The position numbers were made by a program, and so were the translations under genes. From positions 6,563 through 70,562 of the IMG/VR virus record IMGVR_UViG_3300002485_000004: a stretch of DNA of 64,000 bases, one strand, 5' to 3'. The notes below the pieces were generated by a model. That model saw nothing but the letters and a program-made list of their open reading frames with translations, did not search any database and was not told the DNA's origin. The stretch comes from a virus. Its lineage: Duplodnaviria > Caudoviricetes. Numbering within the stretch: position 1 is the stretch's first letter; each line of letters begins with the position of its first letter. This document shows positions 1 to 64,000 of the stretch, piece after piece.

Positions 1-3000
1 CTTCACGCGCTCTGACTCACTGAAGGTCAGGTTCGAGTCGTCGGTCACCAGGTAGTATCCGTCGCTCTTGTATCCGTCCACAGTGAGCTGCTGGTCTGCG
101 TCGATGTTCCAGAAGTCTCCAGCTCCCTCGCTGATCAACTCCACATCGAAGTAGTACAAGCCTGCGCCGGCATCGTTCTCCGACATGGCCGTGGTGGTAA
201 TCCGCTGCGTACCGTTGCGCATCACCTTGAACGACTGCCCGCTGAGCGTGGATGCCCAGTTCCCATCAATCGGGAAGGCTGGGGACACCAGCAACTGCGT
301 GGATGAGGACACGGACGAGATCTCGTACTCCCCAGCGTGCGGCGACACGTTGTTGATGTCATTCGTGGAGAAGGATGGCGTTCCCGCGTGCCCGTACAAG
401 TTCCCCAAAATGAGGGGGTAAGAAGAAACGGGCGTACCGTCCTTCTTGACCGAGAACTTCACATTCGCTTCGAACTGAAGTCGGTCATCTGCATCAACGC
501 TGGCAACCTCAACACCAGCTATGGCGTTGATTTGATCTACCATCCCACCAATCGTCACGTCGGTGACGGGGATCGAGGTGTCGTCGCGGATGAAGGTCAG
601 TACCCGCTCTGGACCGTCGTCGATGCTGAACCGGAACACCTTCCCAGCCAGCCCAACAATGGGGTCCACGGTCAACTGGGTGCTGCCCTTGACCGGCCAG
701 TAGTCGATCACAACTACATCCGCGGCGTGCACGCCGCTCAAAATGAAGTTCTGAGAACTCGCCGTCAGCTGGTTGCCACCGTTGTTTTGCGTAGAGGCGT
801 CGTTGGACGGCTCCCCATCCGGCAGCGGAGGAAGTAACTGGTATCCCAAGGTGGGGTCGGGGATGAACCTGGCGATGCCGGATTCCCCAAGGTCCAAGGA
901 GAACACGGTGGATTCCGCAGTCACCTCGAAGCTGGTGGGTTCCAAGAAATAAACCCGCACGCTGCCAACCGATCGCGTCCCGATGTTCACGCTTCTACGA
1001 ACCTCGGGGGAGAAGTACGTACCCTCCCCTCCGATCATGGCAGCATCGTCTTTGGCGTTCACTAGTGCTTGCGAGATGCTGAGACCTGGGAACCCATCCG
1101 GCTGAAGAATGAACGGCGCGCTGTAGAACCCAACGTTCCTTCCGTCTAGAACCTGAAGCACATCCAGCCCTCGGGTGTAGTCGATGAGGGGGCTGACGGT
1201 TCCCCACCCGCCGTCTGCCAGCACTGCATCCGAGCGAATGTCCGCGGTGGTCCTGAGCTCGATGTCTCCGAAGAAGAAGGATTGCCCGTTGCCGCCGGTG
1301 ACGCCGACAAACCCATTCCCAACCGGGCGAATGCCGAAGCGTGAATCGTCGACGGCGGTAACTACCTCAGAGTACCCAACCCCAGCCACCGCCTCGATGG
1401 CGTTGTTGAGCTCAGCCACGAGCGCGCTCAACGTTGCGTAGGCTGCCACTGTGACCGTTACAGTTCGAGAACCGAGGCCCCCAAGGTACAGAACGAATAC
1501 ATTTGCCCCTGCGACTACAGTAAGGGGGAACGAGAACGCTGCAGACACCAGCCCCAGCTGCACATCGATGAGGGAATGCTTCACCCCTCGAGCCGGGTTC
1601 TGGAAGCTTCTGGATTGCACATCCACCGGCTTGGCGTATGGAACGAACGAGCCTTGAGGCTGCGAGCTGGAGTCGAGAAGCTCCACGCTGCGGACCCGGA
1701 TGAGCGGGGTGTCCAACGACTCGGCGCCGGGGGTGAAGATGATGTACGAGCCGTCGGAGAAGGACCTGGAGAACTCGCGGGTGACCGTGAACCTATCCGG
1801 CGTCAACGGGTTTGGGTCTGCTTCGACGATGTAGTCTCCACGCTCCTCCCCCTCCAGGACTCGAAGAACGTCATCTTTCGCCACGCTGTAGGCCAAGTAG
1901 TTCAAGCCACTTCCGGACCTGACGACCTTGTTCCCCTGCACCGCCACCAAGTCGGTGGCCACCAGCTTGGTTTCCTTAGGCTCGTTGAGGTCTAGGTTGA
2001 TGACGTCGAACAACCGCCAACGCCGAGGAACGGGGTCTAAAGCCGGGGCTGGGCTTGTAGTGAGCACGTTGCCAGAGCGCTGAAGCACTCGGTACGCACC
2101 GGCGTTGGGCCCGTCGAACACCTGGATGGTCCAACCTCCAGCTTCCGCTTGTGCCAGCACGCTCTCGACGGCTGCATCCAACGGAAGCGTGTAGTCTGAC
2201 AGCGTGAAGCCGGTAGTTACCGTTTCTAGCGCACTGATGCCACTGAGGATGGGGGCATCATCGGTGACGTTGGTGATGGTGAGCGTGGCCTCATCGAAGT
2301 CCGACGTCCGCACGTGGATGTCGTTAGCTCCACCAATGTGAATGGAGTCGGATGGGATGGTGACCTCTCCGTTGGGGCCATTGGGGTACAGTATGCCGCC
2401 TGGTATCCCACTCAGCGTGAGCTCCCTACGCCGCAAGAACCAGCGGAGCTCGCTCTCCCCGTAGACCAGCTCTTGGCTCTCCAAGTCGATGGAGGAGTCA
2501 CCAGCTACTGTGGACACGAACCTACGAACTACGTAGTCGCCAGCCACTGTTGAATCACCCACGATGGTGATCACGCTGCTGGCGTTGATGAGCCCAGAGA
2601 AGTCGGTCTCATCAGTCACGAACCGGCGGGACTTCGCCTGCCCCTCGCCGTCGGGGGCAGTACGACCAAGCTTCCCAGACGCCAGGATGGGCCCCAACCC
2701 ACCTCCCCGAATGACGTCCCGCTGCATCTCTGGGTCATTGAACCCAACCACGTTCAGTCGGTTCACGTCCGAGAACGCCTCGAGCACCTTGGCTGCGATC
2801 CCCCTGAGCGTGACCAGGCTCTTCTCGCCGAGGCTCTTCTGAACGCGGGCCACGTAGTCGACGACGTTCTCTTCCTCCTCGCCAAACTTGAACCTGGACA
2901 GGTTCATCACTCGAACCGCCCCCGGTATGTTCGCCACGGAGGACAGCTCGTTGGGGCCAATGTCATACGCGGTCCCTGGACGCTCAGCGATGACGTTGAC

Positions 3001-3555
3001 GTCGAAGTAGTACAAGTTCCCGTCGGTGACGTTCAGCGCCATCTCTGCCGTACGGATGCTCTGCAGCTCCGTTGGGAAGAAGACGAGCCCACCGCGCGAC
3101 GTGAAGAAGTTGTTCTGGTTGATGGACTGGTTGCTGGGCGACCCGAACAGGATGCGGGAAACCCCCCGAGAGTACCGACCCCTACGCCTCGGGATGAAGA
3201 AGTTGCCGCCGAGGCTGTCCGCCTCATCGAGCGTCAGCGTAGTCGGGTCCTGCAGGGACAGGTTTCGCTGAACGCGTGCTGTCTCCCGCACTATCGGGTC
3301 CCACAGAAGTGAGTTGGCTTTCACCAACAGGTCGGTGAGGTTGTCCCCATCGTTCAACGCCATGCGTGGGTACGCTTGCTTCAGGCGCGTGATGAGGAAG
3401 GTGACCAGGTCCACCGTGAATGGGTCGATCCCCACACGGCGAAGCAACGGCTGAATCACCTTGCTGTCGAAAGGCGAGCCGGCAGTCGTGTCCAGGCTAC
3501 TATCATAAACAGACGCCCGCTCCCGCATGAAAGACTCAAGGTCGCGCAGTCCCAC
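1..3555 (-). CDS. Large baseplate J-like / wedge protein (runs off the window start)
   Basis: Minus-strand frame read as open at both ends (GTG at 3555, and at base 1); interior not translated codon by codon. Contains a BpJ-like segment (SRFKFGEEEENVVDYVARVQKSLGEKSLVTLRGIAAKV). Lies next to a gp25-like gene. Missing from the ORF track, presumably because it is truncated. Confidence 0.7.
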   Translation of the reverse strand, partial: MGLRDLESFMRERASVYDSSLDTTAGSPFDSKVIQPLLRRVGIDPFTVDLVTFLITRLKQAYPRMALNDGDNLTDLLVKANSLLWDPIVRETARVQRNLSLQDPTTLTLDEADSLGGNFFIPRRRGRYSRGVSRILFGSPSNQSINQNNFFTSRGGLVFFPTELQSIRTAEMALNVTDGNLYYFDVNVIAERPGTAYDIGPNELSSVANIPGAVRVMNLSRFKFGEEEENVVDYVARVQKSLGEKSLVTLRGIAAKVLEAFSDVNRLNVVGFNDPEMQRDVIRGGGLGPILASGKLGRTAPDGEGQAKSRRFVTDETDFSGLINASSVITIVGDSTVAGDYVVRRFVSTVAGDSSIDLESQELVYGESELRWFLRRRELTLSGIPGGILYPNGPNGEVTIPSDSIHIGGANDIHVRTSDFDEATLTITNVTDDAPILSGISALETVTTGFTLSDYTLPLDAAVESVLAQAEAGGWTIQVFDGPNAGAYRVLQRSGNVLTTSPAPALDPVPRRWRLFDVINLDLNEPKETKLVATDLVAVQGNKVVRSGSGLNYLAYSVAKDDVLRVLEGEERGDYIVEADPNPLTPDRFTVTREFSRSFSDGSYIIFTPGAESLDTPLIRVRSVELLDSSSQPQGSFVPYAKPVDVQSRSFQNPARGVKHSLIDVQLGLVSAAFSFPLTVVAGANVFVLYLGGLGSRTVTVTVAAYATLSALVAELNNAIEAVAGVGYSEVVTAVDDSRFGIRPVGNGFVGVTGGNGQSFFFGDIELRTTADIRSDAVLADGGWGTVSPLIDYTRGLDVLQVLDGRNVGFYSAPFILQPDGFPGLSISQALVNAKDDAAMIGGEGTYFSPEVRRSVNIGTRSVGSVRVYFLEPTSFEVTAESTVFSLDLGESGIARFIPDPTLGYQLLPPLPDGEPSNDASTQNNGGNQLTASSQNFILSGVHAADVVVIDYWPVKGSTQLTVDPIVGLAGKVFRFSIDDGPERVLTFIRDDTSIPVTDVTIGGMVDQINAIAGVEVASVDADDRLQFEANVKFSVKKDGTPVSSYPLILGNLYGHAGTPSFSTNDINNVSPHAGEYEISSVSSSTQLLVSPAFPIDGNWASTLSGQSFKVMRNGTQRITTTAMSENDAGAGLYYFDVELISEGAGDFWNIDADQQLTVDGYKSDGYYLVTDDSNLTFSESERVK

Positions 3556-3556
3556 T

Positions 3557-4216
3557 TCAGACCTCCAGGTTCAACCGCGCTGGGCGGCCACTCTGCGGCA
3601 CCAACTCCACGTTTATGAACAACGCCGCGGACGCCCTGCTGAACGTGGCACCCACCAGCGTCGCGCTGAGAAGTCTCTCGTCCGCGGGAAGAGAGCCATC
3701 TCTGCTTTGAAGAGATATTATCTGGCGAGCTGTACGGTCGATGGCGATCGTGAAGTCAGCCTTGATGGTGTTCCCCTCAACAGCATCAAAGTTACTACCG
3801 ACGTTCTTCAGCGCGCCACCGCCAAGCTGCCTGTTGAAGCGGTCACTGCCTGGGTTAGACAGCAGCAGCTTGATGAACAGCTGAACCAACCTGTTGATGC
3901 CCTGCGTGCGCCCCGGGGTGTCCCCAATGCGGAACCTCAGCAGGCTCTTTGAGGTCACTGTGAACGTACGCGAAAGTACCAGGACGCTTCGTACATCTGG
4001 GTTACGCTGCAAGCTGTCCGGCAGCTGCGCGAGCAACCTGGTCTTCGATAGAACAACCACATCCGGGGACGAGATGTCGTTGATCATCACATCGTCGACG
4101 GACCGGAAGTCTTCACCAGTTACGTCCAGCGTCCCGATGCCCCTCACCGACGCGTACTTGACGTTGTTGATCGGGATGGCGTCCTGGGGGACTACAGTTT
4201 GTAGATCGATGCCCAC
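3557..4216 (-). CDS. Baseplate wedge gp25-like protein with N-terminal IPT/Ig-like domain
   Basis: RLVQLFIKLLLSNPGSDRFNRQLGGG...ERLLSATLV...INVELV pattern resembles gp25; directly upstream of the BpJ-like gene. Confidence 0.6.
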   Translation of the reverse strand: MGIDLQTVVPQDAIPINNVKYASVRGIGTLDVTGEDFRSVDDVMINDISSPDVVVLSKTRLLAQLPDSLQRNPDVRSVLVLSRTFTVTSKSLLRFRIGDTPGRTQGINRLVQLFIKLLLSNPGSDRFNRQLGGGALKNVGSNFDAVEGNTIKADFTIAIDRTARQIISLQSRDGSLPADERLLSATLVGATFSRASAALFINVELVPQSGRPARLNLEV

Positions 4217-4284
4217 GGGATGAGTCTAGCACGTACCCCAAGAGGAGCAGACCAGTCAACCGGTCAGCTTAACAGGCTGGATTT

Positions 4285-5403
4285 CTAAGCGTTGATGACG
4301 CCATCCACACCGAGCTTTTTCATGGCCTGCTCGAGCAGCGACAGCGTCTTCCAGTCCAAGATTCCATCGGCTTCGCTCTGCGCGGCACCAGAGCTGAGCT
4401 CGAACTCCCGCAAGGCCCACGTGGACTTCTTACCGAACACGCCGTCGGCGCCTTTCGGCCCCAGGTCATAGCCAAGGCGGATGAGCGCGCGCTGCACATC
4501 TCCAATGTCCAAGAACTGGTCTGGGAACGTTCGGTTGAACTTCGCGATGTCTTCCGCCATATCCGGCAAGTCGACACCGAACAGCCTCTCGATCACGGGC
4601 CGGATCTTGTTGTACCGGCCTGGGTAAATGCTGATGCCGGGATCGAACACCAGGTGCTTCAGTACGGAGAGCAGCCAGGGAAACGTGAACCGTTCCACCT
4701 TGTCACCCATCTCGTTCACTGCCGCCTGCAGCGCTTCGCTGGCCTTCCTTGGGTTGTTGGCCGCGAAGCTCAGGTACGCCGCGTAGAAGGCCAGTGACTC
4801 CGGGGATGATACCTCGCGGGCTTCACGGGTTAGATCTTTGGACAGGGCCCCAACCAGGAAGAACATAGCAACGCGCTTCGCCGTGAACTGAATCTGCGCT
4901 TCACGGGCCGCTGGGCTCTGCCAAACGTCGGCGGCAGCCGCCACCCACAGCTTTGCCGCGTACTTCTGCTCGTCGCTCCAGCCGCCCTTGCTCCCCGAAG
5001 CCCCAGCAAAGTACATGGACGCTTGCTGATCTACTGTGCTCACAGGTACACCATGGCGCCCCTGAAAGTGCCCACTTGCCTTATCGAACCGGTACTCCCT
5101 GGTGGCAGCCACGGACTGAACATGCGCCAGCGCGGCATCATCCAGCAGCGTGTACATCTGGTCCACGAAGTACAGCGGAGACCGGTTGCACCACTGGATG
5201 ACGCCCTGCGTGTCGATGCAACTGTCGTACCTATTGATGGCATCCAGCGCGCCACCTTCAGTGGCCGTGATCACGGAGATCACCTGATGCTCAAGCGTGG
5301 GGTTCTTCGGGAGCTCGTACTTCAACACCCCGGGATACCACGGGCCCTCGAACGTGTTGTAGCTGCCCCAGCGAATGTCCTCGATCTTCGTAGGCATGGT
5401 CAT
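4285..5403 (-). CDS. Putative endolysin (lysozyme-like N-terminus, C-terminal peptidoglycan-binding domain)
   Basis: C-terminal VQRALIRLGYDLGPKGADGVFGKKSTWALREFE is a PG_binding_1 motif; the N-terminal TEGG..DAINRYD..QGVIQW is glycosidase-like. Confidence 0.65.
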   Translation of the reverse strand: MTMPTKIEDIRWGSYNTFEGPWYPGVLKYELPKNPTLEHQVISVITATEGGALDAINRYDSCIDTQGVIQWCNRSPLYFVDQMYTLLDDAALAHVQSVAATREYRFDKASGHFQGRHGVPVSTVDQQASMYFAGASGSKGGWSDEQKYAAKLWVAAAADVWQSPAAREAQIQFTAKRVAMFFLVGALSKDLTREAREVSSPESLAFYAAYLSFAANNPRKASEALQAAVNEMGDKVERFTFPWLLSVLKHLVFDPGISIYPGRYNKIRPVIERLFGVDLPDMAEDIAKFNRTFPDQFLDIGDVQRALIRLGYDLGPKGADGVFGKKSTWALREFELSSGAAQSEADGILDWKTLSLLEQAMKKLGVDGVINA

Positions 5404-5729
5404 TCCGGCTCCTCTGGCGTGTTCACGTCCCGCGTCTCGTCCTTCCTCAAGAACATCTCCGGCGGCACCTGCTTCAGCTCTTCTACCGCCTGCGACAGGT
5501 TCTGGTATACGCGCTCCGTTCTGTCGAGCTCGTTGGGTCGTATCCGCGTGCTCTCCCCCTGTATAGCGTCGATCTGAAGCTGCAGCGCCTCCTCGAACGT
5601 GAAAGCGTTGAAGGACTGAACCGACTTCTCACCCTCCAACTGCGCGAACGCGTCGTTGAGTGCCTGCCGCTGCTTCACGTGCAGGCTCTGCAGCTGATGC
5701 TCACTCGCGGTGTCCTGCCGGTCTGCCAT
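5400..5729 (-). CDS. Hypothetical protein
   Basis: 109-aa ORF overlapping the endolysin start by 4 nt. Confidence 0.55.
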   Translation of the reverse strand: MADRQDTASEHQLQSLHVKQRQALNDAFAQLEGEKSVQSFNAFTFEEALQLQIDAIQGESTRIRPNELDRTERVYQNLSQAVEELKQVPPEMFLRKDETRDVNTPEEPE

Positions 5730-5776
5730 GCAAGTATTCTACATGAGCGGGCATCAAAGTCACGAGAGGAGAATCT

Positions 5777-6589
5777 ATGCCACCAGTTCTACGCCTTGGG
5801 ACCACCAACGAGTGGGTCACCGTATGGACCACCTTCCTGTACTCTGCGGGTTTGTCCGACAGCATCTACAGCGGCTACACCACCTCCGCGAAGGAGAATA
5901 CCAAATCGTTCCAACGAAAGTACGGACTGATCGACGACGGGGACGTTGGAGAGCAAAGCTGGGGGATGGCAATGGCCCTCGGCCTTCGAATCGATGCGGA
6001 CGCGCACGTAACGGAGTTTTCTCAAGTTCGACCTCCTGCTGGTCTCACGTACATCCGAAGTGATGACAGAGAGAAGTTCTTCGGAGTTCTTCGCTACACG
6101 GACGCGCCTACGAAGGGCAACATCGACGGCATCAAGATTACGAATGGGTGGGTCGCCAGCAATATCGCCACCGTATTCGTGCCACAGCTGAAGACATTAG
6201 CTGGGCTCGCCGTTGGATGCGGGTTCCCAACGAGCGGCAAGGTGCAGTGGCATGCCAACTACGTTGAAGATCTCCTCGGATTCTTCAGGGACGTAGAGCT
6301 GTACAACCTGCTAGGCCACATCATGACCTGGGGCGGGTCTTGGGCGCCGCGCAAGGTTCGCGGTGGAACGGCCCTCAGCAACCACGCGTACGCCACCGCC
6401 TTCGACATCAACGTCGCCTGGAACGGCCTGGGCCGTAGACCTGCAGGCAGGGGAGAGAAAGGGTCAGTGGTAGAGCTGGTGGAGCTCGCTGCAAAGAACC
6501 GATTCTGGTGGGGCGGGTGGGGGTGGCCGCCCAACAACCGCTTGGATGGAATGCACTTCGAGATCGGGAAGCACGACATCCTGCGATGA
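5777..6589 (+). CDS. Peptidoglycan-binding domain + M15-family peptidase
   Basis: TKSFQRKYGLIDDGDVG (PG-binding); SNHAYATAFDIN and DGMHFE are M15 zinc-binding motifs. Confidence 0.8.
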   Translation: MPPVLRLGTTNEWVTVWTTFLYSAGLSDSIYSGYTTSAKENTKSFQRKYGLIDDGDVGEQSWGMAMALGLRIDADAHVTEFSQVRPPAGLTYIRSDDREKFFGVLRYTDAPTKGNIDGIKITNGWVASNIATVFVPQLKTLAGLAVGCGFPTSGKVQWHANYVEDLLGFFRDVELYNLLGHIMTWGGSWAPRKVRGGTALSNHAYATAFDINVAWNGLGRRPAGRGEKGSVVELVELAAKNRFWWGGWGWPPNNRLDGMHFEIGKHDILR

Positions 6590-6630
6590 AATCAGCGGGC
6601 TCTCCACGGCATAACAGCTGTGGAGGGACC

Positions 6631-6723
6631 ATGCTGCAGCTCCTGAGCATGGCCGTCTTCGGGTGGACCGTGTGGCGCGCCTACAAGCGCAACAACGAGT
6701 TCTACCCAGGCGGCCGGGGGTGA
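6631..6723 (+). CDS. 30-aa single-pass membrane peptide
   Basis: GGCATAAC promoter motif and GGAGG SD upstream; hydrophobic N-terminus followed by a basic tail. Confidence 0.4.
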   Translation: MLQLLSMAVFGWTVWRAYKRNNEFYPGGRG

Positions 6724-7073
6724 TTCCCCTTTACTCACGGAAAGCTACGGGCCGCCGACGCTGAGGGATTGGGATGGGGACGCCGGCGGCCCATAGGCAG
6801 CGTTTAGGGCTTCTGGTTCGAGGAGACCACGATCGTCTCCTTCGTCGACGCGCCGTCGCCCTTGTTACGGCGCTTCATGTCCGCCTCCATTGTACGGGAC
6901 TTGCGGTTCGCGTTCAAGTCCCCGTACTGCTTGATTCGGTCTTCCACTCTTCCCTCGTCCTTCAGGTGTTACCGGTTGCTCTGGACAGACGCGACAGTTG
7001 TACCTGCCGTTCGGACGGCAGTCAACAAGGAAGTTCTTGCTGTTCATGAACAACCCCGTGCTAGAAAGGTTCC

Positions 7074-7973
7074 ATGTCACCACTTGCCCAGTACATGTTC
7101 ATGTTTTTGTTGAACCATACCGGACCAGGAAACTCCGTCTATTCGATGGAGCTCTTGCCCCTGTGCGGCTTCGACAAGAGCTCACCCGCGTGTGACATCA
7201 CGCCTACTTGCATCGCAGATTCTCCGTTATGCGCACCACCTCGCTGGAGTGAATACAGGAGCGGATGGGTGCGTGTAGAAACAAGAGAGTCAGCAGCTCA
7301 ACGGTACAAGGCAGCAGCAGAGTCCCTGGTTCGAACGGCCACGTATCTCACGCGCTGTACGGACGAAGACGGGTCTGTCATCGAGGACTGCACCCCCGTC
7401 CGGTGGCCAGAAGGTCCCCAAAGCGCTGCGTGCGCCATGCTCGCCAGCTCTATCTGGGAGAGTGGCTACCGCGAGGACATCATGATTGGAGCACCTCCTG
7501 CAGGCCGCGGGCCAGATGGCGAAGCCTGCGTGATGCAGGTGATGCCGCAGCACATCGCCGCCAACGTCAGCTGGCTGTCTGAGGACCAGCGGCTGGCTAT
7601 GAGCACAGAGGACATCGCCAAGATGGTCCTGGGTAGCGACCGAGACAGCCTGAAGCGCTGCTACGAAGCTGGAGGGCGAATGCTGGCCAAGTTCCGTGCG
7701 CACGCTGGAGCTACCTGCAAGGGCACCACGTGGGCCTACTCCATGTACTCCGCTTACGGGACCGGAGGGCAGTGCTCCCCGTCCACCACCAGGGCAGCTT
7801 TGGAGAAGGAGAAGCTGGAGACCCAGGGACGGGTACAAATCCCCGTCGGTGACAAGGACGACCAGAAGCCAAAGACCGTGGACTGGGCGGCGCAGCGTGA
7901 GAAGACGTACAACACCTGCATGAACCGCTGGCCTGACGGGGAGAAACTACAGGACTGGGCGGAGGCCATCTGA
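7074..7973 (+). CDS. Possible lytic transglycosylase-like protein
   Basis: SIWESGYREDI...EACVMQVMPQH resembles SLT motifs I/II; Cys-rich. Confidence 0.45.
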   Translation: MSPLAQYMFMFLLNHTGPGNSVYSMELLPLCGFDKSSPACDITPTCIADSPLCAPPRWSEYRSGWVRVETRESAAQRYKAAAESLVRTATYLTRCTDEDGSVIEDCTPVRWPEGPQSAACAMLASSIWESGYREDIMIGAPPAGRGPDGEACVMQVMPQHIAANVSWLSEDQRLAMSTEDIAKMVLGSDRDSLKRCYEAGGRMLAKFRAHAGATCKGTTWAYSMYSAYGTGGQCSPSTTRAALEKEKLETQGRVQIPVGDKDDQKPKTVDWAAQREKTYNTCMNRWPDGEKLQDWAEAI

Positions 7974-7982
7974 ACTGGGGCT

Positions 7983-8038
7983 AGAAGGAAAGCGGGGGCA
8001 TGACCCCCGCGCATCCTCCAGCGGCTTCTTAGCTAGCC
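7983..8038 (+). terminator. Branched hairpin + CTAGCC element between convergent genes
   Basis: Outer stem AGAAG/CTTCT, inner GCGGGGG-CATGA-CCCCCGC, then CTAGCC. Confidence 0.5.
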
Positions 8039-8274
8039 ACAGTTCCGACGGCCGGTTGAAGCCGGTTGTACTCTTCCTTGTGCCTCTCGTACTCCTCACG
8101 GGAATCGAAGGTGATGTACGTAACGTGTTGGAAATACTTCCAGTCCTCGTTCCTGTTCCACGTGAACTGACACCGAGGACCGTGGCAAGAACCTTCGTTT
8201 GCTGCCCTGTCCGTACCATAGAACGGTGACAGGCACAGAGGGCACGTGAACTTCATGTGCGTTGCGGTATTCAT
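8029..8274 (-). CDS. Small zinc-finger-like hypothetical protein
   Basis: CPLC...CHGPRC; strong AGGAGG SD. Confidence 0.6.
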   Translation of the reverse strand: MNTATHMKFTCPLCLSPFYGTDRAANEGSCHGPRCQFTWNRNEDWKYFQHVTYITFDSREEYERHKEEYNRLQPAVGTVAS

Positions 8275-8282
8275 ATCCTCCT

Positions 8283-8370
8283 ATCCCGGAGACAGCCGGG
8301 CCTGGTTGGTGCTGTGCGCTCCATCCGCGCCCGATCCAAACGGGTCGTCCCGGAGACAGCCGGGCCTGGT
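8283..8370 (-). CRISPR. Mini-array A: 2 repeats, one 40-nt spacer
   Basis: Repeats at 8283-8306 and 8347-8370 read ACCAGGCCCGGCTGTCTCCGGGA(T/C) on the minus strand, matching the array after the TnpB-like gene. Confidence 0.7.
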
Positions 8371-8478
8371 GGTCGTAACTCAGCAACAAAAGACTGAGGC
8401 AGCCCACGGGCCCGGTCGTGGGTTCCGCAAGCTGCCTCGGGCACTACGGGAGGTGTCACCCTCCCGCAGCGCATGGAC

Positions 8479-9027
8479 CTAGTATAGCAGGTCCTCACTC
8501 AACGTAGGCGGCGTAGACGGGTCGCCGTGCTGATTCCAGCGGGCCTTGGCGTAGCGGACGCACCGCATCATCCATCCCGGAAGTTCCGGGATCTTGTGCT
8601 TGATTAGGGCATCGGCTGCCGCGACCATGAGGGCGGCCTGCTTCTGGTACGCCAGATTCAGGTCTGGTTCCTTGTGGCCGACCACCTCCAGCTCCCTGAG
8701 CTTGCCCTTGAGCACCTTGAGCTCCTTCTTCTGCTCTTCCAAGTACTCCGCCAGCTTGACCTTCGTGACAATCGCGGCCTCCCTGGTAGCCAGCGACTTC
8801 TGCATCCCCTCGAGCATCGGGAACTCCCCGAAGCGCTTGTGGAGCTCTCCGAAGTTCAGCAACGACACGTACAGCGCAAGGCTGCTGTCCTCGATCTTCA
8901 GGAGCCGGTTCAGCGCCTTGGCAGCCACGTGCATGTTCTTGTCCTTCAGCGCTTTGAGGCAGAACTCCTGCGGAGCCTCGGCCAGTGCCGCGAGCTTCTG
9001 ATCTCTGGTCATCTCTTTCGTTGCCAC
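8479..9027 (-). CDS. Hypothetical helical protein
   Basis: 182-aa ORF with phage-like codon usage. Confidence 0.65.
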   Translation of the reverse strand: MATKEMTRDQKLAALAEAPQEFCLKALKDKNMHVAAKALNRLLKIEDSSLALYVSLLNFGELHKRFGEFPMLEGMQKSLATREAAIVTKVKLAEYLEEQKKELKVLKGKLRELEVVGHKEPDLNLAYQKQAALMVAAADALIKHKIPELPGWMMRCVRYAKARWNQHGDPSTPPTLSEDLLY

Positions 9028-9115
9028 TGTCTTCCTACTTTCTACGCCCGAAGGCGCATTGGTGAGCGGGGACCCACAGAAGCTCTACCACGACACTCCC
9101 ATGGGTATCCCCAGG

Positions 9116-9189
9116 TGGACTCAGCCGGATTCGGACCGGCAACAGCTCGCTTATGAGGCGAGGGCTCTAACCGATTGAGCTATGAGTCC
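9116..9189 (-). tRNA. tRNA with CAT anticodon (elongator Met or Ile2)
   Basis: Acceptor GGACTCA/TGAGTCC; anticodon arm CTCGC-CT-CAT-AA-GCGAG; T-loop reads GTCCGAATC. Confidence 0.9.
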
Positions 9190-9190
9190 G

Positions 9191-9263
9191 AGCTGGCGAG
9201 AGGAATCGAACCCCCAACCACCGATTTACAAAACCGGTGCTCTACCTATTGAGCTACACCAGC
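9191..9263 (-). tRNA. trnT: tRNA-Thr(TGT)
   Basis: GCTGGTG/CGCCAGC acceptor; CCGGT-TT-TGT-AA-ATCGG; GGTTCGATTC T-loop. Confidence 0.95.
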
Positions 9264-9545
9264 AAAAAGGTGGCACCTGATAGCATCTACGGGGCAAGCC
9301 CCTCAGCCACTAGGTGTTCCCGCTCGGGCCCATACGCCGCTTCATCGAGCTAACGCCCTCGACGGCGTGCAGGTTGTTCCCTCACAGCCCGGCACCGCCA
9401 CACCAGGGCTCTTCGAGCAGACCGTTTTTGCCAGCGTCACCTGGCTTCTTCATAGGCTCTCCAGCTCCTACTAGCCGTTGACACCCCACGAGGGTTTCAG
9501 ATGCATGGTTTTGGCACACCTGAATCTCTATGAGCACGGCGCGGG

Positions 9546-9618
9546 TTGAACGGACAGGGGTTGAACCTGCGACATGCGCCTTGTAAGGGCACCGCTCTAC
9601 CGACTGAGCTACCGTTCA
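9546..9618 (-). tRNA. trnV: tRNA-Val(TAC)
   Basis: TGAACGG/CCGTTCA acceptor; GTGCC-CT-TAC-AA-GGCGC anticodon arm. Confidence 0.93.
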
Positions 9619-9790
9619 AAGCGATGGGTGCTGCAAGTACTTCTACGGTTTCCCTCCGCCTTTGCAGCTTCTACCAAGAGACCCCGAGAACTGTGGGCGT
9701 GCAAGGGGGCGACTTCGTAACGGAACCCATCTCCCGTAAGTGAATAGTCCCAGCAGGTTTAATGATTCTGGTTCTTTCTCTATCCACTCG

Positions 9791-9864
9791 TCCGGATGGC
9801 TGGATTTGAACCAGCAACAACCGACTCCCAAAGCCGGTCCTCTACCAAGTTGAGGTACACCCGG
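9791..9864 (-). tRNA. trnP: tRNA-Pro(TGG)
   Basis: CCGGGTG/CATCCGG acceptor; CCGGC-TT-TGG-GA-GTCGG; GGTTCAAATCC T-arm. Confidence 0.93.
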
Positions 9865-9971
9865 GTGCTGGGGCAGTTTCTCGACTTGCCCCAGGTCGCC
9901 TCGCATGACCGATGCTCCGACGGTGCGGTGCAGCGCGAGTCACCGAGATTTATTCCCCTTGTCGGGGTTGC

Positions 9972-10271
9972 CTAGCCAGTCTTGTTGTTCCAGGCCGCTG
10001 TTTTCATCTCGCAGCGGCAGCCACGTTCAGTGTTGACGCACGACCAGGCGCCCCGAGCCTGCGCGTCTAGACTAGCCGATGAGGAGCCCAAGCGCTGAGC
10101 TCCAGGGGGCGACCGGGCAAGATGCTCCGGTTGCTCTCCACCACTTCCCCGGTTACCCGGGAGAAGACTCTCGTCCATCTTCCTTCGGTGCTGCCTGAGC
10201 ACCACTAGGAAGAGTAGCAGGGCCGCCGTCAACACAACCGCGAGGGCAAATGCCGTTTCCATCCAGTTCAT
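9972..10271 (-). CDS. Membrane-anchored hypothetical protein
   Basis: N-terminal hydrophobic helix FALAVVLTAALLLFLVVL followed by RQHRRK. Confidence 0.5.
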   Translation of the reverse strand: MNWMETAFALAVVLTAALLLFLVVLRQHRRKMDESLLPGNRGSGGEQPEHLARSPPGAQRLGSSSASLDAQARGAWSCVNTERGCRCEMKTAAWNNKTG

Positions 10272-10352
10272 CTCCGCAGCCTCCGCAGCAGCACGGGCAC
10301 TGCCTCGTGTCGATGTCGTGAAAGTCCTCGCACAGCACGCAGTATACGGCTC

Positions 10353-10619
10353 TCATCCCACCCCTTCGTGCCGCTGTCCCATGGTCTTGACCACCATGTC
10401 GATCCATTTCTGAACCGTGAACCCCATTGGGAGAGCCGTCACCACTTCGTCGTCGATGCAGATGTCCAGCTCCTCTTCCAAGAAGAGCGTGATGTACATG
10501 AGATCGAGCTCGTCCAGCTTGTAGCTGTTGAACGTAACGTCGTTCTTGACCTCGTTCTTCGGGACGCCGCAGAACTCCTGCAGTGCTTGATGAACCAGAG
10601 CCTCTACCTTCTTCTCCAT
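10353..10619 (-). CDS. Acyl-carrier-protein-like protein (DEL in place of DSL)
   Basis: MEKKVEALVHQALQEF..GVPKNEVKNDVTFNSYKLDELDLMYITLFLEEELDICIDDE...TVQKWIDMV aligns by eye to ACP; start taken at ATG 10619. Confidence 0.75.
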   Translation of the reverse strand: MEKKVEALVHQALQEFCGVPKNEVKNDVTFNSYKLDELDLMYITLFLEEELDICIDDEVVTALPMGFTVQKWIDMVVKTMGQRHEGVG

Positions 10620-10620
10620 C

Positions 10621-11055
10621 CTATTTCCTCTCCCAACTAGAACGGCGTCCGGGGCGCACAACATCCTCTGGAGCCGACCCGTGGGCCACACGGTACCGAA
10701 GAGTGCTGTGCGGAACTCCCGTAATCTCACTCCATTCCGCCAACGTCTTCGTCTCACCTCCGACCGTCAAGAACACGTTCTTTGAACTATTCCTGTTCTG
10801 CGTCCTGCGGTCCGTCCAGCGTATGTTACCAGGCTCGTACCCTCTATTGTTGTCAATACGGTCGAGCGTAAGTCCAGCGGCAGGCTTAGGCCCAACATGC
10901 TGAAAGAAGCGAGCGAAGCCGCCACTACCCAGCCAATCGCTATGCACCTTAACACCACGGCCACCGTAGTCCTTGTACTGCCTGAACTTCCTATTGGTGC
11001 AGCGCTGCACCATGTTCTGCCACGCCATATACTCAGATGTTCTATCGGAGGACAT
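10621..11055 (-). CDS. HNH homing endonuclease-like protein
   Basis: EYMAWQNMVQRC...YGGRGVKV...TLDRIDNNRGYEPGNIRWT..TQNRN, followed by a C-terminal HTH. Confidence 0.85.
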   Translation of the reverse strand: MSSDRTSEYMAWQNMVQRCTNRKFRQYKDYGGRGVKVHSDWLGSGGFARFFQHVGPKPAAGLTLDRIDNNRGYEPGNIRWTDRRTQNRNSSKNVFLTVGGETKTLAEWSEITGVPHSTLRYRVAHGSAPEDVVRPGRRSSWERK

Positions 11056-11067
11056 CTACCTCCTTAG

Positions 11068-11425
11068 AGGACCCGTCGGGAGTTGAACCCGAATCCGCAA
11101 AGTTCTGTTCGCTTCCTCTTCACATGCTTGGCTGCTTAACCCTGCAGCGGGTTGTAGCGGCTTGGTAAGTGACCCGCCTCGTAGGACCGCCGAAGTATCT
11201 CGACCGGAGCCCGGCATCCCAGCTCGCTCTCTCGGTCCAGCCCTTGTTGGGTTTACGCCTCGGGGGGTACTAGGACTCCTACCCCGTCAACGGCCGGGTG
11301 GCTTACGCCACGTCGGCAAGATAGTTGTCGTTGGCAACTAGCTGATGCCCACTTTTATTAAGGCTGTGTGAGCCCAGCCTGCATGCAGAAGTGTTCTTTC
11401 CTCCACGTCGAAACCGGTCGGGCCC
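11068..11425 (-). ncRNA. ssrA: tmRNA
   Basis: 5' GGGCCCGACCGGTTTCGAC; 3' GGGTTCAACTCCCGACGGGTCC with G3:U70 pair; tag frame TAGTT-GCC AAC GAC AAC TAT CTT GCC GAC GTG GCG TAA (11303-11335). Confidence 0.92.
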
Positions 11426-11508
11426 GGAATAGAAGACGGCTGGGAGCAAGCCCCCATTGAGCCCTCGGGCGCCGTCCAATAAAGCATGTGCCGCGTGAAG
11501 TAGCCGTG

Positions 11509-14500
11509 TCAAGAAGTTCTTATCAACCCGTTGACGATGGCCCTCTCTCGCATGAGCTCCCGGCGCACCCTGCCCAGCTCCTCGTCCAGCTGGTACTTCG
11601 ACTCCTCCGCCTGCGCCTTGATCCTGGCGGCGGACATGTTGGTGGAGCTGATGACCTCGTTCAGCTTGTCTTCCCTACGCTGGAAGTCCAAGACCTGCTG
11701 GTACTTCTCCGTGGCCAACTTCCTGATGTCCACGTCCTGCGCCATGACCAGCTCCACCAGCTTGGCCTTGCTCATCTTGTTCAATGCAGACTTCTTCATC
11801 CTCATCTCCTCTTTGCTGTTATACCCCTCCTTCCTCGATTCTTTCTTTCCTTGGCGTTGGCTGCCTTCAACTGAGCGCTGAGTCGGGCAAGGGAGCTCTC
11901 GGCGCCATCGTATCGTGCCTGGTACACGGTGAGGTACTCCTTCAAGTTATCCACCACTCGCTGCGTTTCCTTCACCAACGCGCGCACGCAAGCTGACTCC
12001 GTGGCCAAGCAGGATGCGTAGCGGTCTCCCTTCAACTCTCGCGGACTGGTGACGATCAAGCTTGCGTACCTGTTGTCCTGCACGAACCGAATGTTGGTTA
12101 CCTTGCCATGGGAACTGACTACCCACCCGGTCCCGCGCAGCGGGTACTTGCGCTTCTTTGCGGCCTTCTTCACGCCACTACCCTCGTCACTTTCCACTCC
12201 ACGTCGACCTCAACGAACCTACCTACCAAGGGCTCTGACATCACAAAGCACCTGCTGTGGTCCTGCTCCAGCTTCAGACCCAGAAAGGTGCCCGAGGACT
12301 CCAGCCCCATGCTTCTGAGGTATAGCTGGAGGCGGCCGTAGGCGGGGTAACACAGGCGCAGTATCGCCGGGGTCGCATCGAGGGCACGTAGCTTGTACAT
12401 CGCCTCTGCAACGGCTTTCTTCATCACCGTTCCATAGTCCCCCAAGCACCCAAGTAGATCCCGCTGGTAACTCTTGACGTCCTCCTCAGTGAACGTGACG
12501 AACGGAGTTACCAGCTCAGGACCTTTGAAGTTCTTGCTTCTGGGAGTCGCAAGCACACAGTCGGGACGCCACGAGGGCTCCACGTGCTCCATGAAGTAAC
12601 CAACGGCCCAATCGATGCTTCTGTCTTGAAGCACCGTCACCACGTTGGGTATCTCTACAATCCGGTAGTTGATCCATTGCTCTTCTCTGATCATGTCAAA
12701 GCCACCCTTTCTTCTTGGCGATCCACTCGGTCACAATAAGCGTGCCCTCGTTACCTACTTCGTACACCTCGCTGTCTTCCGTGATCTGACTCTTGGGGAG
12801 CCAGCACTTCCCAGGCTCGTCCTCGCCGTCGAACTCCTCACACGTCTTCTGCATGAGGAGCGACTTGCCGTTCTTGGATTCGGCGATGCACGTCACGTGC
12901 TCGATGTCGTAGCCTGGCGTCACTTTTTCCTCTGTTCGGTTTCCCACCTCTTGTAGTGGTCCGAGGTCTTGTACAGACCGATGGCAGAGATTGTACGATT
13001 CGCAGCCTTGTCGCCGAGAATGAGCATGTAGTTGTTTTCGATGTCCCACCACCCGTCGAACTTGGAGTGGCTGAACGAGCCTTCAATAGAGCCCGGCTTG
13101 AACAAGGACTCCTTGAGGTAGGTGAGCTCCTTCAGGCGCGTCGTTCCGTCTTTCAGCCCAGGTACCAGGCGCTGGATGTCGTCTACGCACTCCGTTTTGG
13201 AGAGGATGTACAGCCTTCGTCCATCGTGAGCAATGACCTTTGGCTCCACAGGCGTGACGACGTAGCGGTCTAACTCACGCGTTATCTCCCGCAGTGATTG
13301 TGGTAATGCCCCATACTCAAACTCAGCGGCGCCCATGTAGTCCAGGCTCCACATTTGGTCGAAGCCTGCGGGTTCGTTCTGATGACGCAGCTTCATACGC
13401 TGAATCAAGTAGGGTCGGATGTCCTCTTTCATTTCTCCTCCAAGCGCTCTCGAGCGCATTGTTCACAGCCCTCGACAATGGTGTTGAACGACGTGTGCCC
13501 GTGCTTCGGGCAGTTGTCCATCCACCAGCCGTTCCTGGAGCCCGGCATGCTAGCGGGACTTCTGGTCGCCTCTGCTCTTCTAGCGTGCTCGTCCAGCTTC
13601 ACACCCGTCTGATACGCCACTACTTCCTCCTCTAGCAATCCCGGAACCGAGCTCGATCTGGAAACGCCTTCTTGAACACCTCCAGGCACTCTTGGCACAG
13701 CGACATGCTCCCACGCATGCCATCTGGGCCTGGCTTCAGCTCCGTGGCGATGACCACCGGCGCCTTCTCACAGCGAACCATGGAACGGGGGCCGAAAGTC
13801 ATGAAGCTGCCCTCCCTGCTCTCGCCCTGACACCGCTTCAGGTCTGGAGGAATCAGCTTCTTGCTTCCCTTCTCCGCTATATCTCGTCCCTTCTTAGCAA
13901 GGAACGGGATGATGACCTTCCTAATGTGGCCTACGATAGCCACTTCAATAGCCGACTCGTCGAAGCAGTTGTCCATCTCCTCACCTAACACCTCAGCCGC
14001 CCGTCGCCAGGCACGTGCGCGAAGCTCACTCTTCGTGAGTTCTACACAAACCGCCACGTGCTTGGAGAGGTTGGTCTCGGAGATGCTCCGGTCGCAGTAA
14101 GGACACTCAACCTTCTTCAGGTTTCCTTGTACTGTCATCTTCTTCCTTCGAGGACAGCCCTAGCCGTCTCACTCCATGGGGGTTCATGAACATTGCACCT
14201 ACTTCATCTTCTTCCCACATCCTCTTGTGAATACCGTGTAGTACCACTAGGTTCGTACCCATGGTGCCAAGGATGTCGTGGTTTGGACCCTGAGCGACGA
14301 GGGCCTCGATGTCCCGCTTCAAACCGTCGAGGCAGTTATGTAAAACGTACACTTCCTTCACGGTGGGCTTTCGCAAAGCTTCTCCTCTCCATCCCAATCC
14401 GGGTGCTTGCACTTCATGTGCGCGGCAAGCTGCTTGAACGTGCGCTTGCAGCAGGGGCACACACCGTTCTTCACGCGCTCAGACTGGTTTCGCAGCTTGC

Positions 14501-16135
14501 CCTTGGCGAGCTTCTCAGCGCGTCTAGCAGTCCTCGCGCGCGCATCGGCGTGCTTGACCTCTTGCTGAGCCCACTCCTTCTCCTTGATGGCGCGGTCGCG
14601 CTCCTTGGTGAGCTTGTCCACGGCGCTCTCTCCAATGCTGAGCCTGTGCCCACGAGGGCAATGAAAGGATGCCCCATGCTCTTTGCAGATCTTGTAGAAG
14701 CCGCTAGGAACCGCGAACTGAATGCCGCATCCCTCTCGTGCCCAGCACGTCAACGACGTGAGCTCCTGCGTCAGGTAAACTGGCTCTCCCATGGCTACTT
14801 CTCCCGGATGGTAACGTTGTGGATCTTCACGCCGACTATGCCAATACGGTCCTTATCCACAATGTGGCTATTACCAAGCAAAACTCCGCTAATCAGCTGC
14901 TTTGCTTCCTCTGTGGCGCGCTTCTCTACCTGCATCAAAGTAGTCTCGACGCTGCAGTTGACGCCCACGTTGACCACCATCTCGACGGATACCTTCACCT
15001 CAACGATTGGGTTATCCATCCTACTTCTCCTCGTCGTACAGGAGCTCTTTAGGAACCCGCAAGCCGCTTACGGCCTTGTCATGCAGATCTTGTATGTCCT
15101 GCATATACCCGCGCAGAGAAACCTTACCGACGGGACCTTCAGGGTACTTCACGTCTTCCTCCGGCATCACGTACACGGTGAAGTACCCACCTCTCACGTG
15201 GAACTCTGGACGCCCTGAGTTGGGGTCCCCGGTACGCGCTTGACGAATGAGGCTTTCCGCCAGGTGCAACGCCTCATTAGGGCTGAGCGTCACCACCGTC
15301 CACGGAATGCCTTCACGGTATGTAGCAAGTTCCAGCTTCATGATTCCTCGTCTTCTGCCTTCGGGGCAGCTACCTCACGTGGGGCAGAGACGACAGCCTC
15401 TTTCTGCCGCCATAGCGCCACAGCTCTCTCAGACCGTGTACCCGGCCCTTCTGCTAGCTCAGCGCAATGCGCCCTCCACCACTGGAGGCACTTCTGATAG
15501 GGCCACCCGGACACACGCTGAATGGCCCTAGACACACTCGTACCGCTCATCCGACCTCCTTGCTGGGCTGTAGCTCCTTGAAGAACACAGGCTGCGAAGA
15601 GTTGTAGGGGATGCCCTCCTTACGAAGGTACTCCCGGTACTCCTTGGACACGCGGCCCAAGCGGTAGATGGTGCCGCCCTTGGTGGTGACAAACCGCCCG
15701 TCTATCCGTTCGATGGCGCTCGTCTTCACCTTGTGCCCATCCGGGAAACGGGGGTGCCCGTAGGCAGCCCCCGCCAGCACCGAGTAGTTGAGCTCTGGCG
15801 GCAGGTAGAAGGATTCCTCGCCTCGATACCGAAGGCGCACCAACCAATCCTGCAGGACTACTACCCTAGTAATCTCCACTGATCCGTTCACTGGATGTGT
15901 CTGCATCATCCTTCTCCACTTGGCGGCCACTCTCGCGAATGACGTACTCACCCAGCGCTTGATGGAACTTGCGGGCGCACTCCAGCTTCATGGTGAACGA
16001 GGACACCTCCCCGTACACGGAGTCGCAAGCTGCAAGTTTGACCAAATCTAGACCATCCGGGTCTTGGCTGATCTGAAAGTAGCCCCCGTTGCTGTCGTCG
16101 TATACGCGCATGATGACCTCGATGCTGTAGCCCAT
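11509..16135 (-). other. Run of about 13 tightly packed small hypothetical phage ORFs
   Basis: Abutting or overlapping minus-strand ORFs (11509-11805, 11802-12197, 12170-12694, 12696-12923, 12920-13432, 13429-13698, 13632-14138, 14358-14792, 14795-15019, 15021-15341, 15338-15550, 15547-15951, 15866-16135). Confidence 0.7.
14358..14792 (-). CDS. Zinc-finger / coiled-coil phage protein
   Basis: CWAREGC, CPRGH, CPCCKRTFKQLAAHMKCKH. Confidence 0.65.
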   Translation of the reverse strand: MGEPVYLTQELTSLTCWAREGCGIQFAVPSGFYKICKEHGASFHCPRGHRLSIGESAVDKLTKERDRAIKEKEWAQQEVKHADARARTARRAEKLAKGKLRNQSERVKNGVCPCCKRTFKQLAAHMKCKHPDWDGEEKLCESPP

Positions 16136-16143
16136 GGCAGAAC

Positions 16144-16485
16144 CTAGTACCCTTCCGTGGTGCCCACGTCCTCGAAGATCACGGGAACCATTCCTCGTAG
16201 CTCTTTGAGCAACGGACGCATCACCTCGTACATCTGAGGGTGCGCTCGCTTGGAGGTGCGCATCCTGAAGATGTGCCTCCACTCGCGGAAGTTGGCAGAG
16301 ACCACAATCTCCGTCTTCAACGAGTTGGGCAGCACCGACCTCGCCTCCTGTGGCTTGTCGCCGGCGGCGATGAGGTCCGCGTAGATATGCTCCGCGAACT
16401 CCATGGCCTGCTTCCATAGGTGGAACTTGACCACGTTCTCCTCAGAGTCCGGGTGCTCCCAGAACGACGGAGTTACTAGCCGCAT
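16144..16485 (-). pseudogene. thyX: C-terminal half of flavin-dependent thymidylate synthase (ThyX fragment)
   Basis: PQEARSVLPNSLKTEIVVSANFREWRHIFRMRTSKRAHPQM is the ThyX C-terminal signature; the RHRx7S motif is absent. Confidence 0.75.
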
Positions 16486-16488
16486 GGT

Positions 16489-16944
16489 TCAGAAGCCCCG
16501 GACCGCAGCGACGACGATGTCCAAGATGTCCACCAGCATGTCCCTGGTGAGCTTGGTAACCCGACGAGCCAGGAGCTCTTTACTGGCCGCGCTCATCTCT
16601 GCCGGCGCCTTGGGGAGGTCAGCAAACGGCTCGACGAGGAACACCTTCTTCTTGGGCTGAGGAACACGGCGCTCCCCGCTAGCGGCACTCGTCGCCGGTA
16701 AGTCCGCAGACGGCTTGCGCGTGGCAAAGGGCATTGGGTCGCGCTCGAGCGGCAACTTCGCCGCCTTGAACAGCTCTGGGCGCTTCATGATGAGGTTCAG
16801 CTCATTCTCCACGCGCCCCTGAATCTTGACGCCGTGCTCCCAATGAGCCACCGCGCCACGTCCTACTCCCAACATCCTCGCCACCTGGATCTGGGTGTAC
16901 CCATTGTCCTTGCGCCACTTGATCAACTTACTCGCGGATATCAT
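16489..16944 (-). CDS. XRE-family HTH protein
   Basis: LIKWRKDNGYTQIQVARMLGVGRGAVAHWEHG. Confidence 0.8.
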   Translation of the reverse strand: MISASKLIKWRKDNGYTQIQVARMLGVGRGAVAHWEHGVKIQGRVENELNLIMKRPELFKAAKLPLERDPMPFATRKPSADLPATSAASGERRVPQPKKKVFLVEPFADLPKAPAEMSAASKELLARRVTKLTRDMLVDILDIVVAAVRGF

Positions 16945-17697
16945 CTTCCTCTTCCCTTTCCATCTGCTCCACCTGCTCGAGCACCTTCGCGTCCTCTAGC
17001 CACTCCGGGTTGTTCTCACGAATCCACTTGGCCACGTTCACAACGATGGGCGGATTTACCGCTTCGCACGTCCACACGTCGTACGTCTTGATGATGCCGT
17101 CCACGAACGCCTTGGCCAGGTCCTTGGCACTGGCAGCACGCTCGGTGGCCTCCTCTGGGTCCCCATAGTTCTCGTCTAGGTACTCGTATATGTTCTCCAG
17201 AGCCTCCTCCACGCACGCCTCCCTATCAGCGTTCGTGATCTCATTGCGCACGTAGCGATGCACCTCAACTGTTGATGGCAAATCGTCGAGGCAGTCTAGG
17301 TACTCCTCTACGGCATCGTCGATGTCAGTGTTCGTAAGACGATCAGCATCTGAGCACGAGTAATACTCACCCACAGTGTCTTTTGTCTGCTCTTCCATCA
17401 GTACACCCTGCACCTTCCATGAAGTACGGCCTCATCCTCGTGAAGGCCAAAAAGTGTGTCCATCTCCAAGCGCAGTATTCCGACCAGCGCATCGCACTTG
17501 GTGCAATGGGCGTCGGACTCGTACGCCTGGTTGTCTGAAGCGATGCGCTTGTTTACCCCGCGCACTAAGTACTCGGGGTGCCCACACTTGGGGCAAGGAC
17601 CACCTGGCACGGCGGAGAGCGCTCCCCTCTCCGGTATCTTCAGGCGGGCCTTCGGCTTTTCATCCGTAACAAGAAACAGCTTGGGCCAGTCGGCCAC
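16928..17697 (-). other. Two hypothetical ORFs (16928-17413 acidic; 17398-17697 zinc-ribbon)
   Basis: ORF track; CPKC...CTKC in the second ORF. Confidence 0.6.
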
Positions 17698-17703
17698 CTA
17701 CAC

Positions 17704-18378
17704 CTATCCCTTCTCCGCTCTCTGCATCAAGTCCTTGATGACCAAGTTGTCGCCCGCCATGACCTCTTCACGCGTGGCCGGTTCTGACACAGTGTGCGGC
17801 TCACTGAGTCCCTGCGTCGCCGCATAGAAGTTGAGGAGCTGGCTGCTCATGTCGTACTTCTTGGCTGGGACGATTATGTACCCGGACGCCTTGAGCTCTT
17901 CCTCGAGTCGGTCGTAATCGCCGGTGAGGACCCCTGGGTACAAGAGGGCAATCGCCGCGTGCAGCAGTGGGATACCGCTGTGTGAGCTAGTGCCCAGCAC
18001 GACGCAGTCCAGCTGATCGTTGCCATAGTCTCTGTTGGGCATTGACCACGGGAAGGGTCGGTCCGGAAACACGCTGGTGATGTACAAGCGCTCTTGCGGA
18101 TGAATGTTCTTTGGGTTCACCAGGAAGGTGTAGACCAACGTACTCTGCAGCACCGCATCCAGCCCAGGCCCCAACACGCCCTTCAACGGGTGCGTCACCT
18201 GCATCACCCCCAGCAGCCGATACTCAGAGGGGAGCACCGCCCGAACCACGTACGCCTTGTTCTTGTCGGCCTCCGCTGGGTTGATGTCCGGCATCAAACA
18301 CCAGAACTCTCGCGTCCCCGTCAGGTTCCTGAATGCACCAGAGGGCGCAGCTGCGCCCTCCTCTCTACTCTCTTCCAT
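17704..18378 (-). CDS. Hypothetical protein
   Basis: Likely start ATG 18378 after an AAGGGG SD, immediately downstream of the structured RNA. Confidence 0.65.
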   Translation of the reverse strand: MEESREEGAAAPSGAFRNLTGTREFWCLMPDINPAEADKNKAYVVRAVLPSEYRLLGVMQVTHPLKGVLGPGLDAVLQSTLVYTFLVNPKNIHPQERLYITSVFPDRPFPWSMPNRDYGNDQLDCVVLGTSSHSGIPLLHAAIALLYPGVLTGDYDRLEEELKASGYIIVPAKKYDMSSQLLNFYAATQGLSEPHTVSEPATREEVMAGDNLVIKDLMQRAEKG

Positions 18379-18392
18379 GTTTACCCCTTGTT

Positions 18393-18652
18393 GCTGTTGT
18401 CCAGAAAGGAACAATCGAACGAACCGAGCTTCCCTGTCAGACGCCCCGAGGGGCTACCTGGCGCGGCGCTCGCCTGCTGACGCAGGCTCCTTCCGCATAG
18501 AGTCCGGTTCGGCGCAGCGGCGCGCCTACAATGGGGACCCGTCCAGGACTCTTTCAGCTATGGCTTGGGCTGCGCACCCCTTCCCACGTTCGCTGTGGGT
18601 TTCGCCACGCCCGGCACGAGACTCGTTCGACTGCTCCTTTCTGGACAACAAC
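18393..18652 (-). ncRNA. Candidate ~260-nt structured non-coding RNA closed by a 30-bp stem
   Basis: Arms 18393-18422 and 18623-18652 pair over 30 nt; all three non-Watson-Crick positions are G-U on the minus strand. Multiple internal helices; fills the whole intergenic gap. Confidence 0.75.
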
Positions 18653-18654
18653 GG

Positions 18655-19047
18655 CTACGTTGTACCCCGCCCATGCTTGGCAAGGCAACCTTTTATTGCG
18701 ACCATCAGCTCTTCCGTGGCTGAGCCCTTGCGCTTCAGCAGCTCAGACATCAGCAGGCTCACGATCTTCTTGTCGTCGCCCTTGAACTCCTTCACCAAGC
18801 GGCGCCATGTGGCCGACGACCCCGAGAGCTCCCACAGCAAGTACAGCCAGACGGGCACCCAGCTTCCCCTCGGGTAGGCGCTCACGGGCACCATCCAGTC
18901 GTCCAAGTGCCGGCGCATCTCGTGCTCTGGATGCAGGTGGTAGTACCCGCGCTTGGGGAAGTAGTTTTCGGCTAAAGCATCCGTCTCTACGATGCGGCCC
19001 GCTCGGTGCAAGTCCGGCCGAAACACGTTGTACTTGGCCATGGCCAC
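18655..19047 (-). CDS. Hypothetical protein
   Basis: 130-aa ORF directly after the minus-strand promoter motif. Confidence 0.6.
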   Translation of the reverse strand: MAMAKYNVFRPDLHRAGRIVETDALAENYFPKRGYYHLHPEHEMRRHLDDWMVPVSAYPRGSWVPVWLYLLWELSGSSATWRRLVKEFKGDDKKIVSLLMSELLKRKGSATEELMVAIKGCLAKHGRGTT

Positions 19048-19052
19048 CGTTC

Positions 19053-19082
19053 TTATGCCACAAACCCGAAGGGGTTTGCAGG
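19053..19082 (-). promoter_or_regulatory. Phage promoter motif CCTGCA-N17-GGCATAA
   Basis: Exact motif on the minus strand, with a UUCG hairpin in the spacer. Confidence 0.65.
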
Positions 19083-19095
19083 AGAAACGTGTTGG

Positions 19096-19896
19096 CTAGT
19101 AAGCCACCGCAGTAACCCCGTGATGCGCTCGACAGCTGGTGTACGTTCCTAGGGCGACCGGGCCTTCAGGGTCCAGCAGTGGATACAGCACCGGGTGCTT
19201 CAACACGTCGTCGAACAGCATCACCTCCCCATCCACGACGAGCTCGTTGTGGATGAACCTCACGCCGTGGGCGTAGTCAGCGTACTCCACGCCGTGGGCG
19301 TTGACGTTGTTGCCCTGAATGGGCTTCCCCTTGGCGTTGAACCATCCGTAGAAGCTGAGCCACTCCCCGCAGGTGTTGTTCATCCGCTTCGACACGCACA
19401 CGTTCTTCAGGTGGCCCTCGTTCAGAGCGCCAGGAACGAAGCCAGAGGCGCTGCGTATCTTCTGCGTCTGCTTCCCCCACCGGGCCGTGTCCGTCATCGT
19501 ACTGTCGTACGGTGGCCCCCACGGTTGCGCCACCTGTCTGGTAGACGCCGTGTAGATGAAGTCGACCAGCTTGGGCGTAGGAAGGTGGGCGTTGAAGTGC
19601 TGAGCTAGCCGCTCCGCTGTAAGCGCGCCCATGGGGACGAACACCCAGTCGGCGTCGGTGCCCAGGCAGAAGAAGTCTGGCAGGCAGCAAATCTCTAGCT
19701 CGTGGTCATCCACGGCGAGGTTGACCACCATCCACCGGCACAAGAAGTCGGGGATGCACCCCATCATCGCCCAGTGGAATATAGCCTCGGACCGCTCAGC
19801 CCCCAGCTTGGGGGGCATGTGCTTGAGTATCTCAGTGGCCGGGGTCCCTGGGTTCTTTGGTAGGTCTAGGTGATGTTGCATCAACTTGTGCTCCAT
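19096..19896 (-). CDS. Conserved hypothetical protein (LPTPKLVD...FYGWF...PIQ...H..EYADYAHGVRF type)
   Basis: Motifs I recall from uncharacterised bacterial proteins; function not assigned. Confidence 0.65.
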   Translation of the reverse strand: MEHKLMQHHLDLPKNPGTPATEILKHMPPKLGAERSEAIFHWAMMGCIPDFLCRWMVVNLAVDDHELEICCLPDFFCLGTDADWVFVPMGALTAERLAQHFNAHLPTPKLVDFIYTASTRQVAQPWGPPYDSTMTDTARWGKQTQKIRSASGFVPGALNEGHLKNVCVSKRMNNTCGEWLSFYGWFNAKGKPIQGNNVNAHGVEYADYAHGVRFIHNELVVDGEVMLFDDVLKHPVLYPLLDPEGPVALGTYTSCRAHHGVTAVAY

Positions 19897-19962
19897 GGCA
19901 GCCCCCAACAATAAATACTACCACCAGGGCATAACAATGCTGACGCAAGGAGGAGGTTTCGG

Positions 19963-21039
19963 TTGAAAAGCATCCAAATGGCGGCGCGAACGCTGCTCTT
20001 TCTGCACTCAGTTGGCGCGACCACAGATGCGCTGCTGAAGGCGCCAAAGAACTCCACCGCCCTGTTCACCAAGAGCGAGTTCTTCGCCAAGGGCAGGAAC
20101 GGCATAAAGAGCAATGATCACTCCTCGGCGCTCATTACCGCCATCAACAAGGAGGCCGCTCCAGCGCGTTGGCATCAAGACGTATTGAACCGCTTGCTGA
20201 AGTACGACGTGCTGATGGCGGTGAAGCCCGATGATGGCGAAGAAGAGCTCTACGAGACCCGTGTCGACGGTAAGTTCTGGGCTCTCGTGGAGAACATAGA
20301 GAAGGGCGGCATCCTACCCAGTAGCATCCTGTTCGATAGCGACGAGTCGCTAGAGAACTCGATGGCAGCTGCTGGCTTTATAGGACCCCCAGCTGTGTCA
20401 AGCAGCGAGCCGTCAGGGGCGCCCGAGGAAAAGGAGGAAGAGGGCGACAGCGTAGAGGAGATGAGAGAGATAGTTCAAGAGATAAAGGAGATGGAGGGCA
20501 GCGCGGTCCATAAGACCATGAGGGCGCTTGTCGGGTACGTGCGCGACATAGCCGCTATAGACGAGGCCATTCAGGAAAAGCTTCTGGAGTCTCGTAAAGA
20601 GGTAAAGGACGCGATCTCAGACCTCACCAACACGTTCCTTGCTCGAATGGACCTCGCTGACAAGAAGAGCAGACAACGGTTTGAGGAGTTCGACAGGAAG
20701 CTGAGCGATCGGATCGTAGAGACTGAGCGGCACATCAGCGCAGGTTTCGCCAACCAAGCCGGCAACGACAAGGTACTTATTCAGCACGGGCAGGTAGCGG
20801 CTGTTAGGCTGAACGAGCTACATACCACGATAAAAGCCCATGGAGAGGCAGATGAGAGGCGTACTGGTCTACTCAGCAGAAACGTGGGGGAGCTAGTTAA
20901 GTCGCTCAGAAAAGCAAACCAAGAAGCCACCCTGCGCGTACTGGCAGAACAGGCTGAAGCTCTCATCAGGCACATCACAGAGGTGACCACCGAGATGGCA
21001 GTGGACGCTATCGACGAGAGAAAAGATGGCGAAAAGTAG
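19963..21039 (+). CDS. Hypothetical coiled-coil protein
   Basis: 358-aa ORF preceded by GGCATAAC and GGAGG. Confidence 0.7.
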   Translation: MKSIQMAARTLLFLHSVGATTDALLKAPKNSTALFTKSEFFAKGRNGIKSNDHSSALITAINKEAAPARWHQDVLNRLLKYDVLMAVKPDDGEEELYETRVDGKFWALVENIEKGGILPSSILFDSDESLENSMAAAGFIGPPAVSSSEPSGAPEEKEEEGDSVEEMREIVQEIKEMEGSAVHKTMRALVGYVRDIAAIDEAIQEKLLESRKEVKDAISDLTNTFLARMDLADKKSRQRFEEFDRKLSDRIVETERHISAGFANQAGNDKVLIQHGQVAAVRLNELHTTIKAHGEADERRTGLLSRNVGELVKSLRKANQEATLRVLAEQAEALIRHITEVTTEMAVDAIDERKDGEK

Positions 21040-21949
21040 CCTAGAGGAGTTGATAAAGCTTCACAACGAGATGCGCGACGAGGCTTCGCCGAAGGAGCTG
21101 GCAGAACTAGAGTGGGAGATCAACTTTGCTCGCATGAAAGCTGGCGAGCGTGGGATGTTCAGGGATTGGGCTATTACCCGGCTGGGGATGCGGCCGGGTA
21201 CAACGGCTGTGCGCGCCCGGCTGCTTACGTTTGGAAGTGCGATGGATGCCCTGTGGGCGCTGCTCGCAGAGGGAAAGGTAACGTACGACACCGCTAACGG
21301 AATCGCAGCGGTAGCTAACGCGTACGCGCGCAAGTACTCAATAGAGCTGAAAGAGGCGGTGGGCCACGTGCTGGGGAACATGACCAAGGCGAAGCACGGC
21401 TCTGGCTACTCCTTCCGCAATCCTCCGCCCCCGCCTGGGGCCGTTGAGGAAGAGCCCACTCCAGAGCCGCCACCGTCAACGTCGAGCAATCTCGGCACAC
21501 TATCCAAGCTGACGAAGAAGCGTCTGGAGCGGGAGTGTCGGAACTTCGTGGAGGTGCAGATGGGTCCAGAGGCGCTCACGATCGACGCCGTACTCATTGC
21601 TGACGAGCTAGTCGGGATGATGGGGGTTGCGCTGGACGATGCTCGGGCGAAGATCGAGGCACTGAAGACCAAGAAGCGCGCAGAGGAAAACGTCAAGGTA
21701 GGCCGCCGAAAGTTCGCGGAGGCGTGCAAGGTCATGAGCCTCAACCTGAAGTGGAGCCAGCCGTTTGACCTCACGGAGGTGAAGCACCGAAAGAACAAGC
21801 GGGTGCTGGAGCTGCACCCGGACCGTAATGAAGGGGACCATCAGTTCCAAAAAGAGCTGGAGAAGGTCCTGCAGGCATATGAAACGATCGAGACGCACCA
21901 CAGGGAAGTACATGCCAAACAACGCGCAAGCCATCGTTCCCGTCGCTGA
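21026..21949 (+). CDS. Protein with C-terminal DnaJ-type J-domain
   Basis: EVKHRKNKRVLELHPDRNEGDHQFQKELEKVLQAYETI contains the HPD motif. Confidence 0.7.
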   Translation: MAKSSLEELIKLHNEMRDEASPKELAELEWEINFARMKAGERGMFRDWAITRLGMRPGTTAVRARLLTFGSAMDALWALLAEGKVTYDTANGIAAVANAYARKYSIELKEAVGHVLGNMTKAKHGSGYSFRNPPPPPGAVEEEPTPEPPPSTSSNLGTLSKLTKKRLERECRNFVEVQMGPEALTIDAVLIADELVGMMGVALDDARAKIEALKTKKRAEENVKVGRRKFAEACKVMSLNLKWSQPFDLTEVKHRKNKRVLELHPDRNEGDHQFQKELEKVLQAYETIETHHREVHAKQRASHRSRR

Positions 21950-22451
21950 CGAAGAGGCAACGCTGTCTCACAAGATCGCTCAACTTCTGGATGAGCGAGC
22001 AAGGCAGCATCCGTACCGGTTCATCTCATTCCCGGAAGCCACCAAGAAGGTGTTCAAGCTTCCTCGTATGCCGTCCGACGACTCCGCAGACGTGCGGGTC
22101 CTCAAGCGCCGCATGCAGCGCGCAAGGATCATCTTGGATGCGGAGTACGGCCGAGGATACATCTATGCGCGCGGCCAAGGCATCCGGGCCAGCGTGGACG
22201 AGCAGGACCGAGCCAGGAACTGCATCCACAAGACGGCGTCCAGGGCACAAGCGGCGATCACCAGGCACGTCGCTGAGACGGGCAGCATCGATGCGTCCAA
22301 GATCCGAGAGCGCGCGCTTCGCGAGTATACAATCGGTCAACAGCAAGTTGCCAAGCAACTGGGGAGCCAGGTGGAGTCCCTGAAGCAGCTTCCTCCTCCA
22401 AAACGAGAAGAATCAGAAGTACCGGAACGCAAAGCTGGAAGGCGCCAGTAG
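21912..22451 (+). CDS. Hypothetical basic protein
   Basis: Likely start ATG 21912. Confidence 0.6.
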   Translation: MPNNAQAIVPVADEEATLSHKIAQLLDERARQHPYRFISFPEATKKVFKLPRMPSDDSADVRVLKRRMQRARIILDAEYGRGYIYARGQGIRASVDEQDRARNCIHKTASRAQAAITRHVAETGSIDASKIRERALREYTIGQQQVAKQLGSQVESLKQLPPPKREESEVPERKAGRRQ

Positions 22452-22491
22452 GGACTACAACGTGGGCGCCCGCAGGGGCGCCTAGACTAGC

Positions 22492-22521
22492 CCTGCAATC
22501 CCAAGTGGAAAGCGGTATAAC
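22492..22521 (+). promoter_or_regulatory. Phage promoter motif CCTGCA-N16-GGTATAAC
   Basis: Upstream of the GGAGG SD and ORF 22561. Confidence 0.6.
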
Positions 22522-22560
22522 AACGTTGGAACTGTAGAGAAGGGCTACCAGGAGGATACG

Positions 22561-22977
22561 ATGAAAGAACATGAGGACTGCTTTCTGTGCACGCTGGCCA
22601 AGAAGATTGGCCGGCGCAGGTGCGGCACCATCCGTGAGAAGATCACCAAGCAGCTGCATAAGGTGGTCAACTCGCATGCACGCAGCATCCGTCAAGCAGC
22701 ACTGGACAGAGGGGTGTCCAAGGAGGACTACGTCGAGCTGATTCACCACACGGCGTTCAACGCGATCGTGGAGCTGCTGGTCGACACGGTGCTGTCCTTC
22801 GGCATCAACCCCATGGTGGCCATGGCCGCGTTCATGCAGGTCTACAACCGCATGTCCAGTGACACCCCCTTCGTGATCATCCCAATCCCGATGGGTGGGG
22901 CCCCAGAGGAAGAGGGCGACAAGAAGAGCGACGCGGCCAAAAAGGAACCACCACCCGTGAACAAGAGGTTGAACTAG
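22561..22977 (+). CDS. Hypothetical protein
   Basis: 138-aa ORF with SD. Confidence 0.65.
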   Translation: MKEHEDCFLCTLAKKIGRRRCGTIREKITKQLHKVVNSHARSIRQAALDRGVSKEDYVELIHHTAFNAIVELLVDTVLSFGINPMVAMAAFMQVYNRMSSDTPFVIIPIPMGGAPEEEGDKKSDAAKKEPPPVNKRLN

Positions 22978-23259
22978 ATGAACATCGAGATGCTGAAGCG
23001 GAAGTTCCAGCTGGAGCTCAGCCGCTTCATGAAGAGCAACGGCCTAAACAGCGCGTCGACGGCGTGGCTGCTGGACTGCCACAAGAGCACCGTCGAGAAC
23101 TGGGAGTCAGGCCGTACGCTTCCGTCAAGGAACAATGCCCTCATGCTGGCGTACTTTGCGGAGAACGTCCGCACGGTGCTCAACCTGCTGGCGGGGGTGG
23201 ACGCGGCTGCATTCCGGTTTGCCGAGCACAGGAGCCAGGGCGGGAAGAAGGCGGCGTGA
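22978..23259 (+). CDS. XRE-like HTH protein
   Basis: STAWLLDCHKSTVENWESGRTLP. Confidence 0.7.
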   Translation: MNIEMLKRKFQLELSRFMKSNGLNSASTAWLLDCHKSTVENWESGRTLPSRNNALMLAYFAENVRTVLNLLAGVDAAAFRFAEHRSQGGKKAA

Positions 23260-24062
23260 CCCCGAAGGAAATGCGGGTCATCCTGCGGAAGTACCTCGAC
23301 ACGCTTGACGCGCCGCCCAAGCGCTTGAACAGCACGATGCTGGACGCTGCGATGTGCCTGTTCGAGGAAGAACCGGGCTACTACCTGTGCCACGTCGCGT
23401 GGATGTGCGCGGAGACGAAGGACCTCGCGCAGAACACGGAAGACGAGCGGAACAAGGCCAACCGCTGGCTCGGCTTCATTCAGGGGTGCTTGTGGTCCTC
23501 TGGCTTCTATTCGATCAACGCGATGCGGGATCACAACCGCACCCATCCAGAGCAAGACCCTCAGCACCTGGTGATACAGCAGCACCTCAACCTGGAGGGC
23601 GTCACCGACCACGTGGAGCTAACGCTTCAGATCGACCCCGCCGAGGAGACGGTAGAAGAACCAGACCCAAAGGCGGTGGTCGTCAACGTCCGAGTTCCAA
23701 AGGCAGCTGACTTTGTGAAGCTCGCGCCCAACGCCACCGTCAAGCTGCTGCTGAACTCCCTCGAGGAGGCGACGATTAACACCCCGATCGAACTGGAGCA
23801 CACGTTGGTTGTCTCCTACATGAACGTGACCAAGAAGGAGCTGGACCCTCTGCTCGCCAACCCGGCGGTGACGACCGACGATGGCGAGTGCTTTGCTCTG
23901 TTCCGCGTCGACACGGATGAGGTGGACGACATCCTGGACGGGTCTCCCATGGGAGAGAACGTCAAGGCCATAGCGCTCTACGCTCGTGAGATGGGTTGCT
24001 CCCACTTGAAGCTCGAGCAGCTGGGAGAGGTGCTTCCTGGCTTCCCCATCTTCGACTGGTGA
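23256..24062 (+). CDS. Hypothetical protein (N-terminal RWLGFIQG domain)
   Basis: GTG start overlapping the previous stop; KANRWLGFIQGCLW motif shared with 28399-28911. Confidence 0.65.
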   Translation: MTPKEMRVILRKYLDTLDAPPKRLNSTMLDAAMCLFEEEPGYYLCHVAWMCAETKDLAQNTEDERNKANRWLGFIQGCLWSSGFYSINAMRDHNRTHPEQDPQHLVIQQHLNLEGVTDHVELTLQIDPAEETVEEPDPKAVVVNVRVPKAADFVKLAPNATVKLLLNSLEEATINTPIELEHTLVVSYMNVTKKELDPLLANPAVTTDDGECFALFRVDTDEVDDILDGSPMGENVKAIALYAREMGCSHLKLEQLGEVLPGFPIFDW

Positions 24063-24113
24063 CAGCGCCTGAGCAGTGACTCAGGAGGAGGTGCCCGCTG
24101 GCCTCCTTTTAGC

Positions 24114-24144
24114 CCTGCATCTTCAGTGGGTGGTGAGGCATAAC
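24114..24144 (+). promoter_or_regulatory. Phage promoter motif CCTGCA-N17-GGCATAAC
   Basis: Exact motif preceded by two hairpins. Confidence 0.65.
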
Positions 24145-24156
24145 AACCTCGGCACC

Positions 24157-24375
24157 ATGAAACGCACCGTAAGATTGTACGACCTCGATGAGGGGAATCA
24201 CGAGGCCATCGCCTACATCACGGCCGAGGAGGACATTCTCGATCTTCTCATCACTGAGGAGGAATATGAGGACCTCGGGGTGGAGGAGATCACGATGGTT
24301 AACGTAAACAGCGCAGAGGAACTTGCAGACCTCCTTGCCCGTAAACCGATAGATGAAGAGGAGACAACAGGATGA
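24157..24375 (+). CDS. Acidic hypothetical protein
   Basis: Likely start ATG 24157 after the promoter. Confidence 0.55.
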   Translation: MKRTVRLYDLDEGNHEAIAYITAEEDILDLLITEEEYEDLGVEEITMVNVNSAEELADLLARKPIDEEETTG

Positions 24376-25514
24376 GCAACTTCAACCCCGACGAGTGGGA
24401 CGGCTCCAAGCCCCTCCCTGTTCTTTACGCCCGCACAGCCACTGGAGCCACCAACGTCTGGCGCTGCTGGATTGAGGGGGCGTACGTCTGCGTGGAGTGG
24501 GGGCAGCTTGACGGTGCCCTTCAACAGGGCCGTTTCGCCTGCGCTCCCAAGAACACCGGGCGTGCCAACGCAACGACGGCGCAAGAGCAAGCCCGTCTCG
24601 AAGCTATCTCCAAGTGGAAGAAGCAGCTGAAGAAGAAGTACTCCATGACAGTGGAGGCCACGAAGGAGATGAACTTCTCCCCGATGCTGGCCAAAAGCTT
24701 CAACGACAGAAAGGACAAGATCACGTACCCGGTCTACGTGCAACCGAAGTTCGATGGGGTGCGGTGCATGGCTTACCGTGACGAGAACGGGGACGTGCAG
24801 TTGATGAGCCGCGGAAAAGACCCATACAACGTGCTTCACATCTCTGGGGCGTTGGACGGCCACCTGCGCAGCGGCGACGTACTGGACGGGGAGCTATACA
24901 TCCACGGGATGAAGCTACAGGACATCGTCAGCCTGGTGAAGCGCCCGCAAGGGGCTAGCAAAGAGCTCATGTACTGCGTCTACGACATTGTTAGGATGCG
25001 CGGCTACCAAGCGCAAAACTGGGAGGAGCGCTTGAACTACTTGAACGACTGGTTCGAGATTAGTCGCTTTCAGGGGCTTTCTCCGTCCATACAAATGGTA
25101 CAGACCGTGAAAGCGCCAGATGAGATGAACGTTCGACACTGCCACGACGAGTACGTGAAGATGGGGTACGAGGGTGCCATCATCCGCCTCCCAGAGGGCA
25201 TCTACCGCTTCGGATATCGCTCAAGTGACCTGCTGAAGCTGAAGGCGTTCCAGGACGACGAGTTCAAGGTCATCGGATGCCAGCCTGGAAAGGGCAAGTT
25301 CGCCAACGCCCCCATCTTCAGGTGCGTGACGAAGAACGGCAAGGAGTTCGACGTCGTACCGAAGGGCACAGAGCAAGAGCGGTACGAGATGCTGTGCAGG
25401 GCCATGAAGGGCTCCTACGACGGCAAGTTTCTCAACGTCCGCTTCTTCTCATACACGAATGATGGGGCTCCGCAGTTCCCCGTCGGGATGTACTTCAGGG
25501 AGGAAGGTACATGA
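24372..25514 (+). CDS. ATP-dependent DNA ligase with N-terminal WGR-like domain
   Basis: Motif I VQPKFDGVRC; LDGELY; GYEGAIIR; LLKLKAFQDDEF; C-terminal PQFPVG. Confidence 0.92.
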   Translation: MSNFNPDEWDGSKPLPVLYARTATGATNVWRCWIEGAYVCVEWGQLDGALQQGRFACAPKNTGRANATTAQEQARLEAISKWKKQLKKKYSMTVEATKEMNFSPMLAKSFNDRKDKITYPVYVQPKFDGVRCMAYRDENGDVQLMSRGKDPYNVLHISGALDGHLRSGDVLDGELYIHGMKLQDIVSLVKRPQGASKELMYCVYDIVRMRGYQAQNWEERLNYLNDWFEISRFQGLSPSIQMVQTVKAPDEMNVRHCHDEYVKMGYEGAIIRLPEGIYRFGYRSSDLLKLKAFQDDEFKVIGCQPGKGKFANAPIFRCVTKNGKEFDVVPKGTEQERYEMLCRAMKGSYDGKFLNVRFFSYTNDGAPQFPVGMYFREEGT

Positions 25515-25949
25515 GAGCGCACGAGTATCGAACTCGAGTTGGCGTTGCCCCACACGCCATAGGAACGGCGCAAGAGGTATATCCAGTGCTAATGCGCGGT
25601 GTGTCCGAAGAACAATGGCCCGAACGGTGGGAGCACGAAGACCTCCTATCTGAGGAGACAGCCAAGCCAAAGAACAAGTACTTTGATGGGCTGGTGGCGC
25701 CGTGAGGAAGCGCACAGAGCTGGTGATCATCACAACGAAAGAGGTGATCACGCAGGGCCTATACCACTGCAGCAACGACTGCCCCCACATGCTCAACCAA
25801 CGCGCTCGAGTGTTCGTTGACGGAGTTCCATACGAGAAGTGGTTGACGACTTGCACAGCATTTGACGCCCCGCTAACCTGGGACAACAAGTACAAGGGGA
25901 ACGGATACCGGCGGCATCCTGAGTGCATCAAGAAGGCGGTGCCTTCTAC

Positions 25950-26291
25950 ATGATGCTTCGTCTGGAGCTGAAGAACGGGTTCAGCATAATCACCCACGGA
26001 GACGTCCATAACTACGGGGCGAACGTCACCGTGGTCGACCCCGCTGGTAAAGAGCGTGGGCATTGGGACTCAAAGGAGTGGGCTGCGGACCCAGAGTGCG
26101 TGATGGGGGCAATCCTGGCCGCTGCAGCGGGTCTACCAATACCGTTCAACCAGTACGCGTACGAAGAATGCCCCAAGTGCTTCGGAACAGGTGACAGCAA
26201 CCCCCACGGCATCAAGTACGTCGACCATGGCAAGTGTGAGCTGTGCAACGGAACTGGGATCTCCACGAGGGAAGAGCCACATGACAGCTAG
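25950..26291 (+). CDS. Protein with DnaJ-type CxxCxGxG zinc finger
   Basis: CPKCFGTG and CELCNGTG. Confidence 0.65.
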   Translation: MMLRLELKNGFSIITHGDVHNYGANVTVVDPAGKERGHWDSKEWAADPECVMGAILAAAAGLPIPFNQYAYEECPKCFGTGDSNPHGIKYVDHGKCELCNGTGISTREEPHDS

Positions 26292-26877
26292 AAAGAAGTC
26301 GTACAACGCGCGCCCACGACAATGGGTGGGCACACCGAAGACCGTAGCGGTCGATTTCGACGGGGTGATCCACGCCTACACCAGCGCGTGGACCCGAACG
26401 GATGAGATCAGTGACGGTCCTACAGAAGGGGCGCTGGAAGCCATCCGCGGGTATATGAACGCCGGCTTCAACGTCGTCATCTTCTCAGCCAGGGCCAATG
26501 ACCCTGCTGGTAAAGCCGCCATCGAAGCGTGGCTCATCAAGCACAAGTTCCCCGAAGGCATCCTCGTCACCAGCGACAAGCCGCAAGCTGTTTTGTACAT
26601 CGACGACCGTGGGTTCCACTTCACTGGGAAGTGGCCAACAGCGGCGTTCATACGCGAGTTCATCCCCTGGAACCGGCAGCCGATGGTGAAACCACCCACT
26701 GAAGGTACCTGCATCGTATGCCTGGAGATGGACGAGCTGGATGAGAACGGCGTCTGCGGGGTATGCGTCGAGTGCGACATCAACGAGGCGGCCATCAGGC
26801 GCCATGAGCAACAGCAAAGCCTGGAAGCGAACTCCGCCACCAGCGTCGACCTCGAGGATGAAGACCGAGATGACTGA
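26281..26877 (+). CDS. HAD-superfamily phosphatase-like protein
   Basis: VAVDFDGVIH (DxD), VVIFSAR, DKPQAVLYIDDRG. Confidence 0.8.
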   Translation: MTARKKSYNARPRQWVGTPKTVAVDFDGVIHAYTSAWTRTDEISDGPTEGALEAIRGYMNAGFNVVIFSARANDPAGKAAIEAWLIKHKFPEGILVTSDKPQAVLYIDDRGFHFTGKWPTAAFIREFIPWNRQPMVKPPTEGTCIVCLEMDELDENGVCGVCVECDINEAAIRRHEQQQSLEANSATSVDLEDEDRDD

Positions 26878-27692
26878 CGACGCCATAAAGGATGCGGCAG
26901 AGGCCCCTCCCGCCGCCATGGTTCTTCATGCGGTGGCGCTCAAGGAACGCATAGAAGGGGCGCGCCACCTTCTCGGACTTAATACAGCCGGCTCAGTGCT
27001 GTGGAGGCACAAGAAGAGCCTAAGAGAGTACGTGGTCAGCGGTGTCGCACTAGAGGAGAAGACGCTCACAGCAGTTGTCATCTACAACGCCGCCAGCGAC
27101 GGACTATGGCCGTGCCGATTCACACGGCCGATACTGGAGTTCCTTTCAAGATTCGAAAGGGTGAGATGACTGACGAGAACGATGTCGTTCCAGAGCCCGT
27201 CGCAGAGCAGGCTCAAGTAGTCGACGTGCTTGTGGAGCTCACAGAGCTTCTCAACACACTTCCCAGCAACAAGGAGCGGATGCAAGTGCTGAGCTGCGCA
27301 TGCCTGATCATCGGCATGCCCCGCGAGGCGGAGCACCTGATGCAACGCCTAAAGGAGTGGTGATGGCGAAGTGCGAAACCTGCGGCGGACTTGGGATCTT
27401 GTTCGTCAGCGACCCTAGAGTGGACCCTGGCATCATCCGGTGCACCAAGTGCAACCAGTTCAAGAGCACCGCCAAGGCTGTGGAGTACCTGAAGGAGGCT
27501 CTGGAGCAACGGAACGAGCTGGAGAAGATCATCCTGGAGCTCTGCGATGGATGCCTCCGCCGAGCATCAGAGATCAAGTACGTGTCAGGTTCAGATGACG
27601 CCGACTCCAAGTGGTTGGAGAAGGCCATCAGTGACGTGTTCAACCGGTACACGTTCGACCAGACCTGGCGGCGAGTAGACCCCAAGTAGCCG

Positions 27693-28073
27693 ATGCTCGC
27701 TATTTTGGTGTGCGGAGGACGGGACTTCAGCGACCGAGACCTTCTGTTCACCTGGATGGCTCGCCTGCGCCCCGACTGTGTGATGCACGGCGGGGCGCGT
27801 GGCGCCGACTCTCTCGCAAACGACATAGCCCTGAATGACCTGAAGACGTGCGTCCTCGTGTTTCCAGCCAAGTGGGATGAATACGGGCGCGGCGCTGGTC
27901 CGATCAGGAATCAGGAGATGCTCGATTCTCTCCTGAAGCTACGAAGCACATGGGACATCAAAGTGCTGGCGATGCCTGGCGGTAGAGGCACGGCGGACAT
28001 GATCGACCGTGCCCGTAAAGCCGGCGTTGACGTAATCGCGCTGAACTACCCACTCCCGGTACATAGGAAGTAA
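27693..28073 (+). CDS. DUF2493 / SLOG-family protein
   Basis: ILVCGGRDF, HGGARGAD, GAGPIRNQEM, PGGRGTADM. Confidence 0.85.
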   Translation: MLAILVCGGRDFSDRDLLFTWMARLRPDCVMHGGARGADSLANDIALNDLKTCVLVFPAKWDEYGRGAGPIRNQEMLDSLLKLRSTWDIKVLAMPGGRGTADMIDRARKAGVDVIALNYPLPVHRK

Positions 28074-28398
28074 GCATGAAGTACATCGTCACTTTTTACG
28101 GGTGCCCAAGAGGACGTCTGAACACCGCATGGAAGCAGTGGTACAACCTCGTCGTTGAAGCCGACAGCATGGAGGAGGCGATGCTAAAGCCGTACGACAC
28201 GCACGACCACTTGCTCCCGTCTAGAACGATTGTGGAGGAGGCGGTGCCTATAAGCGAGCTCAGCACCAACGAGATTGCCAACGGTCACTCTTCTGGGGCG
28301 CTGGTGAAGGATGACACCGCCTCCTACATCAAAAAGCCGTGGCTCGATAAGTATAGGGCAGACGCGAGTAAGGCATAACAACAGCGGAGAGGAGCAAG

Positions 28399-28911
28399 AT
28401 GACGCCTGAAAAGATGAGTACAGTTCTGAAGAGCTACCAGCACTTGGGAGCTGATATGGTTAAGAGGCTGCCGGAAGAGTGGTACAGCAAACCGGATTTT
28501 TGGGCGGCAAGCGCCATTGCTATCCGCGTGCCGGTCATGCGGCACATCAACTGGATGTGCCGGGAGGCGCAGTCCTTCTTGCAGAGCAACGTCTGCGGAT
28601 GCGGCCAGAACCACGGACCCGACCCCAGTAAAGTGGAGAAGGCCATGCGCTGGCTTGGCTTCATTCAGGGCGTGCTGTGGTGCACCGGCTTCAAGAGCCT
28701 CGATGACCTGCGCAACGACAGCAAGCCCGACGAGTTCCCATTCCGGACCATAATGGAGGCGGAGATGGAGGTGCAGAGCAAAGCGGCGGCGGACAAGGTA
28801 AGAGCCCTGGTGGCAAAGGGCTTAATCAATACCATCGGCGCCGATACCAACCGCTTCGACAGCTCGAAGGAGAACAGGAGCAACGGGCCGAACAAAAAGG
28901 AGTTCAAATGA
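28399..28911 (+). CDS. Hypothetical protein (RWLGFIQG domain)
   Basis: KAMRWLGFIQGVLW; GGCATAAC motif upstream. Confidence 0.65.
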   Translation: MTPEKMSTVLKSYQHLGADMVKRLPEEWYSKPDFWAASAIAIRVPVMRHINWMCREAQSFLQSNVCGCGQNHGPDPSKVEKAMRWLGFIQGVLWCTGFKSLDDLRNDSKPDEFPFRTIMEAEMEVQSKAAADKVRALVAKGLINTIGADTNRFDSSKENRSNGPNKKEFK

Positions 28912-30262
28912 CCAACGCCGAATCCATCCGCACTGTGGAGAATATGCAGCGCCTGTTGAAGAGCCACGGGTTCTTCATCAAGAATAATATCGACGGTGTC
29001 ATCGTAATCGCCGCCGACAACAATGAGCACCCAGGGTACGCGAAGGATGCGCCCATAGGGCACTTCGTCAGCGCTGAAGGGGTCATCGCCTTCATAGCTG
29101 GGTGGTCCAGGCACGACGAGTACGTGCGCCTCAGTGGGGACTACGTGAAGAAGAAGCACCATCCTGGGTCGAACAGGAAGAAGGTCAAGACGAAGCCATG
29201 ACCGACAAGGGACCAACGGGCGCGCAGGCACATGAGAACCTTCGACGGCAGCTAGAGCACGCGGCGCGCTGGTCTGAAGAGTACGACCGAAGGATGCGGG
29301 AGATCTTCCCGAACGCCCTGCGTATAGACGACGAGTACCTAATCCTTAACGAGGAGGAGCTCAAGGAGTGCCAACGGCTAATGCAGGAAGGAAAGCTATG
29401 AAAGCCAGGTGTGTAGAACACGACGTCGAGCTCACCGAGCCAAATGCGAACGGGGACTCCTACTGCCCATCCTGCGCACTTGGCTGGTTTGAGAAAAGCG
29501 GCGGTAGGTCTCACCAAGCGCTGGCGAAAGCCGTGGCTCATCTTCTCCAAGAACGCCGCACTTCGAGGGCTGAGTGCGCCAAGCACGGGGAAGTAGATCT
29601 AACAAGACCAGACGACGCTGGGAACAGCTATTGCCCCTCTTGCATTATCGAGGGAGTCTCGGGAGAGGTACTCGCCAAGTACGCAGCGCGCGTCCCATCT
29701 AGCAGCTCCCCAAACATCCAGAATGCGGCCGATGCGTTCAAGCGCGTCAGGGAGCTGGAGGAAGAGAACGCCAAGCTTCGTCTAAAAGAGACGCTTGCAG
29801 TAGTCGGTTCCCACTTCCTGAAGTTTGATCACGAGAGCGACGAGGGCTTCGTTCGTGAGCATGAGGGTCGGTTCTTGGTGTGCAGGCCGACACTTCTATT
29901 CTCGTGGCGTACAGAAGAGCGCCTATTCGAGGTGGTGGCGGACTGCAGAGACAGGGGTTTGGCGGAGGTGGTGCTGAAGATATACGAGGTCACGCCCGAT
30001 GAGCTTAAAGGGAAAAAGAATGGGTAGTCGGCAGCGCCTGTGCCCGGGATGCCGTTCCTTCAGGGACCCCCACAACCTTGGCCCTACCTGCACGCTGCTT
30101 GACGGCGCTCGTGAAGAAGCCAAGCGGCTGCTGGAAGAAGGGGCGAAGGAAGCCCTCGACTTCTGTGCTCTCTACAAGAAGCAGCTGGACGACGTGAAGC
30201 GGCTGCCCTCCTTCATAGAGCTATTCGCAAACTGGCTCTTCGAAGGTGGAAGCGACAAGTAG
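28908..30262 (+). other. Four small hypothetical ORFs
   Basis: Overlapping start/stop pairs (28908-29201, ~29198-29401, 29398-30027, ~30020-30262). Confidence 0.6.
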
Positions 30263-30339
30263 AGGAGCGGCCTAACGGCGGAGGTTGCTTAGGCAATCTC
30301 TTCCTAGCCCTGCATCTTCCAGCACTGTCCAGGCATAAC
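30262..30339 (+). promoter_or_regulatory. Three-way-junction element + CTAGCC + promoter CCTGCA-N17-GGCATAAC
   Basis: GCC-TAAC-GGC and GAGGTTGC-TTAG-GCAATCTC hairpins in a GGA/TCC stem, then the exact promoter motif (30309-30339). Confidence 0.6.
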
Positions 30340-30374
30340 AAGCTTGAGGGATAAGTCACCCTCAAGGAGAACGT

Positions 30375-31028
30375 ATGAACCACTTCGCAGGCAAAGTATC
30401 CCCGTGTGGCAAAAACAGGTGGCAGATGCACATTGACCCAGCACTGGGCCTCCCAATGAAGAAGCTGACGGTGCTGCGGTCGGAAGCCGCCACGGCCAAG
30501 GCAGCAGAGAGCCAGCTGCAGCGGCGCGTCATGAGGATGCTCAAGGGCAAGGAGAAGAAGGATCGAGCGGCAGCGGCCAAGGCACAGCAGCTCAACCTTC
30601 CGTTCGACAAGAAGCGCGCGCGGTACCGAGGGGTGAGTCTGCAGCTGCCTGTGTTGAAGTACAAGCTTACAAAGCTACCAGATGAGGGGGGATACAAGAG
30701 CCGGGCGTCTGCGCAAGAAGCCATTCGCAACTTCGTGCGGGCGAAAATCAGCCCGCTTGGCAGAGCCATGACTCTGAAGGCCCTGGAGGCCATCATGGAC
30801 AACAACCCCGCTCTTCGAGCTGAGCACCCCAAGGGCACTGGGCTGGGGCGCAAGGAACAGGTGCTTCAGAGCGAGTCGACGAAGCCCGCTACGCCAAAGT
30901 ACGAGGCGAAGCCTCAGATGGATAAGGATACCTTGTACGCGCTCTGCATCGAGTTGGTTACCATGCTCGTGCGGCACTTGAATATAGAGTTTTCTGATCT
31001 CAAGAAGATGCCTTCTAGCGGCGCGTAA
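30375..31028 (+). CDS. Basic hypothetical protein, possibly DNA-binding
   Basis: 217-aa K/R-rich ORF with AAGGAG SD. Confidence 0.65.
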   Translation: MNHFAGKVSPCGKNRWQMHIDPALGLPMKKLTVLRSEAATAKAAESQLQRRVMRMLKGKEKKDRAAAAKAQQLNLPFDKKRARYRGVSLQLPVLKYKLTKLPDEGGYKSRASAQEAIRNFVRAKISPLGRAMTLKALEAIMDNNPALRAEHPKGTGLGRKEQVLQSESTKPATPKYEAKPQMDKDTLYALCIELVTMLVRHLNIEFSDLKKMPSSGA

Positions 31029-31038
31029 AAGGGATAAC

Positions 31039-32503
31039 GTGGCATTCCTACCACTGCCCTTCGTCAACCGGGTGAAGGAGGTGTTCTCCTTCCACCTCAA
31101 CCAAGATCTCAACAAGTCGTTCGTCCTCATCATTCCAACAGTCGGGGCTGGGATGAGCAAGCGCTACGACGTGATCCGAGTCTTCTACGCTGGCAACGCC
31201 AGGTGCATCGGTCGAGAGCTGCCGATTAGGATGGCGAGGGAAGTTGCTCTTCGAGACCCCAGACAAGACGGGAAGCCACTGAAGGAGAGCACATGAACGT
31301 CGAGGTAGACTTCGAGAACAAGACCACGAAGGTGATCGTTCCGTGGCTGGACCTTGAGTACCACGTCACCATCAACGATGAGGGAATCATCATAGACGCT
31401 GTGAAGTATGGGGAGGTGGAGACCAGTAACACCTACGGGTATGGAGACTTGTCCTCATACTCCCCAGAGTCCGGTGCAAAACCACCGTGTGAGTGCGATG
31501 AGGGCCAAGGATGCTGCTGGGACGGGAGGCACGAGTAATGGACGTCTATTGCGCGAACTGTGGAGAGCCATGGGACCTGTCCCATCTACGGAACGACGAG
31601 GTGCACGAGACCGCCGCCGGCACGGAGATGATCTACGACAAGATCGACATGGAGAAGTGGGACGAAGAGATGTGCAAGTACGGAGGGCTGTCACGAGAGG
31701 CGGCTCTTCGAGCCTGTCCCAAACCCGAGCCTCAGTACAAAGGAGAGCCATGGACAGGCCAGCTCACCGACTTCTGGCGTAGGGAGTTCAAGGCGCTGGG
31801 GTGGGAGTTCGGGGGGAACCTCGCCATCGTCCTCCGCTGCAACTGCTGCGAGGCCAATGGACCGCGGGAGGATGCGGAAGACCGAAGAGCCGACTACGAA
31901 ACCATCGACTCCCTACTGGGAGATGACTTGGATGGGGCAGCCGTTGAAGTCAACGACCTGGAAAGGACACGTGCGCATGTCATTTGAGACGTCGGAAGAG
32001 TACGTCGCGTACTTGCGGGGAAAGGTGGAGGGCATGGAGGCTCAGCTTCATCTACTCCGCGTCAAGAACACAGTGCTGGCTGTACTGTGTGCCCTCCTAG
32101 CCGCTATAAGCCTTGCGGATGCTTTGATGGAGCTGTACCGATGAGCGACTTTTCTGTATGGGACGCCGTCAACTGCACAGAGGAAGAAGCGGAGTATATA
32201 TTCGAGGACGACGCCAAGTCTGCGGCGATTGCGTACGCTGAGCAGGACGTCGACGGCGGCATTGACGGGATCTACACGAATGAGAAGGGGCTTCCCCTGA
32301 ACGACCTGAAGAAGGAAGGGCAGCCCATCTTCGTACGCGACTCGAACGACGTACTAACCCGATGGCGCGTGGGAGTCGTCGAGTTCGAGCCGGTGTACGC
32401 CGCTTCCCAAGAGGAGCTGGAGCCAGACGACGGGCGTTGCCCGCACGGTGCGTTCTTCACAGGGGCGGGAGCCTGCCCTCAATGTGGAAGGGGTGCGGAT
32501 TAA
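31039..32503 (+). other. Small hypothetical ORFs upstream of the TnpB-like gene in the same operon
   Basis: 31039-31296, 31293-31538, 31538-31987, ~31977-32144, 32141-32503 abut each other. Confidence 0.6.
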
Positions 32504-32512
32504 GGAGGCAGT

Positions 32513-33859
32513 ATGCCAAGACATATCAAGCATCACGACGGAAGAGAGATTCGTGGGCTGCGCGTGAAGTGCTACCCAACGCCCGAACAAGCGCTAGCGT
32601 TGCTCGACTTGCAGAGAAGACTTCGTCGGCTGTGGAACTGGTTAGTTGCGAGGTCTTCAGACACTAGAGCGGCTCGCGAAGCCTGGGCCTCTCGCAATGG
32701 AGCAGGAACTCGACCTGCGAGACCTGAGAACGACGCTGGAGAGCAGGCATGGGCCACCTACAAGACGGTGATGAGCGAGTGGCGAGCGCGTGTTCGATCT
32801 GTGCTGGAACTGCACAAAAAGGATCCCGGGCTCGCGTATCGAAACGTGCGTGACTACATCGCTCAGTTCGGCGTTGATCACGACTACCAGCTCTACCCGC
32901 ACTTGTTCGACGATGATCAGCCCCCGCTTGCACACCCGCAGCAGGCGCTCTTCAAAGATTACGAGGCGGCCATGCGGGCAACCGCTCGGGGCCAGCGACC
33001 GCCCAGGAGGCGCAAGCGCGACGAGGACATGCCGCTGCGGGTGGGGTCTGGCACACACTTTCGTCAGGTCGCAGATGGCGGTCGCCGAGTGATTGGGCAT
33101 CATCCTAAAGGACCGCAGATGAGCGGGAGAATCAACTGTCAGGTGAGCCTACCTGGCATCGGCTGGATCAACGCCACCATTTCTTCAGAGCAGCCACTGG
33201 AGGCTCAAGAGTACTGGGTGGAGGGGGTGGCCCTACGACGTGAAGCCGACGGGTGGTACGCGGCAATACGCCAGCACGTCGTGCCGACTGTGGCGCCGAA
33301 GGGCGTTGGTGCGTGCGGCATCGACGTCGGACTCGTCTATTTATTCGCGGCGGTAGGCGACGATGGACAGCAGATTGTGGCTACGAATCCACGTCTTGGT
33401 TCACGCCGTGGGCACCTGCGAACACCAGGCGGGTACGTCGAGCTCATTGCTGAACGACAAGCGGCAAAACTTCCAACGACGATCCTTCAATGTCGGTCGG
33501 CGCGCAACGTGCGGCAGGTGGTACGAGAGCAACTGTTTCCATTCACAGATCGCTACGAGTTCATTGCAGTCGAGAACCTACCGGCCAACATCGGGTTCCT
33601 CGAGACGCCCCACTTGTCGTTCATGCGCACTGTTCGATCAATGTTGGTCCAGCGCTACGGGTGCGAGAGGGTCATCGACGTCGATCCAACGAACACCTCT
33701 CGCATATGTTCCAAGTGCGGGCATCTGTGCAATAGATCTTGGTCTGACCTGCTAGGGCGCGTGGGTCTATGCCCAGCTTGCGGCCACTCAGAGATGTCAG
33801 ATCTGAACGCCGCTCGCAATGTGCTCCACAGACTATCGAAACTATTGGCCGCCGAATGA
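32513..33859 (+). CDS. tnpB: TnpB/Cas12f-like RNA-guided RuvC nuclease (candidate miniature type V effector)
   Basis: N-terminal RVKCYPTPEQ...LRRLWNW; RuvC-I CGIDVG; RuvC-II IAVENL; zinc ribbon CSKC...CPAC; RuvC-III SDLNAARNV. GGAGG SD only 9 nt after the upstream stop. Confidence 0.9.
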   Translation: MPRHIKHHDGREIRGLRVKCYPTPEQALALLDLQRRLRRLWNWLVARSSDTRAAREAWASRNGAGTRPARPENDAGEQAWATYKTVMSEWRARVRSVLELHKKDPGLAYRNVRDYIAQFGVDHDYQLYPHLFDDDQPPLAHPQQALFKDYEAAMRATARGQRPPRRRKRDEDMPLRVGSGTHFRQVADGGRRVIGHHPKGPQMSGRINCQVSLPGIGWINATISSEQPLEAQEYWVEGVALRREADGWYAAIRQHVVPTVAPKGVGACGIDVGLVYLFAAVGDDGQQIVATNPRLGSRRGHLRTPGGYVELIAERQAAKLPTTILQCRSARNVRQVVREQLFPFTDRYEFIAVENLPANIGFLETPHLSFMRTVRSMLVQRYGCERVIDVDPTNTSRICSKCGHLCNRSWSDLLGRVGLCPACGHSEMSDLNAARNVLHRLSKLLAAE

Positions 33860-33876
33860 CGACCCTCGCCGCACCA

Positions 33877-34238
33877 ACCAGACCCGGCTGTCTCCGGGAC
33901 GAGAAGCGGACCAGGCGAGGACCGACCTTGAGCACCCTCACCGCGCACACTAGGCTCGGCTAACTCCGGGACAGGTCGACCTCGCCCTTGGCGATGTCCT
34001 TACAAGATGCACCAGGCCAGGCTGACTCCTGGACTACCCGCTCGCTGAGGCAGACATTCGCACCACACCTACCAGGCCCGGCTGACTCCGGGACGCTCTT
34101 GGGATGAGCGAACGCGCTCCCATCGCCTCTCCTCGCCGCACCAACCAGGCCCGGCTGACTCCGGGACGCAGGTCGAGGCACGCGCTGCACTCCCGGTGAA
34201 CGCGCTCCAAACGCACCGGTCCAGGCTTCATACATGGC
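33877..34238 (+). CRISPR. Array B: five 24-nt repeats plus one degenerate terminal repeat
   Basis: Repeats at 33877-33900, 33949-33972, 34011-34034, 34071-34094, 34144-34167 and a degenerate copy at ~34215-34238. Unique spacers of 48, 38, 36, 49 and 47 nt. Confidence 0.85.
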
Positions 34239-34485
34239 GCACGTCACACCGGCACACCCGGAAAACAGTTGCACCAATGATGAGAGCGACAACATCAGCC
34301 CCGTACAAGCTCAGCTACAGCCCCAAAGGGGAGATCGGGGTGGAGAACTTTCCAGACCCAATCCCACCATCCACATCGTCTGAATGGCGCCTGGTGGGGT
34401 TTCAAGTAGTACAAACCACGACGCTAAGCGGACTATTTGTGTGGGCGTGGGAGAGCCCACACAAGGGAACGAAGAAGGAATAGTG

Positions 34486-35335
34486 ATGGACGACGACAAG
34501 AAGGAAGTTGTGTCCGTGGAGGACAACAAGGTACTAGTAGACATAACAGAGGCGGTGAGGCAGCTGAAGGGCGGGCTGGAGCACTACATCACAAGCCAAG
34601 CGAGAGCAGCTCTCGTCAAGGCCATCGAGAAGATTGTGCTGGACATGGCCAAGAACGAGCTTCGTTACATCGTCAATGTAACGCTGCACGAGATCTTGGA
34701 CGAGATGAGGTTCAAGTCGCCTGCGGAGGCGCCGCCCAGAACGGGCAAGGTGCTTCCCGTACCGTCCGGGGCAAGGGTGGAGCTCGCTGCTGCGGAGTTG
34801 GAACGCAAGGAACCCGTGTACGACCTCACGCTGAAGGAGTACCTGACCGTGTGGATGCGAGGCACTAGCTTCAGCTGGGGAGAGCGCCCTCGCATCTGGG
34901 AGATGGTCGAGCGTCACCTCCAGAGCGTCACGTCGAGCATCGTGAAGGATGAGCTCAAGATGCACACAGATCAGGTGCAGAGCTACCTGCAGGAAAACAT
35001 CGTCAAGGAAGTACTCGAGGCTTTCATGCGGAGGATGTCGAAAAATGGATGACAAGAAGCTGGCGAAGGAGCTCGTCAAGAGGCTCAACGGGCTTCTCGA
35101 GAACAAGGCGGCGCACGAGCTACTTCAGAGGATGCTCAGCATTCGCTTTGACGTGACGGACGCTGTGGCGAGCCATCCGACCATACAGGTGTCCTCCAGC
35201 GACACCGTTGGGTTCTTGGGAATGCTCAACGGCGCTGTGGGCATCCGCCCCGATGGGTACGGTCACATCGCTGGTGAATACGACGACAACTGCACCCTGA
35301 TAGGCTTTACTGTAACAGGGGAGCGAAAGACATGA
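34486..35335 (+). other. Two hypothetical ORFs (34486-35052, 35045-35335)
   Basis: ORF track with refined starts. Confidence 0.6.
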
Positions 35336-35907
35336 GCCACGAGGAGCTTCGCTGGGACAAGCTACAGGAAGAAGTCCGTGAGTGGTCGGTGCGCAACTTT
35401 GGGGACAACCCAGCGCACAGGCCCATCCTGGGGATCATCGAGGAGCTCGGGGAGTTGATCAAGGCCGAGCACCACGAACGAAACACCACGGAGGCCATCG
35501 ACGCCGTTGGGGACGTCATGATCTACATGGCCGACTTCTGCGGGAAGACCAACCGTGACCTAGCGCACATCGCAGGCTGCGCCTTTAGAAGAAGAGCGCG
35601 AGGCATAAGCCTGCATATCCTGGATGCCGGTATTCCTTCCAGCAGCGTTGCATCGCTGATGGGTAAACTAGCGCACCACTGGCTGAAGTCCGAACAGGGC
35701 ATACGCACGGGGGAGGACCATGCTACCAGCATCACGTACACGCTGATCAACATAGTTGAGCTGCTCGCCTACTACTACCCCGTCGAGTCGGCGGTGGGTG
35801 AGACGTGGAAGCGCGTCAGCCAACGGGATTGGAAGAAGAACGCGGAGACAGGACAAGTCGATGTCGGAGCTGGAGAAGGCCAAGAGCCTGATACGGCTGG
35901 CACTTAG
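35332..35907 (+). CDS. MazG-like nucleoside-triphosphate pyrophosphohydrolase
   Basis: LQEEVREWSVRNFG...IEELGELIKAE...DAVGDVMIYMADFC. Confidence 0.8.
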   Translation: MSHEELRWDKLQEEVREWSVRNFGDNPAHRPILGIIEELGELIKAEHHERNTTEAIDAVGDVMIYMADFCGKTNRDLAHIAGCAFRRRARGISLHILDAGIPSSSVASLMGKLAHHWLKSEQGIRTGEDHATSITYTLINIVELLAYYYPVESAVGETWKRVSQRDWKKNAETGQVDVGAGEGQEPDTAGT

Positions 35908-36289
35908 CGAATCGTACAACGAGCATGAGGCACGGGCTGCCGCCATGGCGGCGGTCCGTCTCATAGACCAGTACAACTTGCTTGAGTCGGCGCCAGTATC
36001 GGTGCGTCAGGACCTAACAAGTGAGCTGGTGGATAACGTACTAGACACGTGCCTAGCCATGCTGGAGTTTGATCCAACATGGCTGGTGAGCGTGGCAGAC
36101 ATACTCGGCGCCGTGTTCGAAGCCTGGGAACCTTACCCAGATGCCGTAACGCGTCGTCGCGTTTACCACCGAGTTCGCTATCGCCTGGAGTGCTTCGTAA
36201 GTCGTGGACTTCTAAGGAAGAAGTACGCCAAGGGCTACGTGCTACAGAAGGGCGTCAGCGTAGGGGACTTTGGATTCAAAAACGCATAG
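35861..36289 (+). CDS. DUF2786-like protein
   Basis: ELEKAKSLIRLALSESYNEHEARAAAMAAVRLIDQYNL. Confidence 0.7.
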   Translation: MSELEKAKSLIRLALSESYNEHEARAAAMAAVRLIDQYNLLESAPVSVRQDLTSELVDNVLDTCLAMLEFDPTWLVSVADILGAVFEAWEPYPDAVTRRRVYHRVRYRLECFVSRGLLRKKYAKGYVLQKGVSVGDFGFKNA

Positions 36290-36366
36290 CACTGGCTAGC
36301 AATCAACATGCTGTTTTGAATCCAAAAGAGGGGGCTCAACATAGCTAATGAAGGATGCGTATGAAC

Positions 36367-36675
36367 CATGCCTATCCGGTTAGCTCCCATAGGAGACTGA
36401 GATGCGTGAAGAAGGAATGAGTAGCATCGACCGGAAGTCGCCGGAGAACATTCAGAACGCGGTAGCGATGGGCGGCCGCATCCGGCGCGAAACACTCGAT
36501 CGATTGTTGGAGCTTCTGCCGCAGAAAACCTCGTACCTGTTTTGGATCGCCCTGGAGGTGCGCACGTCCACGATGCTGAAGACCATCGACAACGAAGAGG
36601 ACGCGCTCGAGACGATCCGTCGGCTCGAGTCCGCGCCCGACCTCCCTGCGGACGGGAGCTAACCGGATAGGTACA
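36367..36675. mobile_element. MITE-like 309-bp insertion with 18-bp inverted repeats and 8-bp direct repeats
   Basis: CCTATCCGGTTAGCTCCC (36371-36388) is the perfect reverse complement of 36654-36671. GTATGAAC lies at 36359-36366 and 36676-36683, each 4 nt from an inverted repeat. Confidence 0.65.
36402..36662 (+). CDS. Small passenger ORF inside the MITE-like element
   Basis: AGGAGA SD; the stop codon lies within the right inverted repeat. Confidence 0.55.
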   Translation: MREEGMSSIDRKSPENIQNAVAMGGRIRRETLDRLLELLPQKTSYLFWIALEVRTSTMLKTIDNEEDALETIRRLESAPDLPADGS

Positions 36676-36677
36676 GT

Positions 36678-39614
36678 ATGAACTACGAAGAGGATGACTC
36701 CGTCAGCTGCATCGAGGTCATCTTCCACTGCGACAAGGAGAACTATCAGTTCTCTCTAGCAACCGCCCTCGATTATCTCGCCAACGACATCTACTGGGGT
36801 GAAGGCGGAAACTGGGCAGAGGCTACGCACGCAACGGTGGTGGTTATATGAATGGCGTTCTTAGGGTTGGGGTCGTCGTGCGCGTGAAGCCCGAGGTGTG
36901 GCGGGAGTGGTGCCTACGGCATTGCGAAGAACACAAGCCCTTCACGCCGCAGCCCATCATCAACTGCCCAATCCGCAAACCTTACATTGACTACGTCATG
37001 CTCGCTTACCCGCCACGCTACTGGTGGCGCTGTGACGAGGTGGAGGTAGTAGACCAATGAAAGTGATACTCATCTCTGAGGCGCGGCTGGAAGAACTAGT
37101 AGACGCGGCCCTTCAGCGCATTGTAGCGGGAGCAAAGGAACCTACCGGTCCTGACGACCGAGTTTCCTTCCGTTCCGTGAACTACCACGTGCGCGACCTA
37201 GCGGACAAGATCAAGAACGAGGAGTTCATCCGATGAAGATCACAGTAGAAGTCGACATGTCGAACGCTGCGTTTGGGGAGACACTAGCCGACTATACGCG
37301 AGAGCTAGAGCGCATCTTTCAGGGGATTGGGTACAAGGTCGCGCATCAACTTGCACGAGCAGAGGGCTGCCTCTGCGAGGCCCCTGAAGAGGACGACAAG
37401 CTGCGGGATGCCAACGGAAACCAGGTGGGGTTTGTGCACATGAGCTTCGAGGAGGTCAACCCGAGGAGCCCGGAGGATGTACGGGCCATGAACGACCGTA
37501 AGAAGCTTGGCATGTACGAGGTAGAGAAGTACGGCGGCAGGCAGATTCGCAAGGATGACCCGGACCGAAGCTTTCTGCTCTTCCAGTTCGACACGCTTCA
37601 AAACCTAGAGGCGTGGTGCACCATGATGCGCAACTGGTACGCGCCAGACCAGACGTCGTGGTGCATCGACCGTGAAACGCTAATAGTAGTGATGTAGAAG
37701 AATGGAGAACCCATGACAGGAATGAACATCACCTGCACGTACAAGGGGATAATGGTGAAGATCTCACCGGAGTTCCCATCGGACTTCTACAGCAGATTCA
37801 TCGAGCGCTGCGGGCATCAGATCGACGAGGTGCTGAGTCTTCTCAACGAGGGCTATCCACCGGTGCAATGCCTAGAAGTTCAGCCCGAGAAGATGCTGGT
37901 GCACTTCCAAACGCTGGCTGGCCACTTGTACCCGACGTATCCCACGATGATCCGTTGGGTGCTATGGGTGTACCCGCCTCGCGAGCACATGGGCATACCC
38001 ATGGACTTCAACGAGTGGGAACAGCTGTTCCTGGAGTATGGAACGAACTGCGCCTGTGATGGCGCTCTCGATGACGGCTGCCCGCTGTGCACAGAGAAGA
38101 AGCTTACCCAATGGCTGAAGTCCTTACGCAATCAGGAGTCCATCCAGTTCAAGTTCGGCGAAGAGGAGTACCTGAAGATCTCGAGGGTGGGCTTTTACGT
38201 GCGCGGGAAGCTCGTCAAGCGAGGGGAGGAAGCTGAAGAAGTGTGGCGCAACATGCGCGACTTCTTGAGGTTATGTGCGACGGAAAGGGTGCTCGAGGAG
38301 GAGCAAGGAGGCAGCGATGCTCACGAAGGAAAACCAACCAACTAGCGTGTCCATCTGCGGCGTAGAAGCTAGACGGTACGAGACCTCAGATGGCTACGGG
38401 TTCCTAGCTACCAAGTTCCCGTTCGTGTTCACCATCTTTCCATCACCCAGCATCGCCCCCGATCTTCACTTGAACGTCAATGGAGGGGCCGTGCAGTGGA
38501 ACCACACAATGAGAGTAGTGGACGACGCAAGCCTGGTACAGGTTTACGACACCGCTATAGGAATGATGGAAGGGGTGGCTGAGAACTTTGTGAGGGACAT
38601 GCTGTCCATTCCGTTCCGACACACAGGGCCAAGAGCCACAAAAGGACCACCAGCACCCAAGCGAGTGACGTGCGAGTGCGGTTCTATCGTCGTGTACCCA
38701 AACGGTATGTGTCACGACTGCTGGATCAAGCGATTCAGGGAAGAGGAGTGAAATGGAATACAACTTCAAGCTGACCAAGGTACAGAAGGCCCTGCTCCTT
38801 GAGGTGGCGAAGGCAACTCTAGAGAACCGCAGGTCCACGCACATTGTTGAGACGTACAAGCCAGGAGCTGCTCTTCGTGACCTGGGGCTAATCGTGGCCA
38901 CCGTCCGATATCCCGACAAGTGGAAGCTGACGCTCGACGGAAGAGAGTACCTAAAGAGCCTCGGCTATACCTTTCCTGAGCCAAAGAAGATGCTCAACAT
39001 CGGGTTGAGTGCCAACCGCTTCGAGTCTAATCCGGAGGAGAAAAGGTTCGCGGAGGCATGGGACGCAATCAATCAACCCATAGGTACTCCTGGGGTTGAG
39101 GGGCCCACGCTAGCTCACATGATGGTCGCCTGGGACGAGTACAGAAACTTCGCTCACCTGCGAGAGCCCACCCGAGAAGAGCGAATAATCGCGGCCACCG
39201 TTATCCAATGGCTGGGTAGCGGGGTAGGCCAACACTTCTTGCATGGTCTCGGGTATAGGTACAATGAGCGCAGCAAAGAAGAAGAGTAAGCCAGCAGTCT
39301 CTGCGCCGAAACCAGAGGAGACACGGATCGTTCTGGAGGGATACGGGGCGGTTAGATCCATGGCTCAAGACGTGGACAGGCACTTGGGCGGCGCGCCCAG
39401 CCTCGTCAACTTCGTCAGAATAAAGCGTATCCGCATCACCATCGAAGCCATCGAAGAGCCAGACGAGGTGATTGCCGCTCGCGTGCTGGAACTGTGGGAG
39501 ACCACGCCGTTCAACCACCACTACACTGATACGTTCAGCAGGCTGGCTAGACGCTACGGACTCACGTTAAACCACGAAACGCGCGGCATAAAAGCACCGA
39601 AGAGAAGCTACTAG
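36678..39614 (+). other. Run of small hypothetical ORFs
   Basis: 36678-36850, 36848-37060, 37233-37697, 37713-38345, 38317-38751, 38753-39289, 39264-39614. Confidence 0.6.
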
Positions 39615-39634
39615 AAGCTGCTTCTCAGGAGAGC

Positions 39635-39931
39635 ATGGCCGACGCACCCGTTGAATCGTGGTACGTGTACGTGATCCAGTCAGAGTCAGACCACTCCTTG
39701 TACACGGGTATCTCCAGGAACCCAGAGGAGCGGCTGAGGCAACACAACTCTGGCAAGAAGGGCGCCAAGAGGACCCGCGGTCGTGGGCCTTGGCGCCTTA
39801 TCGCTATGTACTCCTGTGGCCTGCGCGGTGATGCGCTGCGTTTGGAGTACCAGTTGAAGGGCATGAGCAGAGAAAGGAAGCTGGCATGGGCAGCAAGAAA
39901 CAACGTGATGTGCTCGAGAGCAACAACGTGA
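39635..39931 (+). CDS. GIY-YIG nuclease (UPF0213-like)
   Basis: WYVYVIQSESDHSLYTGISRNPEERLRQHNSG...GAKRTRGRGPW...ALRLEYQLK. Confidence 0.88.
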   Translation: MADAPVESWYVYVIQSESDHSLYTGISRNPEERLRQHNSGKKGAKRTRGRGPWRLIAMYSCGLRGDALRLEYQLKGMSRERKLAWAARNNVMCSRATT

Positions 39932-40517
39932 AGGATGACAAGGCCGAGAAGCTCGCCGAGTTCATCTACCTAGCCGAAACCACCACCTCGGTGGTGAGCG
40001 CTGTCATAAGAATGCTGAACAGCAAAAAGAAGAGTGAGCGCCTGGCCGCCAGAAGCATCCTTCAGCAGGCTCTGACGGCAACAGACCACAAGAGGCGGGT
40101 GGCGTACTTCAAGAGCTTGGTCGAGGGATGAGCTACTCGACGATGTTCAAGCTGTTCTCGTACACGCTCATGGCGGGCGCTGTCATCGGCATCTTCTACA
40201 ACCCGCATGGTGGCACATTGCTGGCGCTGATCGTGTCCCTGGGCCTGTGCGGGTGGGCAGAACGAGGCATGTGATGAACAGGCCGACCACCAGGGACATC
40301 ATCATTGGCGAGACCGTTGACACCTACGGCATCCCAGTTACAAGCGAAGAGCGCCACCAGCTGTGCCAGTGCGAAGTTCCCTGCCAGAAGACGTTCAGGT
40401 GCCGGTCCAGGCACCACGTAGGTGACCGAAAGACTCCATGGTGCTGTGGCAGTACAGAGAGTGAGTCTTGCAACGAGTGCTGGTTCAAGGAGCGCGAAAG
40501 GCGCGGCAAAGGAGCAG

Positions 40518-41213
40518 ATGATGATTAACGGCAAGACCGAAAATATGGTGATGTACCAACTGGTAGAACAGCCAAGCGGCCCTCCAAGGTTCGAGGTGGC
40601 AAACACCAGTCACATCATGCAGTACCTGTGCTCAGACTCGAACGTGGTGTCATACAACATCACGTACTGTACAGCAGATGGGCACATGGTTAACCGGGTA
40701 CGAAGAACATTATCCGCCGTTGAATCGAGTACGGAGAACACCGTGCAGAGCCTGATGGTACAGCTAGCAGACGAGAAGAAGAGTCACGAGACCACGTGCA
40801 CGCTTCACGCGAAAGCGCTGAAGGAGCGCGACGACCGAATCGCTGAGCTGGAACCGCTAAACAAGACGACAGGGAGATGGAGCCACATACAAGACCTAGA
40901 ACGGCGGATAGAAGAGCTGAAGCTCAAGCTCTCGCAAGAGATACAGGAGCACGCCATCACAAGTAAGCAGAACCAGGCGTACAGGAAGGCTGTGGCTGAT
41001 GACATGGAGCACGCCGGCTTCAAGGGTTCCACGGTGGCTGAAGCGCTCAGCTGGGCCAAGGGCGCCCGTGTTCTCATGGACAAGACCCGGCTGGGGTACA
41101 TCGGAGATTGCCTCGCAGCGGGGATTGCCCCCATCGACGCCATCAAAAGAGCAGACGTCACGCTGGAGCTCATGAAGGCACAGGCGAACGTGCGGGATGA
41201 GAAGAGTGGCTGA
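40518..41213 (+). CDS. Coiled-coil hypothetical protein
   Basis: Heptad-rich C-terminal half. Confidence 0.65.
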   Translation: MMINGKTENMVMYQLVEQPSGPPRFEVANTSHIMQYLCSDSNVVSYNITYCTADGHMVNRVRRTLSAVESSTENTVQSLMVQLADEKKSHETTCTLHAKALKERDDRIAELEPLNKTTGRWSHIQDLERRIEELKLKLSQEIQEHAITSKQNQAYRKAVADDMEHAGFKGSTVAEALSWAKGARVLMDKTRLGYIGDCLAAGIAPIDAIKRADVTLELMKAQANVRDEKSG

Positions 41214-41697
41214 CGAGAAGAAGGTCGTCTCCAGGTTCAACCGCATGTACCTGGAGGCGGCTGCCATCCGCCACGCTGTGAAAGTCCTGCTGCTCACCTG
41301 CGAGAAGATACGCCTCGTCCCAGGAGGAGCGGAGGACTGGGAGGATCTGTGCGATGCGGAGGATAAGGTGGCCGACATCTTCGGGTTCGAGAGTACCAAA
41401 AACGAAGAAGGATGCACCGTGTATGTCCGAGGGCCCGGGGAGAAACCAGAAGGAGACGATGATGAAGACGAAGAAGACAACCAGCCCACTGGGTAAGTGG
41501 GGCATCAAGCGCGTGTGCGTAGTTGTTGGTCAGGGGACGGACACCATTCAGATGGAGCTGGACGGGCCCACCACGTTTCCAGCGGTGAAGTACCCACTCT
41601 TTCTACGCACCGAAGCCCAACGTGGCTGCGGCGTGCAGTGGGTGAAGGACAACCTTGGCGTCGACCCAGAGGTAGCAGAACGCTCTGGCGGAGAACG

Positions 41698-42411
41698 ATG
41701 AGCCTGTACACGAAACAGGAACTACCCGATGTAGCGGGCGAGCTCCAGGAGGAGTTTGTATCTGCCACCAGCGAAGACATCGTTCGTTGGTTCAAGTCAG
41801 CGAGTGAAGAGGATAGGGGCGCCGTCCTCAAAGAGGTAGCGTCAGCTTCCTACCAGCTTCATGTGCAAGCAGTGTCCATGAAAACTGCTGCGCTTCAACA
41901 CGCAGCAGAGTGCGACCGCGCAGTTACCGACCTACAGCTATTGTACGGCAATGCTTGCGCAAGCATCGAACGACTCAAGGATGAGTTAGCCATCGCCAAA
42001 GCCTCTATACCCAACGGGTTCGAGCGTCACCTGATGATCGCGGCCAAAGAAGCGCTTGGTGGAGATGACGACGAATCGCTGATTGACGCCGCTAAACGCG
42101 CTGGGGAAACGGTAAGTAGCGCACTCAAGGCTCTGTGCGACCACAAGAAGACGCAGAGGCGCCTGCGGGACAACCTGCGCAGGGTGACCGCAGAGCTGAA
42201 TGAGAAGGATGCGGCCAACGCTCGTCTGAGTGCCCAGTACACACTCATGGAGGTGGAGCTGGGCGATGTAAAAGTAATGCTGCGTCAACTTCATGACCTA
42301 CTGGGGCGGTCGGGAGAGCACAGTAGCTACAAGAACATGTTCCTGTGCGTGCGAGATGCGATCGTTTCGATGATCGAGGAGCGTAAGAACAGACCAGGAG
42401 AAGAACGATGA
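41698..42411 (+). CDS. Coiled-coil protein (paralog family)
   Basis: ATSEDIVRWF and KEALGGDDDESLIDAAKRA motifs. Confidence 0.65.
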   Translation: MSLYTKQELPDVAGELQEEFVSATSEDIVRWFKSASEEDRGAVLKEVASASYQLHVQAVSMKTAALQHAAECDRAVTDLQLLYGNACASIERLKDELAIAKASIPNGFERHLMIAAKEALGGDDDESLIDAAKRAGETVSSALKALCDHKKTQRRLRDNLRRVTAELNEKDAANARLSAQYTLMEVELGDVKVMLRQLHDLLGRSGEHSSYKNMFLCVRDAIVSMIEERKNRPGEER

Positions 42412-43601
42412 AGATTTACACACTGAAGATGGTGTACTCAGGCACGGACGGTGTGGAGAAGGAGTGCCTCATCCCAGCTACTCCGGATGACGTGCTGAAG
42501 TGGGTAGGCACGTTGGAGATGCACGACCTGTCGCCGCTGTGTCAGCACTTCGCCACCCGCGTGAACCGCGCTCTTGCCCTTTGCCAAGATGAGCTGTCGG
42601 CCTCTAAGTCGCACCTGAAGGCGGCGCAAGACCACATTGAGCGCATGCGAATCGTCATTGCCACCAATGAAGAGATGACTCCCAAGGCTCTGGCGACTGA
42701 AATGGGCAAGCGCGAGTCGCTAGAGCGACAGCTTTCAGAGGAGAGGAACCTGGCGAGGGGACACGAGGCGACGTGCTCCACGTACCGAGCTCGTATCGCC
42801 AAGTTGGAGGGAGAGCGGAATGCGGCGCTGGATGAGGTCACTAAGCTAACGAACGTGGTGGAGCAACTCCGCACCGACGAGGGCAAAGTACGAGATGAAC
42901 TGTTGCACTACAACGGCGAGCTTGCCGAAGTACGTGCCCGACTCGACGGTGTTACCGCGACAGTCGACCCGGAGACGCGCTGCTCCATCTGTAGAGAGTG
43001 CAACCTCACCCCAGGTGATGGTCCACAGTGCCCTGGGTGCGAACGTGAGCAGCGCCGTGCCCAGGTGATACGGCTCACAGAGACGCTGACAGCGACACGC
43101 AAAGTCCTTGGCGCTCAGGACTACGAGCTGCTGGTAGACGTGGCAAAGCGGGTCATGACCCAGTCCAACGACTACAAGGAGCACGCGCGCCGCCTACAAG
43201 GGGAGCTCGACCGTGAGACGAAGGGTCTCCGAGAGCAGCGCGATGACGCACGGACTAGGTACGAGAAGGAGCGCAAGGAGTGGGTGAAGCTGAGAGCAGA
43301 CTTGACCATCGCCCTCGGCAATAATGAAAGCGCCCTAGCGCGTGAACGAATCGCACTACAACAGCGCGACGACGCGATACGTAATCTGGCCGGGTGCAAC
43401 GCGACACGTCCAGAACCCGCTATCCACCCGGGGTCGCGGTGGGATGGGGACGCGGTGGTGAATGACCTAGCAGATCAGACGGAGCTCGTGAGGGTCGACG
43501 GGGGGCACTCGCTCATGACTCTGCGCCACGGAGCCGGCGCGCGCTACACACCAGTCGCCGACGTCATCGCCGTCCTCCACCGGGGAGGGCTGCTGCCGTG
43601 A
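42408..43601 (+). CDS. Coiled-coil protein (paralog family)
   Basis: ATPDDVLKWV, RKVLGAQDYELLVDVAKRV; internal CSIC..CPGC. Confidence 0.7.
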   Translation: MKIYTLKMVYSGTDGVEKECLIPATPDDVLKWVGTLEMHDLSPLCQHFATRVNRALALCQDELSASKSHLKAAQDHIERMRIVIATNEEMTPKALATEMGKRESLERQLSEERNLARGHEATCSTYRARIAKLEGERNAALDEVTKLTNVVEQLRTDEGKVRDELLHYNGELAEVRARLDGVTATVDPETRCSICRECNLTPGDGPQCPGCEREQRRAQVIRLTETLTATRKVLGAQDYELLVDVAKRVMTQSNDYKEHARRLQGELDRETKGLREQRDDARTRYEKERKEWVKLRADLTIALGNNESALARERIALQQRDDAIRNLAGCNATRPEPAIHPGSRWDGDAVVNDLADQTELVRVDGGHSLMTLRHGAGARYTPVADVIAVLHRGGLLP

Positions 43602-44260
43602 GCGCCAGAGAGGTGGTGTCGCTGTTTCTGCTGATCCTGCTGTCCTGCACTCTCGGGTGGGTCCTGGGCGCGTCTGCGGAGTCTGACCAGCAGACTATGA
43701 TCCAGGTGCACGACCAACGCGCCTGCGGAGCCGACCGCACCGAGGCCGTGTGGACGTCGCGTGGGCATCGCCTGGTGGTGTGCGAGACGCCGTCCGGGCT
43801 CGTGGTGCGGGAGGTGACGCCGTGAGGATTCGTAGAGTCATCGCGTGATACGACGTGTGGATTGGGATTTACGTGGACGTTGCCCACAAGCGCGTCTACG
43901 TACTTCCCTTTCCATGCGTCAGGGCTTGTATTGAGTGGGGTACAAAATGACAAGAGAAGAGTTAGTTGGCTCAATCAGCGTGCGTCTGCTGGAGGCTATA
44001 CCCGGCGTTCTAGTCCAGTGGTCCATTGGGACCATCGACTACAAGCTACACCTGAGCATCGTGCACAACGGCACGCGATACGTGCTGCTTCGGGAGTGGG
44101 TGGTCCAGAACATCGCCATGATGAACAAAGTCGTGCTGGAGGAGATGGCCCTAGACACGATCAAGGAGTTCACGGAGCTCTTCACAGGGAAGAGCTGGTA
44201 ACGGCCAAACAGGTGTGTAGACCGGCATAACAGCAGTGGACCTAGATCAAGGAGGCCAAC

Positions 44261-45814
44261 ATGTTCATCTGGAAAGACAAGAACAACAAGAAGCTTCTCA
44301 CGTATACGCCAGACTCAGCGTCTTGGACGATTTCTACCGAAGAGGACGTCATAGAAGCCCTCCGCGCGGCGCCGAAAGAGGTACAGGAGCGCGTACTTCG
44401 TGACCGGCTGATCATGGACAGCATGTACCCGCTGCACGCGCAAAGCGTGTGGGTTCGAGATGGTAAGGCCATCTACGACGGCAGAAACGAGATCCAGTAC
44501 AACAACTTCTCGAACGGGGCTTGGATCTCCATCCCGAACGTCGCCGGCATCCATGTGCAAAACCTCCTCGCGCTTCTTGCTCGTCATGGATGCCTACCAA
44601 TCGCCGTCAGCCGCCCGGTAGCGAGCGAGAAGGGGTACACGCTAGCCGAGGGCAGCAAGTGGGATAAGGGCGTAGTGGTGGCTGGCTCCGGGTGCGACGT
44701 GTGGCTTGAGAACAAGGAGGGCTCTGCCATCCTCAAGCTCAAGGCAACGGCAGAAGACCGTGTAACCCTTTGGGCTGAACCCCAGAACGTCGCTGCCGTT
44801 CTTATCGATTCCGGCTTCTTGAAGGACGAGGCTCGCGAGAAGATCGAACGCCTCAACCACGAGTTCACTGAGGCTCAGCAGGTCCTGGAGGAGAAGTACA
44901 ACGACAAGCTAGAGACCATCGAGCGCATGGAGCTCGAGATGAATCATCTCCGTGAGCGACTTTCGGAAGCTGAGAGCATGCTGAACGGTGGGATAGCTGA
45001 TATGCGCAAAATCCTCCGCGCATCCCCCTCCGAGAGCACCATTTCCGCGGTGACGCGTGCGATGGAGGACGCCAACCTGCGCAAGAAGGAGTGTGAAGAG
45101 GCGGCGCTCAGACTTCGAGCTGTAGAGGCGGAGCTTGCTGCGGAACTGCCTGAGACACGTGGAGCTCTGAACGCTCAACCCGAAGAGATTGTGTCGCACG
45201 CTGCTCGCCGGGTAATGGTCGAGCTGGATGAGACGAAGCGCAAGCTAGCCGCCTTCCAATCCGGTGACTTCACTAACTTCCCTCTCGACCCAGGCTTCCA
45301 CTGGAGGCACGGGCAGACCGAGGTGGCGTCCAAAGCTGGGGCCCGCGCATGGATAGAGCACCTATCAGTGGCCATTCAAGGTGTGGGGCACACGCCGTCC
45401 ACGATGACGATCAACAACTTGATCGCGCTGCTCGGCATGCACGGGAAGTTGCCGGTCGGCGTACCCAACAAGGCCACGCAAGTAGTCGTCGGGACGCTCA
45501 CGCCCGGGTCCTTCCCAACGCCCGTGTCCGTGCCTGCATCGAACACGCCTGACGCTCATGCACCGGTCATCCTTGAAATCAACCCCAAGCAAGCGGCCGT
45601 CATCGATGCAGCGAAGCTACTGGTGGAGGCACAAAAGGATGCCAAGTGGGCTGAGGACGACTTCAACAGCAGCGAAGCGGACGACACCACCTGCGCCGAC
45701 TTCCTGTCGCTCAAAGCGCGGTCGCACAACAGGACGGCAAAGGTCTTCGAGTACAACTACGCACTGATACAAGCGGTTCACGAGCTGGACGGCACCGCGC
45801 GCCACCGCAAGTAA
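44261..45814 (+). CDS. Coiled-coil protein (paralog family)
   Basis: 517 aa; GGCATAAC promoter and GGAGG SD; repeated L-x-A-xx-ES-xxx-AA-x-R motif. Confidence 0.7.
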   Translation: MFIWKDKNNKKLLTYTPDSASWTISTEEDVIEALRAAPKEVQERVLRDRLIMDSMYPLHAQSVWVRDGKAIYDGRNEIQYNNFSNGAWISIPNVAGIHVQNLLALLARHGCLPIAVSRPVASEKGYTLAEGSKWDKGVVVAGSGCDVWLENKEGSAILKLKATAEDRVTLWAEPQNVAAVLIDSGFLKDEAREKIERLNHEFTEAQQVLEEKYNDKLETIERMELEMNHLRERLSEAESMLNGGIADMRKILRASPSESTISAVTRAMEDANLRKKECEEAALRLRAVEAELAAELPETRGALNAQPEEIVSHAARRVMVELDETKRKLAAFQSGDFTNFPLDPGFHWRHGQTEVASKAGARAWIEHLSVAIQGVGHTPSTMTINNLIALLGMHGKLPVGVPNKATQVVVGTLTPGSFPTPVSVPASNTPDAHAPVILEINPKQAAVIDAAKLLVEAQKDAKWAEDDFNSSEADDTTCADFLSLKARSHNRTAKVFEYNYALIQAVHELDGTARHRK

Positions 45815-45829
45815 AGGATAACTAAGAGC

Positions 45830-47104
45830 ATGTGGACTGACAATGGACAAACGGCGCTACGCACCAACGCAAAGGTCTACTGGGACCTGTGCGTAGCGCA
45901 AGTGTGGGAGCTAGAGAATGGCAACAAGGTCAGGGAGCTACGCGCTGACGGCCTTGGAGGACCAAGGGCATCAGCGAACGACGTCGTAAAGTGGCTGATC
46001 AACCACTCTGGAACGGCGCTCAGCGAGGTCGTGGAGACTGTGTTCGACAGGAGCCACATCGGCTCAGAGCTGATGAGGCTTCTAGGTACTAATGCCAAGG
46101 AGAATCTGCTCCAAATAGCCGAGCGTATGGTGATGGAGCACGCGTCCTTCAAGAACAAGTTGGACGAGTACGACAGCACCATCAGGGAAGTGCGAAGGCT
46201 TCTTGGTGCTGCAGCTGGAGAGAGCACCACAGCAGCGGCTGACCGCATCAAGAAGAAGTCCGATGAGCTGCGCGAGGACGTCACGGCCCTAAATGCAGAT
46301 GTGGGTAAAGCGCTGAAGATGCTGGATAACTACCCTGGCGAGCGCTTACTAAGCGCCATCGAGCGCGTGACGCGCACACGCGTTAGCTGGGAAGTGTTCA
46401 ACAACATCAAGCGGATACTCGGCGCGACGTCTAAAGAGTCGGCTGAAGACGCCGCTACCCGCTGGGCCAAAACGCTCGACGCGCAATCAGAGATGATCGC
46501 TTCGGTGGTGGACGCGCTGCAATACCGGAGAGGAGAGAACGCAGTTGAAGCCGCCAGGCGCGTGTACAGAGAGCTTCAAGCAGCCCTCGCCGAACTCGCT
46601 GCCGTGCGAAAGGAAAAGGACGACCTCTGGCATGAAGGGGAAACGTTCACTGTCCGCATGAGAAAGCTGACAGAGGCAGATCCTCGTGAAACGCGCATGG
46701 ATGCGGTGGAGCGCGTGGTCAAGGAAAGGGACGAGGCGATGGCCGCACTCAACAAGCTGGCTACTGTGGTCGGTAAAGCGATCACCATCGGCACATGCTT
46801 GAGCCCAGATGAAGAGCCAGTTGACCCACCGGACCACTCCATTGTGAACGTGGTACAAGCGCTACGTCATGCGCGTGATGAGTCTGTACGCAAGCTAGAA
46901 AAGGGCCCACCATGGCTGAGCGATGCGTGTGAAGCGTTGGGTAAGAGTGGCCTGTGGGCGCTCAACTGGAATCAGGTGCTGGCGGCCATCCGCGCACTTC
47001 GGGCAGAGCGTGACAATGCCGTAGAGGACCGCAGATCCTTGGCGGGTCACATCTTCACCTTCGAAAGCGCCGTGTTCCCCATCATCAGGGGCGACGGAGA
47101 CTAG
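45830..47104 (+). CDS. Coiled-coil protein with tandem ~35-40-aa repeats
   Basis: About five copies of the L[GN]A..E....AA.R motif. Confidence 0.7.
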   Translation: MWTDNGQTALRTNAKVYWDLCVAQVWELENGNKVRELRADGLGGPRASANDVVKWLINHSGTALSEVVETVFDRSHIGSELMRLLGTNAKENLLQIAERMVMEHASFKNKLDEYDSTIREVRRLLGAAAGESTTAAADRIKKKSDELREDVTALNADVGKALKMLDNYPGERLLSAIERVTRTRVSWEVFNNIKRILGATSKESAEDAATRWAKTLDAQSEMIASVVDALQYRRGENAVEAARRVYRELQAALAELAAVRKEKDDLWHEGETFTVRMRKLTEADPRETRMDAVERVVKERDEAMAALNKLATVVGKAITIGTCLSPDEEPVDPPDHSIVNVVQALRHARDESVRKLEKGPPWLSDACEALGKSGLWALNWNQVLAAIRALRAERDNAVEDRRSLAGHIFTFESAVFPIIRGDGD

Positions 47105-47114
47105 GAGCTGAACA

Positions 47115-48262
47115 GTGGAACCATATCAAGAAGGGCCGCTCAACCGACTGCCTCCAGGAGAAGTGAGCGTGTCAACACTGGGGGTGTGCTCTGGCACCCT
47201 CGGCAGCTTTGAGCTCGAGGCAGCTGCTGCTCTCGTTGTGGTGCACCACTGGATGAACGGCCTGGGTGATTGGTCTTCAGTCACCCCGGCCGATTTGTTC
47301 GAGTGTTGGAAGCACAATGAGCACATGAAGGCGGCATCGCAAAACCCGTTTTGGAGACCCGCGATTGGAAGACTCAGAGAAGACGGCTGGGTTACCGGAT
47401 GGGACACTCCAGCGTCTGCGGGCACGATCTCCGAAAGGTTCATCTTGGCCGTCAGCAACCCATCAGTGAACGGGCAACTGGGCTACTTGGCTCGGGAGCG
47501 GCACATCAAGGAGCTTTCTGTAGCTAAGCATTCACCTCGCTAACGGGGCATAAAGGATGAAGAGGTAGACGATGGTTGAATGGACGCCAGAGATGTGGGT
47601 CGCGCTGGCAACAGTCGTAGGCTTCAACACACCCGCAGAGCAACAAACGACACTTGGCGGCAAGGTGTTCTGCAGGATGGGCAGGGACCTAGCTGAAAAG
47701 GAACTCATCAAGCTCGGTGGCGAGGTCAAGATGAACAAGGACGTCGCCCTCATAACCATCCGCGGTGTTCCGGATGTCGTCTTCACAAAGAGTGACATCG
47801 AGCTCATGCGCAAGTGCGTGGCGGACTACGACAAGGAGAACAGCAATGGGTGACAACACATCAGCCGGGATATTCGGCACGCTCTTTGTGGCGTTGAGCA
47901 GAGCGAAGCCACTGGGTCCTGAAGCCGTGCGCTGGCTTGCCACATGGGCGTGGGAGAAGTCGAGGGAGTACGACTTCTGTGATGGCCAGATGAGGGAGTA
48001 CCACGACGGCGTAGTAGATGCGCTGGTGGACTTGGGGCTGGCTGAGCGAGAAACCGTCGATGATGAGGAGCAGGTGTTCTACAAGGAGCGCAAGGGCATC
48101 GATGCGGATGCCATGCTGAACTACCCGTACAAGATGATGCCGGGGCAGGGACCTTACACAAGGCAGGAGCTGGAACAGTTCAAGGCCATGCTCCAAGACG
48201 CCATCGATGATGACCCAGGGGAACAAGGCGAGGTTGAAGGAAAGGACGGAGCCAGCAGATGA
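47115..48262 (+). other. Three hypothetical ORFs (47115-47543, 47572-47853, 47846-48262)
   Basis: ORF track. Confidence 0.6.
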
Positions 48263-49491
48263 AGCTCCCGCTGTCTAACGCCCGCTGGATGCGGCAGCTG
48301 ATGCGCATCAGCACCGATGTGCTGGGCAAGCTCCCATCTCGTGATGACGGGGTGCTGACCACCGCCATCAAGTGCCTGGCCGTGTACGACTCAATCTGCA
48401 AGTTCGTGGGCACCCGTGGAGAAGGCTCACTCCCGGCCTTCATTGCTGCAATAGGTGGAGAGGAATCGATGGCGAACCCACACTTCGTCCATTTGTTCTT
48501 CTCCACCGCTGTAGGCGACGGGTTCAAGGTAAGCAGAGCCCCCTACGACGAGCACACCAACGTGGTGGTAGCTGAAGGAGCGGGCGGCTCCATGTTCTTC
48601 GTGGAGTGGCGCTGGGGCGCGGTGCCCGACAGGTCGGAAACCGTGTGGTTCACCCGAGGATTCAACTTCGCCAACGTGATGAACTACGTGTGGGACCAGT
48701 TCGGGCAGGCAATACACGTCGACTTCAAAGAGACCCGTAACGGGCTGTCAGCTTGCTACGGGGAGGTGTGCAGGGAAGACTTTGAGCTGAGCGGGGCATC
48801 AGCCACGCGCTTCGAGAAGTTCATCTCCAGGCATCGAGAATACGAGCGTGACGGGGTCACAAGAACCTACCTGTTCGTAGGTCCCCAAGGCGTAGGCAAA
48901 ACCACGTTCGCACTGCGCGCTGCTCGAGTACTGGGCGGCAGGATACTACGCCTGAACGCCAGAGGGCTGTCTGAGCTCCGCGCGGATGAGCTCAACTTCC
49001 TACTGAGCAACCTGCGCCCCAAGTTCTTCGTGGTGGACGACCTGGACAAGGTCGACGTCAGCGCCTCGATGCCCAAGCTGCTGCAGGTACTGGCCGAGCT
49101 CAAAGCCAAGCACCCGAAGCTGGTGACGTTCCTCACTGCTAACAAGGCGACGTTCGATTCGTCGATGACGCGCCCAGGAAGGGTGGACGAGATCATCGAG
49201 TTCTCAGCGCCTGATGAGAAGGAGCGCATGGAGCTGCTCATCAAGTTCACAGGCTCTAAGCAAAAACCAGCCCTTCGCACATTGGCCAAGGCATCCGATG
49301 GGCTTACCGCGGCCTACTTGAAGGAGATAGCCCTGCAACTCTCATACAGGAGCCTAAGCGAGGTTGCTGAGCTAGTGAAGCGGATGACCGATGCGTGCTC
49401 CAACGCCGCAAGCAGCAACGAGAAGAAGTCGGACGAACCGCCGACGCTAGAGAACACCAAGATGGTGAGAAAGGTGAAAGGTCAGGTATGA
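48259..49491 (+). CDS. AAA+ ATPase
   Basis: Walker A GPQGVGKT; Walker B FVVDDLD; sensor TAN; RPGRVD arginine finger. Confidence 0.88.
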   Translation: MKLPLSNARWMRQLMRISTDVLGKLPSRDDGVLTTAIKCLAVYDSICKFVGTRGEGSLPAFIAAIGGEESMANPHFVHLFFSTAVGDGFKVSRAPYDEHTNVVVAEGAGGSMFFVEWRWGAVPDRSETVWFTRGFNFANVMNYVWDQFGQAIHVDFKETRNGLSACYGEVCREDFELSGASATRFEKFISRHREYERDGVTRTYLFVGPQGVGKTTFALRAARVLGGRILRLNARGLSELRADELNFLLSNLRPKFFVVDDLDKVDVSASMPKLLQVLAELKAKHPKLVTFLTANKATFDSSMTRPGRVDEIIEFSAPDEKERMELLIKFTGSKQKPALRTLAKASDGLTAAYLKEIALQLSYRSLSEVAELVKRMTDACSNAASSNEKKSDEPPTLENTKMVRKVKGQV

Positions 49492-49965
49492 CCAAGAAGA
49501 AGGCACGAGCAACGAAGACAAGGCGGCACTGGACCAAGTACGTGTTGCCCTTCGGGCCGTGCCAATCGGGGCTTGAGGCAGGGCAAAAGACGAAGACGAT
49601 CGAGGAGTTCTGGAACACCTGTGAGGAGGGCGCCTGGTTGTTCTGGCTGTGGCTGGTGGTTGCGTTCCGCTGCAAAGAGTACTGCGAGGACCTAACCTGG
49701 GTCTCCAGAAAGGATCAGCTGCGTCGAGGCGGCTGCCGTTGCGCATCCTGTATGCGCCCAGTGGTGTACAACCATGAGCGGAACGTCAGCCCAGCAGAGT
49801 GGGTGAGGTCCTCGCAGTACATCAACCCGAGCATGATCCGAAGGTTGTTCAAACCGCCACCTCTCGAAGAGCTGAAGAAGGCTTGCCACAGAGCTCAAGC
49901 CTGGGAGCGTAGAAACCGCTTATTGCGGGCATAACAACTTCGAAGGCCACAACAGGAGGCTCATC

Positions 49966-51756
49966 ATGACGGACAACAACGAGAATCTTCCCCGCATCTA
50001 CCTCGCCGGACCGGATGTCTTTCACCCCAAGGCACGGGAGCGTGGGGATGAACTCAAGAAGAAGCTCGCGGAGTTTGGGCTGCAAGGTGTCTACCCTCTC
50101 GACGCGCTGTATCCGGAGGAGTCCACCAAGCTGCAGGTGGGCTACTCGATCTACAAGAAGAACATCGAACTGTTAAAGAGCTGCGTGGGGGTGTTGGCCA
50201 ACATCACCCCCTTCCGTAGCCCATCGGCCGACGTCGGCACCGCGTTCGAGATGGGGTACGCCACCTCCATGGGCATCCCGATCGTGTGCTACACGTTTGA
50301 CATCCGCAAGTACAAGGCGCGTGTATCTCAGGATGGGAACGCGATCGAGGACTTCGACATGGTGGACAACCTGATGCTGCACGGGGCTACATCAGGAGAC
50401 ATCTACGATGCGGAGATGCTCAGCAGCGCTCTCCTAGTGCTCAAGAAGAAGGTGCTCTCCTTCCTGGGTACCAGGGGACCCGCGGCGAAGCGCATGGAGG
50501 AGCTGAGAACAGAGCTGGAGCTAGAGAAAGCTCGCATGCACGCGGTGAGCTCTGAGCTCTTCGGGGACCCAAAGCTGAACCCGGAGAACAGCAACGACCC
50601 TCGATGGTCTGCGGCGCTGCAGCGTGCGGCCACCCTACGTGAGCAGAGGGACAGACTCGCCAAGCAGAACGGCGAGGACGATATGAACCTCCGCATGGAC
50701 AAGATCGACCTCAACACTGCGAGGATCACCATCGACCGTCTGCAAAGCGAGAATGCTCAGCTGCATCTGCGGGTGAACGGGTTGAGGGAGGAACTCGACC
50801 GCTTGAACGCCGACTACGAGGTCTGCAAGGACGAGCGGGATAGGCGAAGGATCGCTGCCCACCGTGCTGGCAGGGATGATGCGCTCATCCCCGACCCCTC
50901 CAGCTGGAAGAACAGCGAAGGCCACACTTGCGGGCTGCTCCTACGGTGGTTTGATGGCAGCGGCAACCCGCGCACTGTTATTGCGGACCACTCTGCTGTG
51001 CGGGCTTGGCTCGCCCATGTGTCGAAAGAGAACCGCGAAGCGGCGCTGCGGGACTACATCCCCTCCCAGAAGCAGGCCGACACCTGGATGCAGGAGAGGG
51101 ATGAGCTCATCGCCAGAGACCAGCGCGCAGAGCGCCTCATCGAGAGATACTCGAAGCATCTCGATACGGTGCTGAGGCTGGCGAGCGGAATACCGGTCGC
51201 CCAGGAGGAGAATGAGCACGCGTCCGTCCACGCGCTTCGACAACTGCTCGACAAGACCAACAAGCTGGAGGCTGACGCCGAGCGCCCCTGGCAATCGGTT
51301 GAGTCCACTCAGAGAGCAAAGGCCAATGAAGAGGACTTGTCCCGCATCCTCGACCTCGCCTCTGGGTGTCAGGTTCCAAAGGCGCCCGTGGAACATGCTG
51401 CAGTGGTCGCCGTGCGCAACATGATCACCAGGAACAACATCGACCTGGACGACAGAGCCATCACCATCAATACCCTGCGCGATCAGGCGGAGGCGCAGCA
51501 CAAGAAACTGGAGGAACTGAAGGCGCAGAAGAGGGCCGACATCGTGTTCGGCACCTTCGAGTGGGCCATCCTGCAGCTGATGAGGCGTCACGCCGTCCGG
51601 CGCGCTGAGTGGTTTCCTGGAGTCAGGGTGGAGAAGAGCACTCGGTCCGTTCGCCTCGTGATCCTGCAGATGGGACTCCACGGCGAGGGTGGGGAGGTCA
51701 GAGAATGGTCCCCAAGGGAAGAAGACCTGAAGGCAAAGGACTACATGGCTGCGTAG
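49966..51756 (+). CDS. Nucleoside 2-deoxyribosyltransferase (NDT) domain + coiled coil + C-terminal DUF2829/Tad2-like domain
   Basis: N-terminus IYLAGPDVF...ANITPFRSPSADVGTAFEMGYA; C-terminus FEWAILQL..HAVRRAEW...WSPREEDLKAKDY. Confidence 0.8.
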   Translation: MTDNNENLPRIYLAGPDVFHPKARERGDELKKKLAEFGLQGVYPLDALYPEESTKLQVGYSIYKKNIELLKSCVGVLANITPFRSPSADVGTAFEMGYATSMGIPIVCYTFDIRKYKARVSQDGNAIEDFDMVDNLMLHGATSGDIYDAEMLSSALLVLKKKVLSFLGTRGPAAKRMEELRTELELEKARMHAVSSELFGDPKLNPENSNDPRWSAALQRAATLREQRDRLAKQNGEDDMNLRMDKIDLNTARITIDRLQSENAQLHLRVNGLREELDRLNADYEVCKDERDRRRIAAHRAGRDDALIPDPSSWKNSEGHTCGLLLRWFDGSGNPRTVIADHSAVRAWLAHVSKENREAALRDYIPSQKQADTWMQERDELIARDQRAERLIERYSKHLDTVLRLASGIPVAQEENEHASVHALRQLLDKTNKLEADAERPWQSVESTQRAKANEEDLSRILDLASGCQVPKAPVEHAAVVAVRNMITRNNIDLDDRAITINTLRDQAEAQHKKLEELKAQKRADIVFGTFEWAILQLMRRHAVRRAEWFPGVRVEKSTRSVRLVILQMGLHGEGGEVREWSPREEDLKAKDYMAA

Positions 51757-51798
51757 ACAGGCTCGTCGTCGGGTTGTCATGAAACTGCCCGATGCGAT

Positions 51799-51857
51799 GG
51801 AAGAGGCCCCCAGCGGTATGGGGGCTCCGCGCGCCCACCGCGCGCCCTTCCTTACCC
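51799..51857 (+). terminator. Three-way-junction element
   Basis: GGAAG/CTTCC stem enclosing GGCCCCCA/TGGGGGCT and GCGCG/CGCGC hairpins, then TTACCC. Confidence 0.5.
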
Positions 51858-51946
51858 CCACATTTACGCAGTCAAGCCCATCAGGAAGTTGCAGCCAACT
51901 TCATGGCGTTATCGACTGGCACGCGGCGGCGCGGCATCAATGACCC

Positions 51947-52159
51947 ATGAAGATAGCAAACGGCATCCCTTCAAAGTCCAATGGCACCGCCTCCAGTAGC
52001 TGGTCGCCCCATCAGGTACGAGTCCTCGCTGCCATGGCAGCTGTTGACCCGCGCACTGCAGCAAAGTGGCTAGCCGGCCATCCGGTGACATCGACCTGTG
52101 ACGCACGTCTGAGCGAAGCCAAGCTTCGACTTCTGGGGCGACTAGACTTTCAGCTGTGA
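51947..52159 (+). CDS. Small possible HTH protein
   Basis: VRVLAAMAAVDPRTAAKWLAG. Confidence 0.45.
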   Translation: MKIANGIPSKSNGTASSSWSPHQVRVLAAMAAVDPRTAAKWLAGHPVTSTCDARLSEAKLRLLGRLDFQL

Positions 52160-52171
52160 CACACCAGACCC

Positions 52172-55100
52172 TCAAGGCTGGGGGAGACCAGCCGGTAGAA
52201 CATCGCTGGCTTCTGGGATAGCCAAGCGGTCCCCCACCTCCAGCTCCTCCTGGGCATACTCGAGGTCGACATCCTCGAAGGAGGCGATGAGCTGCTCCTC
52301 CCCAGCATTCAGCTGGGATTGGCGCCCCGTCTTTCTCACGGGCAGCTCCCGGGCCGCAGCCTTCAGGGTTTCCTGCAGCCGGCCCCCGTAGCTGGAGCCG
52401 TCCATGGTCAGCCCAAAGAACTCGCTGAACCTGCCCTCCTCGAGGATGTCCGCTGCCCGGTCCGCTCCCTTGTCCCGGTAGCCCTTCAGGAGCGCGTCCA
52501 CCTGCTCGACGACCTTGGCGGTGTAGACGGCCAGCGCCGCCTCCAGGGAGCCGGCACCGCCCACGAGCGCTGTCTTCAGGTCCTGCAGATGGTTGACCAG
52601 TGCTCCAACCTGTCCCGTGGTGGGCCGCCTAGAGCTGACCACGATGTTCACGGCGGAGTCGAGGGCCCTGAAGAAGCGTAGGAAATCCGCCTCTGGCCTA
52701 CGCGCCCACACCTGCAGCAGGGTGCGCATGTCCCCGAAGTTCTGCACCTTGCTCTTCCTCACCCGCCCAAATGGAACCTGTGAGCCCGCCGTGAACGGGA
52801 TGGAGCTCTGCGGCATGTCAACAGGTGGGTCTACCTTCACCACCTGGAATGAGCTCTCTCCAGCCACCACCGGATGAACGCTGGTGGGAGACAGCGCCCC
52901 CACCGAGTAGAGCTCCAGCACATCCCCCACCTCCACTGGTGGGTTACGCCCCGGCAAGGAGAACCACGGGGTAGAGGCGTAGGCTTCAGCGGTCAACACA
53001 ATCAGCTCATCTGAGCCATCGTCAGGCACTGGGATGAGCGCTGGAGGGTTCTCTACATCCAGCTTGGTGTGCCGCATCTGCAGGTACGAGCTCAGGGTGT
53101 TGTTCAACGACGTGATCACCAGCTGCCGGTAGCCCCACTGCAGCTCGTTCATGAAGATGGGAAGCCCACCGAAGCCAACATGGAGGTTGTAGACCATTGG
53201 CGTGGCCAAGGTGATCAGTCCAGGTGTGGCGCTCGAGTACCTCGCAGCCTCGTACTCACCAGCAACGGGCAGGTCCTCTCCGATGATGACTGTGGAGAAG
53301 TTGTAGTAGATCACCTCAGAGGGCTTCACCGTTTCTACAATCAGAGGCAGCCCATCGATCGCGGGCACCGACGCCGTAGCAATGGTGGCAGACATCGCCA
53401 AGTTGATGAGGTCCACGCTCGTGATGGTGAGCGCCTTGTCGACATCGCCAATGACCTCGGTTTCTCTGATAACCAACGTATCCCCGGCAGCTACATCGCT
53501 CCAGTCATCCGTGTCGCCCAAGCTGAAGATCACGGTGGAGTTGATGACGCCGGGCACGATGCTACTGATGGTGGCCTCGCCGCGCGCCCAGTACACGTAC
53601 AGCTTGGATGAGTCGGCTTGAACCGTCCTTGCTTTGCCAGTGAAGACCGCCGTGAATGGCGCGCTAGCTTGGATGCGGGCAGCACCAAACTCATCCCGTG
53701 AAGTGGGCGATGTATTCACAGCCGCAGCTACATCCACCGCTTTCGACTGTCGAGCCGTGACGGTAGTAGGTTGAAAACCGATGCGGGACAGCCCGTTGGG
53801 AACAACATCGGTGAGCTTGAGCTGCCACATCCCGTTCAGCGCGTTCTCGTAAGTACTGTACGCGGCACCGATGGTGAGCATCTGCAGGCTAGCGTCGCCA
53901 ATCTCTACGGCCACTTCATCACCAACGAACGACGCCCCAGACAGCGACGAGCAGACCATCTCGTAGTTGCCAACTTGGAATGCGGTGACCTGCCACACGG
54001 TCCTGAAGCCAGGGCTGGCACGGTCAATCACGAGGACGTAGTCCCCGACCACAACGCCTTGCTGTACCCAGGTGAGTGGGGCGGGGCTTGGCAGTGGAAG
54101 GTCATCGCTGCCGGGCACCCTGAAGACGATGTCCACGCCAGCTAAAGCATCAGCGATGGTGGTGATGCCACCAAGAAGCCGGATGTACGACTCCAACGAG
54201 GAGCCGGTGTCGTTGTTGATCTCCTCCGCCAGCTCGTACAGCTGATACGTCCCCGGAGTAATGACGACGGTGTCCTCTGGGACAGCGCTGCCCACCAGCT
54301 CCACCTTGAAGGCTACAGCTGGCGGGGCGATGGTCACTGGGTTACGGGCTGCGCCGCTGATGAAGGGCACGAAGCTCGAGGGCATCTGTACCGTTACATC
54401 GACCCGGGTGGACCCGGCGTTGTCGACCACCAGCGCTACGTTCTGATGGCCTTCATAGAAGTTGTAGGGCTCTGGGTACAAGCCCAAGAGCGAGGCTGGA
54501 GTAGCTGGGTGGCTGGAGTTGTAGAACGGGGCGCCAAAACCGGTGAGCCTGGCGAACAGCCCGACGGGGGACAGAGAGCCGAACCCTTTTACGCAAGCTC
54601 GAGCGGCCATCACATCCAGGGTGACCTCACGAATCTTGGCGGTGCGCTGCTCGGGGTTCAGGGCCTCCAGCATCTTGAGATGAGCCTCCAGGACCTTGGC
54701 GCTGTTCTCGATGATGGAGCCGGCCAAGGTAGCGGGCAGGTTCAGGGCTTCATACTCAGCGATGCAGCCCTGAAGGTGTTCCACTCGGCGCAGGACTTCA
54801 TCATGCTGTTCACGAAGGTCCATGGCTTGTTTGCGAAGGCGGGCTTGAGCTTCAGGTGGGGTTTGGGCGATGCCACCGCCGGCTCGTACTTTGACTCCCT
54901 CCTTGGCCAGCCAGTTGGAGGTTCCCTTTTCAAAGCGTCGGTACGCTGGGACATCCTCGATGCTGGAGAAGGCACCCTTCCGCTCCCCTCCTGCGCCTAC
55001 GAGATCGGTGAGCGCAACTCTGGCATTCGCTAAGCCACCCAATCTCTCCACCGGGCCGACGTACCTCGAGGTAGCCATGGCAGTAGAGACCATCTCATCG

Positions 55101-55339
55101 ATGAAGGTAGCCATCGAAGAAACGAGCTCATTCAACCGGTCGGCGGCCAATCGAGCCAAGTAGAAAGGAGCCCCATCAAAACGGCAAAAGATGCCGGCTG
55201 CCGCATCTTGTAGGTCCCCGAAGGAAAGGCTCGTTCTTCTTTGGCCTATTGGGCCATAATCGAAACGAACGGAAGAGCGTACAATCTTCTCGATGGCCTT
55301 GTTCAGCTCGTCGTTGGAGTAGGGCATGTGCGTGCTCAC
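52172..55339 (-). CDS. Large virion structural protein (beta-rich core, helical termini)
   Basis: 1055 aa; V/T/G/S-rich centre typical of tail or baseplate proteins. Confidence 0.65.
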   Translation of the reverse strand: MSTHMPYSNDELNKAIEKIVRSSVRFDYGPIGQRRTSLSFGDLQDAAAGIFCRFDGAPFYLARLAADRLNELVSSMATFIDEMVSTAMATSRYVGPVERLGGLANARVALTDLVGAGGERKGAFSSIEDVPAYRRFEKGTSNWLAKEGVKVRAGGGIAQTPPEAQARLRKQAMDLREQHDEVLRRVEHLQGCIAEYEALNLPATLAGSIIENSAKVLEAHLKMLEALNPEQRTAKIREVTLDVMAARACVKGFGSLSPVGLFARLTGFGAPFYNSSHPATPASLLGLYPEPYNFYEGHQNVALVVDNAGSTRVDVTVQMPSSFVPFISGAARNPVTIAPPAVAFKVELVGSAVPEDTVVITPGTYQLYELAEEINNDTGSSLESYIRLLGGITTIADALAGVDIVFRVPGSDDLPLPSPAPLTWVQQGVVVGDYVLVIDRASPGFRTVWQVTAFQVGNYEMVCSSLSGASFVGDEVAVEIGDASLQMLTIGAAYSTYENALNGMWQLKLTDVVPNGLSRIGFQPTTVTARQSKAVDVAAAVNTSPTSRDEFGAARIQASAPFTAVFTGKARTVQADSSKLYVYWARGEATISSIVPGVINSTVIFSLGDTDDWSDVAAGDTLVIRETEVIGDVDKALTITSVDLINLAMSATIATASVPAIDGLPLIVETVKPSEVIYYNFSTVIIGEDLPVAGEYEAARYSSATPGLITLATPMVYNLHVGFGGLPIFMNELQWGYRQLVITSLNNTLSSYLQMRHTKLDVENPPALIPVPDDGSDELIVLTAEAYASTPWFSLPGRNPPVEVGDVLELYSVGALSPTSVHPVVAGESSFQVVKVDPPVDMPQSSIPFTAGSQVPFGRVRKSKVQNFGDMRTLLQVWARRPEADFLRFFRALDSAVNIVVSSRRPTTGQVGALVNHLQDLKTALVGGAGSLEAALAVYTAKVVEQVDALLKGYRDKGADRAADILEEGRFSEFFGLTMDGSSYGGRLQETLKAAARELPVRKTGRQSQLNAGEEQLIASFEDVDLEYAQEELEVGDRLAIPEASDVLPAGLPQP

Positions 55340-55611
55340 TTCTGGTTATACAGCTCGATGAAGCTCACCCGGGGCTTAGTGCTTTCCTCGAACTGCGTCA
55401 GCTTATCCTTGGCCTGGCTGAGGAGGGTGGAGATATCCTTGAGGAGCTGAAGGTTGGGACTCTCGCCCAGCTTGTACGGCTCGTCGTAGGTGGGTCCGTG
55501 GTAGACGTCGTGCAATGCGCGCTCTAGCTCCCACGCTTTTCCATGCGCGTCTTCCACCGGCCCTTTGAACTCGTGGTAGTACCGGGCGTAGTCCTCCTCG
55601 ATGCTTCGCAT
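55336..55611 (-). CDS. Hypothetical protein
   Basis: Start ATG 55611 with GGAGG SD; its stop overlaps the next start. Confidence 0.6.
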   Translation of the reverse strand: MRSIEEDYARYYHEFKGPVEDAHGKAWELERALHDVYHGPTYDEPYKLGESPNLQLLKDISTLLSQAKDKLTQFEESTKPRVSFIELYNQK

Positions 55612-55672
55612 GGCCTCCAGTGTAGCAAGAGTCAGGGGAATACGGGCATAAAAGTGATGGAGGAACAACAAC

Positions 55673-55939
55673 ATGAACGAAGCACGCTTTACGACGATTA
55701 GTGAACGGCACAGCAGCCTGTTGCGGGACGCGCGCATTGCCGCGGCCAAGGCGCGGATGCAAAAGGACGGGACGCCAGAGGAGAAGGCAGAAGCTGCAGC
55801 TAGAGCAGCGGCCAAGGTGTGGGAGTCCGAGCCCTACCTGCGCGCTGACGTGACGCGGGACATGCTGATCAACTGCTACTGGGTGATCTATCACCTGGGG
55901 AACGACGACGTGTTCTCCCGGGGTGGCTTCCCCTGGTAG
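55673..55939 (+). CDS. Hypothetical protein (single-gene cassette)
   Basis: GGCATAAAAG promoter motif and GGAGG SD. Confidence 0.65.
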   Translation: MNEARFTTISERHSSLLRDARIAAAKARMQKDGTPEEKAEAAARAAAKVWESEPYLRADVTRDMLINCYWVIYHLGNDDVFSRGGFPW

Positions 55940-55979
55940 TTGGCACGGCGTCAGGTCTCCCTCGGGGGACCTTTCGCTA

Positions 55980-56010
55980 GCTGCAAGTTTTGGCCTCGGC
56001 GCGGCATAAA
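55980..56010 (+). promoter_or_regulatory. Phage promoter GCTGCA-N17-GGCATAAA
   Basis: Motif with 17-nt spacing. Confidence 0.6.
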
Positions 56011-56031
56011 AGAAGTGGAGGAACAACAACC

Positions 56032-56619
56032 ATGACCAACAACATCAAGACTACGCTAGTTCTGATCGTGTCCATCATCCTCACGGCCTGTGGCGGGGCA
56101 GTGAGCGCTGACTATGAAGAGACGTATCCCGCTGCCGAGGGCGGTGCCGCTGGTACTGTCACGGTCGGTGAGGCTGGTACTGCTGGCTCACCCGAAGTGG
56201 TGGAGCCTTCGATCTGCGCAGAGGGCGAGAACTACATGCCCCTCATGTGCCGAGGCGAGGAAGGGGAACACCCAGACTGCCATGGCAGAACGGGATGGTT
56301 CGAGCGGTGCTGCACTCTCGGAGTGGGCTGCGTCGAGCTCCCCAGCCCCAGCGAGGGCGGTGCCGGCGGCGCGGACAGCGTCGCCAGCGTCGAGCGCTCC
56401 GTGTGCGTGGTGGCCTGCTTGACCACCATCCGCACCCGGGACGCCACGGGCGCCGTGGCAGCCCCCACGTCCACCTTCGCACTCACGTCGGGCGCCTGCA
56501 ATGGGCCCGATGTGGACGTGTGCGAAGCAAACGCGGATGCACTGGTTCACACCCAGTGCGCTCCAGGCGAGGAGCCTCCGGAGGAAACTCCGGGTTGCTT
56601 GCTCGGGCCACTCTCGTGA
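56032..56619 (+). CDS. Cys-rich lipoprotein
   Basis: Signal peptide with lipobox IILTAC-GG; 12 further Cys residues. Confidence 0.75.
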   Translation: MTNNIKTTLVLIVSIILTACGGAVSADYEETYPAAEGGAAGTVTVGEAGTAGSPEVVEPSICAEGENYMPLMCRGEEGEHPDCHGRTGWFERCCTLGVGCVELPSPSEGGAGGADSVASVERSVCVVACLTTIRTRDATGAVAAPTSTFALTSGACNGPDVDVCEANADALVHTQCAPGEEPPEETPGCLLGPLS

Positions 56620-56674
56620 TGACGGCGCAACCCCTCGGGGTTGTGCAAGGCCCCTCGGGGCCTCATCACTAGCC
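56618..56674 (+). terminator. Three-way-junction + CTAGCC element
   Basis: GATG/CATC stem; CGCAACCC-CTCG-GGGTTGTG, CA linker, AGGCCC-CTCG-GGGCCT. Confidence 0.6.
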
Positions 56675-56899
56675 CTTGTTTGGCTGACATAGCGCGTGCC
56701 CTTTAGCGAAGATGCTGAGCTGTCGCTTAGCTACGCTTCTGGAGCATGCACGCCACTTAGTGGTCGCTCTACACCTACTGCAGGTGAAGGTGGCCATGTA
56801 GCGCTCGTACTCACGAACGAGCTTCATGGTGCACCAAGGGAAGGGGAGGTCTGCGCTGCTGGTCACTGACAAAGTGTAGCGCACGCAGGCATAACAACT

Positions 56900-57489
56900 A
56901 TGAGGGACTACAACCAAGGAGACTTCAACATGGGCATGGAAGAGACGATCAGTTCATTCGCCAATAAGGAAGATGCGTTGATGTGGTTGGTGCGCTCACT
57001 ACCAAGAGACAAAACCGTCACCATCGGGCCTTTGATTAACGCTGCCGAGTGGGTGGCGCTGAACTCAAAAGATGGGTTGCACACCAGCATAGCGTTCATC
57101 AACAAGCGCAATGAGATCGTCGTCGTACTGATGAACGACGCGGGTGAGACCGACGCCCTGGGGAAGTTCTCATGAGCGACAGCATTCACGCGGGGTCCAC
57201 GGTCAACATCGACCGCAGGTTGAAGGGCGAAGCCACCATTGTCCTAGAGGGGCTGACGAAGGTGGAGCAGCAGTACGTGAAGGACACGCTCGGTGCGTTG
57301 CTCGACGATGCGCTCATGGACTTCGTGCGCCGGCGCAGCCCCTCGAGGGAGTACACGAAGCACTATGTGAAAGTGGGCGTATTGCCGCCGGACTTGATCA
57401 ACGAGTACGTGAAGAAGGTGGACCACGACAAGGCACTAGCCGCTTCGGTGGGCGACGTGCTGTTGCACGTCGCCATCTCCTTCAAGTGA
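56900..57489 (+). other. Two hypothetical ORFs (56900-57175, 57172-57489)
   Basis: GGCATAAC motif at 56888. Confidence 0.6.
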
Positions 57490-57490
57490 T

Positions 57491-57563
57491 GACGGGGCCT
57501 TCGGGCCCAGGCCCGTAAGGGGCCCTTCACTAGCCACAAATATCCTAGCCGATTAGGCATAAA
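57491..57563 (+). promoter_or_regulatory. Three-way junction + CTAGCC + promoter GCCACA-N17-GGCATAAA
   Basis: GGCC-TTCG-GGCC, CA linker, GGCCC-GTAAG-GGGCC; -10 motif at 57556. Confidence 0.6.
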
Positions 57564-57580
57564 AGCTGTGGAGGTAGAAC

Positions 57581-58051
57581 ATGAAGACGAGGCAATGGGC
57601 ACACCCATTCGATAGGTCTCTGAAGGATGAGGAGGTACAGGCGCTGGGGAAGGACCCCAATGCAACGTACGGGGTACAACCGTCGTCCGACGCCATCGGC
57701 GGGTACTTCGGCATGGGGTGGGTGTCGTACTTCAAAGATCACGAGACGGGCGAGGTGTACGGGGTGCACTGCTCAGACGGCGTATACGGTGGTAAAGGGT
57801 CCCACCACCCCAAGCACGAGGTGTGGATGCACACCGCCTTCCATACCATCTCCGAGGTGATGTGCGAGAAGGGAGGCAGCGATCTCTCCATGCTGGATTG
57901 GAACCTGATGTCCAACTACACGAAGATGTGGATGGACGTAGGTAAGGCGGCCGGCGAAGCCCCTGGCGTGGTGGGCACATGCAAAGGCATGGAGGTCGTG
58001 GTCAAGGAGGGCATTCCACCGGTGGTTGGTGAGCCACCAAGCATAGCGTGA
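57581..58051 (+). CDS. Hypothetical protein (single-gene cassette)
   Basis: Promoter and GGAGG SD. Confidence 0.65.
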   Translation: MKTRQWAHPFDRSLKDEEVQALGKDPNATYGVQPSSDAIGGYFGMGWVSYFKDHETGEVYGVHCSDGVYGGKGSHHPKHEVWMHTAFHTISEVMCEKGGSDLSMLDWNLMSNYTKMWMDVGKAAGEAPGVVGTCKGMEVVVKEGIPPVVGEPPSIA

Positions 58052-58053
58052 TT

Positions 58054-58128
58054 ACGGCGCCCTGAAGGGCGCAGGGGGCTTCAAGCCCCCGTCACTATCC
58101 ACAAAAACGTGGTGGAATAGGGCATAAA
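58054..58128 (+). promoter_or_regulatory. Three-way junction + CTATCC + promoter TCCACA-N17-GGCATAAA
   Basis: CGCCC-TGAA-GGGCG, CA linker, GGGGC-TTCAA-GCCCC inside an ACG/CGT stem. Confidence 0.6.
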
Positions 58129-58189
58129 AACAATGAAGAAGGGACACGACCTTCCTTAGAAAACCAACAACGTTCTGTGGAGGAACACC

Positions 58190-58573
58190 ATGTACATCCG
58201 TAAGATCGAGAACCGGTTCGAGACCAGCACCAACGGCAAGGACTACACCTCGTTGAACGAGCCGCTGCCGGCGAAGATCATGCGCTGCTTCGAGAAGACT
58301 GATGCGCGGACAGTCTACTGCGCGTCCAGCTTCTTGGGAGTGAACGAGGCCCACATGATCACCCCCCTCGATGGGAAAACGTCAGCATGGGCCACCGAAG
58401 CGCTTCCGGCGCGCACCCCCACCCGGGTGCGGTACGTGCAGGTTCGCAGCCACGCGGACACCGAGGCCGAGGTGTGGTGGCTGTGGGCCGGGTTCACCTT
58501 CGTGTGGATCTGGGTGCTGCTCATCTACGCGGCAGCGGCCGCTGGCAGCGCCAAGAGCGACACCGCGACGTGA
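58190..58573 (+). CDS. Hypothetical protein with C-terminal TM helix
   Basis: GGAGG SD; WWLWAGFTFVWIWVLLIYAAA. Confidence 0.65.
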   Translation: MYIRKIENRFETSTNGKDYTSLNEPLPAKIMRCFEKTDARTVYCASSFLGVNEAHMITPLDGKTSAWATEALPARTPTRVRYVQVRSHADTEAEVWWLWAGFTFVWIWVLLIYAAAAAGSAKSDTAT

Positions 58574-58575
58574 AC

Positions 58576-58623
58576 AACGACACCCGCAAGGGTGCAGCCC
58601 CTTCGGGGGCCGTTCGCTACCCC
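58576..58623 (+). terminator. Three-way junction + CTACCC element
   Basis: AACG/CGTT stem; CACCC-GCAA-GGGTG, CA linker, GCCCC-TTCG-GGGGC. Confidence 0.65.
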
Positions 58624-58778
58624 CATTTCAACGCCTGCAAAAGTGGGGGTAAAGAAGAGATAACAACTGTGGAGGGAAAAGCCCGCGTTGTTGGTCCCCC
58701 CGGCTTGAGTCGGCTGCCCAGGTGTTCCTCCACCTCCTTCCTGGGCAGTCGGCTCGGCCCCTATCTAAGGGCCTTCTT

Positions 58779-60056
58779 CTAGCCTTCGATTTCGGTGAAG
58801 GCCAAGCCGGTGATTGCACAGACGTATGGGGCTCCAGTCGCCTCTCGGTACTGAACCAGCATGTTCTCCGTGATGGCCTGATACTCTCCCCAGTTCAGGT
58901 CCTTTGGGACTGCGCATCCATACTGCCGCAGCCCCCATAAACTCACGGCGCAGTTTGCCTGCAGGAAGTAGAACCCGATGACGGCCATCCCCTTCCCACT
59001 ACTCCAGGTGACACCTGAGAAACGCTCGTGCCCGCACCCACCACATAGCCACGTTGAGATGCCGTTGGGGTTGGTGAAGCAGAACTCACGGCGCCTGCAA
59101 CATGGGCAGGGGTCAAGAGGTAGCCGAGGCTCTCTTTGCTCCAGGTCTGGACTGGGCACGTGCCCCCTTCTCCTTGTTGACGAAGCCGCGGATGGCCTCG
59201 ACGGCGTGCTTCTTGTGCTCGTAGTACCTGCCGAACCCATCCTTCCCGGAGGCGTGCTTGGTCTGGTACGCAATCCAGCGAGCGAGGAGGGGCTTTGGCA
59301 TCATGCGCTCCTCCAAGTCGGCGACCACCTGCAGAGAGTAGGTGACGTACCACATACCATCGCGCAGGTCAGGAGTCAGAGTCAAGCTTCCGATCTTCAC
59401 GATACTTCTCCTTCAGTTCGTAGTACCTCACTGACGCGGAGTACCCGCGGTACAGCAAGAAGCTGATGCTTGCGCCATTGACCGCGTAGATAAACCACGG
59501 CGGACTCGTAGTAGAAAGCACGATAGTCATTATCGCAATAAGCCCAGCAACAACGTACAGGACTAGCATGTTGATCAGTTCAACGAGCATATGACCCCGT
59601 ACCGTCACCCGGACCTCCGGATACTTTCCTTCACTGCGAAGTACGCCGACACCACGCTGGGAGCCATGACCAGAAGGCACGCAACCACCACGGTCTTCTG
59701 GACACTCGAGGCTTTGGAAGTAATGAGCACACAGATCACCGCAATCGATGCTACGAACCCAATGACCATGGTGGCCAAGTTCACCCACATCTCGTCTCTA
59801 TCCGCCCTGTTCATCAGTTCTTCCTCTCCTTAGCCGGATTGTAGTTGCTGAAGACCACCCCGAACATCTTGTACATGTGCCGAGCTCGTTCGATAGAGCG
59901 TTGGAGCTCTTCGAGCCCCTCTTGTCGGGCTATAGCCTGTCGTATCGCATCACTCACCAAGAGGATGGCGGCCAGGTGCTCAGCTGCATCACCCTCGGCG
60001 TTGACGATGACGTCGAGCAGCTCCTGAGCCAAGCTCGTGATTCGGTTGTTGGCCAC
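58779..60056 (-). other. Five small hypothetical ORFs, two of them membrane proteins
   Basis: 58779-59159, 59113-59400, 59369-59590, 59605-59814, 59814-60056. Confidence 0.55.
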
Positions 60057-60077
60057 AACCACCTCCTTTGCCGCTGT

Positions 60078-60114
60078 TGTTATACCGCAAAGTAGCGAGT
60101 ACTTGTGGCATAAA
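60078..60114. promoter_or_regulatory. Interlocked bidirectional promoter
   Basis: Plus strand: ACCGCA(60084-89)-N17-GGCATAAA(60107). Minus strand: GCCACA(60109-04)-N17-GGTATAAC(60086). Confidence 0.6.
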
Positions 60115-60132
60115 AGAAGTGGAGGAACAACC

Positions 60133-60324
60133 ATGAGCAACAAGGCAAGAGAAGAAGCTAAGTTGGTGGATGCTGTCTTCGAAGACGGCACATGGATAGC
60201 GCGCGTCAGTCACCGCCAAGTGCGGGAGTACCTGGTGGGGATCGCCTCCACCCGGGAAGAGGCGATCAGAAACGCCTTCGCGCGCGTCACCATGCGCGCG
60301 CGAGGAGCGCAGCAGGGCTGCTGA
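60133..60324 (+). CDS. Small hypothetical protein (single-gene cassette)
   Basis: GGAGG SD; followed by a three-way-junction element. Confidence 0.6.
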   Translation: MSNKAREEAKLVDAVFEDGTWIARVSHRQVREYLVGIASTREEAIRNAFARVTMRARGAQQGC

Positions 60325-60372
60325 ATGGCGCCGCGCAAGCGGTGCGGCCCCACCCGGGGCCTTCAGCTAGCC
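60321..60372 (+). terminator. Three-way junction + CTAGCC element
   Basis: CTGAA/TTCAG stem; CGCCGC-GCAA-GCGGTG and GCCCC-ACCC-GGGGC. Confidence 0.6.
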
Positions 60373-60377
60373 CCACT

Positions 60378-61030
60378 TCACTCTTCTTCGAGTGACTCGA
60401 GAGAGACCATCTCTACAGAGTATTCGCTGTAGTAGGAGTTGTCGCACCCATCCTGCTTCTTGCGACGCTCCGCTGGTCTTCCCGCCATCTTGATGGCCCG
60501 TGGGGTGAACAGCTTCACCTTCTCACGAACGTAATCGGGATCGAGGTCCAGCTGCTCGCACGCGCACAGGAAGCTGGTGAGCTGCATCCCCTCTTGCTCA
60601 CGCTGTATCCACCAAGGATGCCCTGGCTTCTCCTCGAACAGCCACGTGTAGGCGTTGTTGGCCAGCTCGAGCTGCTCGAGACGGCTGCTAGAGCGGTAGA
60701 GCACCCAGTCGTGCGCAGCGCGACGAATGAGCTCAAGAAGCAGAGCTCGTGCGTGTTCAGCCTCGTAAGCTGCATCCAGCGGCTCTGGTCCCCATGAGGA
60801 CTCATCTACCGCTGCGTCTTGTTCCTCTGCCAGCTCTTCCTGCGACGGCACCTTTACAGGAGCAGGAGTGGGCTGAGGTGTGGGGCGTGGGCCCCACAGT
60901 AGCTCCAGCGTCTCAAGTATCTCGGCCCCAAACGACTCTAAGAGGTCGTCCCTGCCTAGCCCCTTGGCTATCTTCGCGACTACCCGAAGCGCGCCGAAGG
61001 CTACTTCTTGAAGCTGTTGGTTGTGGGTCA
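60378..61030 (-). CDS. Hypothetical protein (start uncertain)
   Basis: The C-terminal part ALLLELIRRAAHDW...SFLCACEQLDLDPDYVR looks coding; the track ORF's 5' extension overlaps 61028-61924. Confidence 0.55.
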
Positions 61031-61924
61031 GACCACGGAGATCTGAACTTCGGATCCCAAGATATACGTCACGTACGGGATCTGGACGATTGTCTTGTCT
61101 CGGCGCGACGCACGCAACGTGGTCGTTCCTGCTTTCAACCCCCGCAGCGACAACTGCGTCTGGTTTGCTGTCAACGACACCACTGTCTTGTCGCTCATCT
61201 CCCACGTCACGTCGGACAGCGCCGTCCCCTCGAGGAGGATGCCACTCGACGTGCGGACGGATGGGGTGATCGAAAGTGTACTTCCAATCGATAGCTGAGT
61301 CGGAAGTGCCTCCAGGTAGGAAATGGAGCTCACCACTGCGAAGAGCAGATCTGGCAAGTTCACACTCGAAGAGTCCGGTACGGAAACCGTTCTCCCTTGG
61401 TCTTCCCAAGCCTCCACTGTCACTGAGTACTTCGCGCATCGGATGAGGTCTATACAGGCGTACCCGCTGCCGTCGGTCCGAATCGCCCTCTTGTCAGGGA
61501 GGACTCCTGCCTGGTCTAGCAGAACTGGACCGAATGCTCCAGTGAAGATGATGTCCAGCCCGCTGTGCGCTTGACCCGTCACCGTCCTGAAGTATCCAGA
61601 CGCCCGGCACAGCAACGGGTCCCTCGAAACAGGTCTGTTGAGCTCCTGTGCGTACACCTGAAATGAGTTGAGCAAAGGCGCCCCGTTTGGTCCCTCTTGT
61701 ACAGAGATGAGCTGCGGTTGTTGTACCGATGCCTTGAACTTGTAGAACCGAAGGCTGTACTCGAGGGTGTACAAAAGGAACCCAGCCCTACCCGCAGAGT
61801 CGGTGGTCCCCTCGGTGTAGAGCATGGTCCCACCCTTGTCGTAGACGCGTACGAGCACCCCCGACACCGGCTCCCTCGTCTCGGAGTTCAACACGTACAC
61901 GTCGACTTGCTGGTAGCTGGCCAT
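61028..61924 (-). CDS. Virion structural protein with carboxypeptidase-regulatory-like and Ig-like (Big_2) domains
   Basis: PVSGVLVRVYD...GTTDSAGRA; C-terminal VTWEMSDKTVVSL...LRGLKAGTTTLRAS. Confidence 0.65.
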   Translation of the reverse strand: MASYQQVDVYVLNSETREPVSGVLVRVYDKGGTMLYTEGTTDSAGRAGFLLYTLEYSLRFYKFKASVQQPQLISVQEGPNGAPLLNSFQVYAQELNRPVSRDPLLCRASGYFRTVTGQAHSGLDIIFTGAFGPVLLDQAGVLPDKRAIRTDGSGYACIDLIRCAKYSVTVEAWEDQGRTVSVPDSSSVNLPDLLFAVVSSISYLEALPTQLSIGSTLSITPSVRTSSGILLEGTALSDVTWEMSDKTVVSLTANQTQLSLRGLKAGTTTLRASRRDKTIVQIPYVTYILGSEVQISVV

Positions 61925-62973
61925 CAGATGCTCCTGCGCTCGGCGTAGACGACGTTGGGGACCTGCACAGTGAAAACGTCGTCCATCGTACCGAAGTCAT
62001 CCCCCAAAAGCGGGAAGGACTGCACCCCCTGGTCTTCAGGGGCCACGATGTCCCTCACGATGTCCGTCCCCGAGATGGACACCGTGTACTGAACCCCCCT
62101 CACCAAGGTGAACTGCACGTTACCGTTACGGTCCGTGACCTTCGTGTCCTGGTAGCCAGTAACCAACTTGCCCTCCACCAAGCTGCCACGCGTGGGCGAA
62201 TAGACGCTCACCCGGCGCCCAGTAAGGGGGCGACCGTCGGACTTTACCAGGTAGAGGTAGCCAACCACCGTGCTGGCCTGCGTGAGCCCCATGGACCCGG
62301 TGACGGGCAGCGGCAGACTGAACTCGCTCGCCGTCCCCAGCGCCTGGTTGAAGAGGCGTGTGCGGTAGTAGCTGTCCTGCGTCCCCCGCAGGTCGACGAA
62401 CCGGTAGGTGGCCCTCCCGTTGATGATGTTGATCCTGGCGTCCTGCCCCACACCCTGCGAGCTGGGCAGTTCCATGGGTAGGTTGAAGAGGGCTGCAGCC
62501 TCCCCGCCCACCACCTCGAGGACTGCCCCCGTGCCCGGACGAACACCTTCCAGTACCAGCAGAATCTCACCGGTGGTCGCCACCTGGGCCACGTAAGCCC
62601 TGAAGCGCCCCACCCCTGCAGCTGTGAGCTCCGCCGCCGCCTCCGCGTAGGTAATGGGGTCTGGCCCCGCCAGCACCACCTCGATGTCCTCGCTGTCGTC
62701 CAGGCGAAGAAGGAAGCTGGTGCCAGCTGCAAGGACCTGCGGCCCCACCACTGGCACCGCTGGCTCATCCGGCGCGTCACGAGGCACGCGTGCCGGGCGC
62801 CAAGCATCAGAGGTGAGCTCATAGTACGGACCATTGGCAGTGGAGTCAGACCTCCACACCTGAATCTGGTCAAAGCCTTGTACTTCTTCCTCACGCACTA
62901 CCACGGTGAGGGTGACGACCTCGGAGATGGCCGCTTCATCTCCTACGATCGGCTGGATGATGATGGTGCTCAT
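61924..62973 (-). CDS. Probable virion structural protein (Ig / transthyretin-like C-terminus)
   Basis: DGRPLTGRRVSV...TDRNGNVQFTLVRGVQYTVSISGT. Confidence 0.55.
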   Translation of the reverse strand: MSTIIIQPIVGDEAAISEVVTLTVVVREEEVQGFDQIQVWRSDSTANGPYYELTSDAWRPARVPRDAPDEPAVPVVGPQVLAAGTSFLLRLDDSEDIEVVLAGPDPITYAEAAAELTAAGVGRFRAYVAQVATTGEILLVLEGVRPGTGAVLEVVGGEAAALFNLPMELPSSQGVGQDARINIINGRATYRFVDLRGTQDSYYRTRLFNQALGTASEFSLPLPVTGSMGLTQASTVVGYLYLVKSDGRPLTGRRVSVYSPTRGSLVEGKLVTGYQDTKVTDRNGNVQFTLVRGVQYTVSISGTDIVRDIVAPEDQGVQSFPLLGDDFGTMDDVFTVQVPNVVYAERRSI

Positions 62974-62982
62974 GCGAGTATT

Positions 62983-63204
62983 CTACTCGCTGCCGGTCAG
63001 GAATGCCTCGATTTCATCCACCAGCAAAGCGGACGCTTGCTTCGTGGTCTCATCCTGCAGCCGCTGAGGTCCATTGCGCCCCTTCAGGATGTTCTGCGCA
63101 AGCTTGACCTGGTCTTCAAGACGGCGCCGGTGCTTGTCCCGCCATTGCTTGGTGGCCACCTCCAGCTCATCCAGAACCTCGTCCCGTCTCTGTTTGTCCG
63201 TCAT
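62983..63204 (-). CDS. Small hypothetical protein
   Basis: 73-aa helical ORF. Confidence 0.55.
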   Translation of the reverse strand: MTDKQRRDEVLDELEVATKQWRDKHRRRLEDQVKLAQNILKGRNGPQRLQDETTKQASALLVDEIEAFLTGSE

Positions 63205-63267
63205 TTGTCACCGTAACGCTGAGCGCTGTAAGCCCGACGTTTTGCGCAGGGCCGTCGTGGTGGGCGA

Positions 63268-63441
63268 GTCTCGGAGTCAGCCGAGCCTGGTAAAGATTGA
63301 AAGATTGTGAGCTGGGCGCGGCGCGCGATCGATTCCGAAGTCTGCAGTCCCGGAGACAGCCGGGTCTGGTATGTGCTGTGAAGTGGCGAACAAGAGCGGG
63401 CCGGGGATGTGGTTCAAGTCTCGGAAACAGCCGGGCCTGGT
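63268..63441 (-). CRISPR. Mini-array C: 3 repeats, spacers of 47 and 55 nt
   Basis: Repeats at 63418-63441, 63347-63370 (identical to the repeat at 33877) and 63268-63291; starts 5 nt after the rnhB stop. Confidence 0.75.
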
Positions 63442-63446
63442 AAGTA

Positions 63447-64000
63447 TCAGCAAAACTTGTAGCTGCGGCGATGAATGGGGCACATCCCATGTAGGCGAAT
63501 GCCCTCTGCGTGCTTTGGGGTACCGTAGCCCTTGTTGCTCTCCCAGTCGTACTGAGGATAGCACTTGGCGTACTCCAGCATGTACCCGTCACGAGTGGTC
63601 TTGGCTACTACGCTAGCCGCGCTCACCGCCGGAACAATAACGTCTGCCTTCGGCACCAGCACGGGCTTGATGCTGCTCCACGACGGCAAGTTCATCTTGT
63701 TGCCGTCCATCACCACCACGTAGGTGGCTTCTGGTGGGAGCGTTCCAATCAGGTGCTCTGCCACACTTTGGTTCAAGCGGCTGAGGGACACGGTCACGCT
63801 CTCCTCATCCAAGAGAGCAGCCTCACAGCTAAGAGTAAAGACGGGGATGCCTTGCTCCCGAAGGGTTACAACGGCCTTCTCCCTGCGCAGCTCCGTGAGC
63901 TTCTTGGAGTCGCGTACTCCGTCGCAGCGCCAGCCGCAGGGGGTGATGGAACCCCCCACGACTAGCGGCCCAGCCCAGGCGCCGTACCCTACCTCATCAA
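63447..64000 (-). CDS. rnhB: Ribonuclease HII (5' end outside the window)
   Basis: DEVGYGAWAGPLVV, RDSKKL, MDGN, KAD...VSAASVVAK, NKGYGT...IHRRSY. Confidence 0.92.
   Translation of the reverse strand, partial: DEVGYGAWAGPLVVGGSITPCGWRCDGVRDSKKLTELRREKAVVTLREQGIPVFTLSCEAALLDEESVTVSLSRLNQSVAEHLIGTLPPEATYVVVMDGNKMNLPSWSSIKPVLVPKADVIVPAVSAASVVAKTTRDGYMLEYAKCYPQYDWESNKGYGTPKHAEGIRLHGMCPIHRRSYKFC

What the first reader, a model, noticed from the sequence alone, without database searches (positions are those of the whole stretch)
8283..63441. The same repeat forms two satellite mini-arrays 24 kb and 29 kb from the effector
Seen: array A (8283-8370, minus, 2 repeats) and array C (63268-63441, minus, 3 repeats) use the same repeat as array B; the 63347 copy is identical to the 33877 copy. 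All three arrays lie just downstream of a stop codon and in the direction of transcription (C is 5 nt after rnhB, B is 17 nt after tnpB). Inference: guides are distributed across different operons, so different guide sets could be made at different infection stages. Alternatively the small arrays act as crRNA mimics, as RNA-based anti-CRISPRs (Racr) do. Standard CRISPR finders would probably miss 2-3 divergent repeats.
Basis: partly seen in the sequence, partly recalled or inferred. Interest (0 to 1): 0.85.

Follow-up and report, generated by a model that had tools for sequence, protein, structure and literature searches.

The report
Scattered guide repeats of phage nuclease
A phage that carries a very small CRISPR-type DNA-cutting enzyme keeps that enzyme's hairpin repeat next to the gene and also in three other gaps between genes, most likely as extra guide-RNA units; unrelated phages that share the enzyme show the same scattered layout.

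Summary
The 24-nt hairpin repeat occurs 11 times on the 70.6-kb viral contig and nowhere else. There are five copies after the 448-aa TnpB-like nuclease (B), two at 8283-8370 (A), three at 63268-63441 (C), and one solitary copy just outside the window.

It is not a genome-wide REP or terminator. Relatives of the nuclease (40-98% identity), all on phage-like contigs, carry regular 36-nt-repeat arrays beside the gene. Every sufficiently long nuclease-bearing contig I examined also has satellites, although the phage backbones are unrelated. A short contig whose 339-aa ORF is homologous to the gene beside locus A carries a regular six-repeat array at the matching position.

The hairpin shows compensatory changes, some of them inside the satellites. 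None of these phages has Cas1 or TnpA.

Most likely the satellites are extra guide units (a 24-nt handle plus about 20 nt). This rests on analogy with the published Cas12r system, where a single repeat suffices.

Not shown: any RNA, any target, or any stage-specific expression. The A 'spacer' differs between close relatives only as part of a larger swapped block. One complete related phage has three cognate solitary repeats and no nuclease.

This scan has noted comparable satellite repeats in other phages. I rate it a new variant of a known kind.

The parts
32513..33859 (+). 448-aa TnpB/Cas12f-like RuvC nuclease (the effector)
   Evidence: It matches PF07282. D271, E354, D430 and four zinc-ribbon Cys are invariant in 16 relatives down to 28% identity. 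The AlphaFold model (pLDDT 84) matches TnpB and Cas12f structures best. It scores below every curated subtype cut-off.
33877..34167 (+). Main array B: five repeat cores at 33877, 33949, 34011, 34071 and 34144, with irregular spacing of 60-74 nt
   Evidence: The interior is completely replaced in the 98%-identical relative G1, while the first and last repeats and both flanks are conserved.
8347..8370 (-). Satellite A, repeat 1 (perfect core)
   Evidence: 44.5 bits. It marks the left boundary of the block that differs between G0 and G1.
8307..8346 (-). Satellite A, 40-nt spacer
   Evidence: It cannot be aligned with the 47-nt spacer at the same site in G1. No match was found in IMG/VR, in the relatives examined or in the contig itself; locus A was not queried against the cultured-phage collection.
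8283..8306 (-). Satellite A, repeat 2 (ends GGGAT). It is followed after 1 nt by AGGAGG and 8 nt later by the ATG of an 81-aa gene.
   Evidence: The G1 copy carries the compensatory stem variant CCCAG/CTGGG.
8391..8405 (-). Terminator-like hairpin with a T-run between the upstream gene and satellite A
   Evidence: It is conserved in G1.
8029..8274 (-). 81-aa Cys-rich ORF directly behind satellite A. Together with the spacer and repeat 2 it forms the block that is swapped between G0 and G1.
   Evidence: It has no Pfam or PHROG family.
63268..63441 (-). Satellite C: three repeat cores (63418, 63347, 63268) with spacers of 47 and 55 nt
   Evidence: Copy 63268 has the compensated stem CTCGG/CCGAG and copy 63418 has a single mismatch.
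63447..63998 (-). RNase HII gene (cut by the window end). Its stop codon lies 5 nt before satellite C.
   Evidence: PF01351, E 7e-27.
62983..63204 (-). 73-aa ORF that starts 63 nt after the last repeat of C, on the same strand

Best explanation
A, C and the solitary copy outside the window are additional loci of the CRISPR-like array that belongs to the phage's own 448-aa TnpB-derived RuvC nuclease. Each unit is the 24-nt 3' part of the repeat (a 5-bp hairpin, a 6-nt loop and AC) followed by about 20 nt or more of downstream sequence. The units have no recognisable promoter of their own. They sit in the sense orientation inside or at the ends of other operons, so they would be transcribed with those genes. 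They would then be cut out and loaded on the nuclease as extra guides, presumably against competing mobile elements or the host. The arrays do not grow by Cas1-Cas2. They change by recombination at the conserved core, which explains the irregular spacing and the mixed 5' extensions. Shown: the repeats are identical, the hairpin is under selection, the repeats are linked to the nuclease across genomes, and the arrays are remodelled. Inferred: transcription, processing, loading and targeting.
For: (1) The same core occurs 11 times at four loci and nowhere else on the 70.6 kb.
(2) Across 69 distinct copies from this and related contigs, 99.1% of stem cells pair. Three of five pairs show double compensatory changes, and no shuffle out of 500 reaches this. 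Some of these changes lie inside satellites (63268; the G1 copy of A).
(3) Relatives of the nuclease carry regular arrays of 36-37-nt repeats with a period of 71-75 nt beside the gene: G1, G7, L168, L245, L102, L257 and L285.
(4) G0 shares only the nuclease with G2 and G7, yet G0, G2 (12 satellite copies), G7 (7), L285 and the L166 contig all have satellites, almost all co-oriented with the flanking ORFs.
(5) L231, whose 339-aa ORF is 58-60% identical in amino acids to the 299-aa gene at 7074-7973 beside locus A, has a regular six-repeat array at the position matching A.
(6) Only the 3' 24 nt are conserved in satellites, and the smallest spacing seen anywhere is 42-44 nt, which is a handle plus about 20 nt.
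(7) The 5' extension of repeat 2 in A matches the extension type of the main array in the same phage, in both G0 and G1.
(8) No Cas1 and no TnpA is present.
(9) Precedent: phage Cas12r (564 aa, TnpB-derived, degenerate repeats) needs only crRNA, and a single repeat plus 18 nt makes a working guide (bioRxiv 10.64898/2026.04.20.719267).
Against: No protospacer was found for any spacer, whether in cultured phages and plasmids, by IMG/VR exact 20-mers, or in the relatives. Therefore no PAM is known and targeting is unproven. No RNA data are available. A lies behind a terminator-like hairpin, and no sigma-70-type promoter precedes any locus. The replacement of the A spacer between G0 and G1 is part of a roughly 300-nt block that also swaps repeat 2 and the whole 81-aa gene, so it is not spacer-specific turnover. 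Terminal and solitary copies abut ribosome-binding sites, which would also suit a cis-regulatory role. A 448-aa TnpB-like protein would normally need a long scaffold RNA. I found neither a conserved scaffold nor an anti-repeat, which leaves the RNA requirement open.
Confidence: 0.5

Rival explanations
1. The satellites are cis-acting mRNA elements. The nuclease, or a host RNase, binds or cuts the hairpin inside polycistronic transcripts. This separates cistrons and leaves a protein-bound or stabilising 5' hairpin next to the ribosome-binding site, so that expression of the downstream gene depends on nuclease level. The sequence between repeats is only filler.
For: Terminal or solitary copies end 0-22 nt before start codons in several genomes. 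In the window, 8283 is followed after 1 nt by AGGAGG and then ATG. Others are contig 5585, G1 3934, G2 18855, and G6 22198 and 24601. Most satellites in G2, G7 and G6 are single copies in short sense-oriented gaps between genes. No targets were found for any spacer.
Against: Loci with two to six repeats and unique intervening sequences of 20 nt or more (A, C, L231, G2 17333, the array upstream of the L285 nuclease) are unnecessary for punctuation. G6 keeps the hairpins without having the nuclease. No natural case of this use is known to me.
Confidence: 0.2
2. The dispersed copies are by-products of recombination. The conserved 24-nt core acts as a short homology patch at which co-infecting phages exchange modules, and copies persist as neutral or selfish linkers without producing functional RNA.
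For: The block that differs between G0 and G1 starts exactly at the end of repeat 1 of A, and the differing part of B lies exactly between its first and last repeats. Array B mixes three kinds of 5' extension that are typical of different phages. Spacer-repeat units are duplicated in G1, G2 and G7.
Against: Compensatory stem changes and 99% pairing, including in satellites, show selection on the fold and not just on DNA identity. Orientation is almost always sense, which recombination alone would not require.
Confidence: 0.13
3. The copies are decoys or immunity marks: crRNA mimics that occupy a rival's nuclease (as RNA anti-CRISPRs do), or insertions that remove the PAM beside a site a rival would cut.
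For: The complete 51-kb phage G6, which shares its backbone with G7 and G2, has three solitary hairpins and no nuclease. Their exact variant (ACGA prefix, CTCTCT loop) is the array repeat of L231. Contig G4 carries one solitary copy of the repeat type found in L016, which comes from the same sample.
Against: The window's phage encodes the cognate nuclease, so inhibiting it makes little sense. No dedicated promoters were found. The G6 copies could also be relics or cis elements.
Confidence: 0.12
4. The repeat is a generic REP-like or terminator hairpin of these phages, unrelated to the nuclease.
For: It is a short GC-rich palindrome located after stop codons. G6 has copies without having the nuclease.
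Against: There are only 11 copies at four loci and no T-run follows the hairpin. The repeat is shared by unrelated phages whose only common gene is the nuclease. It forms regular repeat-spacer arrays beside that gene. Single matches in bacterial genomes are at chance level.
Confidence: 0.03

Closest known systems
Cas12r-CRISPR of Thermus Lalka phages (bioRxiv 10.64898/2026.04.20.719267)
   Same: A phage-borne, TnpB-derived small effector sits inside a phage operon and is followed by a short array of degenerate repeats. There is no Cas1 and no tracrRNA. The guide is the 3' part of the repeat plus 18 nt, a single repeat suffices, and the terminal repeat plus flank also yields an RNA.
   Different: Cas12r has 564 aa and 29-bp repeats, occurs in thermophiles, and has spacers with known targets and a known PAM. 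The present family has 440-470 aa and only distant similarity to any phage protein in the collection (28% identity or less). It has a different repeat and, unlike what is described for Lalka phages, repeat units scattered over other operons.
Viral solitary repeat units and RNA anti-CRISPRs (Racr; PMC10651486)
   Same: Single CRISPR repeats or mini-arrays lie in intergenic gaps of viral genomes, away from any cas gene.
   Different: Racrs mimic the host's repeats, have their own promoter and terminator, and inhibit the Cas complex. Here the cognate nuclease is encoded by the same phage and no promoters are seen. Only the nuclease-less relative G6 fits the Racr pattern.
crRNA-like regulatory RNAs (CreR, crlRNA, Cracr; 10.1101/2023.03.03.530964, 10.1101/2024.10.29.618823)
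   Same: Degenerate mini-arrays or stand-alone repeats give guide-like RNAs with special roles.
   Different: Those RNAs pair partially with the promoters of cas or toxin genes close to the locus. No self-target was found for any guide of this contig at up to 4 mismatches in 20.
IS200/IS605 TnpB with omega RNA (own knowledge; PDB 8h1j, 8exa, 8iaz as fold matches)
   Same: The protein has the TnpB fold, size and RuvC triad. For solitary copies the 'guide' is simply the DNA that flanks a fixed RNA handle, as at a transposon right end.
   Different: There is no TnpA and no IS ends, and the gene is embedded in a phage operon. The handle is 24 nt long, not a scaffold of more than 100 nt. There are repeat-spacer arrays, and no conserved structure was found in the 3' end of the ORF.
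Cas12j (CasPhi) and Cas-lambda systems of huge phages (own knowledge; PDB 7m5o, 8dc2 as weak fold matches)
   Same: These are phage-encoded, crRNA-only type V systems without an adaptation module. Their repeat ends in a short hairpin followed by AC, and their arrays are small.
   Different: Those effectors have 700-800 aa and belong to other clades (Foldseek E about 1e-6, against 1e-15 for TnpB and Cas12f).

Membership tests
CRISPR array (repeat-spacer array) | Direct repeats of one conserved sequence | tested here: met
   The 24-nt core is conserved in all 11 copies.
CRISPR array (repeat-spacer array) | Regular spacing with unique spacers of near-constant length | tested here: not met
   In the window the core-to-core spacings are 60, 60, 64, 71, 72, 73 and 79 nt. 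Relatives do have regular periods of 71-75 nt.
CRISPR array (repeat-spacer array) | Spacers match foreign DNA next to a PAM | tested here: inconclusive
   No significant match was found in the phage or plasmid collections, by IMG/VR exact 20-mers, or in related contigs. The source metagenomes could not be searched in full.
CRISPR array (repeat-spacer array) | Adaptation genes cas1 and cas2 nearby | tested here: not met
   There is no PF01867 hit in G0, G1, G2, G6 or G7. These genes are also absent from known phage type V systems.
CRISPR array (repeat-spacer array) | Processed crRNAs are made | not testable with these tools
Type V effector (Cas12/TnpB superfamily) | RuvC D-E-D triad and C-terminal zinc ribbon (TNB) | tested here: met
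   D271, E354, D430 and four Cys are invariant. PF07282 matches at E 7e-12.
Type V effector (Cas12/TnpB superfamily) | TnpB/Cas12f-like fold | tested here: met
   Foldseek E is 3e-15 to ISFba1 TnpB, and TnpB and Cas12f structures fill the top ranks.
Named type V subtypes (Cas12f, V-U2, V-U4, Cas12p and others) | Score above the curated family cut-off | tested here: not met
   NCBIfam guided_TnpB scores 78.5 against a cut-off of 100, Cas12f2 scores 30 against 450, and C2c8 scores 25 against 350. PADLOC hits are weak.
IS200/IS605 TnpB transposon | TnpA or IS ends, and an omega-RNA scaffold over the 3' end of the gene | tested here: not met
   There is no Y1 transposase. The gene start overlaps or abuts the upstream phage gene in relatives. 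The covariation term for the 3' region is unfavourable.
RNA anti-CRISPR (Racr) | A solitary repeat that mimics a CRISPR system NOT encoded by the same element, with its own promoter | tested here: not met
   The cognate nuclease is on the same contig, and no promoter-like sites were found. G6 meets the first half of this feature.
REP-like element or intrinsic terminator | Many genome-wide copies, or a hairpin followed by a T-run, and independence from the nuclease | tested here: not met
   There are 11 copies at 4 loci and no T-run. The repeat co-occurs with the nuclease across unrelated backbones.

The most novel reading that the evidence does not exclude
The solitary and array-terminal copies may be RNA-guided exclusion or homing devices. 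In that reading, the handle plus the phage's own flanking sequence (often the start of the next gene) forms a hard-wired guide. The guide spares the carrier, because the repeat occupies the PAM position, but cuts co-infecting relatives that lack the insertion. Repair from the carrier would then copy the repeat and the neighbouring alleles into the rival. This would be TnpB's transposon-retention logic moved into a phage genome. It would explain the sharp G0/G1 mosaic block that starts at repeat 1 of A, and the cognate solitary repeats in the nuclease-less phage G6 (as scars or immunity marks).
Probability: 0.1. Interest if true: 0.85.

Novelty: new variant of a known kind. Interest (0 to 1): 0.6.

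Why it matters
If the satellites make working guides, this is a CRISPR-like system whose guide genes are spread through a virus's operons rather than kept in one array. It would have no adaptation genes, and its effector would be smaller than any published crRNA-only Cas12 that I found. That bears on how TnpB nucleases become CRISPR effectors, because single 'handle plus flank' units and true arrays coexist here. It also bears on how phages fight each other. In practice, a 448-aa nuclease with a 24-nt handle would be attractive as a tool. The finding also shows that array finders miss such loci.

Tried and rejected
- Protospacer searches all came back empty or at chance level. I queried arrays B and C and the 1-kb G7 array against cultured phages and plasmids. 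I ran exact 20-mers of the A and C spacers against IMG/VR. I also compared all family spacers with every sequence fetched; the best cross-genome hits there (E about 0.008, with 235 queries) are not significant.
- No self-target exists for any guide on the contig.
- A search for an anti-repeat or tracrRNA near four nuclease genes gave only noise-level duplexes.
- A consensus fold of the 3' end of the nuclease ORF gave no support for a scaffold.
- Thermodynamic folding of A and C in context gave z-scores of 0.1 and 1.3, which is uninformative for a 5-bp hairpin.
- Rfam has no family for the repeat.
- Scans of bacterial genomes and metagenomes with a degenerate hairpin pattern returned over a hundred single chance hits each. 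I therefore treat the single copies in G3 and G5 as chance.
- No relatives of the gene beside array C were found.
- The neighbouring genes are orphans, so no temporal class could be assigned.
- The Cas12p ('hacker') family is not the same system: it has 500-700 aa and uses a tracrRNA.


Full report
WHAT IS THERE.

The window is bases 6563-70562 of a 70,562-bp IMG/VR viral contig (GC 59%, CheckV completeness 37%). I call this contig G0.

The repeat core is 24 nt long: ACCAGGCCCGGCTGTCTCCGGGAC. It has a 5-bp stem, a 6-nt loop, and AC at the 3' end.
- With up to 3 mismatches it occurs 9 times in the window, against 0 expected by chance.
- A looser search adds the copy at 33949 and one copy outside the window at contig 5585-5608.
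- A covariance model built from 69 distinct copies, run without filters, recovers exactly these 11 copies (33.6-51 bits). The next hit scores 10.6 bits.

C begins 5 nt after the RNase HII stop codon and B begins 17 nt after the nuclease stop codon. A is different: it begins 108 nt after the upstream ORF, behind a terminator-like hairpin with a T-run.

IS IT THE NUCLEASE'S REPEAT OR A GENERAL PHAGE HAIRPIN?

The ORF at 32513-33859 is a distant TnpB/Cas12f-like protein.
- It matches PF07282, and its RuvC D-E-D triad and zinc ribbon are invariant in relatives down to 28% identity.
- Its predicted fold is closest to TnpB and Cas12f structures.
- It scores below every curated subtype threshold.
- Its roughly 35 relatives are all metagenomic, and those on longer contigs lie among phage genes.

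Next to the gene, these relatives carry ordinary-looking arrays.
- G1 (98% identical nuclease) has five 37-nt repeats with a period of 71-74 nt.
- G7 (41-44% identity; a complete 49.9-kb phage) has 17 repeats of 36 nt.
- L285, L168, L245, L102 and L257 have a period of 73 nt.
- All of these repeats end in the same hairpin.

Across the 69 copies, 99.1% of stem positions pair. Three of the five pairs show double compensatory changes, and none of 500 shuffles reaches this. Two of these changes are in satellites (63268, and the G1 copy of A).

Every nuclease-bearing contig long enough to judge also has dispersed copies:
- G2 has 12 beyond its main array.
- G7 has 7.
- L285 has 2-3.
- The L166/L217 contig has 2.
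- L016 has a solitary copy after the stop codon.

G0 shares nothing with G2 and G7 except the nuclease (tblastx). The scattered layout therefore travels with the nuclease module, not with a phage lineage.

L231 is a 2.3-kb contig whose 339-aa ORF is 58-60% identical in amino acids to the window's 299-aa gene at 7074-7973. It has a regular six-repeat array at the position that matches satellite A. Locus A is therefore an old second array site, not debris.

None of G0, G1, G2, G6 or G7 has Cas1 or a Y1 transposase. Rfam has no matching family.

Single matches to a degenerate hairpin pattern in bacterial genomes and metagenomes are frequent enough to be chance.

THE EXCEPTION.

G6 is a complete 51-kb phage whose backbone is related to G7 and G2. 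It has three solitary hairpins in sense-oriented gaps 19-33 nt before gene starts, and no nuclease. Their exact variant (ACGA prefix, CTCTCT loop) is the array repeat of L231. The copy number is tiny, however, and the variant is cognate to a real array. I read these copies as decoys, scars or relics rather than as evidence for a general terminator.

HOW THE ARRAYS CHANGE.

G1 is syntenic with window 4344-36024 at 86-96% nucleotide identity.
- In B, the flanks and the first and last repeats are conserved, and everything between them is replaced.
- At A, identity is about 100% up to the end of repeat 1. It then falls to about 50% through the spacer, repeat 2 and the entire 81-aa gene, and returns to 100% at about 8045.

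The 'spacer turnover' at A is therefore part of a larger mosaic exchange bounded by a repeat. This weakens it as evidence for guide selection. It points instead to recombination at the conserved core.

Consistent with that, B mixes three kinds of 5' extension that are typical of different phages. The extension of repeat 2 in A follows the main-array type of its own genome in both G0 and G1.

LIKELY MECHANISM.

Only the 3' 24 nt are conserved in satellites. The smallest spacing anywhere is 42-44 nt, which is a handle plus about 20 nt. This is what a crRNA-only type V enzyme needs.

The published phage Cas12r system (564 aa, TnpB-derived, degenerate repeats, no tracrRNA, no Cas1) makes 44-nt guides from 26 nt of repeat plus 18 nt. 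It works with a single repeat, and it also makes an RNA from the terminal repeat plus its flank.

By analogy, my best reading (0.5) is that A, C and the solitary copy are co-transcribed with their host operons and yield extra guides for the same nuclease.

All steps after the DNA level are inferred. No targets were found, no promoters were found, and RNA data were unobtainable. I also found no scaffold or anti-repeat that a protein this small might be expected to need.

RIVALS.
- A cis-regulatory or processing role (0.2). It is suggested by terminal and solitary copies that abut ribosome-binding sites.
- Recombination linkers or selfish spread (0.13). This is suggested by the mosaic boundaries, but it does not explain selection on the fold or the sense orientation.
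- Decoys or immunity marks (0.12). This is plausible mainly for G6.
- A generic REP element or terminator (0.03). This is essentially excluded.

COMPARISON AND NOVELTY.

Orphan arrays, virus-borne mini-arrays, solitary repeat units, RNA anti-CRISPRs and crRNA-like regulators are all known (PMC10651486; 10.1101/2023.03.03.530964; 10.1101/2024.10.29.618823). This scan has also noted satellite repeats in other phages that carry their own CRISPR systems (those notes are unchecked).

Three things are new here. The effector clade is, as far as I could find, undescribed. The satellites are consistently embedded in the sense orientation within operons across unrelated phages. Arrays, mini-arrays and single 'handle plus flank' units coexist. 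I rate it a new variant of a known kind, with interest 0.6.

Noticed in passing
L001:5585-5608 (contig coordinates; 954-977 nt before the window start), minus strand: This is a fourth locus: a solitary repeat ending GGGAT, 16 nt before the ATG of a 1191-aa orphan ORF. Upstream lies TTGGTG, 17 nt, then TACAAT, which the promoter scan did not accept.
   Followed up: partly
window 8045-8347 versus L012:3681-4005: A sharp mosaic block separates two phages that are otherwise about 93-100% identical. It starts exactly at the end of repeat 1 of array A. It ends at a conserved element after the 81-aa gene that contains CTAGC, which may be the 'CTAGCC' element of another first-stage note.
   Followed up: partly
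window 33865-34167: The 12 nt before each core in array B fall into three types: GCCGCACCA, CTTACAAGATGC (like the G1 repeat) and CACCACACCT (like the G2/L168 repeat). The array looks assembled from units of different phages.
   Followed up: partly
L166:207-435; L010:4503-4694; L009:17177-17430; L034:7611-7890: Several spacers in relatives match their own genome within 250 nt of the array. One matches 25/25 to a gene just downstream, whose product carries a PKTGGT motif that I read by eye as sulfotransferase-like (no domain search run). One matches 18/18 downstream. One matches 27/30 as reverse complement upstream. In G7, the first spacer is complementary to the 3' end of the nuclease gene. 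Their meaning is unknown (regulation, RNase III sites, or locally derived spacers).
   Followed up: partly
L168:1-4328: Two nuclease genes, each followed by its own array, lie in tandem within 4.3 kb.
   Followed up: no
L037-L039 (G6): 22198, 24601, 47955, minus strand: A complete phage without the nuclease carries three solitary copies of the repeat variant used by the L231 array. Two of them lie about 20 nt before replication-gene starts.
   Followed up: partly
L009:12208-12231: One repeat copy in G2 (stem with a G-U pair) appears to lie inside a 103-aa ORF with high GC3. It may be an in-frame 24-nt insertion.
   Followed up: no
window 9116-9864 and 11065-11425, minus strand: Four tRNA genes and a tmRNA gene (Rfam 85 bits) lie just upstream of array A on the same strand, so A sits at the end of an RNA-gene cluster.
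   Followed up: no
window 24372-25514; 48259-49491; 4285-5403: These are an ATP-dependent DNA ligase, an AAA ATPase, and a protein with an endolysin-like C-terminus. Most other large ORFs (1055-1348 aa) have no family in Pfam or PHROGs.
   Followed up: no

Follow-up and report, generated by a model that had tools for sequence, protein, structure and literature searches.

It is rare to find a large structured RNA with clear covariation, and where roles are known they lie in RNA processing, in protein synthesis and localisation, and in gene regulation. The element described here is a member of a previously uncatalogued structured-RNA family of large environmental phages, and several described systems resemble it in part. 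GOLLD, ROOL and the stable RNAs of the phage T4 tRNA region are likewise phage-borne, highly structured, supported by covariation and orphan in function. Compared with GOLLD and ROOL, the RNA reported here is smaller, has a very long closing helix, keeps a fixed place between two small genes and has no match in Rfam 15.

Bacterial RNase III cuts helices from about 20 bp upwards; rRNA precursors and the early mRNAs of phage T7 are examples. Like the precursor stems of 16S and 23S rRNA and the T7 early-mRNA sites, the RNA has a long near-perfect helix placed around a folded RNA or between cistrons, and at 21-33 bp this helix falls within what RNase III cuts. The T7 sites, however, are simple hairpins of ~60 nt with nothing conserved inside, whereas here a conserved, covarying and multi-branched core of 130-200 nt is enclosed and cleavage is a prediction. 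The c4 RNA of P1 and P7, the CI RNA of P4, put of HK022 and nut of lambda also lie inside or at the head of an operon beside a small regulatory gene, and these RNAs are processed from mRNA or act on the transcribing polymerase. They are 60-80 nt long with one or two hairpins; the present RNA is larger, and the likeness is one of genomic layout. The tracrRNAs of Cas12f (Cas14) are similar in length (~150-250 nt), have a multi-helix fold and come from genomes with a miniature type V-like nuclease and arrays, as is the case here. As a kind, a folded RNA between the arms of a long processing helix in a phage operon is familiar; the fold, size and gene context of this one are new.

Results

A long closing helix between two phage genes

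The RNA is encoded on the minus strand at 18393-18652 of a 64-kb stretch of phage DNA (the window), which is part of a 70.5-kb record that is ~37% complete and has 59% G+C. The same phage is also present as a 191-kb contig. A sequence-only reading of the window had placed a structured RNA in the gap that runs from a stop codon (18655) to the next Shine-Dalgarno sequence. The ORF map of the minus strand agrees with this position, the element being flanked on one side by the stop codon of the ORF at 18655-19047 and on the other by the next gene's Shine-Dalgarno sequence and ATG (18378). Its arms, 18395-18422 and 18623-18650, form the longest inverted repeat in the window. As minus-strand RNA, 18393-18425 pairs with 18620-18652 in 33 contiguous pairs, five being G-U or U-G, and all five wobble pairs turn into A-C mismatches if the plus strand is read. 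The reading had described a 30-bp closing stem with every imperfect position G-U on the minus strand, which we confirmed with a length of 30-33 bp and five wobbles.

The whole 276 nt between the two ORFs folds with a z score of -5.4 relative to shuffled sequences. Without the closing helix, the inner 198 nt gave z = +0.4, and the complement of these 198 nt was likewise no better than shuffles. The thermodynamic signal is therefore that of the closing helix alone. Judged on the single sequence, the inner hairpins drawn in the earlier reading are what any sequence of 66% G+C gives, and as the interior had no folding signal of its own, proof of inner structure had to be sought in relatives.

Relatives of the RNA

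Sequence comparison with blastn of the region against GenBank phages gave no match, and we found no description of this RNA in a literature search. Contigs nearly identical to the window (L004/L009, L006 and L007) differ at only two positions, and all four are in the same orientation. With a profile of the relatives of the 130-aa protein encoded just upstream, we reached L011, a metagenome contig of 3.3 kb that encodes a relative 50% identical to that protein followed by a clearly homologous RNA, cut by the contig end. The RNA of the window and that of L011 share 78% nucleotide identity; for the two upstream genes the values are only 59% and 66%. In L011 (3015-3035), the small upstream protein stops at a TGA four codons before the stop of its relatives, and the 12 nt past the TGA are conserved up to the usual TAG; they may be part of the RNA or may be read through.

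Contigs encoding relatives of a 261-aa protein, whose gene lies two genes upstream in the window (19096-19881), show a structured RNA at the same place. The RNAs fall into two types. The A-type, long at ~250 nt, is found in the window, L011 and L012, and the B-type, shorter at 190-200 nt, in L013, L014, L016 and L017. L023 has a weaker match (24.5 bits with the B-type model), and two further relatives have a gap of 267-279 nt at the right place, as judged from gene maps only. In all, the family is known from about eight distinct sequences, all from rare large phages. The Shine-Dalgarno sequence or ribosome-binding site of the next gene begins 0-6 nt past the closing helix in all seven members. 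In L014 and L017, the RNA is preceded by a divergent intergenic region, making it the 5' leader of an operon.

The neighbourhood conserved in L012-L017 and L022, which includes the gene at 19096-19881 of the window, consists of the 261-aa protein, a small protein with a W-V-P-V-W motif, the RNA and a protein of 173-182 aa. It is often near genes for a DNA ligase, an NT5C nucleotidase and a YAcAr-domain protein in large uncultured phages.

Covariation and strand

We aligned the A-type RNAs of the window, L004, L011 and L012, and separately the B-type RNAs of L013, L014, L016 and L017. Across the four B-type sequences, 94.5% of the cells are paired and 31 of 65 pairs have changes on both sides, against 11.6 +/- 2.6 in column shuffles and 2-6 when the partners were slid by 1-3 columns. 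For the A-type, 95.5% of the cells are paired and both sides changed in 17 of 82 pairs (7.9 +/- 1.8 in column shuffles; 1-5 with partners slid by 1-3 columns). The closing helix of the B-type alone covaries at 14 of its 29 pairs, suggesting that the length of the helix is selected and not its sequence.

The direction in which the element is read is also visible in the relatives. With the B-type covariance model, scores are 174-199 bits when the gene strand is read and 33-47 bits for its complement, and the gene strand folds better than its reverse complement in seven of seven members. The RNA is therefore read in the direction of the flanking genes and is no DNA-level repeat. Folding and covariation in related phages, the check named in the earlier reading, thus back the fold in both subtypes. 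We consider it very probable that the element is a real, conserved structured RNA that is independent of CRISPR.

The two types were not linked to each other by the B-type covariance model R1 or by nhmmer profiles. Since these models do not connect them, we call them positional counterparts and probable homologues, on the basis of the flanking gene families, the layout and the short motifs that they have in common. The upstream protein families of the A-type and the B-type match each other with an hhalign probability of 95% (E = 2e-8).

Parts of the RNA

Both types share a layout: a closing helix of 21-33 bp, a bulge of 7-8 nt on the 5' side that usually contains UCUC, a short second helix of 7 bp (A-type) or 4 bp (B-type), a helix around two hairpins, a domain with a short hairpin closed by a UUCG-like loop, and a last hairpin. 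The core is multi-branched with 4-8 hairpins. A domain of ~90 nt (18457-18547) is peculiar to the A-type, and an additional first hairpin to the B-type.

In the window, where all parts are on the minus strand, the closing helix P1 has its 5' strand at 18623-18652 and its 3' strand at 18393-18422, ending 3 nt ahead of the next gene's Shine-Dalgarno sequence. It is 30 bp long in the consensus and 33 bp in the single-sequence fold (to 18620), and is 99% paired across the A-type; in L011, both arms carry matched insertions. Between P1 and the second helix, P1b, lies a 7-nt bulge on the 5' side (18616-18622) that is invariant between the window and L011; the B-type carries a similar UCUC-containing bulge. 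P1b is formed by 18609-18615, the core of what had been read as an anti-repeat, and its partner 18423-18429, with two of the seven pairs compensatory in L011 and L012.

The P2 domain (18560-18608) is a 5-bp helix around two hairpins; of its model helices (3-5), 3 and 4 show compensatory changes. The sequence of its second hairpin is nearly identical in the A-type and the B-type. That a 5-bp helix (18604-18608 with 18560-18564) encloses two hairpins had been seen in the window sequence, and the covariation in relatives supports it. The P4 domain (18457-18547), specific to the A-type, has a 5-bp outer helix and two arms of variable sequence (helices 7-11), with four compensatory pairs each in helices 8 and 9. 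For this outer helix, the second in the earlier reading, a shift by one register gives the better pairing, 18543-18547 with 18457-18461, and the inner helix there has four compensatory pairs. A hairpin proposed at about 18470-18490 is also borne out by the relatives, as a hairpin of variable length. Last, 18443-18454 forms a 4-bp hairpin with the loop CUCG in the window and UUCG in L011.

Compact elements recur after stop codons elsewhere in the window (56616-56675, 57485-57536, 58048-58101, 58570-58623, 60320-60373 and others). In each, a short outer helix surrounds two G+C-rich hairpins, and two motifs, first one resembling UAGCC and then one resembling GGCAUAAAA, lie between it and the following gene. 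By eye, P2 and P4 resemble these three-way junctions; a crude descriptor gave 32 matches, with 28-46 in shuffled sequence, and a MAFFT alignment of the recurring elements was too poor to build a model.

Flanking genes

The upstream gene (18655-19047, minus strand) codes for the 130-aa protein, which belongs to a rare family marked by a conserved W-V-P-V-W motif, and directly adjoins the RNA in the window, L011, L012, L013 and L016. Family members are 120-140 aa long across phages, and a set of 1.84 billion proteins contains 11 representative clusters of them. The gene next to the RNA in L014 and L017 is a divergent one that has only a short motif in common with the family. The 130-aa protein has no recognisable RNA-binding fold or family, and the neighbours of the RNA have no Pfam match. 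Its structure model (pLDDT 76.7) gave no Foldseek match in the PDB at E <= 0.001. The best score in a wide structure search with VIA was a Z of 4.2, in the range of noise, and we give no weight to the top row, a viral dsRNA-binding protein. The 261-aa protein further upstream has 13 relatives, and neither a PDB profile search nor Pfam returned a match for it.

Downstream, the gene at 17704-18378 (minus strand) encodes a 224-aa protein, with 3 nt between the RNA and the start of the gene's ribosome-binding site. We found no relatives of the 224-aa protein, and it is unrelated to the family of ~175 aa (173-182 aa) encoded behind the RNA in other phages. That family is common to the A-type locus L012 and all four B-type loci. 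Its members carry a membrane anchor at the N terminus and a Pro-rich linker.

No terminator or promoter consensus was found between the RNA and its neighbours, indicating that the RNA is part of a polycistronic transcript. A candidate promoter motif upstream of the RNA in L014 and L017 was no commoner in the window than in most shuffles of it.

Relation to the CRISPR system of the phage

The window also encodes a 448-aa TnpB/Cas12f-like protein with a Cas12f1-like TNB domain (32513-33859). A five-repeat array starts 5 nt after the gene (gene and array together, 32513-34168), and two small arrays with the same repeat are on the other strand at 8284-8380 and 63266-63451, 24 and 29 kb away.

Effectors of the Cas12f type generally need long tracrRNAs, and the sequence-only reading had suggested that the RNA serves the protein encoded at 32513 as a trans-encoded tracrRNA, scaffold or sponge, pairing with the CRISPR repeat in two blocks through 18605-18622. 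The two blocks do exist arithmetically, as six pairs and 10 of 11 nt. The complementarity is no better than chance: when every 30-nt stretch was scored by RNAduplex energy, the site ranked 27th among the non-array sites of the window, so that 26 others pair with the repeat at least as well. The segment is also not free to pair, as it forms the 5' strand of P1b and of P2. Where it differs in L011 and L012, the internal partner 18423-18429 differs to match, and with this compensation inside the RNA, internal pairing accounts for the sequence of the segment. In these respects the RNA is unlike a Cas12f tracrRNA, and it is also 14 kb from the nuclease gene and array. The repeat itself bears a 5-bp hairpin beside the spacer, as in type V systems that are independent of a tracrRNA.

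Among the partial records of related phages, the RNA and the nuclease may also occur apart. G001, with a clear B-type RNA, has no match to the TNB domain (PF07282) in a record that is ~55% complete. The same holds for G002, whose record is also ~55% complete and whose RNA match is weak (24.5 bits at L023, failing in a whole-record search). In the related phage fragment L018, a Cas12f1-like TNB domain is present in a 507-aa protein (462-1985), and the 10 kb of sequence examined showed no copy of the RNA. We conclude that the RNA is not tied to the CRISPR system and rate a role as tracrRNA, scaffold or sponge for the 448-aa nuclease and its arrays as extremely improbable. For the TnpB-sized CRISPR effector of this phage, use of the RNA as a tracrRNA should not be assumed.

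Comparison with other classes of element

An Rfam search had also been named as a check. With Rfam 15, the window locus gave nothing in gathering mode or at E up to 10, and the five related loci from L012 to L017 gave nothing at E up to 5; the element thus has no match to a known family, related or unrelated. Given covariation in two subtypes, conserved synteny and the lack of an Rfam family for any member, the fallback offered in the sequence-only reading, a new class of noncoding RNA, is the part of its interpretation that is supported.

Inverted repeats of 28-30 bp around 200 bp could also belong to an element that functions as DNA, such as a MITE with 30-bp terminal inverted repeats, an invertible switch, a cruciform or an origin site, and perfect 18-bp inverted repeats do exist elsewhere in the window (36371-36671). 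The covariation of arms and inner helices and the wobble pairs, valid on one strand only, argue against this, as does its occupying one position in phages so diverged that their flanking proteins share only 50-64% identity. The genome contains a single copy of it, the four near-identical contigs show one orientation, and no recombinase gene is adjacent. Pattern scans for the arm sequence returned only the same phage among viral contigs, nothing among metagenome contigs and one chance match, inside a Hyphomicrobiaceae gene, among genome contigs; a further sequence-pattern scan of viral contigs again found the same phage only. We therefore regard a DNA-level element as very improbable. A MITE was rejected on the single copy, the absence of other copies in the three collections, the orthologous position and the lack of a clear target-site duplication flanking the element, and an invertible switch on the lack of an inverted variant among the near-identical contigs. 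The 18-bp repeats at 36371-36671 enclose an ORF of ~86 aa, the left arm lying before its ribosome-binding site and the right arm overlapping its stop codon.

Several RNA classes were considered as well. A retron msr-msd RNA was rejected, with no RVT_1 domain in the 70-kb record and no Pfam match for the neighbours. So was a riboswitch: its P1 would be far too long to switch (26-33 bp), there is no terminator, and the ribosome-binding site is outside the fold. As for Y RNA (YrlA), the record, which covers only 37% of the genome, has no Ro-like or TROVE match and the element no Rfam match. The possibility of a small ORF was considered and dropped.

Discussion

With 33 continuous base pairs in the window and 21-28 in each of the other members, the helix reaches the length of about 20 bp or more expected of an RNase III substrate. 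The enzyme must be assumed to be that of the host, as the 70-kb record encodes neither an RNase III nor a dsRNA-binding domain. In the mechanism that we propose, the long near-perfect helix is a putative substrate of host RNase III, and a cut there would split the two cistrons apart and free the folded core of ~200 nt, with a short stem, as a discrete stable RNA. The core could then be a protein-binding scaffold, and its likeliest partner would be the small protein encoded beside the RNA. A role for the core itself is favoured because it is conserved beyond the needs of a cleavage site and is kept where the downstream gene has been replaced. We put forward excision by RNase III together with a trans-acting RNP tentatively, as a reading with appreciable but less than even support. 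The best overall explanation, a new RNA family excised by RNase III with a core that binds the neighbouring protein, stands in our judgement at about an even chance.

The main rival to a trans-acting RNP is an intercistronic or leader element that acts in cis, the RNA staying in the mRNA and controlling the gene behind it or the whole operon. It might do so by setting mRNA ends or stability, as the site of a translational regulator near the ribosome-binding site, or by processive antitermination of the put or nut type. The 0-6 nt spacing to the next Shine-Dalgarno sequence, seen in seven of seven members, fits such a role equally well, although tight spacing is general in phage genomes. That the RNA is an operon 5' leader in L014 and L017, and that no terminator separates it from the gene, also agree with cis action, and a regulator gene beside its RNA site recalls lambda N and nutL. 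The gene behind the RNA is not conserved, however, being that of the 224-aa protein in the window and of the 173-182-aa family elsewhere, and yet the RNA is kept. Nor is the ribosome-binding site sequestered by structure, and a closing helix of 26-33 bp cannot switch as the P1 helices of riboswitches do. We give control in cis nearly as much support as the trans-acting RNP.

Under the trans-acting reading, the RNA, its core excised by RNase III, and the W-V-P-V-W protein might together be a new phage RNP directed in trans at the expression of host or phage genes or at a host defence, which we consider unlikely. If true, this RNP would be a new functional class of phage RNA and more than a processing site.

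Absent from Rfam, the RNA is better conserved than the genes of the surrounding proteins, and it forms a fixed three-part module with a small protein before it and a small membrane protein after it. As an object it is defined and clonable, at 190-260 nt, and it comes with a testable prediction of excision by RNase III and a candidate protein partner. The module is found in poorly known phages of ~100-200 kb that carry a tmRNA and tRNAs and, in the present case, also a miniature CRISPR system. In the window these are a tmRNA and four tRNAs, the tmRNA (11067-11425) encoding the unusual tag peptide ANDNYLADVA.

Follow-up and report, generated by a model that had tools for sequence, protein, structure and literature searches.

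The window analysed here, a stretch of 64,000 nucleotides from a Caudoviricetes virus (IMG/VR record IMGVR_UViG_3300002485_000004, positions 6,563 to 70,562), contains a gene for a 448-aa protein with a predicted TnpB/Cas12f-like fold and, directly downstream of it, an array of 36-nt repeats (Table 1). The gene starts 9 nt past the stop codon of an upstream phage ORF (32087-32503) and has an SD motif of its own, as stated in a preliminary description of this DNA. The first 36-nt unit begins 5 nt past the effector stop codon, and no promoter-like or terminator-like site was found between the gene and the array; nor was a terminator-like site detected in the non-coding stretch that leads from the array to the next gene. 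The preliminary description presented the nuclease as fused to the array, but the two are merely adjacent. It also placed 24-nt repeats 17 nt past the stop codon, with spacers of 36-49 nt; the five cores and a degenerate last copy are indeed present, and those spacer lengths describe the same array counted from the core, but with the 36-nt unit the first four spacers are 36, 26, 24 and 37 nt long. Eight core matches occur in the window, against none expected from 100 shuffles of the window. An Rfam search of positions 31000-36000 at E<=1 gave no match, and a blastn search with the DNA of the effector locus found no match among GenBank phages.

Table 1. Features of the effector locus and of the satellite repeats (positions in the window)
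Feature	Position	Strand	Remarks
Effector gene	32513-33859	+	448-aa protein, predicted TnpB/Cas12f-fold RuvC nuclease
SD motif of effector gene	32504-32508		GGAGG
D271	33323-33325		effector ORF; motif GIDVG, RuvC-I
E354	33572-33574		effector ORF; motif AVENL, RuvC-II
D430	33800-33802		effector ORF; motif SDLNAA, RuvC-III
Zinc ribbon	33707-33781		effector ORF; C399/C402/C420/C423 (CxxC..CxxC)
Main array	33865-34238	+	five 36-nt repeats and a degenerate terminal copy
Main-array repeats, 36 nt	33865-33900, 33937-33972, 33999-34034, 34059-34094, 34132-34167	+
24-nt core copies	at 33878, 33950, 34012, 34072, 34145
Degenerate terminal repeat	~34203-34238	+
Main-array spacers	33901-33936, 33973-33998, 34035-34058, 34095-34131, 34168-34202	+
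Non-coding stretch to next gene	34239-34485	+	~97% conserved in sister phage; next gene starts at 34486
Satellite mini-array	8283-8382	-	two repeats (8347-8382, 8283-8318) and one spacer
Satellite mini-array	63268-63453	-	three repeats (63418-63453, 63347-63382, 63268-63303); compensatory stem changes

The three acidic residues and the zinc ribbon that the preliminary description read from the ORF were confirmed, and these motifs line up with their counterparts (RuvC-I, RuvC-II, RuvC-III, zinc ribbon) in a TnpB-like PDB chain. In an alignment of 29 members of the effector family, the catalytic D/E/D residues and the zinc ribbon are at least 90% conserved, with the RuvC-I Asp lost in a few members. 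The locus thus encodes a single RuvC-like D-E-D effector with an inserted zinc-ribbon/TNB domain, as is characteristic of type V systems. Among profiles of known families, the effector matches Cas12f1-like_TNB of Pfam (6.9e-12) and guided_TnpB of NCBIfam (5.7e-22; 78.5 bits, under the cut-off of 100), and stays below the cut-off with IS200_TnpB of NCBIfam (32.6 bits, cut-off 425) and, by a wide margin, with the curated HMMs for Cas12f2 (30.1 bits, cut-off 450), C2c8 (V-U2; 25.3 bits, cut-off 350) and Cas12e (12.8 bits, cut-off 200). The Cas12f and V-U models of PADLOC match partially, in the C-terminal part only, and PHROG matches are labeled 'transposase'. The best fold matches of the AF2 model of the effector (pLDDT 86, pTM 0.75) are ISFba1 TnpB (TMq 0.56), ISDra2 TnpB and Cas12f. 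Residues 24-158 are helical in this model, and in a profile comparison the first ~180 residues roughly correspond to the first 100 of ISDra2 TnpB; the inserted N-terminal helical segment of the preliminary description is therefore confirmed in part, being shared by the family and not peculiar to this protein.

The effector gene is single-copy. In agreement with the preliminary description, which saw no TnpA nearby and no cas1, cas2 or cas4 in the window, neither a Y1 TnpA or resolvase nor Cas1, Cas2 or Cas4 was found across the 70.5-kb record, which covers ~37% of the phage genome; Cas1 is also missing from five relatives, two of them complete genomes, and Y1 TnpA from two complete relatives. 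The cas1/cas2(/cas4) genes are absent in many type V subtypes and are not defining for V-F, V-J, V-M and V-U.

The effector family is rare, with 57 matches at E<1e-10 among 1.84 billion (1.84e9) representatives; no full-length member was present among the matches listed in a scan of 185,579 prokaryote species genomes, and none was found in GenBank phages. In a quick IQ-TREE analysis, the family forms a clade with an SH-aLRT support of 100 against the TnpB outgroups. In all 16 other family loci for which downstream DNA is available (27-98% identity), a repeat is located near the stop codon, at a distance of 0-10 nt in most of them. The numbers of copies at these loci are 15, 12, 10, 10, 8, 5, 5, 5, 5, 3+2, 2, at least 2, one plus one degenerate, 1 and 1, the remaining contig ending inside the first repeat; full copies therefore number two or more in at least 12 of the 16, and one more locus has a single copy with a degenerate one. 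One repeat only is found in three members of the family. The repeat type tracks the protein tree, all type-A repeats being confined to one subclade, and no IMG/VR contig without the effector gene contains the exact type-A core. A conserved link between the effector and a direct-repeat array with variable spacers, a further mark of type V systems, is thus observed.

The last 22-25 nt of the 36-nt repeat are predicted to fold into an H-type pseudoknot with the layout S1a - 1 nt - S2a - S1b - loop - S2b - AC, the AC being at the end. Covariation is seen in both stems. In type A repeats, 87.7% of the cells are paired and five pairs show double changes, a level reached by 0 of 500 shuffles; in type B repeats, 98% are paired, with double changes in seven of nine pairs (again 0/500 shuffles). 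Pairing drops to 9-49% in slid controls. Double stem changes are present even within the window's own arrays. The AT-rich L280 repeat, which MAFFT misaligned, was excluded from the pair counts and judged by eye.

A search for anti-repeats at seven loci gave best duplexes with z of -3 to -4 at inconsistent positions, and in a genome-wide scan (~37% of this genome covered) only the opposite strand of the repeats themselves stood out. A structured RNA at 18393-18652 was considered as an anti-repeat and rejected (z=-2.8 only). Because no anti-repeat was found, the system is probably crRNA-only, although a distant, weak or structured tracrRNA could have escaped these scans. To our knowledge, the other TnpB-sized effectors (TnpB, Cas12f, Cas12n and most TranC) require a long scaffold or a tracrRNA.

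The locus of a sister phage (L009) has a 98% identical effector protein, conserved synteny of the effector gene and five perfect 36-nt repeats in the same place, spaced 71/72/72/74 nt. The flanks are ~96.7% identical overall (96.5% over 400 nt upstream, 96.9% over 320 nt downstream), whereas the spacers are 42-62% identical, which is within the range of shuffled sequences (mean 49%, maximum 65%); the last spacer (34168-34202) is the exception, being identical in the sister phage. The spacer of the satellite array at 8283-8382 also differs between the two. At this satellite array, a mosaic boundary between this record (G000) and G001 was considered and excluded, one HSP at 92.5% spanning the site. 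Thus, spacers have been replaced between two sister phages.

Five imperfect protospacers (82-88% identity) were identified among the relatives, in phage genes of kin or of the carrier itself; none comes from this phage. Three of the five have a 5' TTC flank (background 0.0138, P=2.6e-5) and four an NTC flank (P=9e-5), and the likely PAM, judged from these flanks, is 5' TTC. Two are located inside the effector gene itself, one of these over the RuvC-III motif, and several lie within a few hundred nucleotides of the array in the same genome. One protospacer is mismatched at every third base; wobble-position mismatches, along with the PAM-like TTC, suggest that the spacers derive from homologous genes in other phages. 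In IMG/VR, exact 22-29-mers of five spacers had no match outside the arrays themselves, blastn searches with the L019 and L181 arrays gave no significant match in phages, and no target was found for the window's own spacers by blastn of the array against phages and plasmids or by an ungapped scan of G000 and G001.

This locus is likely to be a type V-like CRISPR system that is carried by a phage, lacks an adaptation module and has a RuvC nuclease of TnpB size as its effector. In the mechanism that we propose, the effector gene and the downstream array would be cotranscribed, the transcript would presumably be processed, and the 3' end of the 36-nt repeat would form a small H-type pseudoknot serving as the handle bound by the effector, with the sequence 3' of it as the guide, as in the TnpB omega RNA and the crRNAs of Cas12a and Cas12j. 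A tracrRNA is most likely unnecessary. The complex would probably recognize DNA with a 5' TTC PAM and cut it through the RuvC domain, so that cleavage would be crRNA-guided and PAM-dependent, and would probably be directed at related or competing phages and other mobile elements. The preliminary description had likewise proposed a domesticated effector of TnpB size, guided by an array and used against competing elements, a view that the spacer turnover, the linkage in 16 of 16 loci, the covariation, the single-copy gene lacking a transposase and the TTC-flanked matches to homologous phage genes in relatives all support.

Plain interference does not account for the solo repeats located just ahead of genes. 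Beyond the main array, repeat copies are present in this phage at the two satellite mini-arrays and at one site outside the window, and a 191-kb contig of the same phage has the same four repeat loci. The last repeat of the 8283-8382 satellite ends in AT and directly adjoins the SD and start codon ATG of the gene that follows, and one repeat lies 16 nt ahead of a 1191-aa ORF. The scattered repeats are always in the direction of the gene and often 6-60 nt ahead of its start codon; a complete 49.9-kb relative has six solo repeats, and a 44.8-kb relative has at least five, along with a second array. Such an arrangement is what would be expected if the repeats served mainly as intergenic RNA signals of the phage that govern processing, stability or translation, with the TnpB-like protein acting as a binding or processing factor or as an RNA-guided regulator (with crRNA-like RNAs, in the manner of TldR) and the array being a by-product or a store of regulatory guides. 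The proximity of several of the protospacers, all imperfect, to the array in the same genome and the loss of the RuvC-I Asp in a few family members can be read in the same way, and regulatory roles of stand-alone repeats have been reported (bioRxiv 10.1101/2023.03.03.530964). We nevertheless consider this explanation unlikely: this protein and most members retain the full catalytic triad, arrays extend to 15 units with unique spacers, spacers turn over between sister phages with nearly identical flanks, and the protospacers show the PAM-like TTC and mismatches at wobble positions. Moreover, regulatory and interference roles are compatible with each other.

Two further explanations seem far less probable still. 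The TnpB fold and size, the PHROG matches, the omega RNA-like position of the first repeat at the stop codon and the single repeat in three members are all compatible with an ordinary mobile IS200/IS605 or IS607 TnpB that uses a single omega RNA, the nearby repeats being unrelated; this is already largely refuted by the single-copy gene placed 9 nt after the preceding one, the preserved synteny in the sister phage, the lack of TnpA or resolvase in the 70.5-kb record and of Y1 TnpA in two complete relatives, the arrays that follow the gene throughout the family and the absence of a full-length member in cellular genomes among the matches listed. It is just as improbable that the repeats are decoys mimicking host CRISPR repeats, with the phage protein incidental. 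RNA anti-CRISPRs (solitary repeat units) do look like solo repeats and mini-arrays in phage genomes, and the repeats here are dispersed, but their type changes with the phylogeny of the phage protein, a repeat always begins near the effector stop codon, the exact type-A core is restricted to effector-encoding contigs in IMG/VR, and there is no cellular effector homolog among the matches listed.

Among known systems, IS200/IS605 TnpB (ISDra2, ISFba1) is the closest in fold and size (Foldseek E ~1e-13, TMq 0.46-0.56; profile E 4.5e-22). Shared features are the RuvC triad with an inserted zinc ribbon, an RNA element that starts at the gene's 3' end and has its guide on the 3' side of the scaffold, and, in some family members, a single repeat with one fixed guide. 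Unlike those transposon proteins, the effector lacks TnpA and IS ends and is single-copy and syntenic in phages; sequence homology is confined to its C-terminal half (residues 181-421), its N-terminal part is ~80 aa larger, and the handle is a 22-25-nt pseudoknot repeated with varying spacers as opposed to a scaffold of more than 100 nt. Cas12f (V-F) and Cas12n, also miniature, TnpB-derived and among the best fold matches, differ in using long tracrRNAs and occurring in cellular genomes, and Cas12f works as a dimer. Cas12j/CasPhi of huge phages is phage-encoded and lacks an adaptation module, and its crRNA-only mode, which is probable here as well, goes with 36-nt repeats that have a 3' hairpin ahead of the spacer. 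At 700-800 aa, however, it is much larger than the effector, and the similarity between the two is marginal, limited to ~50 residues of the zinc-ribbon region (E 4.5e-5 to 3e-3).

Other parallels have been reported. TranC are transposon-CRISPR intermediates that include LaTranC and the phage-borne CauTranC9 of ~414 aa, with five repeats of 38 bp; like the present locus, they combine a TnpB-sized effector with an adjoining short array without cas1/2, one of them in a Caudoviricetes genome, and both have prompted the idea of a lineage midway between single guide and array (bioRxiv 10.64898/2026.03.27.714800). The LaTranC structure (PDB) matches only the RuvC half of the effector (E 2.8e-18), the other TranC clades being compared by description, and TranC have a tracrRNA split from the reRNA, whereas no anti-repeat was found here. 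Cas12r of the Thermus Lalka phages (564 aa, 29-bp repeats, ARG PAM, on a thermophile TnpB branch) is likewise a phage-encoded TnpB-like nuclease, with a short array of degenerate repeats behind its gene; it works with crRNA alone, one repeat is enough for a guide, and its spacers are aimed at rival mobile elements (bioRxiv 10.64898/2026.04.20.719267). The effector shows weak partial matches to Thermus phage records (25-28% identity over about half its length), and dispersed solo repeats like those found here are not described for Cas12r. Solo repeats and mini-arrays of 1-3 spacers located off the main array and near genes are known as crRNA-like regulatory elements, but these are located within cas loci of the host, where they control cas or toxin genes (bioRxiv 10.1101/2023.03.03.530964), whereas the repeats here are spread over the whole phage genome before unrelated genes, and no regulatory target of theirs was identified. 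Forty V-U groups have already been described (PMC10691335). With similar ideas thus published for TranC, CauTranC9, Cas12r and the V-U groups, the novelty lies in the variant rather than in the principle.

More tentatively, and with considerable doubt, as the preliminary description did for a new TnpB-to-Cas12 transition, we raise the possibility that the family, observed here in phages only, represents an independent TnpB-to-CRISPR lineage not described as such, which would be set apart by members with a single guide alongside members with arrays, by a tracrRNA-free pseudoknot handle and by solo repeats. Such a lineage may range from omega-like single-guide members to members whose arrays hold as many as 15 spacers; a pseudoknot handle of ~25 nt, with no tracrRNA, may be all that its TnpB-sized protein needs; and solo repeats may have been seeded ahead of many phage genes, where the phage sequence next to each of them may become a guide or a 5' end bound by the protein. 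Such a system could serve to keep out kin phages, among other things by attacking a rival's effector gene, or to regulate the expression of phage genes. The origin of CRISPR Cas12 from TnpB is an active question and, since one clade on phage-like DNA holds both single-repeat and multi-spacer members, the move from fixed guide to array becomes open to direct comparison. If the interpretation is correct, a 420-480-aa nuclease that needs no tracrRNA and is guided by an RNA of ~45-60 nt would count among the smallest known systems of the CRISPR type. Spacers directed at the effector gene in kin phages indicate that related phages may wage RNA-guided warfare on one another, and the repeats ahead of ordinary phage genes suggest that CRISPR repeats may serve purposes other than interference. 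The main array of the window is itself irregular, with variable 5' halves of the repeats and two spacers of just 24-26 nt, and for these reasons may be eroding.

The effector gene begins 9 nt past the previous ORF and is preceded by its own GGAGG, as the preliminary description had noted. Its 448-residue product contains the Pfam Cas12f1-like TNB domain (6.9e-12), and its best NCBIfam match is the generic guided_TnpB model at 78.5 bits, below the cut-off of 100; all curated Cas12 subtype models score far under their cut-offs. The nearest structures to the AlphaFold model (pLDDT 86, pTM 0.75) are ISFba1 TnpB, ISDra2 TnpB and Cas12f. Aligned to a TnpB-like PDB chain, D271, E354 and D430 fall on its RuvC-I, II and III motifs and the four cysteines of the zinc ribbon on its CxxC motifs; both sets of residues are kept across the family alignment. 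Motif alignment, Pfam domain and fold matches agree with the proposed TnpB-like nuclease with a RuvC triad and zinc ribbon. No close solved relative of the family was found: sequence homology to solved TnpB is confined to residues 181-421, and the N-terminal WED/REC part of ISDra2 TnpB is about 80 residues smaller than that of the effector. In a few members (P0026, P0060), the RuvC-I Asp (D271 column of family alignment A3) is Ser or Asn, a substitution suggesting that these two proteins may be nuclease-dead derivatives. The window belongs to a 70.5-kb IMG/VR record estimated to be 37% complete; the identical effector also occurs on a contig of 191 kb from a soil metagenome, which puts the phage genome at about 190 kb.

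Five copies of a 24-nt core lie 3' of the effector gene, compared with none in shuffled sequence. The five repeats with a degenerate last copy, and their position 3' of the stop codon, were correctly described, but the in-register unit is 36 nt and the first unit starts 5 nt, not 17 nt, from the stop. The spacers are 36, 26, 24 and 37 nt long; a fifth spacer, which is conserved, and the degenerate repeat come after them. The same repeat forms two satellite clusters (Table) and occurs once more outside the window; all satellite copies are oriented like the local genes, and these four loci are the only ones on the full 191-kb contig. The strongest single result for the array being real is the comparison with L009, a sister phage whose effector is 98% identical. 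At the equivalent position, L009 carries 36-nt repeats in five perfect copies, at a spacing of 71/72/72/74 nt, and a degenerate terminal copy. Identity to the window is 96.5% over the 400 nt preceding the array and 96.9% over the 320 nt that follow, whereas the spacers show 42-62% identity, the level of shuffled sequence; the spacer of the two-repeat satellite cluster is also replaced. The terminal spacer, unlike all others, is 36/36 identical in L009, with flanks only ~96.7% identical, and selection may be keeping it as a fixed guide. Array spacers 2 and 3 of L009 are identical to each other; each has internal palindromes, namely CTCGAG at either end and a hairpin of GGCAG and CTGCC.

Features of the window and of related loci
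Feature	Sequence	Coordinates	Strand
Effector gene	window	32513-33859	+
Main-array unit with double changes	window	33937-33972	
Main-array unit with double changes	window	33999-34034	
Terminal spacer	window	34168-34202	
Gene-finder call antisense to array (111 aa)	window	33960-34295	-
Satellite cluster, two repeats	window	8283-8382	-
Putative small RNA element	window	8385-8500	-
tRNA cluster and tmRNA	window	9114-11425	-
Satellite cluster, three repeats	window	63268-63453	-
Satellite unit with double changes	window	63268-63303	
Identical spacers 2 and 3	L009	6460-6567	
Antisense ORF call across repeats	L264	3722-4126	
Single repeat past P0010/P0038 gene	L263	4367-4402	
Single repeat past P0010/P0038 gene	L280	3853-3888	

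Searched exhaustively with phmmer, 1.84 billion representatives yielded only 57 family proteins (E<1e-10). No full-length member was found in GenBank phages or among the matches listed for prokaryotes (one genome per species, 185,579 species), and the visible gene neighbourhoods resemble those of phages, including a portal gene, DNA polymerases and methyltransferases. In a quick IQ-TREE analysis, the family is one clade apart from generic TnpBs (100 SH-aLRT), with the type A repeats all in one subclade and type B elsewhere; the exact type A core occurs in IMG/VR only on effector-encoding contigs. All 16 other family loci with DNA 3' of the gene, spanning 27%-98% protein identity, have a related repeat near the effector stop, at 0-10 nt in most and up to ~120 nt in two. 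There are 15 copies in L019, 12 in L181, 10 each in L021 and L262, 8 in L018, 5 each in L009, L180, L264 and L281, 3 after and 2 before the gene in L022, 2 in L020, at least 2 in L177 (where the contig terminates within a repeat), 1 and a degenerate copy in L179, and 1 each in L263 and L280; the L178 contig terminates inside the first repeat. P0010 and P0038, from phage contexts, are followed by a single pseudoknot repeat and in this respect resemble systems with omega RNA, a fixed single guide. Searches of the 70.5-kb record for Cas1, Cas2, Cas4, Y1 TnpA and resolvase found none of them, and no Cas1 or Y1 TnpA was detected in five relatives, two of them complete genomes.

A single H-type pseudoknot fits the final 22-25 nt of all repeats, in the order S1a, 1 nt, S2a, S1b, 2-4-nt loop, S2b, AC, spacer (S1 and S2 being the two stems). 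In the window the pattern is CAG-R-CCCGG-CTG-WCT-CCGGG-AC; at other loci, different complementary pairs replace both stems. In the type A alignment, 87.7% of cells are paired, with double changes at 5 pairs, and in type B 98%, with double changes at 7 of 9 pairs; none of 500 shuffles reaches these values, and slid partners give 9-49% pairing. Double changes also occur inside the window's own arrays, indicating that each unit is under selection for the fold. Together with spacer replacement in L009 and the gene-repeat linkage in 16/16 loci, the covarying stems support the earlier proposal of an array-guided phage effector. Apart from an invariant A-C directly before S1, the first 11-14 nt of the unit differ both between arrays and among the repeats of one array, and are probably trimmed or used as a spacer. 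Effectors of comparable small size usually require a long RNA scaffold. A duplex scan around 7 loci and across the whole 70.5-kb record (37% of the genome) found no consistent anti-repeat, strong complementarity being limited to the repeats' own antisense strand. The lack of a consistent anti-repeat in these scans and the self-folding handle suggest that crRNA alone is used, as it is by Cas12a, Cas12j and Cas12r.

The window's spacers matched nothing in any sequence searched. Five spacers of relatives match their own phage's DNA imperfectly, at 82-88% identity (34/44 for L262 spacer 7). L019 spacer 1 (30/36, 5' flank TGC) and L262 spacer 2 (35/40, TTC) match their own effector genes, L262 spacer 7 (TTC) a small ORF directly upstream, the duplicated spacer of the second L018 array (27/33, ATC) a site ~130 nt upstream of that array, and the L021 terminal guide (31/36, TTC) a site ~200 nt downstream. 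The L019 mismatches fall at positions 2, 5, 8, 11 and 17, the codon wobble period; the stretch matched by L262 spacer 2 encodes the zinc-ribbon/RuvC-III motif, and the orthologous site in the L178 gene matches at 26/36. TTC precedes 3 of the 5 protospacers (background frequency 0.0138; P=2.6e-5) and NTC 4 of 5 (P=9e-5). The simplest reading of these matches is that spacers would be drawn from homologous genes of related phages beside a 5' TTC PAM, that the carrier's own allele would be spared via mismatches or an altered PAM, and that a rival phage's effector gene would be one favoured target. Within the array, the repeat end GAC, instead of TTC, precedes each spacer, so the array would be shielded from self-targeting.

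By a strict pseudoknot search (0 false hits in 70 kb), the complete 49.9-kb L019 phage has 6 solo repeats in addition to its 15-unit array, and the 44.8-kb L018 phage has 5 solo repeats, a pair and a second array of four units. These dispersed repeats are intergenic, co-directional with genes and often 6-60 nt ahead of the next start. In the window's phage, the final repeat of the two-repeat satellite cluster ends in AT and is immediately followed by the SD and start codon ATG of the adjoining gene, and an ORF of 1191 aa begins 16 nt after the copy outside the window. Given that one repeat is enough for making a guide in Cas12r (bioRxiv 10.64898/2026.04.20.719267), solo repeats could, by analogy, turn phage sequence into guides directed against kin; another possibility is that they serve as processing or translation-control sites. 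In two complete 45-50-kb relatives, G002 (L267-L269) and G005 (L270-L272), numerous solo repeats and also secondary arrays are intergenic; one solo copy carries GTG/CAC as a compensated S1, and two of those in G005 carry CTG/CAG.

Many independent TnpB-to-Cas12 origins are known, with forty V-U groups catalogued (PMC10691335), as are the transposon-CRISPR intermediates TranC, including the phage member CauTranC9 (~414 aa, five repeats of 38 bp; bioRxiv 10.64898/2026.03.27.714800), and the phage-encoded miniature effectors Cas12p (bioRxiv 10.1101/2025.01.20.633832) and Cas12r. The principle of TnpB-derived, array-guided effectors is therefore already established, and the present family, which scores below the cut-off of all curated Cas12 subtype models, would add a variant. 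It combines single-guide and array-bearing members within one clade, genome-wide dispersed repeats and an occurrence so far on phage-like DNA only with a predicted pseudoknot handle at TnpB size, no detectable tracrRNA and spacers apparently directed at kin. We consider it probable that this is a genuine phage type V-like system, and infer the details of its mechanism.

The gene-finder call antisense to the main array is almost certainly spurious; similar calls arise in relatives, as across the repeats of L264. Directly upstream of the two-repeat satellite cluster lies a ~100-nt element, kept in the sister phage. This element has a TATACT box resembling a -10 site, a structured GC-rich core and, as in intrinsic terminators, a T-run after a stem, and possibly encodes a small RNA. 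The window also carries a cluster of tRNAs (Met, Thr, Val, Pro) with a phage tmRNA (tag ANDNYLADVA).
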